A stretch of DNA of 64,000 nt from Blastocladiella emersonii ATCC 22665 (Eukaryota > Fungi > Blastocladiomycota), in contig JANHCV010000005.1 in the NCBI GenBank assembly GCA_025594325.1, positions 868,001 through 932,000 on the forward strand, in the 5' to 3' direction. The translations under genes were made by a program, and so were the position numbers. Below are positions 1 to 64,000 of the stretch, piece after piece. The number at the start of each line of letters is the position of its first letter. Positions within the stretch are counted from its first letter, which is position 1. The notes under the pieces are model-generated. The model worked only from the letters and a program-made list of their open reading frames with translations. It ran no database searches and was not told the DNA's origin.

Positions 1-19
1 GCAGAAGAGCAGCGAGTAC

Positions 20-406
20 CTTTTTGCCGACCTCGGGGATCAGGTACCCCAGGACGATAGCGCACACGACGCCGATGAGGAACCACTGGCGCAGGATCGC
101 GGCCTTGACGGCGCCGAGGACGGCCATGACGCCGCGCTTGGGCGGTGGCCGGCTCGCGGCCGAGCGCATCGACGCGGCGGCGCCGCCGTTCGGGGTATCA
201 GGTTTCCCATCAGCCGTCTCGCCGCCGGTGCCTGTCAGCGGCACGTCGTCGTCATCGTTGGCGGTGCGCGAGTCGCCGAGTTGGGACAGCTGCGGCACGG
301 GCGGGCTATGCGGGGCCACGGGCGTGCTCCCGCTGAACAGCACCACGTCGTCTTCGTGGGCCCGCCTTCCCGCGGCAGAGGCGGGCGGCGGTTGCGAGTG
401 GTTCAT
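20..406 (-). CDS. First exon of an SLC10A7/RCH1-like (SBF-like) bile acid:sodium symporter family membrane protein; the gene continues off the left edge
   Basis: My translation from ATG 406 gives a low-complexity N-terminus then ...AILRQWFLIGVVCAIVLGYLIPEVGKK, resembling the family N-terminal helix. A GTACTC donor follows at 19. The ORF is not in the track because it runs off the window. Confidence 0.65.
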
Positions 407-2188
407 GGGCGAGGCAGCAGCTGAAGATCAATCACGGTCGGTCGGTTGCAGGGAGTCGTGGGAGCTAAGGTTGCATGCATGCATGGGGCGCGTCCGCGGA
501 CAGGGCGATGAAGGAGAGGGGAGAGAGCGCGAACGACGCAGGGACATTTGAGCGGGAGGAGGGGGAGGGGCGGGGCGGGCGAGGCCGCGGGTGATCCCTG
601 CCGCCGATGTGGCGCGCGGCCCCGCTTGTTGAACCGCCTCTCTCCCTGACCGTGGCCGAGCTGTAATGAAGCGCTGCGATGAAGCCGGCCGCGAGAGATT
701 AAGCGGCGAGTGGAGTGGGAGCGGTCCCGGATCATCACGTAAGGGTCGGGCGGGGTCGGGCGGGGTCGGGCGGCAGCGGCCGAGTCCAAGTCAGAGCTCG
801 AGTCGGCGCGACGGGCGGATGAGCGCGTCGGCGTGGAGACAGCTGGGCGCCGTGACGCGTCTCCGTGGGAGCAGGGGGGCTAAGTCCCCCCTGGTGGGAG
901 GCAGGAGACACTTTTGGCGCGTCACCTGATATCTGACGCGTCTCGCAGCCCAAGTTGCAGCCTGTCTCGCAGCCTGTCTAGCAGCTCGCGTTGCTGGCTT
1001 GTCCGATGGTGGCCCTGTTCACTCATGGCTCGCTGCAACTGCAGCACCTAGCCGACAGAGTAGCAGGTGGTGCTGACCGAGCAGCGGTCGATGTCAGCAG
1101 AGTCGGAGGCGCGACCGACAGCCCGTAATACTCCGAGTCGCGCCTGGAGCGTGAGGGACGCGGCTGGCCGCAGCCGCACGCTGCACTCGGATCAAGAGCG
1201 GACAGGCGCTTTGAGCAGCTGACGATGACCTTCACATCTGAGCCTCAGCGACGCCCAATTGCTCCGACCAACGGCGCTCGCTGAGCGAGATCGACGCAGA
1301 GTGAGAACCTTCACCGCCCGTATCGACGTCGAGAGCGGCAGTTGAAACGAATGTCGCGCGTGAGCCGCTGTGATACGAGTCGGCCGTATCACCCGCTGAT
1401 CACCACCAAGCCTCGCTGCTGGCGTATCCGTCGCCGCGTGTCCACCACAATCGCACGCGACGGCATGACCAACGCGTGGCGAGCCTGATAGCCACTGCGA
1501 TTACATGCAGCCTGGGGCCAGATGGAAAGCGCCTCCCTCGCGACGTTTAGGGCAGGTCCTCATCGCCGCCGTCGCGTCGCGATGCGGGCCATGTAGGCCA
1601 TGCAGAGTGCGGACGGCGGCGACGACGACGTCACAGCGGCAGGGAGAGAGGAGGCGCAGCAGGTGGCACCTGCAGAGCGTGCAGGAAACGCGCCGCGCCT
1701 CACTTCGGAGCAGACCGGGTCCGTGTCTCCATCACCGCACGTGAAGGGCGCGTCCCGCTCGCCGCCGACGTCACCGCGCCGCGAACCCGCCGACTTCCAC
1801 GGCGATCGGCCGGCGCGTACGACGCGCGAAGAGGATCAGAAGATGGCCGAGGAGACGGTCAAGGGGTGGGAACCGAGGTGGGCGACACGGCGCGATGCGC
1901 GTGGTGAGGCAGCCGGGCCAATCTCGCTCGAGGGGGCAGGCGGGCGGGCGGGCAAGCGAGATCAGCGGCGGACGCGACGGGTGGGCGGCGCGGGCCATGT
2001 GCGTCAGAGTGAGGCAGGCGCGTCGAAGAACGCGCAGGAATGAGCGGCCCCAACAACGAGGTCGGGCGGAAAACAACCTTGTCTGACCGACGCGCTGGCC
2101 GGCAGGCAAGCCAGTTTGCTGCTGCACGCGCGTCGACCCGCTCCGAGCCCGCCCGCCCGCCTCTCCCCCCTCGCCGGCACCGGCGCCG

Positions 2189-2196
2189 TATAAATA
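2189..2196 (+). promoter_or_regulatory. TATA box upstream of GAPDH
   Basis: TATAAATA about 70 nt upstream of the GAPDH ATG, in otherwise very GC-rich DNA. Confidence 0.55.
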
Positions 2197-2267
2197 CCGG
2201 CCCGCCCCCCGCACCCGCTCCTCGCTCCCTCGTGTGTCTGCTAGCAGGTCCTACAATCATCATCAAC

Positions 2268-3866
<1,599 letters not shown>

Positions 3867-4627
3867 GTCGAGTGCAACCCGTCGCTGTCGCTGTCGTCGT
3901 TGCTCTGTGGCGTGAGCGAGAGTTCCCTTCGTGTGTGTTGTTCTGTGTTCGGTTCATGTGTGGCCGCGTCTCTTGATCGAGTTCGGTCGGTATATATCAT
4001 CTTCGAAAGGCATCCTGCTCGTGTGCGCGTCTCCTCCCTCATCGCCGTCGCTGGCCCGCGTCAGGCACCGACAGGACCTGGTCCAAAGCCTTGCACATTC
4101 AGCGTTCATCGGAACGAGTCGGCGATCCTCGCTCACTGTGCGGCACTCCGACGTACGCTTGGCTCCGTAGCCTTGGTGGTATTGAATGAGTGAGATGTGA
4201 CGTCACAAGTCGGCGATCAGCGCGTCGACACGAACACGTCAGTGAGACGCGTCGCGAAATCACGTTTTTGTCTCCACCTAGCTGTGAGACGCGTCGGACC
4301 TCGCAAAACTCGGTGCAATGTTCACCCCGACCCTAGAGTGCCGTTCATGTCGAACTTGAGACAAAGATGTCTGACTGGAACAGCAGTTTTATGTTCGACT
4401 CAATGCTTGTCTTGTCTATCGTCGAGTCTCGTGCCTTCCGCACAACGAGCTTGTCGCACAGCGAGCGATGCCTTCTCGAGCGAGGATCGCCGACTCGTCA
4501 CGGCTTTAGACGGGCGAAAAATGGGTGGCAGGTGAGATGGGTGAGATGTATGAGGTATGGCCGTACAGATGGTTGGTTGGGGTGATGAGGGGAGGATGAA
4601 TGCGGGGTGGTATGGGTTCACAGCAGC

Positions 4628-6330
4628 TTAGCGGCGCATGCGCTTGTTGGCCGAGGGGCGCGCGTCCTGGTTCTCCTTGCGCGACTGGGCCTGCTGCTTG
4701 TTGATTCGCGCTGCCGTTGGCGTCGGCGCCTTGGCGGGAGCGGCCGCGGTCGTGGTCGACGAGCTCGATGAGTTGAGGAGGCGACTGCGGATGCCGTGGC
4801 TGACGGTGGGTGGGTGACCGGGCAAAAGCGAGGGCGTAATGATCGGGTCGAGGTACTGCCGTGGCTGCGGCGGCGGCGGGGCGCACTTGGTGTTGATGTA
4901 GAGGGTGCCGGGCGGCGCGACCTTGGGCATCTGGGCCGTCTTGACGACGAGCTTGGGGATGGGCGGCGCGAGCTGCTTACCCGACTCGGCCTCGACGTCT
5001 TTAACCACGCCGCGGAAGCGGTCCATGGCGGGGAGGACATCGGCCTGGAGGTACCCGTGGCGTTTGAACTTGATCGCGGTCTGGACGCGCCGCACCTTGC
5101 AGCCGATACAGTCGCACAGCCGGTCGTACCGAGGACCCATGGCGCCGATGGCGGGCAGGTTCTTGGCGGCGAGGCGCGTCTTGCACTCGTTGATGAACTG
5201 GGCGGGCATCTTGGGCTCGGCCTCGAGCACGTCGAACTCGGCCTGGTCGTCGATCAGGACAAACTCGAACCCGAGGTACGTCACTTTTTCGCACTGCGTC
5301 ATCTCGTCGACCGTCATGGCGAAGCCGCACGCCGCCTCGGCCTCGGCAAACGACGCGTACTTGGCCATGAGGACGCGTCGCGTCGCGCGCGACCAGCGGA
5401 CGCCAAAGTTGCCGTACACGGCGAGCCGAGGCACGGGCGTGGCCAGCGGCGGCGGCGTCACCTCGGGGCGGGCCGTGTACAGCTCGAGGGCCTTTTCGGC
5501 CACGCACACGAGCGCCGCGTCGGACCCGAGCTCGGTGTCGAGCCGCGTCGTGAAGTTGGCCTCGAACAGGCGGTGGACGTGCGAGAGCAGGACCGGCAGC
5601 GGGATGCTGCGCTTGCGCGCGCTGCACAGCCAGCACGCGAATCGACACTCGGTCTCGAGGAAGCGGCCCTCGTCGACCGTCATGAACTTGGAGACGAGCG
5701 AGCAGCCGAGCTCAAAGCAATCGGCCATGAGCGCGTCCTTGGACCGGCCGCACATGAAGCACGACTCGTTCTTGTCAAGCGACGTGAACGCGAGAACGTG
5801 CGGCACCTTGTCGTCGTTGATGCGGTCGGCCGCGGTGGGCGGCGCGAGAAGCTGCTGCGGCTGCGGGTGCTTGGCGGCGATGAGCGACACGAGGCGCCAA
5901 AAGTACGGGGGCGACATGTTGCCCTTGACCATGGCGCAGCCCTCGCAGCACGCCACGCAGTTGGATGCAGAGTACCCGCTGCACGGCAGCACGCGGTCGA
6001 CGCCGTGGGAAGCGTTCTCGGGCGGCGCGGCGAGGCAGTAGAAACAGTCCTTGCCGTACAGCGCGGCGAGGCGCTCGAGGTGGGCGAGGATCACCGGGCG
6101 ATCACTGTGGATCAGCGTCGCGCGAAGCCACACGCACACGGCGTCCGCGTCGCCGCCGAGCATGCCGGATCCGCGCACGTCGTCGAGAGCGTCTACCGAG
6201 GTGAGGGATGTGTGAGCGTCCGGACGTGCTTCTGTGGGACGTCAACGCGAAGTGTACCACCGAGTGTGGCCTCGAAATCCTGCATGTGCTGCGGCTGCTG
6301 CTGGTGGTGGTGCGTCGGCTGCGACTCCAT
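4628..6330 (-). CDS. Protein with two HNH-like (His-Me finger) Zn modules plus a NUMOD1-like DNA-binding segment; 2 exons (6330-6258, 6192-4628)
   Basis: Module 1 is CFYC...GVDRVLPCSGYSASNCVACCEGCAMVKG; module 2 is CFMCG...CRFACWLCSARKR. KYASFAEAEAACGF...KVTYLGFEF resembles NUMOD1. A phase-1 intron (GTACAC..GCTCAC..TAG) joins an upstream ATG in frame. Confidence 0.72.
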
Positions 6331-6538
6331 GTTGTTTGCGTTAAGGGAGCGTGGGTTTGATACGTTGCTAGTCGGATCGACAGTGGCGAAAGGGGGCGAA
6401 GGGAGCATGCGGTCCCGCGCGCTTTTCAGGCGTGGGACGCGTCGCGTCATGGGAATCCCACCTTTTTCGCGTCACGCCGCATCGGCGGACCGCCGCTGTT
6501 GACGGCCCCTCTGCGAAGCAAACCTTCCGACTTGTGCC

Positions 6539-8053
6539 ATGAATTTCTATAGATCAACTTGCTGCATTGTGCCTTTGGGGTCGGCCCTGAGCTTTCTATC
6601 AGCACATTTCGCCTGCTTTCTTCAAACAGCTCGTGTCCGACTCGACTTGGGGCAGTTGCGCACCCGATACCTTCCAAGCCGCAGAGATGCGGGTAGCATG
6701 CTCCGCGCTCGGCAACGGTACGGTCTCACTTCGCGCCCGTCCCTGAGGGAGCGATCTAATCACGATTGTTCGACTTCTCAACCAGCCTCCTCTCCTCCTT
6801 CGCTACGAGCTTGCTTGACTCGTCCTACGGCTGGCGGACAAGACTATGACAATCGGCTGCGTCAACTTGCTGGTCGACTAAACAAAGCTCGCTCACTGGT
6901 CGTGCGACTAGACCGAATGGAAGTTTCCGCTCTTCTTCTTCGTCCAGTATTCGTTCACAACTGGCGCGATATGGGCTTGCCGCGTGACCAGGTCTCAGTA
7001 GAACCTTTCAATATCGCTGACGCAGCGAAACGTTCGGCATTTGTGCTACTGGCTTCTGTCACCTTCTCTGAGCTCCGTTGTCTCTACGAACAACGAGCTC
7101 AATCCATGATCCAGCGCGTGCACTGCTCTCCGACGCGTCGCCGCACCTGTAGGTGTTCCGCTTCTCCCCGCCGTCGCTTCGCAGCGGTTTCACGGTGTGG
7201 TGAATGGTCGTGCCGCGTGGTCCGGCGCGCGACGCGTCTCGCACTGTCTCGCACTGTCTCGCACTGGGTCACGTGGTCTCACCTACCCCGAACGCGTTCC
7301 CTTGCCTCGTCACCGCCGCCCGACGCGTCAACTCGGCCGCGGCCCTCGAACCGTCCTTTCTCCCCGCCTGCTCTCTACGAATCTCTTTTCGTGCAGCTCA
7401 GTCCGTGGCATCGGTCGGATCTCGATTGTTCACGCCTGTTCGTCGCTCAGATTCTGGACTAGACCTCTTGCAGTACCTTTCGATCCTCGGTCTCCCTCCA
7501 ACGGTTCTCGTGCCGCACTTGGATTTCGCTCCTCGCGGGTCAAAAGTCGAAAGGGATCGCGTTCCCCCTCGCCGCTGCGCTTTTTCTCAGCTGTAGCTTT
7601 AGCGAAGCTGAGTTTCTGTGGGAGCAATTGAAACCTATCAGGCACATCAACCTTGCTCTTGTGGTCACATGAGTGGCTCAGTGACCGTTTTCGATTTTCG
7701 TCGCGCGACGAGTCCCGTTGTTTTTCGCTTTCACTTCATTCCGACCCCTGCAACGTAAATCTGGACTGTGCTTTGCCTAGTCCCCAACAGTTCGAGGCTG
7801 TTCACTTCGAGGGGAGCGAGGTCCTGTGCAGCGGTTCCCGTGCGCAGGCGCGACGAGACGGACCTCGCTCGAAACTGACTGTTCAGCATCACGTGACCTG
7901 ACATCAATCCTGTCTGGCTGCATTTTCGCGCCCTCGGAAGCTCTCCCACTCCACGCCCGCTCGCTCGCGCTTGCCGCTGCTTGTCGACGCTCTTTGAGAC
8001 CTCCTGTGCTGACCAGCTCTTTACCCGCCACTCCTACCCCATGCAGCGCTTAA
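6539..8053 (+). pseudogene. Unidentified decayed coding region interrupted by an insertion and stop codons
   Basis: Protein-like frame (DYDNRLRQLAGRLNKARS...ELRCLYE|SLFVQLSPWH) that rejoins if 7091-7381 is removed; several stops downstream. No family recognised. Confidence 0.3.
7091..7371. mobile_element. 281-bp insertion flanked by a 10-bp direct repeat (putative TSD TCTCTACGAA)
   Basis: TCTCTACGAA occurs at 7081-7090 and 7372-7381. The first ~110 bp of the insert recur, diverged, at ~18717-18826. Confidence 0.5.
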
Positions 8054-8095
8054 TACTTCGCGATCCGGCGTCTGCCTGGCCGCCATGCCCCGCTC

Positions 8096-8674
8096 ATGGC
8101 CGCGTGCACCACCCGCTCGCCGACTTCCACCTCGGCGTCCGTCAACGCGCCGTCGGGCGGCACCACGTCGGGCAGCACCACGTCCGGCAGCGCCACGACG
8201 CCGTCGGGACCCGCGGCGTCGGCCGTCGTCCAGGAGCTCGACATCAACCTGCAGGAGTGGGACGACGTCGGCAGCGAGTCCGACATGACCGTGGTTCCCG
8301 CGTCGTCGTCCGCCGTGACCAAGAACAAGAACATCACCAAGATCGTCGTCGACTCGGAGGCCGATGAGGAGGTCGACGCCGACGAGGAGGAGAGCGAGTG
8401 CGAGTCGGGCCCGTCGTCGTCGTCAAGCCGCGCGCGCAAGATGGCCACCAAGGCCAAGGGCCGCGACAAGAACAAGACGGTCAAGACCCCGCCGGCCTCG
8501 CCCGCCAAGCGTACCCGCACGTCGGCCGTCAAGGGCAAGTCCGGCGCTGCCGTCCCTGCCGCCCAAGACGACGACGAGGCCGACGACGACGACTCGGCGA
8601 CCCCGCCGGCCTCGCCGACCAAGCGCGCGCGTCGCGGTCCCGCCAAGGGCAAGGGCAAGGACCGCTCGGCCTGA
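8096..8674 (+). CDS. Low-complexity acidic/basic protein or terminal exon with two TPPASPxKR motifs
   Basis: Host-like strongly C/G-ending codon usage, acidic tracts and basic NLS-like clusters. May be the surviving 3' part of the decayed gene upstream. Confidence 0.45.
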   Translation: MAACTTRSPTSTSASVNAPSGGTTSGSTTSGSATTPSGPAASAVVQELDINLQEWDDVGSESDMTVVPASSSAVTKNKNITKIVVDSEADEEVDADEEESECESGPSSSSSRARKMATKAKGRDKNKTVKTPPASPAKRTRTSAVKGKSGAAVPAAQDDDEADDDDSATPPASPTKRARRGPAKGKGKDRSA

Positions 8675-8829
8675 TCCTGATCCTGATCCTGTTCCTTCCT
8701 TCGTTTCTTTCGAAAATACTTCCGCTGTCTGATATATTCCAAACTCTTTTTCTTCCAACTGGTTACTACTCGAATTTGTGAGGTGCTCGTCGACTGGCGA
8801 GCTCAAAGAGTTTACCCCTGAACTCTGAG

Positions 8830-9095
8830 AACGCGTTTCAAAGACGCGTTGCGTCGGCGCTCGCGTTCGTGTTCTCACAACGATGACCCTGAACAAGGTC
8901 ATTGCCGACTTCGGCGACCCCAAGCTCCCGCATCGTTTTCCTGCCCGGTACCCGTACATGGTCCTCTCTCGAGCGCGCAGGACCGAGGACATCCTCATCA
9001 TCCGGTTCAACAGTTGGGTTCTCGTGCAGAAGGCATTACAGCACGTGGCGAAGGACATGGAGCGACTGTCCCTGCTGAGCAGGATTGAGAATTGA
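8830..9095 (+). pseudogene. PIF1-family / Helitron-type helicase C-terminal relic
   Basis: LAFVFSQ-[frameshift]-MTLNKVIADFG...YMVLSRARRTEDILII matches the SF1B pattern LAFA...KSQGxTLdKVxVD...YVALSR. N-terminal motifs are absent. Confidence 0.6.
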
Positions 9096-9354
9096 TAAAC
9101 TACATCACTTTCACCAACTGAAACAGTCTCAAGAAGCCAAGTAAAGCTACAGCTGAGACCCAAGTGTGTGCGCAGCACACACACCTAGTGGTCCCCTGTC
9201 TCGCTTTGCACCTCACCCAGGTGACCTGTCGGGACGACGTCACAAGTTGCCGTCTCATTCACAGATCCGGCTGTAGAGGGGTCTATTGGTGCCAAGAGCG
9301 GGTAGCTTATTGTTCCCGCTGATGAAATCGTTCGTTGTCTTGCGATCGACCTCA

Positions 9355-10000
9355 AACGCGTCGAACTCGGCCTGGTCATTGATCAGGAAAAACTCGTAGC
9401 CGAGAGGTACGTGACCTTGTTGCACTCCATGGCCTCATCGATCGTCATGGCGAAGGCGCACTCCTTGTCGGCCTCGACTAGCAGCGTGTACTTGGTCGCA
9501 AGAACTCACTGCGTGGCGCGCGATCAGCAAATGCCTCACGTGCCGTACACAGCGGTCCGAGGCGTTGACGTGGCCGGTGGCGACGGCATATTGGAGCAAG
9601 CCTTATAAAGCTCCGGCGCTCGCTCGGCGGAACAAACGAGCGCCGCGTCGGACCCGAGGTCAGCGTCGATCCGCGCCGTGAATTTGGCCTTAAACAGGCG
9701 GTGGACGTGCGCGACGAGGATCGGCAGCGAGATATCACGCTTGCGCGCCCTGCACAACAAGCACGTAAACCGGCAATCGGTCTCGCGGAAGCGGCCCTCC
9801 CCGAACGTCATGAACTTGGAGACGAGCTAGACACCAAGCGTGGAGCAGTCGGCCGTGAGCGCGACCTTGGTCCAGCCGCACAAGAAGCACTTCTCGTTCT
9901 CGTTGAGCGACGTGAACGCGAGAACGTCCGGCACTTTTTCGTTGATATGGTCGGCCGTAGTGGGCAATGAGAGGACCTGTTGCGGACGATGGTGCTTGCC
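9355..10000 (-). pseudogene. Decayed paralog of the HNH-like/NUMOD1-like gene at 4628-6330
   Basis: KVPDVLAFTSLNENEKCFLCG...LVSKFMTFGEGRFRETDCRFTCLLCRARKR...LGSDAALVC aligns with the intact copy. It has several in-frame stops and a frameshift. Confidence 0.88.
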
Positions 10001-10416
10001 GGCGATGGTGGATCCTCCACCGTCTTGAACTGCCGCAGCGAGGGTGCCTCTGCCGAATTGAGGAGTTGCGGTCGTCTTGGTAAGTTGATTGGCAGCGACG
10101 ACAGTTTTTATGGCGCTTGATTTGCTATCGTCTACAGTGTGCGACCTTGTGCTTTTGGAAACGTGACAGGCGGACGCGCCGAACATCTGCACGTGATTTG
10201 CCGTCACACAGCCTTCGGCTGGCACCGGCGCAGGGCTTTGCCCTCTCGCCCTTGCCCAGACTTGCGCCGCGCACGCTCTCGCACTCCCTGACCAAATCGT
10301 GCAACTCGCCCGCCTCCCGGCATGCATGCGGACGCTTGCCGACCCTGCGCTCCGGGCACGGTGATGTTCAGGTTGCGCATGATGGCGAGGTCGATGAAAA
10401 TTTTTTTTTAAGGCGG

Positions 10417-11310
10417 CCAGCGTCGCTTCGTCGAGTTGATTATCAGCGCCGCTTTGTTGGGTTGAAGTTCAACGTCGCCTTGTTGTGTTGATGACCAGCG
10501 TCGATTGATGACCAGCGTCGACTTGTCGGGTCAATGATCAGCGCCGCCTTGTTGGGTTGACGATGAGCATCGCCTTGTTGCGTTGATGTCCAGCGTCGCC
10601 TTGTTCAGTTGGAGTTCAGCGTCGTCTTGTTGCGTTGAAGTTCAGCGTCGCCTTGTTGCGTCGAAGCTCAGCGTCACCTCGTTGCGTTGACGACCAGCGT
10701 TGTTGCATTGACGACCAGCGTCACCTCGTTGCGTTGTGATCAGCGTCGCCTTGTTGGGTCGTGATCAACGTCGCCTTGTTGCATTAATGATCAGCGTCAG
10801 CTCGTTGTGTCGATGACTAGCGCCGCCTTGTTGCGTTGATGGCGAGCGTCGCCTTGTTGCGTCGATGACCAGCGTCGCCTTGTTGCGTTGATGACCAGCG
10901 TCGCCTTGTTGCGTCGATGACCAGCGTCACCTTGTTGCGTCGATGACCAGCGTCACCTCGTTGCGTCAATGACAAGCGCCGCTTTGGTGAGTTGTTGGTC
11001 AGCGTCGCCTCGTTGAGTTCAAGTCCAACGCGTCCTTGTTGAGTTCGTGATCAGCAGCGCCTCGTTGCGTCAATGACCAGCGTCGCCTCGTTGCGTTGCG
11101 TTGATGATCAGCGTTGCCTTATTGGGTTGACAATCAGCGCCGCGTTGTGTCTACGACCAGCGTCACCTTGTTGAGTTCGTAATCAGCGTCGCCTTGTTGA
11201 GTTCGTAATCAGCGTCGCCTTGTTGCGTTCATGATCAGCGTTGCCTCGTTGCTTTCATGATCAGCGTTGCCTCGTTGCGTTGATTGCCAGCGTCGCCTCG
11301 TTCCGTCGCT
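10417..11310. repeat. Minisatellite of roughly 34 diverged 26-bp units, consensus GATGACCAGCGTCGCCTTGTTGCGTT
   Basis: Unit starts at 10864, 10890 and 10916 give a period of 26. There are no unique spacers and no long ORF in the region. Confidence 0.95.
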
Positions 11311-11743
11311 GAGCGACGCCGCGCCACGCAACACTGATTGAAGAAGAGATCATGATCGAGTGCTGCGCTTGAGAGTCGACAAACAAACGAGTTGAGTTAG
11401 CTCAGACTACGCTGAAGTCGTCATAGCGAAACTATTGCGTTCCTGTCGAGATTCTGCCCCAACATATGGTTGCTCATCTCTATCGCGACACGATCAAGGC
11501 AAGGATCAGGGGCTGCGACTCAACTCAGCCGCGCTGCTGCTGCTGTTGCCGCATAACATGCTGCGCAGAGCGACAGTGACAAGGTAACACGTAAGGTGAA
11601 CCGCCAACTTGGCGCGGATGCGGCTAAAATCGCACAGCAACCAAGAAACGTCATTGACACATGAAGAAGCAACAACAGAGTACATATTTGTTGCGGGTTG
11701 ACTTTGATTCAGCGAGGGCGCGCGAGGGAGAAAGGGCGAGGGG

Positions 11744-11766
11744 ACGCGTTCAGCCACTCACGTGAC
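11744..11766 (+). promoter_or_regulatory. Composite ACGCGT + CACGTG motif, copy 1 (ACGCGTTCAGCCACTCACGTGAC)
   Basis: Near-identical copies at 12380-12404, 36828-36850 (reverse) and 54570-54592. Confidence 0.5.
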
Positions 11767-11937
11767 ATGATGAGGCAAGCCCAAATGTGACAATCAACGC
11801 CAGACCCGGTGGCGGAGCAGGTGGTGGAGGCACGGTTGCAGATGCGGTAGGCGGAGGTGCAGGACCAGAAGGCGAAAGCGACCTGGGTGCGACCGTTGAG
11901 GACAAGGTGTTTGAAGTAAGTGCAGCGCTTACATGCG

Positions 11938-12294
11938 CGTTGAACGGCGGCACGCGTGTTGAAAGTTCAGCGCGGTCGTTGGATCGTTGTTGATGAGGGC
12001 GAGGCGGAGAGCTGAGAGAGAGGACGGGTCGCGCAGATCTGCGGCGGACAGCGACAGCGACGCGAGCAGTCCATGGTATGCGTCAATCAGCTCATGGAGC
12101 TTCTTGCCGACGGGTTCAGGGGCGCGTGTATGAGCAGAATGCTGAGCGAGCCATGCGGCAGCGTGTCGAGCGGCAGCAGCGCGGTGGCCGTGCGACGCGA
12201 AGGTGGCGTAGTTGCTCGAGTCGGGGCAAAGCCAGTCGACGAGGCGGTCACACTCCTCCGCGGTCCACCTTGGCCGACTCTCGTGTTGCGGCAT
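11938..12294 (-). CDS. Myb/SANT-like domain exon
   Basis: MPQHESRPRWTAEECDRLVDWL...NY...R..EPVGKKLHELIDAY resembles Myb/SANT-like trihelix domains. It ends at a GTAAGC donor-like site; the downstream exon was not identified. Confidence 0.5.
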
Positions 12295-12379
12295 GTTACA
12301 GCCGCTCAAGCTTTCGTTTCGTGGAGGAGAAGTGGAGTGCGCAACGTCGCCCGAGCCAAAGTCGCGAGCAAGCCGCAAA

Positions 12380-12404
12380 ACGCGTTCAGCCACAGTCACG
12401 TGAC
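12380..12404 (+). promoter_or_regulatory. Composite ACGCGT + CACGTG motif, copy 2
   Basis: ACGCGTTCAGCCACAGTCACGTGAC, lying between the divergent Myb-like and F-box-like starts. Confidence 0.5.
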
Positions 12405-12483
12405 ATGTACGACTTGATGAAACCAAGTGAAATCCGCCAAAAGCACGTGACACAGACCGAGACTTTCGAAGGGGCCACCCAAT

Positions 12484-12523
12484 ATTTCAGGGCAAAGCCC
12501 TGCATTTCAGGGCAAAGCCCTGC
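12484..12523. repeat. Two tandem 20-bp repeats, each containing a perfect hairpin CAGGGC-AAA-GCCCTG
   Basis: ATTTCAGGGCAAAGCCCTGC occurs twice. An opposite-orientation copy (CAGGGCTTTGCCCT) lies at 10231-10244. Confidence 0.85.
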
Positions 12524-12606
12524 ATGCTCGCTGACCAAATCCGGTGGGTGCGTCAGCGCACTCTGCGGCGCACGGACAGGCCAGCTTCCCCTCTGATTCG
12601 CAGCCC

Positions 12607-14869
12607 ATGGATTCACCTCTTGCAATGGATCTAATGAACGACTCTATGCAACCTGACGAGAACGTGCTCACTCGACTCCCCGTGGAGGTGGCGACCGTTG
12701 TTCTCCAGATCGCGGAGCCACGCCCCGCCGTCGCTGCAGCTGCATCCTCTGTTCACGCGCTAGCCAGCGTTGAGCTGGTGTGCTTTGCGTGGACGTTCGG
12801 CGTCGTTGGACGTCTTGTCGACCTTTCGATGCGCGGACCCTCGCCACCCGTTGACCCTTTGGCCCGGCTTGTATCGCTGGATGCGCGAAATGGCGCCGTT
12901 TTGATCCCATCCGAGCTTTATGCCAAGATGGTTTCGCTTTTGATCCGCCGAGCACGTCTCCAAAGTGTTGGTCCGGTGCCCATTCTCGACTATCTAAACG
13001 CAGTGCACCGCGACGAGATCGCCAGACATATATTTCAACATCCACTTGCGGAACTTGTTCGGCTTGTTATCGCGGTGGTCATGTTTGGCTGGATCGATTT
13101 GCTGCGGTCGATCCTCGACAAAGTTGCTGTCGACATGCGCGCACTCCTCGACCTCGAGCTCGAATTACTGGAATGGGCTAGCCTCGCTATGGACTTGTCA
13201 CCTATAGCCGGTTTTGCTGCTGGATTCGAGATGCCCACGACACCAATGCGCTTCGCAGACGCTCTCGGATACCTCGCGGCCTTGGTATGGAACGTCCCGA
13301 CTTTTCAGGTCCTTTGTTCCGAAGCACGTTATGAATTGAATCAAGCCCAGCTTGCCGTGGTGCTGTCCCAGCAGGGGCCGGCGGAACTTGTGCTTCGTGC
13401 AGCAACAATGCAGCCGACTGCTTGCAAGGCCGCTGAAATCTTCATCTGGATCTTTGAGTGCGGCTGGCAAATGTCGGAGGCGGTGCGTGGTCTTTACGTC
13501 CATGCAACTTTCTTCGTTGGTTCCGAGATATTCATCCCGCTGCTCGGACGGTTCCCGGATCTGGTGCTTTCCTCTCTCCCAATTGACGATGACCTGCAGG
13601 ACGTGATTCTTGACGTCGCGTGGGCGACAATCAATCCCGCCGACCCCGAGGACTTCATTCCCGATCAACTTGGATCTTGTATCATTGAGTATTTTGACAG
13701 CGGCATGTTATCCGTAGGTGACCTCCTCATCCTTGAAAGCCATGGACTTGTCGCTCGCGCCTGCTGGCCGTACCTTCTCGGAGCCGCCATTGCTCGCAAA
13801 GCTTTCGATCTCGTCGCGTGGATTCGTGACAGCGTTACGGAAGCGGAGGAATGGCAAGAGTTGTTGATCCAAGGTGCGCCAGCACACGGTTTCCCTTGCA
13901 CACCAGTGCATTCTTCTCACCTTCGCTGCACGATGAGTTTAGCGTTCACCAAAGGTTGCAATGACCGTCGCAGGTCTCATGGATTCTGCTCATCATTTGT
14001 TCTTCAGCACGCACTTGTTCCTGGTCCCAACGGGGATACCGTCAGCGAACTCGACCTGGACGCTTTCATCAGCGCGTTTCGAACAGCTGTGGGCGACACG
14101 GTTCAGAACTGGCAGTGCGCCTTTCTCTTTGGTCGGTTTCCTGCGCTTCCGTTCGTCACAGCGCTTATTGAGTCTTCGGATGACGACGACAGTGGTCTTG
14201 CCAGGTCTGCTGCAATCGATGCGACGTGGCTCCTTGTATCGGCTTTCGTGGACCCTGCTGTGCGGCCAACGCTGGTCCGCTTGATTGATCGGTCTGATGC
14301 TGCCCACCACTTTCTGCACGGCATGCTTCGCGCACTCGTACTTCCTGAGGGTGAATTTTTCGAGACCGAACGGCCCGAGTACTTAGACAATGAGACTCAG
14401 CTCTGCACCAAGTGTCCCCTCGCACTCCAGCAGATATGGCGGGGATCTTTTTGAATTTCTCATCCCAATGTGTATCCCGGAGCACTTCACGTCTTTTGCG
14501 CCGCTCGTCGACAGCATTTGGTCGTTGCTTCGCAAGTGGTCATTCGTGGAGCGGCTGGATGTCGATTGTGGGCGTCGTTGTACTCGTGTTGCGTCCGCAC
14601 GACTCGTCGCTCAAGTGGTGATTTGCGTCAATCCGAAGCGAGCTTTGGCAGAAGTGGAGAAGCTGACGAGACTTGCAGGCTCAAACTCGTTGCCGATGCT
14701 ACGCATTTTCCCCAATCGTGCACTGCAAGACCTTGCAGACCATGGGATTGTGACCGACCTCGGCAAGCTCTTTTCCCAATTGAGTGCGCACGCCGACCCG
14801 CTCGAAGTCGCAAACGAGCTTGCCCGAACGGCACCGGACTATTTCAAAGTTGGGAACTCCCCTGCGTGA
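12607..14869 (+). CDS. F-box-like/helical-repeat family protein (long type) with a probable intron at 13874-13942 and a frameshift at the G4 run 14441-14444
   Basis: N-terminus LTRLPVEVATVVLQIAEPR. Removing one G gives QQIWRDLFEF, matching the paralog QQAWRDVAAIF, and continues into ORF 14390-14869. May be a sequencing error or a pseudogene. Confidence 0.72.
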
Positions 14870-15481
14870 CAATATCGTCTAATCTGCCGTTCCTCATGTC
14901 GTTCATCCTGATACGGGTCGCACGGTTACAGCCCACTTTGATACCTGGTCCTGGCTAGTCATGAGCTCGTGGAGTTTGAGAGGCACTAACCGTGCTGACG
15001 GATGAAACCCTTGGCGTTGCCCGGCGTTGCACGTTTGGCACGCGTCTCGCGTCGACACGCGTAAATAAGAACCGGTTTGCCCTGCCGTGTCCTTCGATGA
15101 CAGTGGGGTCTCAACTCTCGAACAACAGCGGGGTGAGCAACGTGGACCCATTATCCAACGCGGCCTCGACTTTCTTGATCGTGCTGTGGAGCCGGTACAC
15201 GAAATTCGTCGCTGTTTGCATCAGCTACAACCCTTTTCCGGTTTAAGTTGCGAGAGACTTGCCGCCGTTGCTAGCACGCCAATGACGTGTTGCACATCGG
15301 CACGTGTGGGTCACTCGGAAATTTGGAGGCGTGCGTCAGGTCAAGGTCAGCCGAGCTCGGCTCTCGCGCTCTCTTCGTTCACATCCCCTCTCGTCACCCT
15401 GTCATGGATCCAATGAATAACTCTATGCAATTGAGAGATAACCCGTTTGCTCGACTTCCCGTGGAGTTGGTGACGGTTGTC

Positions 15482-15691
15482 GTATTAATCAACTATGACT
15501 ATAAAAACCTACGATAATCCCTACCGGACAATGGTTTGGGGACAGACTTCGATGGCCCAGCACAGGCGCAGCCTGGTTGGGACCACCACCTTGAGGGGCT
15601 CCGCGGACCAAGTCCTTGGAGGCGAGCGTGCAAAGTACCAATCAGTGCACACCCGCACAAACCCCCCACATTGGCGGATAGAGAAGCCCGT
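15482..15691 (-). ncRNA. Candidate omegaRNA scaffold region of the Fanzor-like remnant
   Basis: Lies directly 3' of the RuvC-III fragment. Has an 11-bp G-U-containing stem (15622-15656) plus smaller hairpins. Expression is unknown. Confidence 0.4.
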
Positions 15692-15802
15692 CTACACCGT
15701 AGAGGGAGCGGCGGCAGGAACGTTGACGAGCACCAGCTTGTCGAGGTTCATGCACAGGATGTTGAGCGCCGCGTTGGTGTCGCGCTGGCGCTGGTCGCGG
15801 CA
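15482..15802 (-). mobile_element. 3' remnant of a Fanzor/TnpB-like element: terminal RuvC-III coding fragment (15802-15692) plus ~210-nt structured 3' region
   Basis: Minus-strand CRDQRQRDTNAALNILCMNLDKLVLVNVPAAAPSTV* fits the TnpB/Fanzor C-x5-RDxNAAxNI signature. The segment is non-homologous to the host paralog and has several stem-loops downstream. Confidence 0.68.
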
Positions 15803-16239
15803 GGCCGATGCTTTCCCAATGGTGCGCTGCAAGACCTTGCTGGCCGCAACGCCATGGTCGGTCTTGTCAGCAAACTCTTCACGAACGTGGGCATGCACGC
15901 CGACCCGATTGAAATTGCTACCGAGCTTGCTCGGACGGCGCCCGACGCGTTTAAGGAGGGAAGCATCCCAGCGTGATGGCCCATGATTGATTTGCCACTG
16001 GTCCTGTTATTCAACTGGGTCTTGTTCACCGGGAATCGCCGCTCATATATATATAGTCCTGCTCAGTCGTGGAAGCTTGTCCGACCCACTCGAAACTAGC
16101 ATGGCATCGATGAAAATCCATTCGGGCTGCGGAACGCTCGTCGTTGGCGGTTCGCCACGTGTCTCGCGCTGCGCCACATTCATGTGACCGGTTCAGCGCC
16201 ACGGCATCACGAAATTCGTTTCAGGCTCGCAGGCGCCCA

Positions 16240-16340
16240 CCCCGTTTTGCAGGCAGCTCCCCACAGCTTTGCAGGCACCCCCGCCGCTTTGAAGGCCGCC
16301 GCGCTCCTTTGAGAGCTTCCCCGCCGCTTCGCAGCCAAGG
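16240..16340. repeat. Diverged partial inverted copy of the MITE-like element at 18466-18667
   Basis: GCACCCCCGCCGCTTTGAAGGCCGC resembles the reverse complement of the MITE internal subrepeats. Confidence 0.4.
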
Positions 16341-18465
16341 ACCGCCGGCTGCAGGCCACCTCCCCACCACCCTGCCCCTCGAACCCCTGCTCCCCGATCC
16401 CTCCGCATCACACACAGCGCTCTGACGCGAATATATCGTCATGTAACCACTGCAACAACTCGAAGCTTAGACTGAGCGCGCTCCAGAGAGGCTCCGACCC
16501 GTCACGCCTCGCCTCATCGTGTCGCACTGAGCAGGACGGCGGCGGCGTTGAGCCAGGCGCGCGAGACAGCCAACACTGGTCCCGCCCCGCGTCCCGCTCG
16601 CGCGCGAGCAGTCCTTCGCGACCCGCTCAGCCGGGCAGCCCCGCGCGCAGCCCCGCGCGAGACCAACGCCCTGGCCAACGCGGGCGCGGCGTGCGGCGTG
16701 CGGCACGGCCTTGAGCACGCTGTTCGCGGCGGCACCGCGTGCAACGTTGCCGTGGCCCTGGCGGGCGCCGCCAACCTCGCCCCGAACAGCGTCCGATCGC
16801 TCACGATCGACGCTCTCGGCCCCGGGCTCCCCGCGCTCAGCGTGCGAGCCCGACGGCTTGCCCGATCAAGGAGCGGCGCATCGCGGGCCGAGACGGCGCG
16901 CAGTTGGGGCGCGGCTGTTCGCGACCCGCGCTCGCTCGCCACCGCGACGGTGAGCAGCTGAGAGGAGCGCCGGGCGCACGGCTGGAACGTGACGGAGCGG
17001 AGGCGGCGCGTAGCGCAGGGCGAGGTCAGCTCGAGCGGACCGACACAGAGAGGAGCGGCCGGGCCGGGCTTGCAGCAGCAGTGCGGGCGCGCACTCGCGC
17101 CGACGCAAAGTCCCGAAAAGCACAGGGAGCGGGCGTGCTCGAAGTGACAGGCGCGTCACGTTTTGTGGCCTCCGCCCTTCGGCGATCACCGCGGCCTGGC
17201 GGCGGGCAAGCCACCCGCCCGCCAAACAAAGGGCGAGCGCCGCCGCCCGCCACCGCTCTCTCCCCCGCCCGCCGCCCCCTCCTCACCACAACCACACGCA
17301 CCAACGACATGCTTGGCAACACCGACGCCGTCGCGCGGCCCACACTGCACCGGCGCGCGCCGTGAACCTCAGCCTGCCTCTGGTCCGCCGCCGCCGCCGC
17401 CTCGCTCGCCCCTCGCTCGCCCCTTGCCCACCTCCCTCCACCATCATGTTTGCAACCTCCCAGCCACCGCAGTACCCTCGCTCCCTACGCCAAACCGTCG
17501 CTCCCCGAATCCTCACGGCCGCCGCCGCTCCCCTTCGCCGCGACACTCTCGCTCCGCGCTACCCGTTCCACTCGTCACGGCTCGATCTCCCTCGACTACG
17601 CTGTCTGCGCACCTACTTGGTGCTCCGCTGACGCTGGTTGATGTCGCCCTCGCCGTCGCCAACTCGCTCGTCGCCCCGTCCCGTCAACCGCCGTGCCGAT
17701 CCTGACCCGTCTCGTCTCGTCTCGCTGTGTAGTGCCCGCACGAACCTCGCTCACCAAGCCCGGCCACCGTCATCGCGCCCACCCGCTGGCCTCCTTCGAA
17801 TCGACTAGTCGGGCTCGCACGCGGCCGCCGTCCGGTCCTCCTCGCCGCCGCCACCCGCCGCCGAGTCCCGGCCCGACCACCGTGTCCCGGTCGATCTCTC
17901 TCGCGGCAACGGTCTGCACACCTCTCACCAGGTCTCCCACGCGGCTTGTCTCTGACTCGTCGCGCCCCGCCTGCACCGTGTAGTCGGCTTCCGCGTGAAC
18001 TCGCTCGCGCGCGCAAGGTCAACCGCGACAAGACACACGTTTTCTAGCAGGCCACGGCCATGGTCACGGTACGCGCCCCGCGGCTTTTGCTCATCCACGA
18101 GAGTCACTCACTTGCATCTTCCTCGTAGCGCTGATGATGCTGTACCCAAGCGCGCATCTCCCAAGCGCTGCAGCTGTACAGTTGGGAATCGACCGCATCG
18201 CCACCGTGGCCAAGCCCAAGTACCTCAAGCTCATCCCCAAGGGTCCCCAAGGTCACGGCCGCGTGCACGCGTCGGCTCGCAGGTCGATGGCGGCCGAGTG
18301 CGGTGTGCTTCAGATCCCTCGAATCGGCCGCGACATGATGCGGTCGTCGCCCTCCTCCCATCTCCCGCCCTCGATGTGCCTGATGATCAATACATTTTGT
18401 TCCTCCCTATATCTTTCTCGTGGACCCTGAGCGAAGCTGGAGCGTGAGCTGGCGAACCTATATTG

Positions 18466-18667
18466 AATTTTTCCTGGGCGTTTTGAAGGCGATAACAGCG
18501 TTTATAGCCTTTAAAAGCGTGTGCAGCCTTCAAAGGCGGGGGGGTGCTTTTGAAGGCGGGGGAGTGCTTTTGAAAGCTGGTGGGTGCCTTCAACGGCCGG
18601 ACATGGCTTTTGAAAGCACCGCTTGCCTGCGGTGCCTTAATCGCCTTCAAAACGACCAAAAAAAAAT
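18466..18667. mobile_element. MITE-like element of ~200 bp with terminal inverted repeats and internal TTTTGAAGGC subrepeats
   Basis: Perfect 15-bp inverted pair CGTTTTGAAGGCGAT (18479-18493) / ATCGCCTTCAAAACG (18640-18654), with T-rich and A-rich outer ends. Non-coding. Confidence 0.65.
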
Positions 18668-18716
18668 CGTGATGACACTTGCGTGAGCGGCGACCCGCAA
18701 CGCGCCGTCCGCGCCA

Positions 18717-18826
18717 ACAACGAGCTCGATCCATGATCCAGCGCGCACACCGGCCATCCGACGCGTCGCCGCATCCGCGGATGTTCGCTCGCTCCCCGCC
18801 CGATCGTTGCGCAACGGTTTCACGGT
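18717..18826 (+). repeat. Second copy of the dispersed repeat found at the 5' end of the 7091 insertion
   Basis: CAACGAGCTCGATCCATGATCCAGCGCG...CCGACGCGTCGCCGCA...CGGTTTCACGGT is shared with 7091-7196. Confidence 0.75.
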
Positions 18827-19802
18827 TCGCGTACCGAGCTCGCATTCGCTTCACGCGGGTGACGAGTCCAGCGGGATCGCGTTCCCGCTCACTGCTGCTC
18901 TTCGACGGGCTGGACGGGCAGAGGACGTTGACGCGTTGAGGCCACTCAGTGTGCGTGCTGGATGGTGGATCCGCTCGATGGTTTCTGGGGCCGACGCTAA
19001 GAGGATTGCTGGAAGCGGTGGCAGGTTCGCGAGCAGGGTGATCTGACGAATACATTGCTCGAGGTTTGCGCAAGTTGCTCGCTCGTTTTCGCGCGAATCT
19101 GCGCCTGCAGGCGGTGTGATCGGCGCAACGCGAGATGTGCTCGCGCGCGAGGAGACTGTGCGAGTTTGCTCCATCTTCGCGCCGGTGACAAGTCTTGCAC
19201 CCCCCAAAGTCCGCGAGCGCGACGCTGAGACTGGATCTCAGTGCGGCAGCGACTCGCTTGTGTTGTCTGACGTGCATTATGGAACCCGCGGGCCCGTCTC
19301 ACGGACCATCCAGCTCATCCGAGGCCACGACCACTCGAACGAAGCCGCCGCCCACCGACGCGTCCGCGGGCTTCGGTGGCGAGTCTCGACTAGCTCATCC
19401 AACGGAAACAGTAGCCGCGGATGAAGACAGCTCTCACTTGAACAAGGGTTCACTACTGTTCGGCCTGGGCTTCAACGAGCGCATCGCTAGACACGAGCTG
19501 AAGCCGCGCGTCCTGCGATTCAAGTCGCCCGACAGTTGACCGCTCTGCATGACGGCCACTAGAGAGCTTCCACAAAGTTTATTCATTCGCTTCATCGGCT
19601 TCCGTGAGCGGGCGAGAAGAGCGAGGACGCGCCGCGCCACCGCAACGCGTCAAGGCCCGCGTGGCCGAGCATCAGCTGACCGCGTTTCGATGCGTCGAAG
19701 CCTGCTTGCGTTCCGCACCGCGCTGTTCACTCCCCCGCCCTCCCAGCTCCCCCCTCTCCCGCAAACATCCGCAACCAGTCTTCCTGCAACGCAATCAACA
19801 CC

Positions 19803-20645
19803 ATGAATACGCAATCCTCGTCAACCACGGGCCTGTTCCCGTCGGCGCCGCCGCCCAACTACACGAGCGTGCCGACGGCGACCGACGAGGAGCTGGCGCG
19901 CGCCGGGCTGTCGGCCGACGCCAAGCCGACCGTCTTCGAGTGCGATGCGTCCATCCGCAACGGTGCGCATTCCCCTCGGCGCTGTCCCTGACCTGCACTG
20001 ACCCGCGACTGTGCAGCCTTCATCGCCAAAGTCTACGCGATCCTGTCGCTGCAACTTCTCGTGACCGCGTCCGCGTCGCTGGTCATGGCGCTCGTCCCGA
20101 GCGTGCGGGCGTACGTGCAGTCGAGTCCGGGCATCCTGATCGCGGCCATCGTGCTGTCCTTCGTGACGCTGTTTGGGCTCATGTGGCAGCGGCACGCGGT
20201 GCCGTACAACTTCATGTGGCTGGGCGCGTTCACCGTGTGCGAGGCGTGGCTCGTGGGCGCGGTGGTGACGACGTACTCGGCCGACGTGGTGCTGCAGGCG
20301 CTGCTGCTGACGTGCGGCCTGTTCGGGGTGCTGACGGTCGCGGCGGGCGTGGCTGCGCGCCGCGGGACGGATCTGTCGCGGCTCGGGACCGTGCTCACGG
20401 TGATGCTGGCGATCCTGGTCCTGGTCGGGCTGATCGGCCTGTTCCTGCCGTTCGCGTCGGCGCTGCACACCTTCTACTGTATCGCGGGCGCCATCATCTT
20501 CTGCGGGCTCATCCTGTTCGACACGTGGCGCATCATGACGCAGCTGTCGCCCGACGAGTACGTGGCCGCCGCGCTCGACCTTTACCTCGACCTGTTGAAC
20601 CTCTTCCTATACCTCCTCGAGCTGCTGGGCCAACGCAACGACTGA
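19803..20645 (+). CDS. Bax inhibitor-1 / TMBIM (LFG, BXI1-like) membrane protein; exons 19803-19962, 20017-20645
   Basis: Begins AFIAKVYAILSLQLLVT, has seven hydrophobic segments, and ends FDTWRIM...SPDEYVAAALDLYLDLLNLFLYLL. Confidence 0.93.
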
Positions 20646-20762
20646 GCCCTGTCTAAGGCGAGTTTTTCTCCTGTACCATATCATGTATCAATCAAAATCT
20701 GCGCGCGCGCAATGTATCAATCATCCATCCCACGCGCTACTGCTACTACTCCATGTCAAAAC

Positions 20763-23700
20763 TCAGAGGTGGACGGGGTAGTTGACGACGGCCTCCGAGT
20801 CGCCGTCGACGGCGAACAGGAGCTGCGTGGTCAGCTCGCCAAAGTTGCCGTTCCACGCGTTGAACCGGGCGACGCCGCCGACCGTGAGGGCGGCCTCGAC
20901 CGACGCGGCGCTAGCGGGGGCCGACGGCGACAGACCAAACAGCTTGAACACGTCGGACGTGACGGCGCGCACCATCTCCTCCTCGGACAGGTCGGCAAGG
21001 CGGCGGACCCACCCCGCGTCGAACCGGAGGTTGCGGACGGACGAGAGCTCGGACGGGTGGCTCGAGATCGCAAACGGCACGCGCGCGCGCTTGAGGAGCG
21101 CGGCCGCGTGGACGGCCCCGCGGTACGTGTTGGGCGGCGAGAGGCACCGGCGCGCGTCCCACTTGGCGGGGATGCAGCGCGCGGGGCTCAGGAGCACGCC
21201 GACGGTGCCGTTGAAGGCGGCGAGCTCGTCGACGACCAGGTGCGACTCGGCGGCGCCCGCGATCACCCACCGCTGCGCGTTGGCCGGGTCCACGGCGCGC
21301 TTGAGCCGCAGCGCCGACGCCATGGCGTTGGCCGACTCGGTGTGCAGGACGAGCGGCACGCGGCCCTCGCGGACCTGGCGCAGGACGGCGGTGTCCTCGT
21401 CCGTCGCAGCGGAGGCCGAGAGCTTGCCCGCGAGCCAGTGGCGCAGCGCGGCGATCTGGCCCGAAACACTCCCGGCGAGCCCGCCGGCCGACTTGGCGGC
21501 AGCGCCGAGCGGGGTGTGGACGGCGACCACGTCGCGGAGGACGTGCGGGGTGGTGTAGTTGGTGGCGAACAGCGTCGAGACGGCGAGCGCGGGCGCGCCC
21601 TTGACGTCGGCGACCGAGATGGCGAGCCCGACGCCCTGGCTGGCGCTGACGAGCTCGAGGAGGCCGCCGGCCTGCAGCCCGTCGCGCGTGTACACGAGGG
21701 TGCCGTCAGTGCCCGTCTTGGCGGTCCCGTCGTGCGTCGTCGGCTCCTGCGCGATCTCGACGGTACCCAGCACGGTGCCCGCGGCGACGAGCGACGGCGT
21801 GATGGTGCCGCCCTGCAGGTCAATGGTCACCTGGCCCTCGGGCGCGGGGACGGACCCGCACGCCGCGCCGATGCACGTGATCTTGCCGTCGACGACGCGC
21901 AGGTGCGTCGGGCCGGCCACGGTCTCGGCGCCCGTGACGATCTTGCCGACGTTGGTGATGAAGACGGGCTTGGCCTTGTCGGCGACGGCGACGCGCGCGG
22001 GGACCGGCGTGGTGGGCTCGGGCACGATGGGCTGCGGGTCGGCGGCGGTCTTGGTGAAGGCGACGGCGCCGTCGACGATGACGAGGTCGGGCAGCGAGCC
22101 GACGTGGAACGGGTTGGTGGGCCACAGCACGACGTCCGCGTCCTTGCCGACCTCGATGCTGCCGACGCGGTAGTCGACGCCCATGAGCTTGGCGGGGGTC
22201 GACGTGAGCGCCTTGAGCGTGGACTGCTCCGAGAGACCGTACTGGATGGCGCGGGCCGACTCGTGGACGAGGTACTGCGAGTGGAGGACCGGGTGGTCCG
22301 ACTTGAAGGCGAAGGGGACCCCGGCGTTCTCGAGGACCTGCGCCGTGTAGACGGACGCCTGGTACGCCTCCTTCTTGTAGCTCCAGTGGTCCGAGAAGAT
22401 GGCGGCGCCGATGGGCGTGCGGCCCTCGTCGTTCCACCGCTTGAGGGCGGGCGTGATCTGGCCAATGTCGAGGGCGTGGTGGAACGCGGCAATCGAGACG
22501 TTGAACTCGCGCGCGACGCGCATCTGGGTCTCGAGGTCGTTGATCTCGTAGCAGTGCCAGTTGAGCCGCACGTTGCCGCGCAGCAGGGAGACGAGCTGGT
22601 CGTGCGCGATCGGCGACGGGTACCGGCCCTTGGGGTGGATCAGCGCCGAGCCCTTGCCGTCCTTGGGGTGCTTCTTCTTCTTGTGCTTGTTGGCCTCGGC
22701 CATGTGGTCGGCGATGCGGCACCACTCGTCCTGGTCGTGGCGCAGCTTGGTGGCCTCCTCGTACTTTTGGCGGACCAGGAACGCGTTGCCCATGCGGGTG
22801 AAGGGCAGCACGCCCTCGCCGCCGCCGTACGACCGCTTCGGGTTCTCGCCGCACGCCTGCTTGGACCACCGCCACAGCGGGCCGCCGGCCGTGTACTCGG
22901 CGTCGGACCCGCGCGTGATGTTGGAGAAGAGCAGCATGTCCTCGGCCGAGTTGGTCGCGGGCTGCGGGGTCTTGAACGCGAACGCCTGGAGGGAGAGGAG
23001 GACGAGGGACGAGGGTTAGTGAGTGTTCGCGCCGAGCGACAGAGAAGGCGAGAGAACAGCGTACCTCGCCGCCCATGAGGTTGGCCGAGCCGGGGAGGAC
23101 CATGATGGTGGTGACGCCGCCCGAGAGGATGAGCGGGAGGGCCTTGTCGTGCGGGTGGAACGTGTCGATGGTGCGCATCATGGGGAGCGTCGGGTTGCCG
23201 AACTCGTTGGTGTCGGAGGTGCCGTCGAGGCTCGGGTAGTTGTCGGTGCCGGCGTGCGAGTGCATGTCGACGATGCCGGGCGTGAGGATGCGGCCCTCGG
23301 CCTCGACCACGGTCGCGGCGCCCTCGGGCACGTCGAGGTTGACGCCCACGGCGTGGATCAGGCCGTCGACGAGCAGCACGTCCGTGTCCGGGTGGATCGC
23401 GCCGAGCCCGTCCCACACGGTCGCCTTGCGGATCAGCGTCGCGACGCCCTGGGACGCGTCGCGCTGGTTGATGCGCTTGGCGCGCGGCGCGTACTCGCGG
23501 TCCAGCACCGACGCGTGCGTGCGGCACTGCGCGAGACCCGACTCGAGCTCGGCGGGCGTCAGCAGCGCGCCGTGGCCCGACAGCGGAAGCGTGTCGGGGT
23601 GGTTGTCGCTGCCGCGCGAGGGCAGCAGGTGCCCGATGCCGATCAGCAGCGCGGCCGTCACGGCGGTCGCGACGACGGCCGACGTGATGGCGACGCGGCG

Positions 23701-23826
23701 CGTCGACCGCTTGCCCGCGCGGCGGCGCGACGGCGCATCGCTGTCGGAGCCCGACGAGAACTTGGCGTCGACGGCAACGTAGTCGCGCTTGGGCGGCGAC
23801 CCGCGGCGCGTCAGGTTGACGTTCAT
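20763..23826 (-). CDS. Amidohydrolase-superfamily metallo-dependent hydrolase with an N-terminal TM anchor and two modules; exons 23826-23065, 22985-20763
   Basis: Contains TPGIVDMHSHAG, GVTTIMVLPGSANLMGGE, FKSDHPV and GSIEVGKDADVVLW. The intron is canonical. Confidence 0.9.
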
Positions 23827-24386
23827 GGTGGTGTTGCGGTTGGTGGATGGATGGCCGATCGACTTGGAGGGTATCGGGTCGGCGGGGATCCACACGGTAC
23901 GCGCGCGGGAGCGAGGACGAGCGGCGAGGGTTGCTGCCCGTTTTATACTCTGGCCCGCGTTTGCGACGCGTCAGCGAGAGAAGAGGCTTGAGCGTTCCCT
24001 CGCCCGGCGAAAGCAGCGGGCCGACTTGAGCGACCATGTGAGCGGTGACCGCGCGGGCAGCCGCGCGGGCCGCCGACCAATCGTTCATCGCGTCGCTCAC
24101 ATCACGCGAGCAACCTGGGTTTCGCTGCCGAGGATGGCCCGGCTCTGTAATGCAGCGAGTTATCGCTCGGCGATCGCGGCACGGCATGGTCGGCATGACG
24201 GCGGCGACGCGCTGGTCTCGGGTCGCGTGAGGCGTGTTGGGCAGGCTGTGAGTCAGCGGCTCAGTGAACGAGCGACCGAGGAGCCACGGCCATCGCTCTC
24301 CTCCCGCCCTCTCCAACGACAACGAAGCTCCTCGAGCGCTCTCATGGAAACTGCATGCAACACTCTCCCCGCTCGGTGAACCACCC

Positions 24387-25474
24387 ATGTCGGCCGTGAA
24401 CCCGCACATTGGCGACATCCGCGTGCTGGTGCGGCAGAAGCGGGTCGACGAGGCGCGCGACCTGCTGACGCGGGCCGCGGCGCAGGTCGAGCCGCTGATG
24501 CGCAAGCGGTCGTGGAAGGTCGGCAAGCTGCGCGAGTTCTTCCCGTCTGACAAGTGCCTGCTCGGCCTCAACATCAACCGCGGCATGGAGGTCCGCGTGC
24601 GCCTGCGTCCCGCGCACAACCCGGACTCGTTCTACGACTACGATTTTATCCTCGGCACGCTGCTGCACGAGTACGATGCTTCCCCTCGATTGTGTCTATG
24701 TCGATGACTCACCGTTCCCGACCCCATCACAGACTCGTCCACAACCGCATCGCGCCGCACAACGCCGCGTTCCAGGCACTCTTCGAGGAGCTGTGGGACG
24801 AGGTGTTCGAGCTGCGGTCGCAAGGCTTCACGGGCAACGGCTTCTTCTCGCAGGGCACGCGCGTCGGCCACGGCACCGGCGCCACCACGCTGCAGAGCGT
24901 CGCCGAGGCCAAGCGCGCTGCCGCTGCTGCCGCCGAACGTCGCGGCGCCCTCGGGCTCGCGCAATCGGGCGGCCGCAAGCTCGGCGGTAGCAGCGGCGCC
25001 CCGAACCTGTCCCCGCGCGAAATGGCTGCGCGCGCCGCGATCCGCCGGTCCCTGCAGAGCAACCAGTGCGGCAACTCGACGGGTACCCTCACGCCCGCCC
25101 GCGCCAAGGAACGCGCCGGACCGCCGGCTGAGAAGACGGTGATTGTTCTGGATGACTCGGATGAGGACGAGATGGATGTGGGCGACGGCGACGACCTCAA
25201 GGGAGACGATGCCGACGCAACCAACGACGACTGGGGTGACTTGATTGACCCTGCCCTCGTTCCCGCGCTCCAAGGATCCACCCGACCGCGACCGCGCGCG
25301 GAACCAGGTCCCGCGCCCGGTCCGGCGCGTGTCCGCGGGGCTTCCTCCTCGTCCGCGACGGTTGACTCGACTGGCCCCCGTCGCGACGGCCGCGGAACCG
25401 CGTCGAACCCCGCCCGGCGGCCAGCGCGACCACCACCCCCGCCGTGTGAATGCATCGTAATAGACAGCGACTGA
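24387..25474 (+). CDS. WSS1: WLM-domain DNA-protein crosslink metalloprotease; exons 24387-24670, 24733-25474
   Basis: LREFFP...LLGLNINRG.EVRVRLR, spliced HELVHN (HExxH) and C-terminal SIM-like VIVLDD / CIVIDSD. Confidence 0.9.
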
Positions 25475-25775
25475 GCGTGTCCCTTCGTGTGACGCAGTGC
25501 CCCCGTTTCAAAAGGAGTGAGGCGGAGGCGTCGCCATGGCGGCCTTGAGCTGAGACGCTCGCTGAGGCTTGAGACAGCTATATTTGACTGATACGCCAGG
25601 CGAGCGCCGAATCGCGACGACCCGGTGGATCGACCGTGCGGACCCCTCGGGCCGAGCGAGCTCCTGCAGCACGCCGATCCCCACTGCTGCCCTCCCCGCC
25701 CCCGCACGGCCTCTTCTCTCTCTCTTAAGGGAACGATCACCCTGTATTGGTGCTCATTCACCGCCACGTATCACC

Positions 25776-28700
25776 ATGGACGGCAGTAATCCTGCCTGTG
25801 ACCTCCTCACCGGGGTACGCTACGCCATCGCCGCGCTCGCTTCGGCGACCTGATCACCGTGATCCCACCCAGCGCTGACGCCCGCCCGCCCTCCCCGCAC
25901 CAGCTTCCGGTCCTGGACCGCCACGGCGTCCTGACGCTGTGCTTTGTGCGGAGCGTCTTCACCGTGTTCCTGCCCGTCGGCTACCTCGCCGCGCTCGTCC
26001 CGGCGTACCTGTACTACGCGCGCGCGCGCCGGTCCCGCCTCGGCAACGCCGGCTATGCGCCCATCTCGACCATCGACCCCGACAGCGGCATCGCCGTCGA
26101 GGGCGAGGTCCACTTTGCGAAGCCTCCGCCGAAGCCGACCACCTGGCTCGCCGCGACCAAGCTCGCACTGATGCTCGTCGCCCTCGCCAGCACCGTCTGC
26201 CAGTGGTGGGTCGCCGAGTCGCTCTCCGACGAGCTGTTTGCCGTGCACGCCGGCGTCTGGGTACGTGACGCTGATCCACTCGCCGCCCCGATCCGACCGA
26301 TGCTGACCATTACTTGGGATGTCTAGGCGTTGCTCATCGTCTTCACCGTCGCGAGCAACAACCAGCGGTCGCACGTCTACGCCCTGCCCGCGCTCGTCTT
26401 CCCGACCGTCGCCGCGATCCTCGACCCGGCCAAGTCGCTGACCTGGGCCTACTACTCGGCGCCGGCGCTTCTCGTCACGCTCGTCGGCCTGGCCGAGTAC
26501 CAGGTGCAGCGCAAGCGGCACGAGGACTACCTCGCGTCGCGGTACACGGACTCGGGGTACCTGCCGTCGCTCGAGGAGACCGTGTCCACCTTCTCGCAGT
26601 GGGTCACCTACTCGTACCTCAACCCGCTGCTGCGGCTCGGGTCGCAGAAGCACCTCGAGGACAAGGACATCTGGGAGGTGATCCACGACGACGCGGCCAA
26701 GACGTCGTGGGCGACCTTCGCCGCGCACCGCCAGCGCACGGGCCAGTTCGGGTACTCGATCGTCCGCACCATCGTCCCGCTGCTCTCGGTCCAGATCGTG
26801 TGCGGGATCGCGTCGGCCTTCTTCTCGTTCACGGGCCCCTTCTTCCTCAACCGGCTCGTCGCCTTCATCGAGAAGCGGTCGCCCGACGACGACTCGCTCA
26901 TGCAGGGCTACCTGCTGGTCCTCGGCCTGTTCGTCTTCACCAACCTCAACAACCTGTTCGAGTCGCGCGCCGCCTTCTGCGGCACGCGCGCCGGGTTCCG
27001 CGTCCGCAGCATCCTCATCACCGAGGTGTACCTCAAGGTGCTCACGCGCAAGGCGTCGCACTCGGCGGGCAAGATCACCAACTACTTCGGGTCCGACGCG
27101 TCGCGCGTGCACATCTGGTTCTGCTGGGCGCACGGCCTGTTCGTGACGCCGCTGCAGCTCGTCATCGCCATCAGCTCGCTGTATTTCGTGCTCGGGTGGA
27201 GCTCGATCGTCGGCGTGTCGTTCCTGGTGCTCCTGATCCCCGTGCAGTCGTACCTAACCAAGAGAATGTACGCGCGGCAGAAGCTCGTGATGGCGGCGAC
27301 TGATACGCGCATGTCCCGCATCACCGAGATGCTCTCTTCTATCCGCATCGTGAAATTCATGGCGTGGGAGTCGAAGTTCGCCGAGCGCATCACGGACGCG
27401 CGCCGCACCGAGCTCCACCGCATGCGGTCCTACTTCATCGTCCAGGCGCTCGCCTACGCCGTCTACACGTCGGGCCTGATCCTCGTGTCGCTCGTCACGT
27501 TCCTGTCCTACACCAAGCTCCAGGGCGGCATCCTCGACGCTACCACCTGCTTCACCGCCATTGCCCTGTTCCGCGCCCTCAACAACCCGATCGACGACCT
27601 CTCGTACCGCATCACCAGCTTCTTTGAGACCCGCGTCTCGTACCACCGCATCCGCAAGTTCCTCAAGGACGAGGTCGACATGGACTACTACGAGCAGCAC
27701 CCGCTCTCCGCGACCGTCCTCAACGACAACGAGAACAACGCGCACCAGGCCGCCGTCGCGGCCGCCGCCGCCGTCGCGGCTGGCTCGGCCCGCGCTCCGC
27801 TCCTCGGTTCCGCCGCCTCGGCTGCTGCGGCGTACGGCACGTTCCGCGCCGACTCGGGCAACGACCTGCTCCAGACGGCCGCCCCGCCCGCCGTCGGGTT
27901 CAAGAACGCCACGCTCTCGTGGGCCGACTCGATTGCCCCCGAGGAGGAGGACGACGACAAGGCCAAGACGACCGAGGCCGACAAGAAGAAGGAGAAGGAG
28001 TCGGCCAAGCCCGCCACCGCTCCCGCCGCCGCCGTCGCGTCCAGCTCGTCGTCGTCGTCGAGCTCCGCGTCAGGCCTGCCGACCGAGGACTCGGTGTCGC
28101 TGACGGAGCCCGAGCCGTTCAAGCTCAAGAATCTGGACGTGCAGTTCCCCGCGGGCAAGCTGTCGCTGATCGTCGGGCTGACGGCCAGCGGCAAGTCGTC
28201 GGTCCTCAACGGCCTGCTCGGCGAGATGAAGCTCGAGTCGGGCGCGGTGCAGATGCCGGCCGACGGCGTCGCGCTCGTGTCGCAGCAGGCGTGGCTCATG
28301 AACGCGACGATCCGCAAGAACATCACCTTCTCGCTCCCCTACGACGAGCTGCGGTACAACCGCGTCGTCGACGCGTGCGCCCTGACCCGCGACTTCGAGA
28401 TTCTCGCCGGCGGCGACCTGACCGAGGTCGGCCAGCGCGGCATCATCTGCTCCGGCGGACAGAAGCAGCGCATCAACCTCGCCCGCGCCACCTACTCGAA
28501 TGCCAGCGTGATTTTGGTCGATGATTCTCTCAGCGCGCTCGACGCGCCAACTGGGCGCGCCGTCTTCGAAAAGGCGATCCTCGGCGAGCTCGCGGGCCGC
28601 ACCCGCATCATGGTGACCAACGCCGTCTCGCTCGCGGCCGCCAAGGCCGACTTCATCGTCGTCATGCGCGGCGGCGAGGCGGTCGCGCAGGGCGACCTCG

Positions 28701-30979
28701 CCACCGTCACGGCGCAGCTGCAGGGCACCGAGGAGGCGCGGCTGTTCGAGTCGATCGAGGGCGACGACGAGGACGACGACGACGAGGGCACCACCGTCGA
28801 TGCCGCCGAGCCCTCCTCGTCTGACGACGACAAGGCCGGCGCCGAGCGCGCGGCCAAGGCGACCGCGGGCAAGTCGGGCGTCGCCGCCAACACGGTCGAG
28901 GCCAAGCGCAACGGGCGCGTCGAGCTCGGCGTCTACTTCATGTACCTGCGCGCCACGGGCGGGGTCCGGTTCTGGGCCTTCTTCCTCGTCGGCACCTTCG
29001 CCACGTACCTGTGCCGCATCGCCGCCGACAACTGGCTGCGGATCTGGGCCAAGCAGTACACGTCCGAGGCGCCCGCGGGCTCGGTCGAGCCCACCGCGGC
29101 GTTTGGGATCGCGGCGCTCGTACGCGTCCTGCAGCAGACGGTCGACGTCAACTTCTACCTCGGCGTCTACTCGATCATCGGCCTCGTCACCGTGTTCGTG
29201 CAGTTCGGGCAGTCGTACTACAAGTACATTGGGTCGATGCGCGCGAGTCGCCGGCTCCACTCGCAGCTCCTCAACAGCGTGCTCGCGGCGCCCGTGTCCT
29301 TCTTCGACTCGACGCCGACGGGCCGCCTGCAGAACCGGTTCTCGCAGGACATGGGGTCCATCGACTCGAGCATCATGAACAGCCTGTCGTCGTTCATCAG
29401 CTTCGTCGTCGGCATGGCCGTCGAGCTCGGGCTCGTGGGCGCGGTCGTGCCCATGTTTCTCCTCGTGGTCCCGTTCCTCCTGTACCTGTACTGGTCGATC
29501 GCCGACTACTACCTGGCCACGACGCGCGAGATCAAGCGCATCCAGTCGACGCACCAGTCGCCGCAGTTCTCGCACTTCGAGGAGTCGATCGCCGGCGCGT
29601 CGTGCATCCGCGCGTACCGCGCCGAGCCGCGGTTCATCCGCCACATGTGGCGCACCGTCGACAACGTCAACCGCGGGCTCGTCTCCCAGATCGGCCTCAA
29701 CCGGTGGATGTCGCAGCGCACGGGCTTCGCCGACTCGCTCGTCCTCCTGTGCACAGGGCTCGCAATCCTCTTCTCGCTCGACACGCTCGACGGCGGGCTC
29801 GCCGGGTTCACGCTCTCGTACGCGCTCGTCTTCTCGTCGAGCGTCGTCTGGCTCATCCGCACCTGGTCAATGCTTGAAATCAGCGCCAACGCCGTCGAGC
29901 GCGTTGGGGAATGGCTCAACCTGCCCCGCGAGGAGGACACGCTCGTCGCCGCGAGTCTCGAGGACCAGTCCCAGCAGATCGTCAACGGGACGGCCCCCGC
30001 CGACGCCGCCGCGCAGCCGCCCCGCATCCTCCAGTCGGTCCCCGCGTCGTGGCCCGCCCACGGCCGCGTCGAGTTCAAGGACGTGACGTGCCGCTACCGC
30101 GCCGACCTCCCGCCCGTACTGCACAACATCCACTTCACGGTCGCGCCTGGAGAGCGTGTTGCCATTTGCGGCCGGTACGCTTTACTTCAACACCCGACTT
30201 TTTGAAAGCACATTTACTCACTTTTCATTCGCTCGTTCCTCACGTAGTACCGGCGCGGGCAAGTCGTCCGCGGTCCTGTCGCTGTTCCGGTTCATCTCGT
30301 GCGAGACGGGCGCCATCACCATCGACGGGATTGACATCTCGACCATCTCGCTGCACGACCTGCGCTCGCGGCTCGCGATCCTGCCGCAGGACCCGGTGCT
30401 GTTTGAGGGCACGGTGCGGCAGAACCTGGACGTGTTCGGCGAGTTCGACGACGAGGTGCTGTGGCGCGCGCTCAACCGCGTCCAGTGCAGCGGCGCGACC
30501 CCGCTCACGCTCGACACCCAGGTCGCCGAGGGCGCGTCCAGCCTGTCGGTCGGCCAGCGCCAGCTCCTGTGCATCGCGCGCGCCCTGCTCAAGTCGGCCA
30601 AGATCGTTGTCATGGACGAGAGTACCGCGTCCATCGACGCTATCAGCGACACCAAGATCCAGTCGGTCATCCGCGAGAGCCCCGAGTTTGCTGGGTCGTC
30701 GATCATCTGCATCGCGCACCGGATCAAGACGGTCGCTGACTTTGACCGGTACGTTTTTGCGCGATCCGTCTCGCTGAGGGAGCTTTTCCTGACTCTGCAC
30801 TTCTCTCTTGTAGGATCATCGTGCTCGATGCTGGCCGCGTGGTCGAGGAGGGCTCGCCGTACGCGCTCATGCACGACCCGGCCAGCGTCTTCTTCGGCAT
30901 GTGTGTCGAGACGGGCGAGTTCGAGACGCTGCTCCAGCTCGCCGAGGAGACTGAGGCCAAGAAGCGGGCACAGAGCTAG
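25776..30979 (+). CDS. ABCC/MRP-type full ABC transporter (YBT1/YCF1-like); exons 25776-25814, 25904-26260, 26327-30174, 30248-30748, 30814-30979
   Basis: Two TMD-NBD halves: GLTASGKSS, CSGGQKQR, ILVDD; GRTGAGKSS, LSVGQRQL, VVMDE. All introns are GT-AG and in phase. Confidence 0.95.
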
Positions 30980-31122
30980 ATGATGTGGTTTCGTGCGAGA
31001 GCGAGTGGAGTGATTTCTAGTGTGCCTCATTTTCAATCTGTCAACGTTTTGTTACCCTCACCCACGCTGATTTCGCGTCTCGATGCGAACGTCATGAGCC
31101 GAACCTCCAAACGCGTCGAGAA

Positions 31123-34100
31123 CGCGAGACATGGGAGACGCGTCGCGGTCACGCGGGTGATCAGCTGATGTTCGGCTCTGATCCGCTATAAATCTCGGCG
31201 GATCGCCCCGCCCACCCCTCGCTCTCTCTGACCCTAAAGGAGAGATGCAACTAGCAGCATAAAAGGCGAACGTACGGAGCACGACTCGTTGCTCGCACCC
31301 GTCACTGCCCTTTGGGAAGGTCCTCGAACCCCGATGTCCTGCGCGCCTTGAGCGAGAGCTCAGGCGCGCTCCTCTTGCAGAGGCCCGTCTGTTCCTCGGC
31401 CGTCGGCCTCCTCTCGAGGGGACTGATGCGGAACACGGGTGGACGTGTGGCACCAGCAAGTCGGTCGCTGTCCACGACGACAGTGAAAGCGGCCACAGCG
31501 GGGACATTCTATTCAGTGCAATATGCTGCAGCGCCGCCCCCTCGCGGCGGCGCGCACTCAATGCGGACTATTGTTGCGTCTCTCCCCTCTCTCCCTTGCT
31601 ACTTTGTGTTGTCGTGCTGCCCGGATCGAGGGACGTGTTGCTTGTTTCTATTGAGCGTGTGCGTTGAGGGCGAGTGGCTGAGTGGGCGGCTGGGGGAACA
31701 TGTTGCTGCCACCACGACCGTCCCCCTTCTCTCCTCCCATTGTCAACGCCCGTCACCAAACGCAATGTGTAACCTCATGCAACCTGAGGAACCGGGCCCG
31801 CCCATACGCGTTCTTGCGGATTTACCCCCCGAGCTGCTCATCGACGTGGTCCGACTCTGCAAGCCGCGCAGCTCGCTTGCTGCGGCGACTACCGTTCTTG
31901 GCAGCACGACGCGCGACGACCTCGTCTGGCACTCGTGGGTGCTGCGCCTGATTGCGCGCCTCGACGCTGCCACAGCAGGCCCACACCAACCGATCGGACT
32001 TGTCGCGCGGTTGTTCCACCTTGGTCCTCCCGCCGCACCTGACAAGCTCATCTTCCGGTACGCCAGCTTGCTTTGTCGTCGCATTCGCACCAGCGGCGTG
32101 GACGCAGCCCAGCTCCAAGCTCTCGCCGAGCAAGACCCCCTCACCTTGGCTGCCCTGCCGCCCTTGTGCCATCCCGGCCTTGGCTATCTGCGCCTCATGT
32201 TGGCAGCCATCAAGGACGGCCGTTTGGACCTATTTCGCAGCATGTTCCTGGCGCTCGCTGCTCATGCCCCGCAAGTTCTTGGCGTTGTGATGGATCGGAG
32301 CCACTGGGCATCGTTCATGGGCGCAAGTCACTGCAGGGAATTTGGTGCAAGTATCGCCAGCAGCACCACATCTGGGTCTGTCGCCGAGGCCGTTCCATGG
32401 GACAAGGCACTCATGATTGACGCTCTCGCGTTCACCGCCATCGGCGATTTGCGCTACTTGGCGCTCCAAACCCTGCTTTTGTACGACGGAGCTCACCGCG
32501 TATACGTTCCTCAACTGCTCGCAATCGTTGGCGAGATTCCTTCGATGTACTTGCAGGCTCACGGGCGCGAGGAAGATCACGCGGCCATGTTTGCATGGCT
32601 TTACGAAAGTTTGCCGCTTATGCCGCAATCTGCGCACGCGTCATACGTCAGTGCTGCTCTTAGACATTGTGGCCATCGCTGCGTTCTCCAACAGCTGCGA
32701 CAGCTTCCCAAGCTCATCGTTCCTGCCCTGCCGCTTCAACCTTGCATGTTCAGCAACTTTCATGGCTTTTGCAGTCAGATTATTCGCCGGTTTGATGACG
32801 ATTTACCGGTTAGCGAGCTCGAGCTTCTTGACCGCGACGGTTACATTCAAACTGAGGCCTGCAGCCATATCGTTGGTGCTGCAATTGCACGTGGGGAGGG
32901 TGCGTTTGTGGCCAAGCTTTGGAAGCAACGCGACGAGCCAACGTGGCGCGCGCTCTTGCTTGAAGGTACTGAGCTGCCCGGCACTACGTGATAAAAGTTT
33001 TCCACCGTGCTCACCCATGCTGTGCCGTGTAGCACATTCCTCAGCACATTCTTCACCATGTCGCCTCACAATCCGCCAACAATGATGGCGCCAGCCATCA
33101 ACATGCATGCCAGTTGAGCCCGCTCAACCTCAAAGAATTTGGAAGAGTCTACCTCAAGGCTATTTGGCCCGGCTCCAGTCCCACTCGGTGGTCCGTTGCC
33201 CATTGCTTGCTTGAGGGCGATTTTGTTGCCCATCCGCTGGACTTGCTGCACATGTTTGTCCTCTGACACAAAGTTGACCCGGTGATCAAACACGGCTTCG
33301 CTTTGGAAGCACCTATTCACCGAAAGCTCACTGTAGACGTCGTGCGTTTAGTTGTCGCCACAATCGCAAATCCAGACACTCGAATTGCCACCATAACCAC
33401 AATACTGCAAGCCAAGCGGCAGTCCGCGCTTCTTACCGCCATGCTTGCAGTTTTCATGTCGCCAGAGGGCATGAAAACAAGTGCTTGTCATTCCGCCGCG
33501 TGGCTTCTTCCTGGACTTGACACTTGCGCCAACTGCCCGCTGCTCGCTCAGCAGGCGTGGTGGGATACGGTGGCCGTGCTTGCTGCAGAGGTTCAAGAGA
33601 TCGCGTTATATGGTGCCATGCCAGAGTGGTTGCTCCTGTGCGGATTCGTGGACACTGCGCGCTTGTGCGACTCCCGCTTTGGCTGCGACGCATTCGCTTC
33701 AGCTCAGCAAATCGCGCACATCTACTTTGGCACACAAGTGGCCTCTCCCGCGGACCTGATATCTGGCGAAATTTGATACTTGCCCTACCTCGACTCGTCA
33801 ACGATCTGGCAGCTCCTTCCTGACGGCGCGCTTGACAATGGCCTCTCACCGCTTATGCTGGCACTATTGGTCAATAGGACAGCTCACACGCGTGAAGTTG
33901 ACGTCTCCATCATGGTGGCCATGGCCAAGCACTGTGCTCCGCAGACGGTCATGTCCGCCGAGTTTGTCGCGGCACTGGAAGATAGTGACGCTGGATGATG
34001 GCTTCCGATCTATACATTTGCATCCCTTTGTGCCTCCTCAAGCTTCCCGAACAGACAGGCTGTTGCGCAAAGCTGAGGTTAGTACTCGTGTCAGCGGTCT

Positions 34101-36723
34101 GTTGGGCGGCCAACGCGCCAATCAACCCTGCATACCACGTCTCTCTGACATTGTATTGCGGTTGTCACACTTGCTGCCTCATGTGATAGCTCTCCGCCGC
34201 TAGTTGATCACATTAACACGTGGGTCGCACAGCCTTGCGTGTTAACTACTGAGCTGCCCGCATCGTGGGCACGTTGCTGATTCTTGTCTTTTCATGATCA
34301 TTGGCCCGGCCCCGGCGCAGTCGCGCGTCGTTTATGCGCAAGGGCGGTCACGACGGGTGGCGTCGGCGCCACTCGACAAGCGTCTCGACCTCGACGGCGA
34401 TCTGTTGCTCTCTTGCACCCCACTCCTAACAAACACCGCCATGTTAAACTCCATGCAACGTGCTCCTCCGGAGCTTAACCTTGCGAATTTCCCTCCTGAA
34501 GTGCTCGCCGAGGTGATCCGGCTCAGCGAGCCCCGTCGCGCTCTCGCGCCCTCCTCGGCCATCTTGCTCAGCGCAGCGCGAGACGACTTTGTCCGGCTCC
34601 TGTGGGCTCGCCGTGTGGTGGTGCAACTCAGCACCATCGTTGCGGGGCTACCGCCTCCAGATATGCCAGTCGTTTACAACCATCAGTTCGGCCAAGAACC
34701 CAAGTGGCCAAGTAACGACCTTGTCACGCACCTGTTCAAAACCGATCCCAACGACTCATCCACCCTTTCAGCGGCCCCGTGGTCCCTCGACCACAACTTC
34801 AACTCGAGCGGCTTACTGGTCCAGTTTACGGATCATCTGCTTCGCCACATTCGAGCGAGTGACGTGCAAGCCGATGCCCTTGTGGTCCAACTTAACCGCA
34901 ATGGTGGCAAATCGCACGCGTTGCGTCACCCTCTCGTAGCCTACCTCCACCTATTGGTCGCCGCAATTAGCTATGGTCGGGCTGACTTGTTCCACAACAT
35001 GCTCACCAAGCTCACAACCAAGTTTCCACACGCTCTCGACCTCTCGCTTCGTCCAGCCGACTGGGTACGGCTTCTCTACGACAAGCAAAACCCGAAATCT
35101 ACGCGGTACAAAGTCTGCAGCAAGCTTGGCCCCTTCGCGCACCCGGATTTTGTTGCCGGACTGCCGGACGTGCTAGCTCTTGTCGCCATCTTAAATTGGC
35201 GCGTCCCGCTGCTCGAGACCTTGCTGGCTGACGACGCCCATCCTATTGACACTGCTGCGCTTACCCGCTGCATGAGCGACCAGCAGTCTATCTACATTTT
35301 GCACCAACGCATGGACCTGTGCGAGCCCGAGCAGCTCAATGAGCAATTGGCCTTGTTTAAATGGCTGTTTGCGAGATTGGAGCACATGATGGAACCGGCA
35401 CGTAAAGCTTACGTGGCAGTCTCGCTCGAGCGGCGCATGTTTCGCCAGGTGATCCCGCTTCTGCAGCAGTTTCCACAGCACTTTTCGTGGGCCACGTCGC
35501 TTGACCCTCGCAACGTGGATGAGCTTCACGTTCTCGGGCGCTGCATTATTCGATGGTTCTATGACGATTTGTCACTACGCGAGCTTGATCTCCTTGACCG
35601 TCAAGGCTATGTGCAACCGTCGGCACATGCATCTCTCCTTGGCGCAGCGATTGCGCGAGGCGAACGTTCCCTGGTGCGCAAGTTTCGAGCGCTGCACGAC
35701 GACCAGGGTTGGGCTGCGCTCTTACTCGCTGGTACGAGTCTGACCTGTTGATCCGTACGCACCGTAACCGTCAAAGCTAATCGTGGCCATGCTGGTAGCC
35801 TTTGACCAAAGTCTCCATGCTCTGCAAGATGGACTTCCGCAGCGGATTCTTCACTTCGTGTCTACCAACGGCCGGACGGAAAACTCTCAAACTGCGCGCC
35901 GCTTGACACTGGACGCTTTGGTCGCATTTGCAAACGTTTATATCAAGCACGAATTCATGTGTGCTCTTCACACGAACGGGTTACTCAGCGGAAATTTTAT
36001 TGCTCATCCGCTTGACCTGCTTTATATGGTCGTCGGTCGCAGCAGATGCACGCAGACACCCATCATTTCGTGCGATGTTCGTGAAAACATTGAACGCCTG
36101 CTTGTGGTTACCATCGCAGACCCCAATACGCGAGACGAGGCAATGCACTTGATTCGAGAGGCAGAGCTTCAGACGCTACTTTTCACGGCGCTCCTTCCGG
36201 CTCGCGACCAGGACAAACTTTACCAAAACCTCTTTGCTTCTGCTTCAACCACACACGGAGCATCAACTTTGGAGCCGAGTGCCCCGTGCCCACTATTCGC
36301 TCAGCAGGCTTGGCGCGATGTAGCAGCCATTTTTGCAGCTGAACCGTTGGACGGCCCCACCTGCACCGCGGTTCAGGTATGGGGATCGATGGCGACCATG
36401 GTAGCGACCCCATGCGGTTGCAATTCCGACCTGGGCTGCGATTCTCTGGCGTCGGCTCTGCAGTGCGCGCAGATCTTGCTTGACCTTGACCCAACCGACG
36501 CGATTGCCTGCTTCTGCTATGAAGTCTTTGGCTCTTTTGCGCACGAAATACCGCTCACAGTCTGGCAGCTTATTCCCGAAGGTTTACTCGATGGTGCTGT
36601 CCCGCCTTACAGCTTGGCGAATTATGCCGTTCGCGCTGCTGCGCGGGAGAACATGGAGGTGTCCAACGTCGTGGCCATGCTTGCACGAGCCGCTCCCCTA
36701 GCGGTCACCTCAACCGAGTTCAC
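31123..36723 (+). repeat. Left arm of a 5,601-bp apparently identical inverted duplication
   Basis: Every ORF mirrors one in 54700-60300, with coordinate sums equal to 91423 and identical translations. The junctions were read by eye. Confidence 0.97.
31765..33998 (+). pseudogene. F-box-like/helical-repeat family member (long type); intact ~400-aa first exon, disrupted second exon
   Basis: LADLPPELLIDVVRLCKPR; donor G|GTACTG at 32966. The downstream frame is homologous to the 34441 gene (GDFVAHPLDLL, ANPDTR, CPLLAQQAW) but carries a frameshift and TGA at 33264 and 33774. Confidence 0.75.
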
Positions 36724-36742
36724 TGCGGTTTTGAACGCGTGA
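34441..36742 (+). CDS. F-box-like/helical-repeat family protein (long type, ~745 aa); exons 34441-35731, 35799-36742
   Basis: LANFPPEVLAEVIRLSEPR...DFVRLLW. A phase-1 67-nt intron (GTACGA..GCTAAT..TAG) joins the two ORFs in frame. LLVAAISYGRADLF and LLGAAIARGE are ankyrin-like. Confidence 0.8.
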
Positions 36743-36827
36743 ATCTCCTTTTGACTTTGTTTTCTTTCAATTCTTCCGATTTGCCCCACCATGTTCCGCA
36801 GCCCGCACCATTGGAAGCGTCGGTTTA

Positions 36828-36850
36828 TCACGTGAGTGGCGCAACGCGTC
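36828..36850 (-). promoter_or_regulatory. Composite ACGCGT + CACGTG motif, copy 3
   Basis: TCACGTGAGTGGCGCAACGCGTC is identical to the copy at 54570-54592 although the flanks have diverged. Confidence 0.5.
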
Positions 36851-37148
36851 CTACCACGATCTGCGGGCGGCCGTTTCATCATGGCAATGGTGACATGAAT
36901 AGATTTGCTGTGAAAGACTAGTTGTTTTGAGAAGTTCGCGGGAGCAGCGATTAGGTATCTCACGAAACCGACGCTATAGCGCGACGCGTCTCGCAACGTT
37001 TTCGGCGACGCGTTTTTGTCTCTCTTGACATCTGCACGCTTTTGATAGTTATAAATATCAAACGAGTCAGTTGTTTCTGCCTCGAAAACATCAAATTCGG
37101 CACCCCGCCGACCCTAGCGGGACAACGGGCTTGAGCTGCTTGGCGCAC

Positions 37149-38888
37149 TCATTCGTCGCGCGACTCACGCCTGTACCTGGCGATCGAGTTTCGGACCCAT
37201 GCAGCGTCCCGCACAGATTCCAACGCAAAGTTTGGAACATCGCGCCAAAAGCCGGTCGTTATCGAATAACGGTCCCTCGTGGAGGTACGCTCAGTGTAGA
37301 TGTAGGACGAAAGAGTGCCCATGAGTGCGGGTATTTCGCCCTTGCTCAAGTACTCGAGCGCAAATGCGATGACGGACCGAGGACTGGCCAGGCCGTGCTT
37401 TTGCGCTACCAGGCAAATGGCGAAAGCTACATGTCGGTCATTGCTTAGCGATCGAACTCGATCAAGTTTTGGCCGCGTACCGTCGAGAACAATATCTTTG
37501 AGTTGAGGGCCCGCACGCGCAGCTAGCTTGGTGCCAAAATCGATGTGGGTGCAATCATCGGTTTTGCTGAGCTCGCACACCAGGACAAAAGTGAGCGGGT
37601 TGATGTCAAGCGGTTTGCTGGCCTCGATTACACTAATCGGGTCCAAACCGTGGCGCGTGAACGCAAAAAGGTGTGCGTAGCCATCTGGGGTCAAGTATTC
37701 GGACAGGATATTGCTTGGGTGGTGGTTCAAGATGCTGGTAAGCGCGACGGACATGTGTCGCTGGACAAGCAGAGAGCGAAGTCCTGCCCGGAGCATCATG
37801 TCCGCCGTTGAGGGCGAAATCGTGTACAGCCAGTCGAGCAAGCGCGACACATTCGTGGCAGTTGCGGCAGACTTGGGAAAGCAGTCTTTAAGTGAGCATA
37901 TTTTAGGTCTGGGATGCGACCAGGGATTCTGGAAGATATCGTAAAACTTGCTCTGGTACACGCCAAAGAGCGTAGCCGCGTCGAGCTCCAAGTTCAGTTC
38001 GCTGACGCCCTCGAGGAGTCCTGGATTCCACGCCAGCATCGACATCAGAACGAGAAAGTCGAGACAACGCAATCGTTGAGAGGTTAGGAACGTCGAGTCC
38101 GAGTACAGCGAGTCGTTTGAAGCGCGAGCAAAAGCAGGCCAGTTGGTGCGCGTGATTTGCAGGAGATCGGGCACCCGCTCGACGGTGTCGATGAGCAGGG
38201 CGCGGGCAATATCGGCGTCGCCGTGGGTGATCGCAGCGATGATGAGCTGGATATGCGAAAATCCAGGGAATCGGAAGCCCGACGGAACGCGGCGGAGGTT
38301 GGCTCGTGCTTGGTCAGTCAAAGTGCCGTAGTACATCATTGCGTCGTCACCCGCCTGCTCGCGGTCGTCGTCGTCGAGACCATGGGGAAGATCATGGATG
38401 TTGAATTGTTGGAACCTTCCGCCAGGAGGATCCGCGAGTGTTGAGAGAGGAAGCGGACTCGACGCGTTGCTCGCGCGGCAGATGACATCGAGGAGAACGG
38501 TTGAAGCGACCCGGAAAAACCGCGGGCCTGGATACGACGGCGAGCCAGGCTGGACGCGCTTGAGATACCGGTCAAGGTCGGAGAGAGGGAATTGCGCCGA
38601 GCGGTTTGTCACGTCCGAGGCCCGGGTGCGGATCCAGATGGTGAAGTACCGCCGGTTCCAGATGCGCTCCACGGCAGGGTCAGCGACGATAAGGTGAAGC
38701 TCCCGCGTAGCGACGGGGACGCAGTCGCGGGGTTCCGATAGCAGCAAGATCGCGATGAGCAGCTCGGACGGGACGTTTTGCAACTTGAACTCGCCCTCGT
38801 CGCTGCGGGCTCCCGGGTTCCTTTCATTGGATTCATGGGCGGCGGAATGCGCCAAGTTTGAATGCATGGTGGGTGTTACTCGATTCAT
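37149..38888 (-). CDS. F-box-like family protein (short type), 579 aa
   Basis: LQNVPSELLIAILLLSEPRDCVPVATRELHLIVADPAVERIW; homologous to 51187 and 52793. Confidence 0.78.
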   Translation of the reverse strand: MNRVTPTMHSNLAHSAAHESNERNPGARSDEGEFKLQNVPSELLIAILLLSEPRDCVPVATRELHLIVADPAVERIWNRRYFTIWIRTRASDVTNRSAQFPLSDLDRYLKRVQPGSPSYPGPRFFRVASTVLLDVICRASNASSPLPLSTLADPPGGRFQQFNIHDLPHGLDDDDREQAGDDAMMYYGTLTDQARANLRRVPSGFRFPGFSHIQLIIAAITHGDADIARALLIDTVERVPDLLQITRTNWPAFARASNDSLYSDSTFLTSQRLRCLDFLVLMSMLAWNPGLLEGVSELNLELDAATLFGVYQSKFYDIFQNPWSHPRPKICSLKDCFPKSAATATNVSRLLDWLYTISPSTADMMLRAGLRSLLVQRHMSVALTSILNHHPSNILSEYLTPDGYAHLFAFTRHGLDPISVIEASKPLDINPLTFVLVCELSKTDDCTHIDFGTKLAARAGPQLKDIVLDGTRPKLDRVRSLSNDRHVAFAICLVAQKHGLASPRSVIAFALEYLSKGEIPALMGTLSSYIYTERTSTRDRYSITTGFWRDVPNFALESVRDAAWVRNSIARYRRESRDE

Positions 38889-39157
38889 ATTGGCGGGGAG
38901 GAGCGGCGACGTGGGAATCTCGTCCTAAACGCGTCCCGCAGCTCACGAGATCAATCACATGATTTCCCGACGCGTCTCCGTCCCATTGTCAAGCATCTTT
39001 TATTCTCGGCAGTTGCATGCGTGTGAGTAGGTCCCTCGGATTGATCAGGCGCTGTTAAGTTAAAGCAAATATCAAAGATTGTATTTTGTGCGAGCACAAG
39101 GCTGGTAAGCGGCGTCAAGCAATGTTCTGTGTGACTCGCGCGTCGAGTGTGTTAGCC

Positions 39158-39958
39158 TTACTCAGCCGAACGCTGGAACCACTCGTCATCGCAGTGGACC
39201 TCTTCATCGAGTCCATTGTCCGGGACGAGATGCCGCAAAAGAGCAGCAGTCGGGGACCCCTCGCGGGCAGCGAAACCAACGTTGTGGACGAGGCACGCCC
39301 GAAGCAGCGAGTCGTCGGGCCTACAGTTACGCTCGGTCCAGCACTCGCGCTTGCAGCCGTCGACAAGCGTCGTTTTAGCAAACTGCGGGAGGCGAGCGAT
39401 GCCCCCGCTCATGGTCGTGAAATCGACCAACGTCGCGAACCAAGCCGCCTGGCCCGACAAGGGGCACGGGCCGCACGTGCGTTCTCCATCCGCGCCCGCG
39501 ATGAGGACCGCACGCGTGTGACATCCGCCGGCCTCGAGCTGCGCCTCGACCATGATGCCAAGGAGTTTCGGGGCGAGGCCCGCGTGCTCGCCGACTTGAC
39601 GCGTCGCGTCAGCCCGCGTGGCGGGGTTTTGGAGCGCAGCGACGAGCAATCAGTGCGCCAAGGCGTAGTTCTTACATGTCTGCTCGGGAGAGCGCGCAAT
39701 GACGGACATGGCGAGCGAGAACAGCGCCATGACGTTGTCGCTGGTGGGCTCTGAAAAGAAGGACGCGAACCGCTGCATTTGGCGATTGCTGGAATCGAGG
39801 CGGTTTGACACCGACAAGTGCGTGATCACAATGAGCAAGTCGGTCGGCACATCGCGGCGTCCAAGGTTCGGGGCTTCGCAAGCAGCCGGATCGATTTCAT
39901 AGGATTCATGTGCAGAATGCATCAAGTCTAAATTCATGGTAGTGCTCGTGCGATTCAC
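39158..39958 (-). pseudogene. Internally deleted F-box-like family member with one in-frame TGA (39650-39652)
   Basis: The N-terminus resembles 38888 (MNR..TM....HSA.HES; DVPTDLLIVI). In the same frame after the stop, ALQNPATRADA...CPLSGQAAW matches the long-type C-terminal domain. Confidence 0.75.
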
Positions 39959-40470
39959 GGTGTGCGAAACACGGGAGCGCGAGCGCTAATCGAGACGCGT
40001 CCCGCCCAAGTCCGCGTCTGTTCGCGCGTCGGTACCGGTCACCCTTGCGCCAGGGTACTCCTACCCACGCCCATACGCATACACCTACTCTGGTTAGAAC
40101 TGAGGTTGGCGCGCTTGATTCGGCGCATGACTGCCGCGACACACCGCGCTCACGACGAGAACGGGACTGGGACGCACCGCACCCTCTTTGCAGGCTACGC
40201 GGCGAGCTTCGCGTCTGCCCGATGTCAAGGTGAGATCAATTGAGATGTGGCCCGCGTGCACGACATCCAAACCGCGTACCTGAATCGCTCGGCGAGCCCG
40301 GGGTCGCTCAGCTACGAAAGTAACCTTGACGGGTGGACAGCGACAGCTATCGCTGGGCGTGCTTCACGGGCTCGAAACTGATGGGGACATGATTTTGTGT
40401 TTATAGAGACCATCTACACATTGATTTTTACAAGACCACCACACCCACTCACGCGCTCAGCCCGAAATAT

Positions 40471-41837
40471 TTACATGACCCGGTTGGGCGGGAGCTGGGG
40501 CGCGATGGGTCCGCAGGTCGCGGGGTTGACGACGCGTGGCGTCGGCGGGGGCGCGAACGACGAGATGGATCCGGAGCGGGTGCGGACCTGCTGGATACGC
40601 GAGCGGACAGCGACGCGGAAGAACGAGTCGTCGTAGGCGACCGTGAGCAGCAGGAGGATCTGGAACGTGATGATCGACAGGGGCTTGAACGTGGCGACCG
40701 CCGGGTTGTACATGTGCGTCGAGTCGGCACCGTCGTTGTCGTCGTGCGTGTGCGTCTCGTACGACTTGAACTGGAAGTAGGCCGAGGTCACGATGATCAC
40801 GGTCTGGACAACGATGCGCGGCAGGTACGAGACGAGGAGACCCTTGAGCACGACCCACGACGAGGACGACATTTGTGACGCGCTGCTCGCGTCCTTCTTG
40901 GCGCGGTACGCGCGGCGCAGCGAGACCATGAAGGACATGGCGATGCCGCAGGTCAGGATCTCGCCAACGAGGTCCATGACGATGAGGGCGAGGCCGAACG
41001 ACTCGGCGGGGATCTCGGGGGCGCAGAACTTGACGCCGCTCGGGGCCACGTCGAGGGTCGCGGTCACGGTGAGCACGTCTACGGACGGAGTTCGAAGGTT
41101 AGCCCGAGGAACGGCGCGAGGGGTACCAGTGAGAACGTACTCAGAGCGGACACGACAAAGTAACCAATGACGAACACGATGCTGATAGCCGCGACGAACG
41201 GGCGAGCCCACGGGTGCACGCCGAGCTGCTTCGGGTTGTACTTTGGCAGGAAGCGGAAGGTGCGGAGCAGGATGGTGATGAGCTTGACGGCGCCCGTCGC
41301 GTGGAACACGGTTTGCATGACCTGCGACTTGGCGGCGCAGGCAGCATCGGCGCGCTTTCCCGTCAGGGTGGCGGCTGGCGGCAGGAGGAACAGGAAGAGC
41401 GCAAAGGCGTGGGTCGCAAAGGTGAGGCAGAGCAGGATCTTGGAGATCCAGACGCACAGCGGGCGCGACGCGCGGCTGCCGGAGCCGCACGTATTGGCGA
41501 CGCTGTTGCGCGCGCGCTCGAGGTCGTTGCCCGCGCCGAGGATGGTGGTGAAGGCCGGGCGGTGCAGCGGGGTCGCGGGCGAGTCCTCGGGGTTCTCGGC
41601 ATCGTCCTTGTGGTGGCCGGCGGTGCGGTTGCGCAGTTTCAGCTTGGGCAGGGACACGGTCGGGATGACGACGCCGTTGCGGCCGAAGGCGGAGCGCCAG
41701 GCGCCGCGCAGGCAGTGGGCGCCGGCGACCAGGCCGAGCGCGAGGTATATGCCCGAGTAGCCGAGCAGGAAGGCCTGCGGGCGCGAGAGCAGGAACGGGT
41801 TGGCGAGGATCGCGTCGGCGGAGGCGGAGCTTGGCAT
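40471..41837 (-). CDS. Seven-transmembrane (GPCR-like) membrane protein; exons 41837-41141, 41078-40471
   Basis: Seven hydrophobic helices after splicing. Cys before TM3 (DAAC) and in the TM4-TM5 loop (KFCAPE). Confidence 0.7.
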
Positions 41838-43100
41838 GGCGGCGGCGGCAGCGGCAGCGGTCGTGGATGTGTAGATGGTCGGGAAGAGAGAGAGAGGGGA
41901 TGGGTTGCCCTAGACCGGCCAGCGTCTAGATGAGGGTTTGAGAGAGCGAGCGGGGTCGCGGGCAGGGAATCCGTTTTGAAGCGCGGAAGTGACGCAGGGC
42001 ACAGGCGGTGCTCGCGCACAGGGACGGGCGCGCGCAGATTGCTGAGCCACCAACTCATTTAGAGCTCGCGATGCTCGCGAAATGAAGGGGGGTGCGAGGG
42101 GCTTGCCGCGCGGGTCCAGCCGCGCCTTGTGTGCGGCGCGTGCGGGTGATGGGCGCCGTGATCGCCCGGGCGCGCGGAGCGAGCGGCGTGGGTGCCGTCA
42201 CGTGCGCGGTGCAGCCCGACGCGCGCACGCGTGTCTTCACGCGCGCTGTTGGGAGCACTTTCCCGCGCGTCGTTCGGTTCGCACACCGGCCGCAGAGCGG
42301 TCTCGCTGCCCAACGCGGTCCTCGGTCGCTCTTGTTACCGCGGACACGCGCCCCGACCCGACCCCGCACCCGGCCCTCCCTCCCTCTCCCTGCCCGCCTC
42401 GCCCACTGCCCGCACTGCACTGCACTGCTTCCCGCGCGCGCTGCGGACCCGTCCGTCTCCGAATCCGTCTGTTGCTACCCGCAACGCAACGCGCGCGCCT
42501 CGCACTCGCACCCGCCCGCCCAACGCGTCGTCGCCCTGCACCAGCCCGCCCGTCCGTCCGCTGGGATCGCGTCGCACTCGCCCTCGCCCGGATCACGATC
42601 GCGCACCCGCCTTCAACGCGTCGGTCATTGCTCGCTTCCCTCCTCGCCCATTGGCGCGCGTCCTCGGCCAGTCCTCGTCCACTCGTCGCCCTCGCGCTGC
42701 TGCGGCTCGGTCCATTGCGCCCATTCATTGCCGCCGCCGCCGCTGCGTCATCCTCGCCGTCGCCGACTCGATCGCCGCGCCGAGCTATTCTGGTCGCTGT
42801 ACCCGAGCAGTTGTTCGTCTCGTACGTTTCGCTGAGCGCTATCCTCGCTATTTCGACGCACGGACGGCGCTGACTAACGAACGCCCTGCCTGCGCCCAAC
42901 AGACAGACCACAGCGCGCAAGCCGCCGCCACGTCGCCATCGCGTCGCGTCGCACACCGCCGCGGCTCGTCCCTGGCCGCCTTCATTGCCCGCGTGTGCTT
43001 GTGCGTCGACGCCCCGCCCGTCTGCGCCACCGCCCTCCTGTGACCGTCGCGTCGGCTCGCCGGCCCGTTCTCGACGCGTCGCCGCGCACCCTCGCCGACC

Positions 43101-46100
43101 ATGCTGAGCAGCGGCCTAGTGCGGCCCTCAGGCGAGCGCCCGCAGAGTATGTCTGGCCCCCACCACGAGCAGTACGACGATCGCGCGCGTACCGGCTCGC
43201 CGCACGCCGCGTCGTTGGACCACCACCACCACCACCCGCCGCCGCCGCCCGCCGAGGGGTACCCGACCAAGAGCCCGAACCGCAAGTTCCAGCTGCCGTT
43301 CGCCGACGTGTTCGGGTCCGGCTCGACGTCGCCGACCTCTGGTGCGGCCGCTGGAGCCGCGCCTCCCGGCACCCCGCCGTCCGCCGCGGGCAGCGACAAG
43401 GCGTCGCCCAAGCTGCGCCGCACGCCCTCGCTCGCCACCCGCATCTCGCGCTCGTCGCAGCTCGGCCAGACGTTCCGCTCGCTGTTCCGCCCGCAGCGCG
43501 CCAAGGCCGGGTCGCCGAGCGGGTCGTCCGACGACGGCGCCGGCGGTGCCGGGAACGGCGGCAACAACAGCTCGGGCTACGCGTCGGCCCAGTCGCCCTA
43601 CGGCGATGCCGCCACCTACGGCGCGTCCGCGTCGGCCCACTCGTTCCACCCGGCGACCGCGGGCGGCATGGCGGGCGCCGCGCCCTCGCCGATGCAGCCC
43701 ACCCCGCCCGCCTCGGGCTTCCACGGGCCGCCGTCCGCCGCCGTCACTCCGCAACGTCCGCGGCCCGTGAAGCGGTGGTCCGCCGCCGACCTCCAGTCGC
43801 AGGTCCTCGCGTCCGCTGTCGAGGAAGGTCTGATCCCCGGCCACGGCGCTGCTGCGGGACCCGGGCTCGCCGCGCCGATCCCGCCGCCCAAGCTGCCCAC
43901 GCGCCGCTCTGTTCTCGACATGAGTATCTTTGACCCCAACGCCGGCGCTCCGCCCGCCGCTGCGCCGCACCAGCAGCAGGCCCCGCCGCCGACCAGCGCG
44001 CCGATTGGCGTCACGCCCGCCGCCTCGCACGACAGTATCGGCGAGCCGCTCGTCATGGACGAGGGCGAGGTCGAGGAGCCCGCGCCAGCGGCGCCGTCGC
44101 AGTCGCAGTCGCACTACCAGCAGTCGCAGCAGGCCCACTTCCACCCCGACCCGTCCTCGGCCCCGCGGCCCGCGTTCCCGTCGACCCCGCCCGCCGTCGC
44201 CCGCATGTCATCGACGCCGCACCTCTCCTCCACCAGCGGCGGCATGGCCCGCGCCGCCAGCACCACCACCCACTCGTCGTCGCGCCCGGTCCCGCCGCCG
44301 CTCGTGATCCCGCCCAAGGTCCAGGCCTCGGTCGCCGAGGGCTACCCGCCGTCGCCGCTGTCGCCCACCACGCTCGCCATGGCGTCGTCGCCGCGCCTGC
44401 CGCGCCCGCCGCCGCAGCACTCGGTGCCCGCCGTCGGCTCGCTCGGCCACCCGGTCCCGCAGCCGCCCATTGCCACGCACGACCCTAACTCGCGGTTCCA
44501 GTCGGCAGCGCAACAGGGGCCGCAAGGCGGCGGGCATGTGGCGTCGGTCTCGGGGCTACCCGGACACGGGACTACGGCCATCTCGAACGTGCAGTTCGGC
44601 GGCGCGGGCGCCGGTGCCCGCGGCGGGCTCGCGGCCACGCTCGGCAAGGCGGCCGGCGGCCAGGTCCGCGCCATGAGCCAGGCCGAGGCGGCGCCGCACC
44701 ACAGCGCGTACGAGGAGAAGATGCGGCTCGCGAACCTCGCCAAGCACGGGAACACGTCCAACTCGGTGACCGCCGGGCCCGTCGCCGCGCCGCCCGCGGT
44801 GCCGTTCCAGCAAACTGCGAGTACGGGTGGGTCGGCGGCCGCGGCCATCAAGTCGGCGGCGGCGCCGCCCGCGGCCACGGTCGCGCAGACCATGCTCGAA
44901 AAGTACAAGCTGCTGCCTGAATTCGAGCAGCGGTACGTCGTTGGCGACGAGCTCGGGTCGGGCGGGTTTGGGTTTGTGGTCACGGTACGGCAACGATGGG
45001 CGATGTGAGTGGAGGCATGGCTAACGTTGATTCCCACCCAGGCGAGCCGCGTCTCGGACGACCTCGAGGTGGCTGTCAAGTTCATCTTCAAGGACAAGGT
45101 GCCCGTGCACTCGCTCGTCAAGGACCCCGAGCTCGGCGTCATCCCCATGGAGGTGTACATTCTCAAGAACATGAAGCACCCCAACATCATCGGGTTCCAC
45201 GACTTTTTCGTGGTACGTCGCCAGCCGTAGCGCGTCGCGTCGCGTCCAGCACTTCCGCTGACCTCGCTCGCGGCGTAGGACAACCGCTTCTACTACCTCG
45301 TCATGGAGCTGCACGGCGTGCCATGGAAGAAATCCAAGGAGGGCGGCGGTGCCGGCGGCCCGGCGCCCGTCACGCGCTCGCCGAGCCTGCAGCCGCCCAC
45401 GATCCAGCGCAGCAACACGGAGCCCGCGCAGCGGCCACCGACCATCGGCCGCCGCCATTCTATGGACCTGTTCGAGTGCATTGAGGCGGTACGGGTTCTC
45501 GAGGGTGGGTGGGATGATGGAGCGACGCGCGCTAACCGCGGCCGTCTTGTAGAACTCGCGCCTGTCCGAGGACATTGCGCGCAAGATCTTTGCCCAGGTC
45601 GTCTCGGCCGTCCACCATCTCGACTCGTACCGCATCGTCCATCGGTACGCCTCCTCGGTCCCGTGTCCGCGAGCGACCAGGCACTCACGCGACGCGCCTT
45701 CCCGCCGTAGAGACATCAAGGACGAGAACATCGTGGTCGACCAGCACTTCAACGTCAAGCTGATCGACTTTGGGAGCGCGCTCATGGTGCCGTCCAACGG
45801 TCGCCTGTTCGACCGGTTCGCCGGCACGCTGCAGTACTGCCCGCCCGAGGTCCTGCAGGGGTACAAGTACCGCGGGCCCGAGCAGGAGGTGTGGGCGCTC
45901 GGGATCCTCCTGTACACGGTGCTGTACAGCGGCGCGCCCTTCTCCAACATGAACCAGGTGCTGCACCACGAGGTGCCCATCCCGCGGTACTCGCGCGGTC
46001 CGCACGCCGGCCAGCCGCGCGCGTCGCCCGACGTCATCGAGCTCCTCCGCTGGATGCTCCAGAAGTCGCCCAACGACCGCGCCACCATCGGCCAGGTCAT

Positions 46101-46719
46101 GAACCACCGCTGGCTCAAGTCCCGGCCACCCGCCGCCGCGCCCGTCTCGGCGCCTGCGGCCTTGCACCACCACCACCACCAGTACTCGCCGGCATCGCCG
46201 ACCTCGCCCACGTCCCCCGTCCCGCCACGGCACCCCGTCGCGAGCCAGGACCACCTCCAGCCGCCCACCAACACGCGCCTCCACTCGTCGCCCGAGCCGT
46301 CGTACCTCACGGGCGCCATGCGCGGTGGCCACGCGCCCGGCCTCCGTCGCGCCAACCCGTCGGCCAACCTGCAGGAGCTCTTCTACGCCGGGTCCGGGTC
46401 CGGGTCCGGGTCGCAGCAGCAGCAGCAGCAGCAGCAGCAGGCGCCACCAGCGGCCGAGGCCAGCGCGACGTGTTCCTCGCCGACTTCGCCTGCGGCCGCG
46501 ACCCATCCCGCAAGCGCTGGCCCCGGCGCCAAGCGGCACCCGCTGCAGCAGGAGGTGCTGCCCGACTCGCCGAGCGGGTCGCCCATGCCGTCGCCGCACG
46601 TCGGGCGGTCGTCGCGGTCGCCGCTCAACGGAAATGGGGCGGCCGAGGGCGCGTCGACGGCGCGGATGACCGCTTCGCCCGCTAACGTGTACAGTCCGTC
46701 GCGGCCGAGCCGCGTCTGA
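43101..46719 (+). CDS. PAS-kinase-like (PASK/PIM-related) Ser/Thr kinase with long disordered termini; exons 43101-44984, 45042-45212, 45279-45488, 45553-45644, 45711-46719
   Basis: LGSGGFGFV, VAVKFIFK, IPMEVYIL..MKHPNII, MDLFECIE, HRDIKDENIV, KLIDFGSA, FAGTLQYCPPE and GPEQEVWALG. Confidence 0.92.
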
Positions 46720-47000
46720 GTCGTTTGTTTTGCACTATCCCATCCTTGATCGTCTCCATCACCCCCATCATCATCACATACCGTTTTTCTTGCCCCTCCT
46801 GATCCCTCGTCTCCTCTGTCCATACTTGCCGTCCCCTCTGTCCTGTCTCTGATTTGGTTCGTTTCGTTTTTCACTTGCTGCTCGCGCGCGCGGAATAAAA
46901 GTCATCGTCGATACCCTCTCCCTCGTACTCGTTGCGTTGCGTGAACAAGGTGTAGTAGTGCTAGATTAACGAATCAACAATAAAACCGCGGGCGAACTCC

Positions 47001-49153
47001 CTACTCGTCGTCGCTGAGCCCTTCCAATCCCGCGTCGCTCTCGGCGTCCTCGTCGTCATCCGAGTCAGACTCGTCCTCGTCGCCCATGACCACGTCGCCG
47101 TCATCCACGGCCATGGCGTCCGAGTCGTACTCCTCATCATCGTCGTCCTCGTCGTACACCGCGCCGTCGACGTGGTCCGACGAGTTGAGCTCGTCGCCGA
47201 GCTGCTCGAGGGTGCGCGAGTTGGCGCGGGCCTTGACGTGGCGCAGCGTGTTGTTGCCGCCGCGCGCCGCCGCGTACCGCATGTCCTCGAAGTAGTCCTC
47301 GCCATCGTTGTCGTCGTCGTTGACAACGAGAACACTCGCGTCGCGGCCACCACTCGTCGCAGCAGCAGCGAAACTGCCGGCGAGATCGTGGCGCTGCTCG
47401 AGCTGGTCGAGGACGAGCTCGAGGCGGCCCTGGAGCTTGAGCAGCTTCTTGCCGTGGTCGACGCGCGTGTCGAGGACGTGGTAGAAGGCCGACAGCTTGC
47501 GCACGAGGTCGGGCACCGTCATCAGGTACCCGCAGTGCACGACGACCGCCGCGCGGATCCACTCGAGCAGCTGCGCCGCGCGCGAGTGGCGCCGCATGAA
47601 CCGGTCGACGACCGCGTGCAGGAACGGCACCACGTGCTGCGTCGGCAGCTTGCGCAGCGTATTCTGGATCACCTGCGGCGTCAGCGAGGGCGCGCCCAGA
47701 ACCGACTCGAGCAGGTCCGTGTCGCCCGAGTGCAGCGCCTGCGTCAGCGTGACGTGCAGGGACGTGATGTCGCCGATCGCCGCGGTGGTGCCGTTGGCCG
47801 AAGTGGCCGTGGCGGCAGCGGCGGCGGTCGCGGCGGCCGTGTTCATCTGCAGGGCGGCGAGACGCTCGGCGAGGGACTTCTGCTGCTCCTCGGCGGCGGC
47901 GCCCGACGCGGGCTTGAGGGCGATGGTCGGGAGCGCCATGTCGCTAGCGTGCGAGGCCGTGGAGTTACCACCGGTGCGGTACTCCTGGCGCTTGCCGGCG
48001 TTGGGCTTGGCGTTGAACGAGGCGATCTGCGTCGACCGCACGAGCGTGGCCGACTCGACGAGCGAGCCGTCGGCCTGGGTGAAGGCGAGGGTCTCGAACA
48101 CGGGGTTGAGCGAGGCGCCGCGCGTCACGAGCAGGCGCGACTCGGCGGCGGCCGTGGTGGTGAAGGCGGCGGCCGTCACGGGAACGTCCTCCTTGGACTC
48201 GAGTGACACGACGCGCAGGACCGACTCGGGCGCGCGCGCCGAGAACTTGGCGCGCTTGTTCTTCTTGCCACCAGGAGCGGGCGATGCCGCGGGCGCGGCC
48301 GAAGCCCACAGGCCCAGGGTGCCGTTCTCGGACAGCACGGCGACGGCGCCCGGGGTGGCGTCGGCGTGCGACACGGCGAAGGCGCGCACGTTGTGGTCGA
48401 GCGACAGCGCGGGCAGGGGCTGCGGCTGCGCGAGCGAGATGTCGTACACGTTGACGAACCGGTCCTGGCTCGCGGACGTCAGCAGCAGGCGGCCGTCGCG
48501 CGTGGTGGCGAGGTGGGTCACGTCCGAGGTGTGGGCCGAGAACTTGGCCACCACGGCGTGCTGCTTGGCCAGGTCGAAGATGGTGATGCCCGAGTCGGCG
48601 ACGATCAGCCGCTTGCCGTCGGGCGTCAGCAGGAGCTGCTTGGGCGACGCCTTGTTCTTGGACTTGAACTTGCTATACACGGTCGATCGGGCGTGTGAGC
48701 GACGGGTTTCCGCGTAGGCAACACGGGTCAGACGTACGTCTCAACAGTGCCCTTGGCGACATCCCACTTGACGATCCAATCGTCCTGGCCGCACGAGTAG
48801 GCGGTGGCGGATCCGGGGACAAAGACAAAGGCGTTGACGGCGGACGAGTGGGCGCCGGCGAGCGTCGCGTGCAGGTTGCCGTCGAGCGCCGAGACGATCT
48901 GGACGGTCCCGTTGGACAGGCAGATGGCGAGCACGGGCATCACGGCGTTGCCGCCCGCGGGCAGCGTGCCCCACGCCACGGACGTGACCGTGGTGTGGTC
49001 AGGCGGCGTGTGGTCGGCGAGCACGGCCGCGGTCGCCGTCTTCCACAGCGACACGCGCTGCGCATCGGCAATCTCCTGCACCACCGCTAGGTACGCCGTG
49101 TCGGCGCTGTACGCGTAGCGCGCGCTGCCGGTCGCCGACGCCGTGGGCTGCAT
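47001..49153 (-). CDS. UTP5: U3 snoRNP/SSU processome subunit (WD40 plus Utp12 domain); exons 49153-48738, 48672-47001
   Basis: WD40 repeats, then LTQALHSGDTDLLESVL...LRKLP...WIRAAV..H..YLMTVPDL...LLKLQGRLELV, and an acidic tail. Confidence 0.85.
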
Positions 49154-49420
49154 GGTTTTCGGGGGGCGCGGTGCGAATAGTGGTTGCGGGGGCGCTACGT
49201 CCTCGACGTCACCGTTGTTCCCAGCGTGGGTAACCGATCGCGACCGTGGCGACGGCGGCGGAGCGTGGGCTGCGTCGCGAGGTCGAGAAACTGCGATTCG
49301 CGTCAGGTGGCGTCACATGCCGCGTCGCCACCCTCGATTTTGATTCGTGTTCACCCCGCGTCTCCCTTCTCCACCCTGCCCGTCCAAGATACAGTAGCCG
49401 CGTTGCTGCGGTATTACTCG

Positions 49421-50913
49421 ATGCAATCCAATGAAGCCGGACACGCGGACTCGGATGTCCCGTCGTCCGTGACGCCGTCGGAGCAGGACGGCGTACCGCC
49501 CGTGCTTGAGGCGCGCCTCCGCGTCCTCGGGTGCACGCTGATTGACGGTGCCGGTCGATCCCTGGACCTGTACACTGTCCTTCATCTCATGTGATGTTTC
49601 CATGACCAACGCCGCCCTCGACCCCCGTCTAGCCCACAGCCGACCGTCGCGACCGCGCAGGCGCTGCTGCAACGGTTCTACTTTGTCGCCTCGCTCAAGA
49701 AGTTTGGCGTGCGGGTACGCCGATCACCAGACATCTACCGTAGCATCGAAGCTGACGCCATGGAGTCCGCGGAGGTGTAGGACATTGCGGTCGGCGCCCT
49801 GTTCCTCGCCTGCAAGCTCGAGGAGACGCCGCAGACGATCCGCAACGTCATTAACGTGTTCTACCACCACCTGCAGCTGCACAAGGGATACACGTCGCCC
49901 GCGCCCATGGACCCGAACTCGGCGGTACGCCTAGCCACGCTGCTTCCTCCGCGACGTGAGAAACTAACCCTTGGCCACCGTAGGAATTCTCGGACTGGGA
50001 GCACCGCCTGCTGCGGTCCGAAATGTACATCCTCAAGCACCTGGGCTTCCACGCGCACGTCGCGCACCCACACATCTGGGTCCTGCACTACGCGCGCGCG
50101 CTGCAGCTGCCCGCCACGCACCCGCACGTCGTCCAGACCGCGTGGAACCTGTGCAACGACAGCTTCCGCCTCCCGCTCGTCTGCTTCTACCAGCCCTACA
50201 TCCTCGCCGCCGCGTGCCTGTGGCTCGCCGCCCGCAAGCATGTCGTCCCCCTGCCCGAGACACCACACCCGTGGTACACACTGCTCGACGTCCCGCGCGA
50301 CGCCATCGACCACATTGCCGCGCAGCTCGTGCACCTCGACTCGCTCACCCTGCGCTGCGACCTCCCGCTCAAGGCCGACGATATCACGCCCGAGTGGACC
50401 GATCCCGCCACCATCGACCGCATGCTCGGCCCCGATGGCATGCAGGACGCGATCCGCGAACGCGACGCACGCCGCGAGCGACAGCGTAAGGAGCGCGAGG
50501 CTGCCGAGGCCGAGGACAAGCGCCGCGCCGCGGAAGCCGCAGCTGCTGCTGCGGCCGCTGCTGCCGAGGCTGCACGCCTGGCCGCTCAAGCTCCACCAGC
50601 GGCCGCAGCGAAACCGGTCGTCGGCCAGGACGCGTTCCGCGCCGCCCTCGAGCAGGCCCGCGCCAAGGCGGCCGAGCTGTCGCGCTCGTCGGGTCGCACG
50701 TCCTCGTCTTCCTCGTCGCGGCACCAGCGCGACTCTGGCGGCCGTGACTCGCGGTCTTCGCGCGACGATTACAGCAGTCGCGGCCGGTACCGCGATTCCT
50801 CGAGCCGCGATCGCGAGCGGGGACGCGACTACGACCGGGATCGCGACCGCGATCGTGACCGGTACCGCTCGTCGGGATCGAGTAGGGGCGGTTCCGACTA
50901 CTACCGCCGGTGA
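49421..50913 (+). CDS. Cyclin L-like protein with an RS/RD-rich tail; exons ~49421-49569, 49633-49714, 49781-49924, 49984-50913
   Basis: TPSEQDG...GCTLI..AG..L.LPQ.TVATAQALLQRFY, GALFLACKLEE, EMYILKHLGF and AWNLCNDS; RD-rich C-terminus. The start codon is uncertain. Confidence 0.88.
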
Positions 50914-51186
50914 TGGAACAGTGAAATACATGGTGCACGCGCGTCTACGTTGCCTTGAACGGCTCACCTGAGTGCGAGCTGCGTTAACATGTGCAGTGTT
51001 CGTCACCATCCAATGCAGCCTCAACTGAGCACCCACCGTGATTTTGTAAGCAGAGACTTGCTGAGAACTCATGTGATGTGAGACAACTGACAGGAGGCGT
51101 CCGGAGCTCGTCTGACTTTCGTCAGGCGCTCGCGGCCCCCGCACCAAGGGCCACAATAAAACGAAGTTCTCCGACCCTCGCACTCC

Positions 51187-52452
51187 ATGAAACGAATGAA
51201 AACTACCATGAAGCCAGCCTTGTCGCAATCGCCCAAGCACGGGCTTCCCACGACGAGCAATGACGCGAAACTCGCCCTCTGCAGCATGCCGTGCGAAGTC
51301 CTCGCCATGATCCTGCAGCTCGCAGAGCCACGCGATGTTGTACTCGTTGCAACGCGTGAGCTCAAGTGCATTGCCCTCGATCCCGCGGTGGAGCGCATCT
51401 GGAATCGGCGGCGTTTGTCCCCGTGGCTTCTCAACGGAGCGCTCGACGTGACCAACCGCTTCCCCGGCTACCCGATCACCGACCTCAACCGGTACTTTGC
51501 GCGCACCCAGCCAGGATCGCCTCATTATCCAAACCTTCGCTTCTACCGCGCTGTTTCGGCCGTCCTTCTCGAGCTCATGAGCCCGACCCGCGGGAGTCGT
51601 GCGTCCGACCCGAAGCTGCTCTCAACGTTCTTGAAACTCAAGGGCGCCAAAAACGACACACGCAAATGGGAGAAGTGGACCAGGACTGACCTCAGAAATT
51701 ACGGCTACAACGCACCTGCGTTTACCTATGACGACGACGGTGCCGAGCGGGACGGGGACGCACCAGACCGTCCCGATGTTGCTGGTATCGTTATTCGTCA
51801 CCGTCGCCGCGTGACATCGTGTCTGCGGTCTCCCGTATTCTCGCAGATTCACCTCCTCGCTGTCGTGGCCATGCAGGCCGACGCCAACACTGCGCGTTCG
51901 CTGCTCGTTGATACGCACAAGCGGGCGCCCGAGCTCCTTCAAATCACGCGGAAGAAGTGGTCGTTGGTTACTTGCCTCCCGCTTGGAACCTTGGAGTGCA
52001 AATATTACTTCTTCGAGCAAAAGTTGCGCTTGCTCGACTACCTCGTACTTGTCTCTGTTGCAGCTTGGAATCCTGGAATGCTTGAAGGACTCGGCGCTTT
52101 AGAGCAAGGCATCACCTCGGCAGAGCCCCTCGACTTGTCTGCAACGGAGTTCGAGCTCACTCACATTCTCACCGACCGCTTCCCAAAAAGTGCCGAGGGA
52201 GCCTTCAACGTTTTCCGCACGCTCGATTGGGTGTTTCACTTCGCTCCCTCGTTCGCCAAGCAGCTAGTCGATGCTGGTCTGCTCACAGCCCTCATGCAAC
52301 CGCACATGTCCGCCGCGCTCGTCCACATGCTGTGGAACCACGCTGACGAGCTGCTGGCTGGAGTAAAGCCCGAGGATCTCGCCAAGCTTGCTGGGCAGGG
52401 GTACGACAGTTGCGACTTGATTAAACGAGCGGATCGAGGCAAGGCGGCGTGA
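51187..52452 (+). CDS. F-box-like family protein (short type), 421 aa
   Basis: LCSMPCEVLAMILQLAEPRDVVLVATRELKCIALDPAVERIW; tandem paralog of the next gene. Confidence 0.75.
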   Translation: MKRMKTTMKPALSQSPKHGLPTTSNDAKLALCSMPCEVLAMILQLAEPRDVVLVATRELKCIALDPAVERIWNRRRLSPWLLNGALDVTNRFPGYPITDLNRYFARTQPGSPHYPNLRFYRAVSAVLLELMSPTRGSRASDPKLLSTFLKLKGAKNDTRKWEKWTRTDLRNYGYNAPAFTYDDDGAERDGDAPDRPDVAGIVIRHRRRVTSCLRSPVFSQIHLLAVVAMQADANTARSLLVDTHKRAPELLQITRKKWSLVTCLPLGTLECKYYFFEQKLRLLDYLVLVSVAAWNPGMLEGLGALEQGITSAEPLDLSATEFELTHILTDRFPKSAEGAFNVFRTLDWVFHFAPSFAKQLVDAGLLTALMQPHMSAALVHMLWNHADELLAGVKPEDLAKLAGQGYDSCDLIKRADRGKAA

Positions 52453-52792
52453 TTGCAAAAAACTTTGATCACGTCGCTGAGATCGTTGAATTATTGATCG
52501 CGGGATTTGTCCGAACCGAGGCGCCGTGGGCCATGTGTTTTTGCGTTGTTGGGCGATTGCCCGTCAGTTTGGCGCACAATATAATTGGTAGCTGCATCCC
52601 GGAAACATGTCTCTCCTCAGCGAGGTGCGAGACGTGCGAGAGACGCGTCAAACAATCATGTGATGGGGGACACGAATGGCAGGAGCTTTTTGGCTCGATT
52701 TTGTCCGGATTTTGTCCGTCACCCTCTCGCTCCCGCGGCCCGATAAATGCTCCAGGCAAGCGGATCCAGCCCTCTCGCACTCCACGAAACAA

Positions 52793-54037
52793 ATGCAGAC
52801 TCTCATGGATACAAACTTGCCGCAATCCGTCAGCGATGGCCTTCCAACTGCGGTCGACGATGCGAGACTCGAGCTTCGGGACGTGCCGTGCGAGCTCCTT
52901 ACCGTGATCCTGCAGCTTTCGGAGCCACGCGAGTGCCTTCATGCTTCGACGCGGGAGCTCCATGATATCGTCTCCGATCCGGAGGTCGGGCAGGTGTGGA
53001 TCCGGCGGCGCCTGAGCCTTTGGCTTCGCAAGGGGGCGTTCGACATGCCCAACCGCTTCCCTTGCTTTCCGATCACCAACCTAAACCGGTACCTCTCGCG
53101 CACCGATACGGGCTCACCACACTATCCCAGCACCCGCTTCTTTCGAGATGCTTCGAACTTGTTTCTCGAGCTCATGGCGCCCAACCACGTCAAACGCGGG
53201 CGCGGGTCGAACTCAAAGCTTCTGTCGATGTTCACCAACCCAGAGACCGCGTTCGACGTGAGCGGCTGGGAAGAGCGGACCCGGACCGACCTCAAACCGT
53301 ACGGCTACAACGCCCCAATCCGAAACTACGCCGATGACGATCACGAGCGCGATGGGGACGAGCCTAACCGTCCCGACTATTACTACTACGGGCGTCCCCG
53401 CCGCGTGACGTCGTGTCAACGTTCCCCCGTCTTCTCGCAGATTCAGCTCCTTGCTGCCGCGATCCTCCGGGCCGACGCCGACACTGTGCGTGCGCTGCTG
53501 GTTGCCACGCACGAGCGGGCGCCTCAGCTGCTCCAACTCACGCGCGACAACTGGTTCAGGGCGACTGGAATCCCTCTTGGTACCTGGCAATCCAACTTTG
53601 CCTTTTTCGTGCAAGAGTTGCGCCTGGTTGACTACCTTGTGCTCGTCTCCGTTGCAGATTGGAATCCAGGGCTGCTTGAAGGGCTCAGCGCTTTGGGGGA
53701 AAACGGCGACACCTCGAGCTTCCGCAGTTTGTCGGCAACTGATCTTGAGCTCACTCACATCCTCACCGAACGTTTGCCAAAGCTTGCCGGGGCCGTGACT
53801 CGCACGCTTGACTGGGCATTTCGCTTTGCTCCGTCACTCGGCAAGCAACTGGTCGGTGCTGGACTGCTCAAAGCTCTCATGCAACCGCACATGATCGCCA
53901 CGCTCTCGTTCATGCTCTCACACCACGCCGACGAGTTACTGGCTGAGTCAAAAGCCGAGGATCGCGCCAAGCTCAACGTCCCAGAGCGCACTGGCTCCGA
54001 GGTGATGAAACGGGCGGATCGACGTGACGTGGCATAA
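52793..54037 (+). CDS. F-box-like family protein (short type), ~414 aa
   Basis: LRDVPCELLTVILQLSEPRECLHASTRELHDIVSDPEVGQVW; collinear with 51187. Confidence 0.75.
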   Translation: MQTLMDTNLPQSVSDGLPTAVDDARLELRDVPCELLTVILQLSEPRECLHASTRELHDIVSDPEVGQVWIRRRLSLWLRKGAFDMPNRFPCFPITNLNRYLSRTDTGSPHYPSTRFFRDASNLFLELMAPNHVKRGRGSNSKLLSMFTNPETAFDVSGWEERTRTDLKPYGYNAPIRNYADDDHERDGDEPNRPDYYYYGRPRRVTSCQRSPVFSQIQLLAAAILRADADTVRALLVATHERAPQLLQLTRDNWFRATGIPLGTWQSNFAFFVQELRLVDYLVLVSVADWNPGLLEGLSALGENGDTSSFRSLSATDLELTHILTERLPKLAGAVTRTLDWAFRFAPSLGKQLVGAGLLKALMQPHMIATLSFMLSHHADELLAESKAEDRAKLNVPERTGSEVMKRADRRDVA

Positions 54038-54569
54038 TATGCAAGTTATTCGCACAACGCCGCTAGAACGACAACGTTGATTCATTCATAGCGGGGTTCA
54101 TGGGAGGGAGGCAAAGCTGTGCAGAGCGGTGAACTGGATGTGATGTCTCAGACAACGTGATAACTCGACGCGTCTTAAGGCTTCCGAATCAGGCGACAGA
54201 AAAAACGAGTGCTTGTAGTGTGACGGGGATGGCGGAAGTAGCTCGCTAGTAAAAATCAGAACAAGCTTCGAACGTCACGTACATCAAGTATCACACAACC
54301 ACGTTAGCCCGCTCGGGCCAGTAAGGCGCTGGATGTTACGTACTCGAGTTCAAATAATTGATTTGATTTGATTTTTCTGTCATTTCCTCTTAAAGCTCAC
54401 AGTCATCAACGGGAACGGTGTAGAATGCGTCGTGGGCCGCGCCTTGACCAGGCGGGTTCTGCGAGGCACCTGGTAGCGGCTCAGGCAAAGCTCTCCAAAC
54501 AGTCTTCTGTTTGTTTGACAGAACACTTTATTCACAGCATCATCACACGACAGCCGCAAACCATGGCCT

Positions 54570-54592
54570 GACGCGTTGCGCCACTCACGTGA
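54570..54592 (+). promoter_or_regulatory. Composite ACGCGT + CACGTG motif, copy 4
   Basis: GACGCGTTGCGCCACTCACGTGA. Confidence 0.5.
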
Positions 54593-54680
54593 TAGATCGA
54601 CGCGTCCGCTGGCACAGATCTTGAAACGTAGTCCAGCAAAACGGTAAACATGCAGCGAAAAGTAGACCGGAAAGCGCGCT

Positions 54681-56982
54681 TTAAACTTCGAGAAACGTGG
54701 TGAACTCGGTTGAGGTGACCGCTAGGGGAGCGGCTCGTGCAAGCATGGCCACGACGTTGGACACCTCCATGTTCTCCCGCGCAGCAGCGCGAACGGCATA
54801 ATTCGCCAAGCTGTAAGGCGGGACAGCACCATCGAGTAAACCTTCGGGAATAAGCTGCCAGACTGTGAGCGGTATTTCGTGCGCAAAAGAGCCAAAGACT
54901 TCATAGCAGAAGCAGGCAATCGCGTCGGTTGGGTCAAGGTCAAGCAAGATCTGCGCGCACTGCAGAGCCGACGCCAGAGAATCGCAGCCCAGGTCGGAAT
55001 TGCAACCGCATGGGGTCGCTACCATGGTCGCCATCGATCCCCATACCTGAACCGCGGTGCAGGTGGGGCCGTCCAACGGTTCAGCTGCAAAAATGGCTGC
55101 TACATCGCGCCAAGCCTGCTGAGCGAATAGTGGGCACGGGGCACTCGGCTCCAAAGTTGATGCTCCGTGTGTGGTTGAAGCAGAAGCAAAGAGGTTTTGG
55201 TAAAGTTTGTCCTGGTCGCGAGCCGGAAGGAGCGCCGTGAAAAGTAGCGTCTGAAGCTCTGCCTCTCGAATCAAGTGCATTGCCTCGTCTCGCGTATTGG
55301 GGTCTGCGATGGTAACCACAAGCAGGCGTTCAATGTTTTCACGAACATCGCACGAAATGATGGGTGTCTGCGTGCATCTGCTGCGACCGACGACCATATA
55401 AAGCAGGTCAAGCGGATGAGCAATAAAATTTCCGCTGAGTAACCCGTTCGTGTGAAGAGCACACATGAATTCGTGCTTGATATAAACGTTTGCAAATGCG
55501 ACCAAAGCGTCCAGTGTCAAGCGGCGCGCAGTTTGAGAGTTTTCCGTCCGGCCGTTGGTAGACACGAAGTGAAGAATCCGCTGCGGAAGTCCATCTTGCA
55601 GAGCATGGAGACTTTGGTCAAAGGCTACCAGCATGGCCACGATTAGCTTTGACGGTTACGGTGCGTACGGATCAACAGGTCAGACTCGTACCAGCGAGTA
55701 AGAGCGCAGCCCAACCCTGGTCGTCGTGCAGCGCTCGAAACTTGCGCACCAGGGAACGTTCGCCTCGCGCAATCGCTGCGCCAAGGAGAGATGCATGTGC
55801 CGACGGTTGCACATAGCCTTGACGGTCAAGGAGATCAAGCTCGCGTAGTGACAAATCGTCATAGAACCATCGAATAATGCAGCGCCCGAGAACGTGAAGC
55901 TCATCCACGTTGCGAGGGTCAAGCGACGTGGCCCACGAAAAGTGCTGTGGAAACTGCTGCAGAAGCGGGATCACCTGGCGAAACATGCGCCGCTCGAGCG
56001 AGACTGCCACGTAAGCTTTACGTGCCGGTTCCATCATGTGCTCCAATCTCGCAAACAGCCATTTAAACAAGGCCAATTGCTCATTGAGCTGCTCGGGCTC
56101 GCACAGGTCCATGCGTTGGTGCAAAATGTAGATAGACTGCTGGTCGCTCATGCAGCGGGTAAGCGCAGCAGTGTCAATAGGATGGGCGTCGTCAGCCAGC
56201 AAGGTCTCGAGCAGCGGGACGCGCCAATTTAAGATGGCGACAAGAGCTAGCACGTCCGGCAGTCCGGCAACAAAATCCGGGTGCGCGAAGGGGCCAAGCT
56301 TGCTGCAGACTTTGTACCGCGTAGATTTCGGGTTTTGCTTGTCGTAGAGAAGCCGTACCCAGTCGGCTGGACGAAGCGAGAGGTCGAGAGCGTGTGGAAA
56401 CTTGGTTGTGAGCTTGGTGAGCATGTTGTGGAACAAGTCAGCCCGACCATAGCTAATTGCGGCGACCAATAGGTGGAGGTAGGCTACGAGAGGGTGACGC
56501 AACGCGTGCGATTTGCCACCATTGCGGTTAAGTTGGACCACAAGGGCATCGGCTTGCACGTCACTCGCTCGAATGTGGCGAAGCAGATGATCCGTAAACT
56601 GGACCAGTAAGCCGCTCGAGTTGAAGTTGTGGTCGAGGGACCACGGGGCCGCTGAAAGGGTGGATGAGTCGTTGGGATCGGTTTTGAACAGGTGCGTGAC
56701 AAGGTCGTTACTTGGCCACTTGGGTTCTTGGCCGAACTGATGGTTGTAAACGACTGGCATATCTGGAGGCGGTAGCCCCGCAACGATGGTGCTGAGTTGC
56801 ACCACCACACGGCGAGCCCACAGGAGCCGGACAAAGTCGTCTCGCGCTGCGCTGAGCAAGATGGCCGAGGAGGGCGCGAGAGCGCGACGGGGCTCGCTGA
56901 GCCGGATCACCTCGGCGAGCACTTCAGGAGGGAAATTCGCAAGGTTAAGCTCCGGAGGAGCACGTTGCATGGAGTTTAACAT
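54681..56982 (-). CDS. Inverted duplicate of the 34441-36742 F-box-like gene; exons 56982-55692, 55624-54681
   Basis: Identical translation except the final residues (TTFLEV vs TAVLNA), which fall outside the identity tract. Confidence 0.8.
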
Positions 56983-59900
56983 GGCGGTGTTTGTTAGGAG
57001 TGGGGTGCAAGAGAGCAACAGATCGCCGTCGAGGTCGAGACGCTTGTCGAGTGGCGCCGACGCCACCCGTCGTGACCGCCCTTGCGCATAAACGACGCGC
57101 GACTGCGCCGGGGCCGGGCCAATGATCATGAAAAGACAAGAATCAGCAACGTGCCCACGATGCGGGCAGCTCAGTAGTTAACACGCAAGGCTGTGCGACC
57201 CACGTGTTAATGTGATCAACTAGCGGCGGAGAGCTATCACATGAGGCAGCAAGTGTGACAACCGCAATACAATGTCAGAGAGACGTGGTATGCAGGGTTG
57301 ATTGGCGCGTTGGCCGCCCAACAGACCGCTGACACGAGTACTAACCTCAGCTTTGCGCAACAGCCTGTCTGTTCGGGAAGCTTGAGGAGGCACAAAGGGA
57401 TGCAAATGTATAGATCGGAAGCCATCATCCAGCGTCACTATCTTCCAGTGCCGCGACAAACTCGGCGGACATGACCGTCTGCGGAGCACAGTGCTTGGCC
57501 ATGGCCACCATGATGGAGACGTCAACTTCACGCGTGTGAGCTGTCCTATTGACCAATAGTGCCAGCATAAGCGGTGAGAGGCCATTGTCAAGCGCGCCGT
57601 CAGGAAGGAGCTGCCAGATCGTTGACGAGTCGAGGTAGGGCAAGTATCAAATTTCGCCAGATATCAGGTCCGCGGGAGAGGCCACTTGTGTGCCAAAGTA
57701 GATGTGCGCGATTTGCTGAGCTGAAGCGAATGCGTCGCAGCCAAAGCGGGAGTCGCACAAGCGCGCAGTGTCCACGAATCCGCACAGGAGCAACCACTCT
57801 GGCATGGCACCATATAACGCGATCTCTTGAACCTCTGCAGCAAGCACGGCCACCGTATCCCACCACGCCTGCTGAGCGAGCAGCGGGCAGTTGGCGCAAG
57901 TGTCAAGTCCAGGAAGAAGCCACGCGGCGGAATGACAAGCACTTGTTTTCATGCCCTCTGGCGACATGAAAACTGCAAGCATGGCGGTAAGAAGCGCGGA
58001 CTGCCGCTTGGCTTGCAGTATTGTGGTTATGGTGGCAATTCGAGTGTCTGGATTTGCGATTGTGGCGACAACTAAACGCACGACGTCTACAGTGAGCTTT
58101 CGGTGAATAGGTGCTTCCAAAGCGAAGCCGTGTTTGATCACCGGGTCAACTTTGTGTCAGAGGACAAACATGTGCAGCAAGTCCAGCGGATGGGCAACAA
58201 AATCGCCCTCAAGCAAGCAATGGGCAACGGACCACCGAGTGGGACTGGAGCCGGGCCAAATAGCCTTGAGGTAGACTCTTCCAAATTCTTTGAGGTTGAG
58301 CGGGCTCAACTGGCATGCATGTTGATGGCTGGCGCCATCATTGTTGGCGGATTGTGAGGCGACATGGTGAAGAATGTGCTGAGGAATGTGCTACACGGCA
58401 CAGCATGGGTGAGCACGGTGGAAAACTTTTATCACGTAGTGCCGGGCAGCTCAGTACCTTCAAGCAAGAGCGCGCGCCACGTTGGCTCGTCGCGTTGCTT
58501 CCAAAGCTTGGCCACAAACGCACCCTCCCCACGTGCAATTGCAGCACCAACGATATGGCTGCAGGCCTCAGTTTGAATGTAACCGTCGCGGTCAAGAAGC
58601 TCGAGCTCGCTAACCGGTAAATCGTCATCAAACCGGCGAATAATCTGACTGCAAAAGCCATGAAAGTTGCTGAACATGCAAGGTTGAAGCGGCAGGGCAG
58701 GAACGATGAGCTTGGGAAGCTGTCGCAGCTGTTGGAGAACGCAGCGATGGCCACAATGTCTAAGAGCAGCACTGACGTATGACGCGTGCGCAGATTGCGG
58801 CATAAGCGGCAAACTTTCGTAAAGCCATGCAAACATGGCCGCGTGATCTTCCTCGCGCCCGTGAGCCTGCAAGTACATCGAAGGAATCTCGCCAACGATT
58901 GCGAGCAGTTGAGGAACGTATACGCGGTGAGCTCCGTCGTACAAAAGCAGGGTTTGGAGCGCCAAGTAGCGCAAATCGCCGATGGCGGTGAACGCGAGAG
59001 CGTCAATCATGAGTGCCTTGTCCCATGGAACGGCCTCGGCGACAGACCCAGATGTGGTGCTGCTGGCGATACTTGCACCAAATTCCCTGCAGTGACTTGC
59101 GCCCATGAACGATGCCCAGTGGCTCCGATCCATCACAACGCCAAGAACTTGCGGGGCATGAGCAGCGAGCGCCAGGAACATGCTGCGAAATAGGTCCAAA
59201 CGGCCGTCCTTGATGGCTGCCAACATGAGGCGCAGATAGCCAAGGCCGGGATGGCACAAGGGCGGCAGGGCAGCCAAGGTGAGGGGGTCTTGCTCGGCGA
59301 GAGCTTGGAGCTGGGCTGCGTCCACGCCGCTGGTGCGAATGCGACGACAAAGCAAGCTGGCGTACCGGAAGATGAGCTTGTCAGGTGCGGCGGGAGGACC
59401 AAGGTGGAACAACCGCGCGACAAGTCCGATCGGTTGGTGTGGGCCTGCTGTGGCAGCGTCGAGGCGCGCAATCAGGCGCAGCACCCACGAGTGCCAGACG
59501 AGGTCGTCGCGCGTCGTGCTGCCAAGAACGGTAGTCGCCGCAGCAAGCGAGCTGCGCGGCTTGCAGAGTCGGACCACGTCGATGAGCAGCTCGGGGGGTA
59601 AATCCGCAAGAACGCGTATGGGCGGGCCCGGTTCCTCAGGTTGCATGAGGTTACACATTGCGTTTGGTGACGGGCGTTGACAATGGGAGGAGAGAAGGGG
59701 GACGGTCGTGGTGGCAGCAACATGTTCCCCCAGCCGCCCACTCAGCCACTCGCCCTCAACGCACACGCTCAATAGAAACAAGCAACACGTCCCTCGATCC
59801 GGGCAGCACGACAACACAAAGTAGCAAGGGAGAGAGGGGAGAGACGCAACAATAGTCCGCATTGAGTGCGCGCCGCCGCGAGGGGGCGGCGCTGCAGCAT

Positions 59901-60300
59901 ATTGCACTGAATAGAATGTCCCCGCTGTGGCCGCTTTCACTGTCGTCGTGGACAGCGACCGACTTGCTGGTGCCACACGTCCACCCGTGTTCCGCATCAG
60001 TCCCCTCGAGAGGAGGCCGACGGCCGAGGAACAGACGGGCCTCTGCAAGAGGAGCGCGCCTGAGCTCTCGCTCAAGGCGCGCAGGACATCGGGGTTCGAG
60101 GACCTTCCCAAAGGGCAGTGACGGGTGCGAGCAACGAGTCGTGCTCCGTACGTTCGCCTTTTATGCTGCTAGTTGCATCTCTCCTTTAGGGTCAGAGAGA
60201 GCGAGGGGTGGGCGGGGCGATCCGCCGAGATTTATAGCGGATCAGAGCCGAACATCAGCTGATCACCCGCGTGACCGCGACGCGTCTCCCATGTCTCGCG
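54700..60300 (-). repeat. Right arm of the 5,601-bp inverted duplication
   Basis: Reverse complement of 31123-36723. Confidence 0.97.
57425..59658 (-). pseudogene. Inverted duplicate of the disrupted 31765-33998 F-box-like gene
   Basis: Same ORF fragments and the same stops as the left copy. Confidence 0.75.
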
Positions 60301-60467
60301 CCCACGCAAGCGCGACGCGTCGACCAGCGAGCCAATCGAGGACCGCCGACACGGAGGCGGCATGCCGCCCCTCGACGCGTTGTTCGCGCCACAGCGAAGC
60401 CCGAAGCCTACGACTCTCCGCCCACCAACTCCATGCAATCTGATCGCCCCCATCGATCCTCTACACC

Positions 60468-63400
60468 ATGAATCAACCCAGTGAAAATGACGCTAGCGGC
60501 GGTGCCGAGTCGTCCGGGCGGGCCATGCTGGTCGACGACGACCTCGGGGCGCTCGAGGCGACCGAGCAGCCTGACCTGACCGTCGAGAAGGTCCTCGCGT
60601 CCATCAAGAACGGGCTGTTTGGCGTCCTCTTCGTCGTCATCAAGGAGAGCACCGTGACGCCGTTCATGGTCGTCGTGTCCATGGTCATCGACATCTTCCA
60701 GGTCTTCTCGTTCACGTTCAACTTCAACTGGGACGCTAACACCAACTGGTTCCAGTCCGTCATCAACGGGCTCGCGCTCGACGACGCGGTGCTCCGCATG
60801 AACGGCCAAGTGTCGTTCTACCTCATGCTCTCGGTGCTCTCCATCACGTTCCTTAACGCCGCCTACGTGGGCTACTCGTTCTACCGAAATCATATTCGGT
60901 ACGCGCGCGACCGCTCGTCGTCGCCACATGGTCCCGCGTTGACTGACGCCCTTCACCTCGACCATATAGGTTCATCTGGACGCTCAAGACGCTGCGCACG
61001 CTGCTCACGCTGTGCTCGACCGTGCTCTACATCCCCATCGTGGGCGTGTTCGCCGAGAACATTGTCTCGTGCAAGGCGGCAACGGGCGAGTCTGTCTCGT
61101 GCTTCTCGGGCAACTACCTTCCAGTACGCTTTACTGCCTCGTGTACGCCCCCACCAAGGACAGACTGACTCGTACCCTCGACGTGTAGACCACCATCATC
61201 GCCATCACGCTCGGCGTCATCTTCATCATCCTGACCTTCATCGTCACAGCCACCTTCTTCGAGCAGGAGGCCGGCGGCAAGGACATTCTCGCGCGGCCGC
61301 ACGCGCGCGCCGACCTGCTGCACACGGCGATCCGGACGTACCTGACCATCATCTTCTCGGTGCTGCAGCAAAACTCGAGCCAGACGGCGGCGCTGCACTC
61401 GCTCAAGGAGTGGGAGTTGTGGCTGCTCGTCATCTCGGTCGTCGTCGGCTCGAGCGCATCAACGTTCATGTTCGCCTACTACATGCCGTACTACCGGTAC
61501 CGGTACGTGGTGCTGCAGACGGCGCTGCTCGCGGCTTGGAACTTCTCAAGCCTCGTCCTGCTCTACTGGAACATCCGGCCGAGTGCGCGCGTCGAAATGG
61601 GCATCCTCTACTTCGTGTTCGCGCCCGTCTACGTGCTCCTCGTCGTGTCGCTCCAGTTTGTTCGCCGGCGATGGCTGCTGGTCACGGACGTGCGGCAGCT
61701 GTCGGACCCGCTGTCCATCGAGCTCAAGGCGCGCATCCACCTCGAGGAGAAGGGCCTGCTGTTCAAGCTCAACGACACGCAGGTCGCCGACACAGCCGGT
61801 GCGCCGACCCCGCTCAACGACCTCGCCACGTTCGAGAAGGTCAAGGACATCAACGCCATGTGGGCCGACGCGGCGCGCCGGATGCCCGACAACGCGCTGC
61901 TGTACCTGTTCTGGGCCGAGTTCTACCTCATTACGCTGCGCAACAAGCACATGGCGCTCACGTACTACGGGCGGTCCGAGGAGAAGTCGTCGGCGCTCGA
62001 CGTGCAGTTCCTTGTATTCCGCCGCCGCAAGATCCTGTCGTCCGAGAACGCGGGCGCGGGCGACGCCATCAACCTGATCGCGTACGAGCAGCACCTCAAC
62101 ATGGCGACGCGGTACCAGTCCAACGTGACGCGGTCGCAGATCAAGTTCTGGGGCGAGCTGCTCAAGAAGACGCCCGACATGGCGCGCCTGCACGTCCTGG
62201 CCGACTCGATCTCGGACGGCATCTCCAAGGCCCAGGACAACTACATCCGCGTGCTCAAGATCAACCCGGGGTCGGCGCAGGTGCTGCGCATGTACGCCGC
62301 GTTCCTCATCGAGATCATGAACGACCACAAGAACGGGCGCGAGCTGCAGGAGCGCGCCGACGATCTTGACGAGCATGGCGAGGGCGAGGACGGTGACGGA
62401 GACGAGGAGGGCGCCGACATCGACCTGTTCAACGACCAGAACTCGGTCATCACCATCTCGGGCGCCTACGAGACGGTCGGCAAGATCCTGCACGTCAACA
62501 ACAAGGCGCTGTCGCTGCTCGGGTACCGCCGTGGCGAGCTGCTCAATCAGAACATCACCACCATCATCCCCGAACCGTTTGCCGAGCCGCACGACGCCTT
62601 CATGCGCCGGTACCTCGAGACGGGCTTCTCCAAGATCGTCGAGCGCACGCGCAAGGTCCTCGCGCGCCAGCGCACCGGCTACCTGATCCCCGTCATGCTC
62701 GCCGTCAAGCAGGTCAACCGCAACAAGACGACCGCGTTCCTCGGCGTGCTCAAGCCCCTGCACAGCGAGGAAGACTTCATCATGATGGTGCGCTAGAAGT
62801 GCCTCGGAACCGTGGTCTGCATCCGCTGACACCCTGCGTCGTGTAGGACGAGCGCGAGAACACGACGGGCTTCACCGAGGGCGTCACGAAATGGTTCCAG
62901 GTGCACCCGCGCGAGCTCGAGGGTGGCAACCTGCACATCTCGCAGATCCTGCCGCGATACCGCGAGCTGCACGAGCAGTACAAGAGCCGCAACGGCGCCA
63001 CGACCAACTTCTCGACCAAGGACGGCCGCATCCGCCAGATCGAGGTCCAGATGTCCGTGACCGAGCTCCCGCGACCCGACGGCACGGCGGGAGTGCTGCG
63101 CATGACCATGGCCGTCTTCCGCGTGAGCGAGGACGTGGTCGTCAAGTCCGAGGCCATGCTCGCCGGCGGCAGCGACAGCCAGATCCTCGAGGGCATGAGC
63201 ACGCCGGGCAGCATCGCCCACGAGAGCGTCGCGTCGACCAACCTCTCGCGCAAGCGCGACATACCCATGGGTTTCATGGACGACGCCGAGGCAGGCAGCA
63301 GCTCGTCGAGCCTGGACCGCGGCAGCGGGAGCAAGGACGGTGCCGGCGGCGGTAACGAGGGCGGCGCCGGGAAGCGTCGGCGCGCGCCGTCCGAGGCGGG

Positions 63401-64000
63401 CCAGTCGGTCGCCCGCTCGTCGCGGTCTGCGGCCAGCTCCGGCGCCAGCGGCAGCTCGCCCGAGTTCGTCAAGTCCGTGCTGATCCGCAAGAACATCATT
63501 GTGACCAAGAACCTGCGGTGGTTGAGACTCTCGTTCGTTTCGGCGATCCTGATCCTCGTCGGCCTCGCGATCCGCGGCCACCTCGTCACAATTGGGTTGT
63601 ACGAGCAGCACGCGACGCGGCTCATCCAGATCGCCAGCGAGCACACGCTCGGCCAGCTCATGATCTCGGTTGCGTACGCGGTGCGGACGCTCGACCTCGT
63701 CAACGGCGGGCAGATCGCGAGCACGGGCGCAGCGGCCGCGCGCACCTGGGCGACGGGCCAGCTCTCGACCGCGCTCGCGCAGATGCAGAACACGGTCCAG
63801 ACCCTCTCCTCATCGCTCAGCAACGACGCCTTCTACACGCAGTACTACACACTGTCCAAGGTGGCCGTATCCGAGTTCAGCGCCGCGGGCAACTCGACCG
63901 TCACGCTTGGGCTGCTCGACGCCGTCAACCGGGTCCAGTCGACCGCGTCGCTCATTCTCGCGTCGCCGACGTTCCCGCTCCAGCGGCACGTCGACTTCGT
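60468..64000 (+). CDS. TmcB/TmcC-like (tiny macrocysts) multi-pass membrane protein with a PAS domain; 3'-partial; exons 60468-60898, 60970-61123, 61189-62787, 62847->64000
   Basis: N-terminal TM bundle and TPR-like helical region, then PAS domain (ILHVNNKALSLLGYRRGELLNQNITTIIPEPFAEPHDAFMRRYLETG) and a further TM pair. Confidence 0.85.

Follow-up and report, generated by a model that had tools for sequence, protein, structure and literature searches.

The window analysed here is a stretch of 64,000 nucleotides from Blastocladiella emersonii ATCC 22665, and the presence in it of two nuclear RNase P RNA genes marks it as eukaryotic. On its plus strand, at 15404-15976, lies a broken gene, for which the intact neighbouring paralog at 12607-14869 (plus strand, no Pfam family) was used as a yardstick. 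The 5′ part of this host-gene relic (15404-15479) extends from the start codon to about codon 25-26 and includes the LPVELVTVV motif. Its nucleotide identity with the paralog is 78% (15404-15480 compared to 12625-12701), and in tblastn it aligns with paralog residues 28-56. The 3′ part (15803-15976) corresponds to the last 55 codons or so, ends with a stop codon at the same position as in the paralog, and shows 70% nucleotide identity with it (15812-15946 compared to 14708-14839), and 59% amino acid identity with the paralog stretch 14708-14866. Between the two, some 2.0 kb of the paralog (12702-14707) have no counterpart in the relic, and a block of about 320 bp is found instead. The initial annotation had pointed out this replacement and its lack of any match in the paralog; we recovered it at 15480-15802, as a single copy within the 64-kb window.

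The host gene belongs to a family of fast-diverging proteins of about 750 aa, unassigned in Pfam, which share 25-35% identity. They have in common the pieces LPxEVxTVV, close to the N-terminus, CxxCP...W, and, C-terminal, FPNGAL...ELARTAP. The genes form tandem clusters in lower-GC accessory blocks, and several members carry internal deletions. At least six members or relics were detected by tblastn in the window (among them 12544-14869, 31759-33560 and 34441-35733, plus mirror copies), and two in a second locus of assembly GCA_025594325.1, called L001 hereafter (8633-10106 and 12134-12910). The mirror copies belong to a 5,601-bp segment present twice in the window (31123-36723 and 54700-60300), inverted, 100% identical and 18 kb apart, and each copy contains, besides two genes of the family, one gene for nuclear RNase P RNA. 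Either a very recent duplication in inverted orientation or an artefact of the assembly accounts for this pair. The host gene had initially been described as F-box-like, a label that Pfam profiles did not support: neither the paralog, nor the relic, nor the L001 member gave a Pfam F-box hit. The best score with the Pfam F-box and F-box-like models was 11.9 bits for one distant family member, below the cut-off of 24.3, and an LPxEV-type motif is the sole support for the idea in the host gene.

We then turned to the block itself. Its minus strand reads ...ACRDQRQRDTNAALNILCMNLDKLVLVNVPAAAPSTV-stop, in agreement with the C-RDQRQ-RDTNAALNIL-stop peptide of the initial annotation. The core motif D.NA[ASG].N[ILVM] occurs once in the six frames of the window, for 0.005 occurrences expected from shuffled sequences. 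An exhaustive phmmer search of 1.84 billion representative proteins, with the 38-aa peptide as query, gave a sole match, to residues 602-639 of the hypothetical protein H9P43_004874 (hereafter P0001), a protein of 639 aa from the same strain, encoded at L001 on another contig, of 2.2 Mb. The match reaches the exact C-terminus of P0001, with 95% identity (E = 2.8e-13). At the DNA level, 314 of the 323 nt of 15480-15802 are identical to L001 11810-12132 (97%), gap-free. The alignment can be prolonged to window 15480-15811 and L001 11801-12132, again gap-free (321/332, E = 7e-159), a point to which we return below.

The 323-nt block, all of it read on the minus strand, comprises the last 36 codons of the gene (15695-15802, C604 to V639 of P0001), a TAG stop codon (15692-15694) and the full 3′ tail, non-coding and 212 nt long (15480-15691), 206 of whose 212 positions are identical to L001 11921-12132. 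The RuvC-III motif RDTNAALNIL, at 15755-15784, is preceded by the last cysteine of the zinc ribbon and five residues, and followed by the C-terminal tail of the protein. Beyond 15803, in the upstream direction, the frame runs through the host gene in antisense. As only the last Cys, the five-residue spacer and RuvC-III are kept, the fragment is not a nuclease gene; it cannot make a nuclease, and is dead. The coding part (3/108) and the tail (6/212) have diverged equally from the L001 copy, by about 2.8% overall, which fits neutral decay. The three substitutions of the coding remnant relative to P0001 are two non-synonymous changes (D to N and D to V) and one synonymous change. The earlier reading of the block as the 3′ end of a TnpB/Fanzor-family gene followed by its downstream tail is supported by the 97% match to the end of the P0001 gene and to the 212 nt beyond it. 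We conclude that the block is very probably the dead 3′-terminal remnant of a Fanzor1-type (TnpB-family) element of about 2 kb from B. emersonii.

This assignment led us to examine P0001. The profile search proposed in the initial annotation gave a score above threshold: with Pfam PF07282 (OrfB_Zn_ribbon / Cas12f1-like TNB, gathering cut-off 26.3 bits), P0001 scored 28.6 bits as a whole and 30.2 bits for residues 340-639. NCBIfam guided_TnpB and a PHROG transposase family gave weak matches over the same stretch. The TnpB/Fanzor signature defined by Bao and Jurka in 2013, D-x(125,275)-[TS][TS]-xx-[C4 zinc finger]-x(5,50)-RD (PMC3627910), is found in full, with D367 (in VVVMDPG), a spacing of 197 residues, S565 and S566, KR, cysteines C569, C572, C600 and C604, RDQRQ, and R610 D611. 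In Fanzor proteins RuvC-II is rearranged, the canonical Glu being replaced by Gly or Pro and an alternative Glu lying about 45 residues downstream (Jiang 2023, PMC10530073). Read by eye, P0001 appears to have a Gly at the expected place (VVLVG), with E562 36 residues downstream. D367, E562 and D611 are candidate catalytic residues, as read from the sequence alone. The N-terminal region contains a basic NLS-like stretch (RRVKKHAKTEAKRRERLEK). A single-sequence AlphaFold model of P0001 had a pLDDT of about 37.5, too low to read a RuvC fold, and phmmer against PDB sequences gave no meaningful match. Word-indexed searches for homologues with the whole protein, residues 330-639 or residues 430-639 among 5.8 billion clustered proteins found no close relative beyond P0001 itself, and protein-level locus searches of metagenome and viral contigs found no P0001-like locus. 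P0001 can be placed with good confidence in the TnpB/Fanzor superfamily, a placement made at superfamily level, above the clades Fanzor1a-d and Fanzor2. With its complete RuvC/zinc-ribbon ORF, the L001 copy is of the kind that the initial annotation had expected elsewhere in the genome and had named as a test.

The L001 copy is itself embedded in the host family. Positions 9617-11920 form one open frame of 767 codons, whose first 165 codons or so encode the C-terminal domain of a family member, fused in frame. The annotated H9P43_004874 starts at an internal ATG (L001 10001), and its first 36 residues or so are host-family sequence. Host homology stops near P0001 residue 36, about 20 codons short of the normal family stop. 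The 5′ side of this copy is rearranged. The next family gene lacks about 1.6 kb; past the right end, it begins at family residue ~508. Further upstream, at L001 9196-9534, an inverted repeat (79-nt arms, 89% complementary, 181-nt spacer) takes the place of the lost middle of a family member.

The two copies were compared at their right ends. Fanzor-derived DNA stops at the same nucleotide (...GATTAATACGA) in the window and in L001, and is followed by CAACCG in the former and TTTCAT in the latter, the flanks being unrelated. At L001, the match between the copies ends at 12132 and host-family homology restarts directly afterwards, at 12134. Host homology of the window stops at about 15479-15481, so that host sequence resumes within 1-2 nt of the terminus in both cases. 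The same end nucleotide in two different host contexts marks a real end of the element, and not a break at a random position. We conclude, from two junctions in two copies, that the junction at 15480 is a true element-end (transposition) junction. The element ends in ...ACGA, and a weak AT-rich hairpin of 6 bp lies 6 nt away from this terminus. No terminal inverted repeat pairing with the right end was found in L001 8500-12400. The initial annotation had suggested that a genomic copy would define both the right end and the target-site duplication: the former was obtained, as the nucleotide common to the two copies, and the sequence on either side of the window fragment shows no target-site duplication. 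We considered homing into the host family by sequence recognition and rejected it, as the two right-end flanks fall at different places in the family gene, about codon 25 in antisense (window) and about residue 508 in sense (L001). Such different positions and orientations in family genes fit a shared compartment better than sequence-specific targeting.

The other end of the fragment is of a different nature. The first nine bases of the prolonged alignment (15803-15811) contain 2 mismatches with L001, compared to 9 in the remaining 323, and these nine positions are also the host gene's own GCCGATGC. They are host sequence in microhomology with the element, and Fanzor DNA begins at 15802, which agrees with the initial placement of the junction near 15803. 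The microhomology covers 7 of 8 nt at 15804-15811, where the host has GCATCGGC (minus strand, 15811-15804) and Fanzor has GCGTCGGC. Base 15803 matches neither the host nor the Fanzor parent. This 5′ junction, near 15803, interrupts the nuclease ORF at codon 603/604 and is one of repair; with it went a loss of some 2 kb from the host gene, relative to the paralog.

To account for these two ends, we propose that the element inserted in antisense into the host gene, after host codon ~25, and that its 5′ 1.7 kb together with the adjoining host DNA would then have been lost by microhomology-mediated joining. This could have happened in two ways. The 5′ part may have been lost at birth, in a one-ended or abortive insertion that also removed target DNA, and we give this a little better than an even chance. 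Alternatively, as in the model of the initial annotation, a full-length antisense insertion may have been followed by one later microhomology-mediated deletion of about 3.8 kb, to which we give slightly less than an even chance. Our slight lean towards truncation at birth comes from the L001 copy, which is disturbed only on its 5′ side, and from the precedent of Helitron2-borne Fanzor1 in Chlamydomonas (PMC3627910). The lack of a target-site duplication and of a T-rich target, and an end that is not Helitron-like, were counted against it. In either case the disruption was recent, given a divergence of about 2.8% compared to 22-30% between host paralogs, host ends that are still open, and a conserved stop codon. 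Derivation of the window arrangement from that of L001 by deletion or inversion was rejected, as flank positions and orientations differ, and as the window keeps the natural host stop codon, which is absent from the upstream family member of L001.

A different origin would be templated filling: after a double-strand break in the host gene, the repair would have used a chromosomal Fanzor copy as template for about 320 nt, without any transposition at the site. Microhomology at one junction and the loss of about 2 kb of host DNA are in keeping with such a repair. So is the L001 family member whose middle was likewise replaced by a foreign piece of about 340 bp, the inverted repeat of 9196-9534; its resemblance to the window relic suggests that patchwork repair may be common in this compartment. 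However, copying would need to have ended, by coincidence, no more than 1-2 nt from the element end, which for a 2-kb donor amounts to about 1 in 500, and the right end shows no microhomology (0-1 nt). The need for a chance stop at the element's own end makes this origin improbable.

Target-primed reverse transcription typically gives constant 3′ ends and 5′ microhomology, with occasional target deletions. A 5′-truncated cDNA of a Fanzor mRNA or omegaRNA, inserted by LINE machinery, would therefore explain the constant 3′ end, the variable 5′ end, the 5′ microhomology and the target deletion. Fanzor1c is, moreover, reportedly associated with LINEs (PMC10530073). Against this, the 3′ end has neither poly(A) nor a simple repeat, and no reverse transcriptase was seen near the L001 copy. 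In addition, a read-through transcript or omegaRNA from L001 would bring along the L001 flank (TTTCATC...), where the window has host sequence. Since this flank was not co-transferred and poly(A) is missing, we regard retroposition as very unlikely.

We next considered the tail. Its predicted fold (213 nt) is more stable than those of dinucleotide shuffles (z = −3.2), and the two copies share the same predicted multibranch domain of about 150 nt, with 69 common pairs. The strongest helix, an 11-bp stem with two G-U pairs and a 13-nt loop (15622-15656, minus strand), is found in the minimum-free-energy and centroid folds of both copies; it carries no substitution between them and hence gives no information on covariation. 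The stems listed in the initial annotation are real, the 11-bp stem, CUCC/GGAG and GGAC/GUCC all being present in the minimum-free-energy fold. Five of the six substitutions between the tails fall at unpaired positions, with 65% of positions paired; the corresponding p of about 0.02 is naive, the fold having been computed from the same sequences. None of the six forms a compensatory pair, in copies that are 97% identical. Whether run with the gathering or with permissive thresholds, Rfam returned nothing but noise over the tail and assigned it to no family, and an exact 26-nt tail pattern was not found in metagenome and viral contigs.

OmegaRNAs are encoded in the end region of the transposon and in some cases overlap the stop codon; their guide lies past the right end (PMC10432273, PMC11423790). 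The tail, running from the stop codon to the right end, occupies this place and is a candidate omegaRNA scaffold region; such a role may reasonably be attributed to it in the parent element. Nothing indicates that the tail of the fragment is active. A run of T5 (window 15502-15507, minus strand) or T7 (L001 12105-12111) lies 22-28 nt before the right terminus. At such a run RNA polymerase III would stop short of the flank, and a guide-bearing transcript would call for another polymerase. The would-be guide of the window copy, 15460-15479, is the conserved 5′ motif of the host family and matches the paralog at 17 of 20 positions (12681-12700), where no such match is expected by chance.

The fragment could be imagined as a live orphan guide-RNA gene, whose omegaRNA, with a guide derived from the host motif, would be loaded in trans by a full-length nuclease and direct the cutting of family members. 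The full tail and 108 nt of the ORF end are kept, with a stable predicted fold and most tail substitutions outside paired positions; the flank matches the paralog; and the P0001 frame is open with all motif residues present. However, the tail has diverged as much as the dead coding part, with no sign of constraint, the only other target in the window has three mismatches, the T5-T7 run lies upstream of the guide, and the argument from substitutions is circular and concerns six events. We consider a live guide gene very doubtful. Finally, a chance resemblance to the motif, unrelated to Fanzor, might be suspected from the score of the fragment alone on the Pfam TNB profile (12-13 bits, E about 0.1, not significant, the fragment being too short for the profile) and from the few random hits that a whole-genome scan would give at 0.005 per window, but its probability is negligible, as it is refuted by 97% identity over 323 nt with the end of a gene that has the full family signature.

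The parent resembles the Fanzor1 elements described earlier (PMC3627910, PMC10432273, PMC10530073) in its signature, its TNB domain, the apparent Gly in RuvC-II with a downstream Glu, and its NLS-like N-terminus. As in these elements, a structured non-coding region extends from the stop codon to the right end, where omegaRNAs are encoded. The window copy differs from them in being reduced to the last 36 codons and the tail, with no nuclease. Closest in anatomy are CRe-1, 2 and 3 of Chlamydomonas, Helitron2-borne Fanzor1 elements that are frequently 5′-truncated with an intact 3′ end, a pattern described as “one-ended transposition” (PMC3627910). They share with the fragment a constant 3′ terminus and a missing 5′ part. 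Helitron2-borne Fanzor1 elements are recognised by a 3′ hairpin, a terminal inverted repeat that is asymmetric, a T-rich tetranucleotide just before the insertion and a variable target-site duplication, and the duplication is usual in published truncated copies (PMC3627910). In contrast, the fragment has neither a target-site duplication nor a T-rich target, host DNA was deleted rather than duplicated, and ...ACGA with a weak subterminal 6-bp AT-rich hairpin is all that its end presents.

The exact 3′ end, the microhomology-joined 5′ end and the kilobase-sized target loss also recall 5′-truncated LINE-1 copies, from which the fragment differs by the lack of poly(A), of a reverse transcriptase context and of a co-transferred donor flank. 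With TnpB-only derivatives of IS200/IS605 it shares the lack of detected terminal inverted repeats and target-site duplication, and a right end adjoining the guide-encoding flank; it differs by its eukaryotic host, and we identified neither a TnpA-type partner nor a TAM or a left-end hairpin. As 5′-truncated, 3′-intact Fanzor1 copies have been known since 2013, the fragment is an ordinary relic of a known kind.

To our knowledge, the movement of Fanzors in eukaryotes is still poorly understood. A divergence of about 3% indicates that the present lineage was recently mobile. Its two copies share an unusual anatomy: in both, the 3′ end is exact, the 5′ side is fused to host sequence, and kilobases of host DNA are gone. 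It is conceivable, though unlikely, that Blastocladiella Fanzors spread by one-ended copying anchored at the right end, which would leave 5′-truncated, microhomology-joined copies and host deletions, some tails then serving in trans as guide-RNA genes against the host family. If so, 5′-truncated copies would be routine products, and some orphan tails could act as guides against the multigene family that surrounds them. Lastly, the comparison of the two copies fixes to the nucleotide the right terminus of an otherwise orphan Fanzor, and gives the position where the guide is expected to start, should H9P43_004874 be tested as an RNA-guided nuclease.

Follow-up and report, generated by a model that had tools for sequence, protein, structure and literature searches.

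Two stretches of DNA that face each other across a block of genes and do not differ at a single base raise the question of how they became, or stayed, identical, and whether the block between them can serve as a switch. We addressed this question for a locus of Blastocladiella emersonii ATCC 22665 at 0.90-0.93 Mb, i.e., mid-contig, on a contig of 2.21 Mb (C17), using a window of 64,000 nucleotides (the whole stretch of DNA that was analysed, to which all coordinates refer). The left arm (31123-36723, plus strand) spans 5,601 bp and the right arm (54700-60300, minus strand) is its exact reverse complement, with 0 mismatches and 0 indels in a base-by-base comparison, which confirms the indel-free mirroring reported in a preliminary description of this DNA. 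The two arms enclose a single-copy spacer of 17,976 bp (36724-54699), in which housekeeping genes are flanked by three S-type (short) family genes at the two ends, giving a palindrome of 29,178 bp in total. The boundaries are sharp: an automated repeat search gave longer arms (31123-36730 and 54693-60300), and the sole three mismatches of those longer arms lie at 36724, 36725, and 36728 by base-by-base comparison. Only two copies of the arm were found by a whole-genome search, along with one 71% paralogue 100 kb away. GC content is 0.577 in the arm versus 0.644 in the spacer, and the region of the contig that holds the palindrome is low in GC and accessory. This spacer-bearing palindrome, an inverted segmental duplication, is real, and it offers a dissected case of what appears to be a genome-wide feature in an early-diverging fungus.

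Each arm carries two long-type family genes, one dead and one apparently intact. Gene A (31795-33980, plus strand; mirror copy A' at 57443-59628, minus strand) is a pseudogene, in which exon 1 (to 32965) and a homologous 67-nt intron (32966-33032) are followed by an exon 2 that opens with a frameshifting deletion and is interrupted by TGA codons in frame at 33264 and 33774. As these lesions are common to both arms, the copying either followed the decay of gene A or spread it. Gene B (34441-36742, plus strand) consists of exon 1 (34441-35731), an intron (35732-35798), and exon 2 (35799-36742), the final 19 nt of which fall outside the identical tract; its mirror copy B' (54681-56982, minus strand) differs in the last six codons alone (TTFLEV-stop, compared to TAVLNA-stop in B). 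Disabling stops had been reported as shared between the arms, and this stands for gene A (two TGA codons and the frameshifting deletion) but not for gene B, where the supposed break is the conserved family intron (67 nt, phase 1, GT..AG, with GTACGAG..CTAAT..TAG), so that gene B looks intact.

The family to which A and B belong is large, with at least 89 genomic matches per query and ordinary paralogues that are 71-80% alike. A word search of the annotated proteome with gene B exon 1 returned no match, not even to itself, indicating that the arm genes are missing from the annotation, which is almost entirely without the low-GC3, species-only gene families of these regions. Against 1.84 billion representatives, a profile search gave 12 weak matches, and the best 10 of these 12 were all from B. 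emersonii; as far as these data go, the A/B helical family is species-restricted. No Pfam family was found for the A, B, or S genes. An F-box reading (PF00646 / PF12937) was considered and is not supported, as the best match was F-box-like at E=0.27 for one of five N-termini, and the likeness is confined to the motif level (LPxE(L/V)L). The AlphaFold model of gene B exon 1 is all-helical (pLDDT 70), with no PDB fold match at E<=0.001 and only a generic likeness to helical repeats.

In addition to these genes, each arm contains a variant of the nuclear RNase P RNA (31240-31584, plus strand, in the left arm; an identical copy at 59839-60183, minus strand, in the right arm), a gene that the preliminary description had overlooked. 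The left copy begins 117 nt inward of the outer boundary of the arm. In both arms the RNA matches RF00009 over the full model length (1-301 of 301), scoring 49.2 bits compared to a gathering score of 28, and it shares 88% identity with the canonical copy (in L003, 100 kb from the palindrome), with 4 compensatory pairs. The P4 helix is remodelled: two pairs are changed on both sides with pairing kept, and the central position, G-C in the consensus and in the L003 copy, no longer pairs (U facing C). In the segments that align with the consensus ACCAGAAA, UGGAA, and AGUgCAAU, the arm RNA and its L003 paralogue are the same. An RNase MRP identity was rejected, since RF00030 scored 32 bits (below the cut-off of 50) and the arm RNA equals the canonical RNase P RNA at these three segments. 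A catalytic RNA gene that is normally single-copy is present in three copies of two types.

The middle of the spacer is occupied by genes of a different kind. A protein kinase exon (45553-46716, plus strand; Pkinase E=2e-33) is found there, as is the gene for UTP5/WDR43 of the small-subunit processome (47004-49312, minus strand), which comprises two ORF pieces with a Utp12 domain and a WD40 piece and matches an annotated 695-aa B. emersonii protein at 100%. UTP5/WDR43 is normally essential. These two earlier gene calls held up; the cyclin call (49984-50910, plus strand) is weak, as its CycT2-like_C match (E=0.0085) fails the cut-off and leaves a possible cyclin-like gene, and the seven-transmembrane call comes from hydropathy alone, the gene in question (40471-41909, minus strand) encoding a multi-pass membrane protein that is split over two or more ORF pieces, has some 6-7 hydrophobic segments, and belongs to no Pfam family. 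Outside the palindrome, an ABC transporter gene (26327-30980, plus strand) ends some 140 nt short of the left arm, and a TmcB-like TPR/PAS membrane protein gene (60468-62793, plus strand) is divergent from A' on the right, with 672 nt of the 840-nt intergenic region between them inside the arm.

At the inner boundaries, the stop codons of genes B and B' mirror each other (36742 and 54681) although the tails differ, as originally described. Further inward, an identical 23-bp block had been described as surviving; the block is present, 25 nt long, and mirrored (36826-36850, plus strand, 103 nt past the left inner boundary; 54570-54594, minus strand, 106 nt past the right one), but it is a genome-wide dispersed motif (148 matches versus 0 for a control) and hence not a unique relic. 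We rejected the idea that family genes generally carry it as a 3' element, as it is absent after gene A and in L003. With this motif excepted, homology past the inner boundary is not significant, and the flanks are diverged to randomness (a masked local score of 21 was reached by 44 of 300 shuffles). The next genes inward are mirrored, diverged paralogues, again as claimed: S_L (37149-38888, minus strand; an intact ORF of 579 aa) is convergent with B, and on the other side S_R2 (52676-54037, plus strand), convergent with B', mirrors the orientation of S_L and has a tandem duplicate in S_R1 (51187-52452, plus strand; 77-80% at the DNA level). Protein identity of S_L to S_R1 and S_R2 is 38-43%, and S_L is about as similar to a paralogue at a distance of 100 kb (39%) as it is to the S_R genes (42-43%). 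The occurrence of the 25-nt motif at a mirrored position argues for an older inverted duplication beneath the perfect arms, and the earlier proposal that perfect identity overlies a diverged inverted arrangement gains support from the motif, the mirrored stops, the paralogues, and the flanks of another palindrome on C18.

The palindrome at this locus is one of many in the B. emersonii genome. Three more were verified at the DNA level, with arms of 13,981 bp (C15), 16,938 bp (C17), and 4,735 bp (C18), and none of their mismatches is more than 37 nt from an arm end; across about 41.2 kb of arm interior in the four palindromes there are 0 differences, which puts the 95% upper bound at 7e-5 per site. 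In the C18 palindrome, mirrored homology of 74-79% extends both inside and outside the perfect arms. Equal-score duplicate pairs of the A/B family were on opposite strands of the same contig in seven of seven cases (chance 1 in 128), i.e., the orientation of the duplicates is purely inverted, with the pairs on C20, C11, and C6 assigned solely from their equal scores and a constant sum of coordinates. As the other palindromes were located via equal tblastn scores, a search that favours near-identical pairs, the absence of a class of intermediate identity is weakly established. The dispersed 25-nt motif occurs near the arm limits in two of the four palindromes. RNase P RNA was found in the arms of this palindrome only among the four checked, and a tie between palindrome limits and Pol III or other RNA genes was rejected, as no tRNA or Rfam genes were found in the C15, C17, and C18 palindromes. 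The words "inverted" and "palindrom" are absent from the genome paper of B. emersonii.

How, then, did the arms become identical? We think it probable, if by no means certain, that an inverted duplication has had its arms made or kept identical through intrachromosomal copying, with inversion of the spacer as a passive consequence. An older, by now strongly diverged mirrored arrangement would underlie the arms, and its inverted copies would have templated each other via long-tract gene conversion or break-induced copying, either in a process that is still active or in one recent event; crossing-over between the arms would also invert the 18-kb spacer as a neutral by-product. Some observations count against this reading: the GC content of the arms is below that of their surroundings and gives no sign of GC-biased conversion, homology past the inner boundary is not significant apart from the motif, and S_L is about as close to a distant paralogue as to the S_R genes. 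The arms, having no differences, also hold no internal clock, so a single very young duplication would look alike at this locus. Such a duplication, in which the arm was recently copied across the 18-kb block (e.g., by fork stalling and template switching) and underwent no later conversion, seems to us rather unlikely. It would account for arms without any difference, for outer boundaries with no detectable homology beyond them, and for inner flanks whose homology is not significant once the motif is set aside, and the equal perfection of the other palindromes would fit a recent burst. Under this scenario, however, the mirrored motif distance, stops, and S genes would all be coincidence; the perfect C18 arms are bordered on both sides by older mirrored homology, and many independent difference-free duplications would need the burst to have been very recent.

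An assembly artefact, in which one arm does not exist or real differences between the arms were erased by the assembler or polisher, is a good deal less plausible still. A repeat edge traversed twice would yield perfect identity, and the assembly (PacBio HiFi, about 186x) was indeed purged, refined manually, and Pilon-polished. Nevertheless, the four junction sequences differ, both arm ends having two different neighbours each, and such adjacency to two unique sequences requires read support at all four; the locus lies well within its contig, and the mean HiFi read, at 10.5 kb, exceeds the arm in length. Fold-back chimeras do not produce an 18-kb unique, gene-bearing spacer, and the same kind of structure recurs at many loci with different spacers (1.55 to 48 kb among the verified palindromes).

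Recombination between perfect 5.6-kb inverted repeats can turn the spacer around, and the preliminary description likened the locus to the mating-type (MAT) loci of methylotrophic yeasts. In Ogataea polymorpha, the invertible region is reported to measure 19 kb (PMC5720833), and this architecture, perfect inverted repeats around about 18 kb, is the one feature that speaks for a programmed flip-flop switch by which the cell would invert the core on cue and alter expression. We regard such a switch as highly improbable. Inversion would recreate identical junctions, with nothing but the last six codons of B and B' exchanged; orphan family genes, with no regulator found among them, occupy both ends of the spacer; and the locus is one among many palindromes with unrelated cargo. 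Moreover, one orientation was seen (in a single assembly), and a contig unbroken across both arms despite reads longer than the arms suggests that a single orientation dominated the sequenced culture. Pfam scans of 37 ORFs of the window, including those in and around the spacer, revealed no HMG, homeodomain, or alpha-box domain (at ORF level, where short exons may escape), and no sign was found that the orientation of the spacer controls anything. The likeness to the yeasts is one of architecture only. The flip/flop regions reported for O. polymorpha and Komagataella phaffii (PMC5720833, PMC6692504) share with our locus the identical inverted repeats, in their case around an invertible segment of about 19 kb. 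The yeast region has a MAT locus at each end and one repeat beside a silencing centromere or telomere, and its inversion is induced by starvation; the spacer here ends in orphan family genes, with no MAT-type regulator found and one orientation seen. Under arm-to-arm copying, inversion is more readily seen as neutral, since both junctions are rebuilt identically. With a gene in the spacer that is normally essential, losing the segment through repeats in direct orientation would probably kill the cell, and inverting it does no harm. Where palindrome arms exceed the reads, the orientation of a spacer in this assembly is arbitrary; at the present locus the reads are the longer of the two, which makes spacer orientation testable.

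Another counterpart may be found in the palindromes of mammalian sex chromosomes (human Y P1-P8; primate and mouse X), whose arms are alike via arm-to-arm gene conversion (PMC8600007, PMC8327919, 10.1101/800185). Common to both are kilobase-scale inverted arms with >99.9% identity around a unique spacer, multi-copy family genes in the arms, many palindromes per genome, and spacer inversion as a possible by-product. The B. emersonii palindromes differ in that the arms are shorter (5.6 kb here) and more alike (0 differences), lie on ordinary fungal chromosomes, include one cargo gene that is dead in both arms, and carry no sign of GC-biased conversion, and in that the case for conversion comes from within one genome. 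By analogy to the Y, the B. emersonii genome may lack a recombination partner; we know of no described sexual cycle in this species. As a more speculative proposal, which we hold to be unlikely as a whole, B. emersonii might keep dozens of gene-bearing palindromes identical through very efficient arm-to-arm copying, as a genome-wide fungal counterpart of the Y palindromes, and might thereby maintain in duplicate a second RNase P RNA that is functional and has a remodelled catalytic P4 helix, with the 25-nt motif possibly marking where copying starts or stops. In the terms used for sex chromosomes, where arms of several kb at >99% identity and multi-copy family cargo are two of three features (the third being an identity beyond what the age of the duplication allows), the arms at this locus are 5,601 bp long, 100% identical, and loaded with genes of a multi-copy family.

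A repeat search of the window returned a single dominant inverted pair (31123-36730 against 54693-60300), in which base-by-base comparison of the arms found just three mismatches, at 36724, 36725 and 36728. The exact tract, 31123-36723 on the forward strand and 54700-60300 on the reverse strand, spans 5,601 bp with 0 mismatches and 0 indels, confirming the limits given in the preliminary description, and encloses a spacer of 17,976 bp, within which the UTP5/WDR43 ORF matches an annotated B. emersonii ATCC 22665 protein at 100% identity. Across the 32.65-Mb genome, the arm sequence occurs only at these two places; a paralogue matching its first 2.8 kb at 71% (L003) lies on the same contig, at a distance of about 100 kb. 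The genome was sequenced with PacBio HiFi (mean read 10.5 kb, 6.37 Gb in total; PMC9730499), which by our own arithmetic gives ~186x coverage, and was assembled with the La Jolla Assembler followed by purge_dups, manual refinement and Pilon (PMC9730499). The locus lies mid-contig (0.90-0.93 Mb), two different unique sequences adjoin each arm end, and the average read exceeds the 5,601-bp arms in length; for these reasons we take the palindrome, as read from the assembly, to be a real structure, and an assembly artefact is unlikely. That the contig is unbroken suggests that a single orientation dominates. Neither "inverted" nor "palindrom" is present in the genome paper (PMC9730499), and no paper in the literature searched ties Blastocladiella to nuclear inverted repeats.

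The outermost feature of each arm is a nuclear RNase P RNA variant (31240-31584, forward strand, mirrored at 59839-60183, reverse strand) that matched RF00009 over its full length with 49.2 bits (gathering score 28). The canonical RNA lies 100 kb away in L003 (L003:3662-3993 = C17:1027453-1027784, reverse strand; 59.2 bits), and these three are the only RF00009 matches genome-wide, of two types. The types are 88% identical, their flanks 71%, and four compensatory pairs, located in nested helices, distinguish one type from the other; in the arm type, two pairs of the P4 helix are altered on both sides and its central pair is broken. Judged from its sequence, the arm RNA appears to be a second RNase P RNA, one that has evolved as a structured RNA. 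An identity as RNase MRP RNA was rejected, as RF00030 gave just 32 bits and the segments aligned to the RNase P consensus ACCAGAAA, UGGAA and AGUgCAAU are the same in both types. Genome-wide, no RNase MRP RNA scored above the Rfam cut-off, the weak matches (32 bits) being the two arm copies only; the true RNase MRP RNA gene escapes detection by the Rfam model and prefilter used.

The remaining arm features are two long-type members of an orphan helical gene family. Gene A (31795-33980, forward strand), in the middle of the arm, retains the family's 67-nt intron. Its exon 2 opens with a frameshifting deletion, and TGA codons interrupt the frame twice; the L003 paralogue is undamaged at all three sites. 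Gene B (34441-36742, forward strand), the innermost feature, consists of two ORFs and one intron. What had been described as a disabling stop at its break proved to be this 67-nt GT..AG intron, which has a CTAAT branch site, links the two ORFs in frame and matches those of A and L003 in position and phase; gene B therefore looks intact, with the reading frame checked across the junction, and database search and folding run on separate exons.

Exon 1 of the family is, on alignment, real coding sequence, since 38 columns are invariant among five members (24-40% identity to gene B). Family GC3 is 0.58-0.71, compared with 0.94-0.96 in nearby housekeeping genes. Family loci in the window (12634-13869, 31795-36742, 37149-38888 and 51187-54037) were found by sequence comparison, with many further loci genome-wide; each query had at least 89 matches in its own genome, clustering, among the matches listed, on C17, C16, C18, C4, C11 and other contigs. 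The annotated proteins include just about a dozen members, a scarcity that is probably an annotation gap. A Pfam search of family members found no domain, and the predicted all-helical fold had no significant PDB match. An F-box identity was not supported, the likeness being motif-level only. Searching 1.84 billion representatives with a profile yielded 12 weak matches, the best 10 of which are all B. emersonii proteins. As these comparisons describe it, the family is large and species-restricted; it comprises a long and a short type, and its phase-1 intron of 64-67 nt is conserved.

Beyond the outer limits (31123 and 60300), no similarity was found, and homology to L003 starts 61 nt inside the arm. 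On the inner side, identity ends 19 nt short of the gene B stop codon, and both B-type ORFs stop at the mirrored position, as previously noted. With the block described below masked, the intergenic regions past the inner limit reached a local score of 21, equalled by 44 of 300 shuffles (not significant). Identical blocks lie 103 nt from one limit and 106 nt from the other, and this mirrored spacing, which we read as positional homology, indicates that the copies are not independent insertions. The block had been reported as a 23-bp survivor; it is present on both sides, but measures 25 nt and is one instance of a dispersed motif, CACGTGAGTGGCGCAACGCGTC, with 148 genome matches at ≤3 mismatches (0 for the reversed control), and so is no unique relic. 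Next inward, as had been described, are mirrored, diverged short-type paralogues at 38-43% identity (37149-38888, reverse strand; 51187-52452 and 52676-54037, forward strand). They fit an old inverted arrangement and fall short of proving it, because a paralogue 100 kb away resembles the left one about equally well. From the block spacing and mirrored stops, we favor the earlier reading that perfect identity is nested in an older inverted duplication, which would have extended at least to the block and since diverged to randomness there, while the arms are perfect.

The same family revealed further palindromes. Own-genome searches gave, among the matches listed, six more pairs of equally scoring matches, the members of each pair lying on opposite strands of a single contig, so that 7 of 7 family duplicate pairs are inverted and 0 direct. 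Those on C20, C11 and C6 were called from equal scores and constant coordinate sums, and three were verified on DNA: C15 (arm 13,981 bp, spacer 1.55 kb), a second C17 locus (16,938 bp, 9.46 kb) and C18 (4,735 bp, 48 kb). Every mismatch in these three lies ≤37 nt from the arm ends, and the four palindromes pooled have 0 differences over ~41.2 kb of arm interior. C18 retains mirrored homology directly inside its arms (79%) and outside them (74-77%), the inner homology being shifted on one side by a 4.7-kb insertion. This insertion, exactly at the inner limit of the left arm, carries a 2.5-kb element (C18:1766659-1769130) 94.7% identical to window 16205-18674, a GC-rich element whose ORFs have no Pfam domain.

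The best-supported explanation is an inverted duplication in which copying from arm to arm made the two arms identical or kept them so; spacer inversion would be possible as a passive event. A duplication that is simply young accounts for this locus almost as well, but does less well with the C18 flanks and with the motif in its mirrored position. A programmed switch acting through spacer inversion draws on the architecture and on nothing beyond it; a flipped spacer would rebuild identical junctions, and no regulator was found among the ORFs at the spacer ends. By analogy, the structure would be one of a known kind, working like mammalian sex-chromosome palindromes (PMC8600007, PMC8327919); the suggested likeness to methylotrophic-yeast mating-type inversions, such as the Ogataea flip/flop locus (PMC5720833), is one of outline only. 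New here are the duplicated variant RNase P RNA, gene B as spliced and not broken, the assignment of the "relic" block to a dispersed motif, and the statistics on arm differences (zero) and pair orientation (all inverted).

In the window, CACGTGAGTGGCGCAACGCGTC lies at 36829-36850 (forward strand), 54570-54591 and 11743-11764 (both reverse strand); an imperfect tandem array (10452-11344; 26-nt period, three blocks) lies just upstream of one copy and of a family gene. Copies on C18 are at C18:1761316, C18:1818685 and C18:1810151-1810188. Elsewhere, the motif is half of a ~38-nt perfect palindrome, and it is no general feature of family 3' ends. Over 230 kb examined, its 15-nt core formed two mirrored pairs only, each ≤~140 nt from an arm limit. 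Several more genome matches pair as mirror images with identical variants (C11:823209-827368/875142-879301, with constant coordinate sums; C1:2597879/2634598; C1:3260051/3284051; C5:1134281/1157110; C7:146276/175949), which suggest more palindromes. Same-strand recurrence ~159.65 kb apart (C5:543273/702917 and C5:548217/707894) hints at a large direct duplication.
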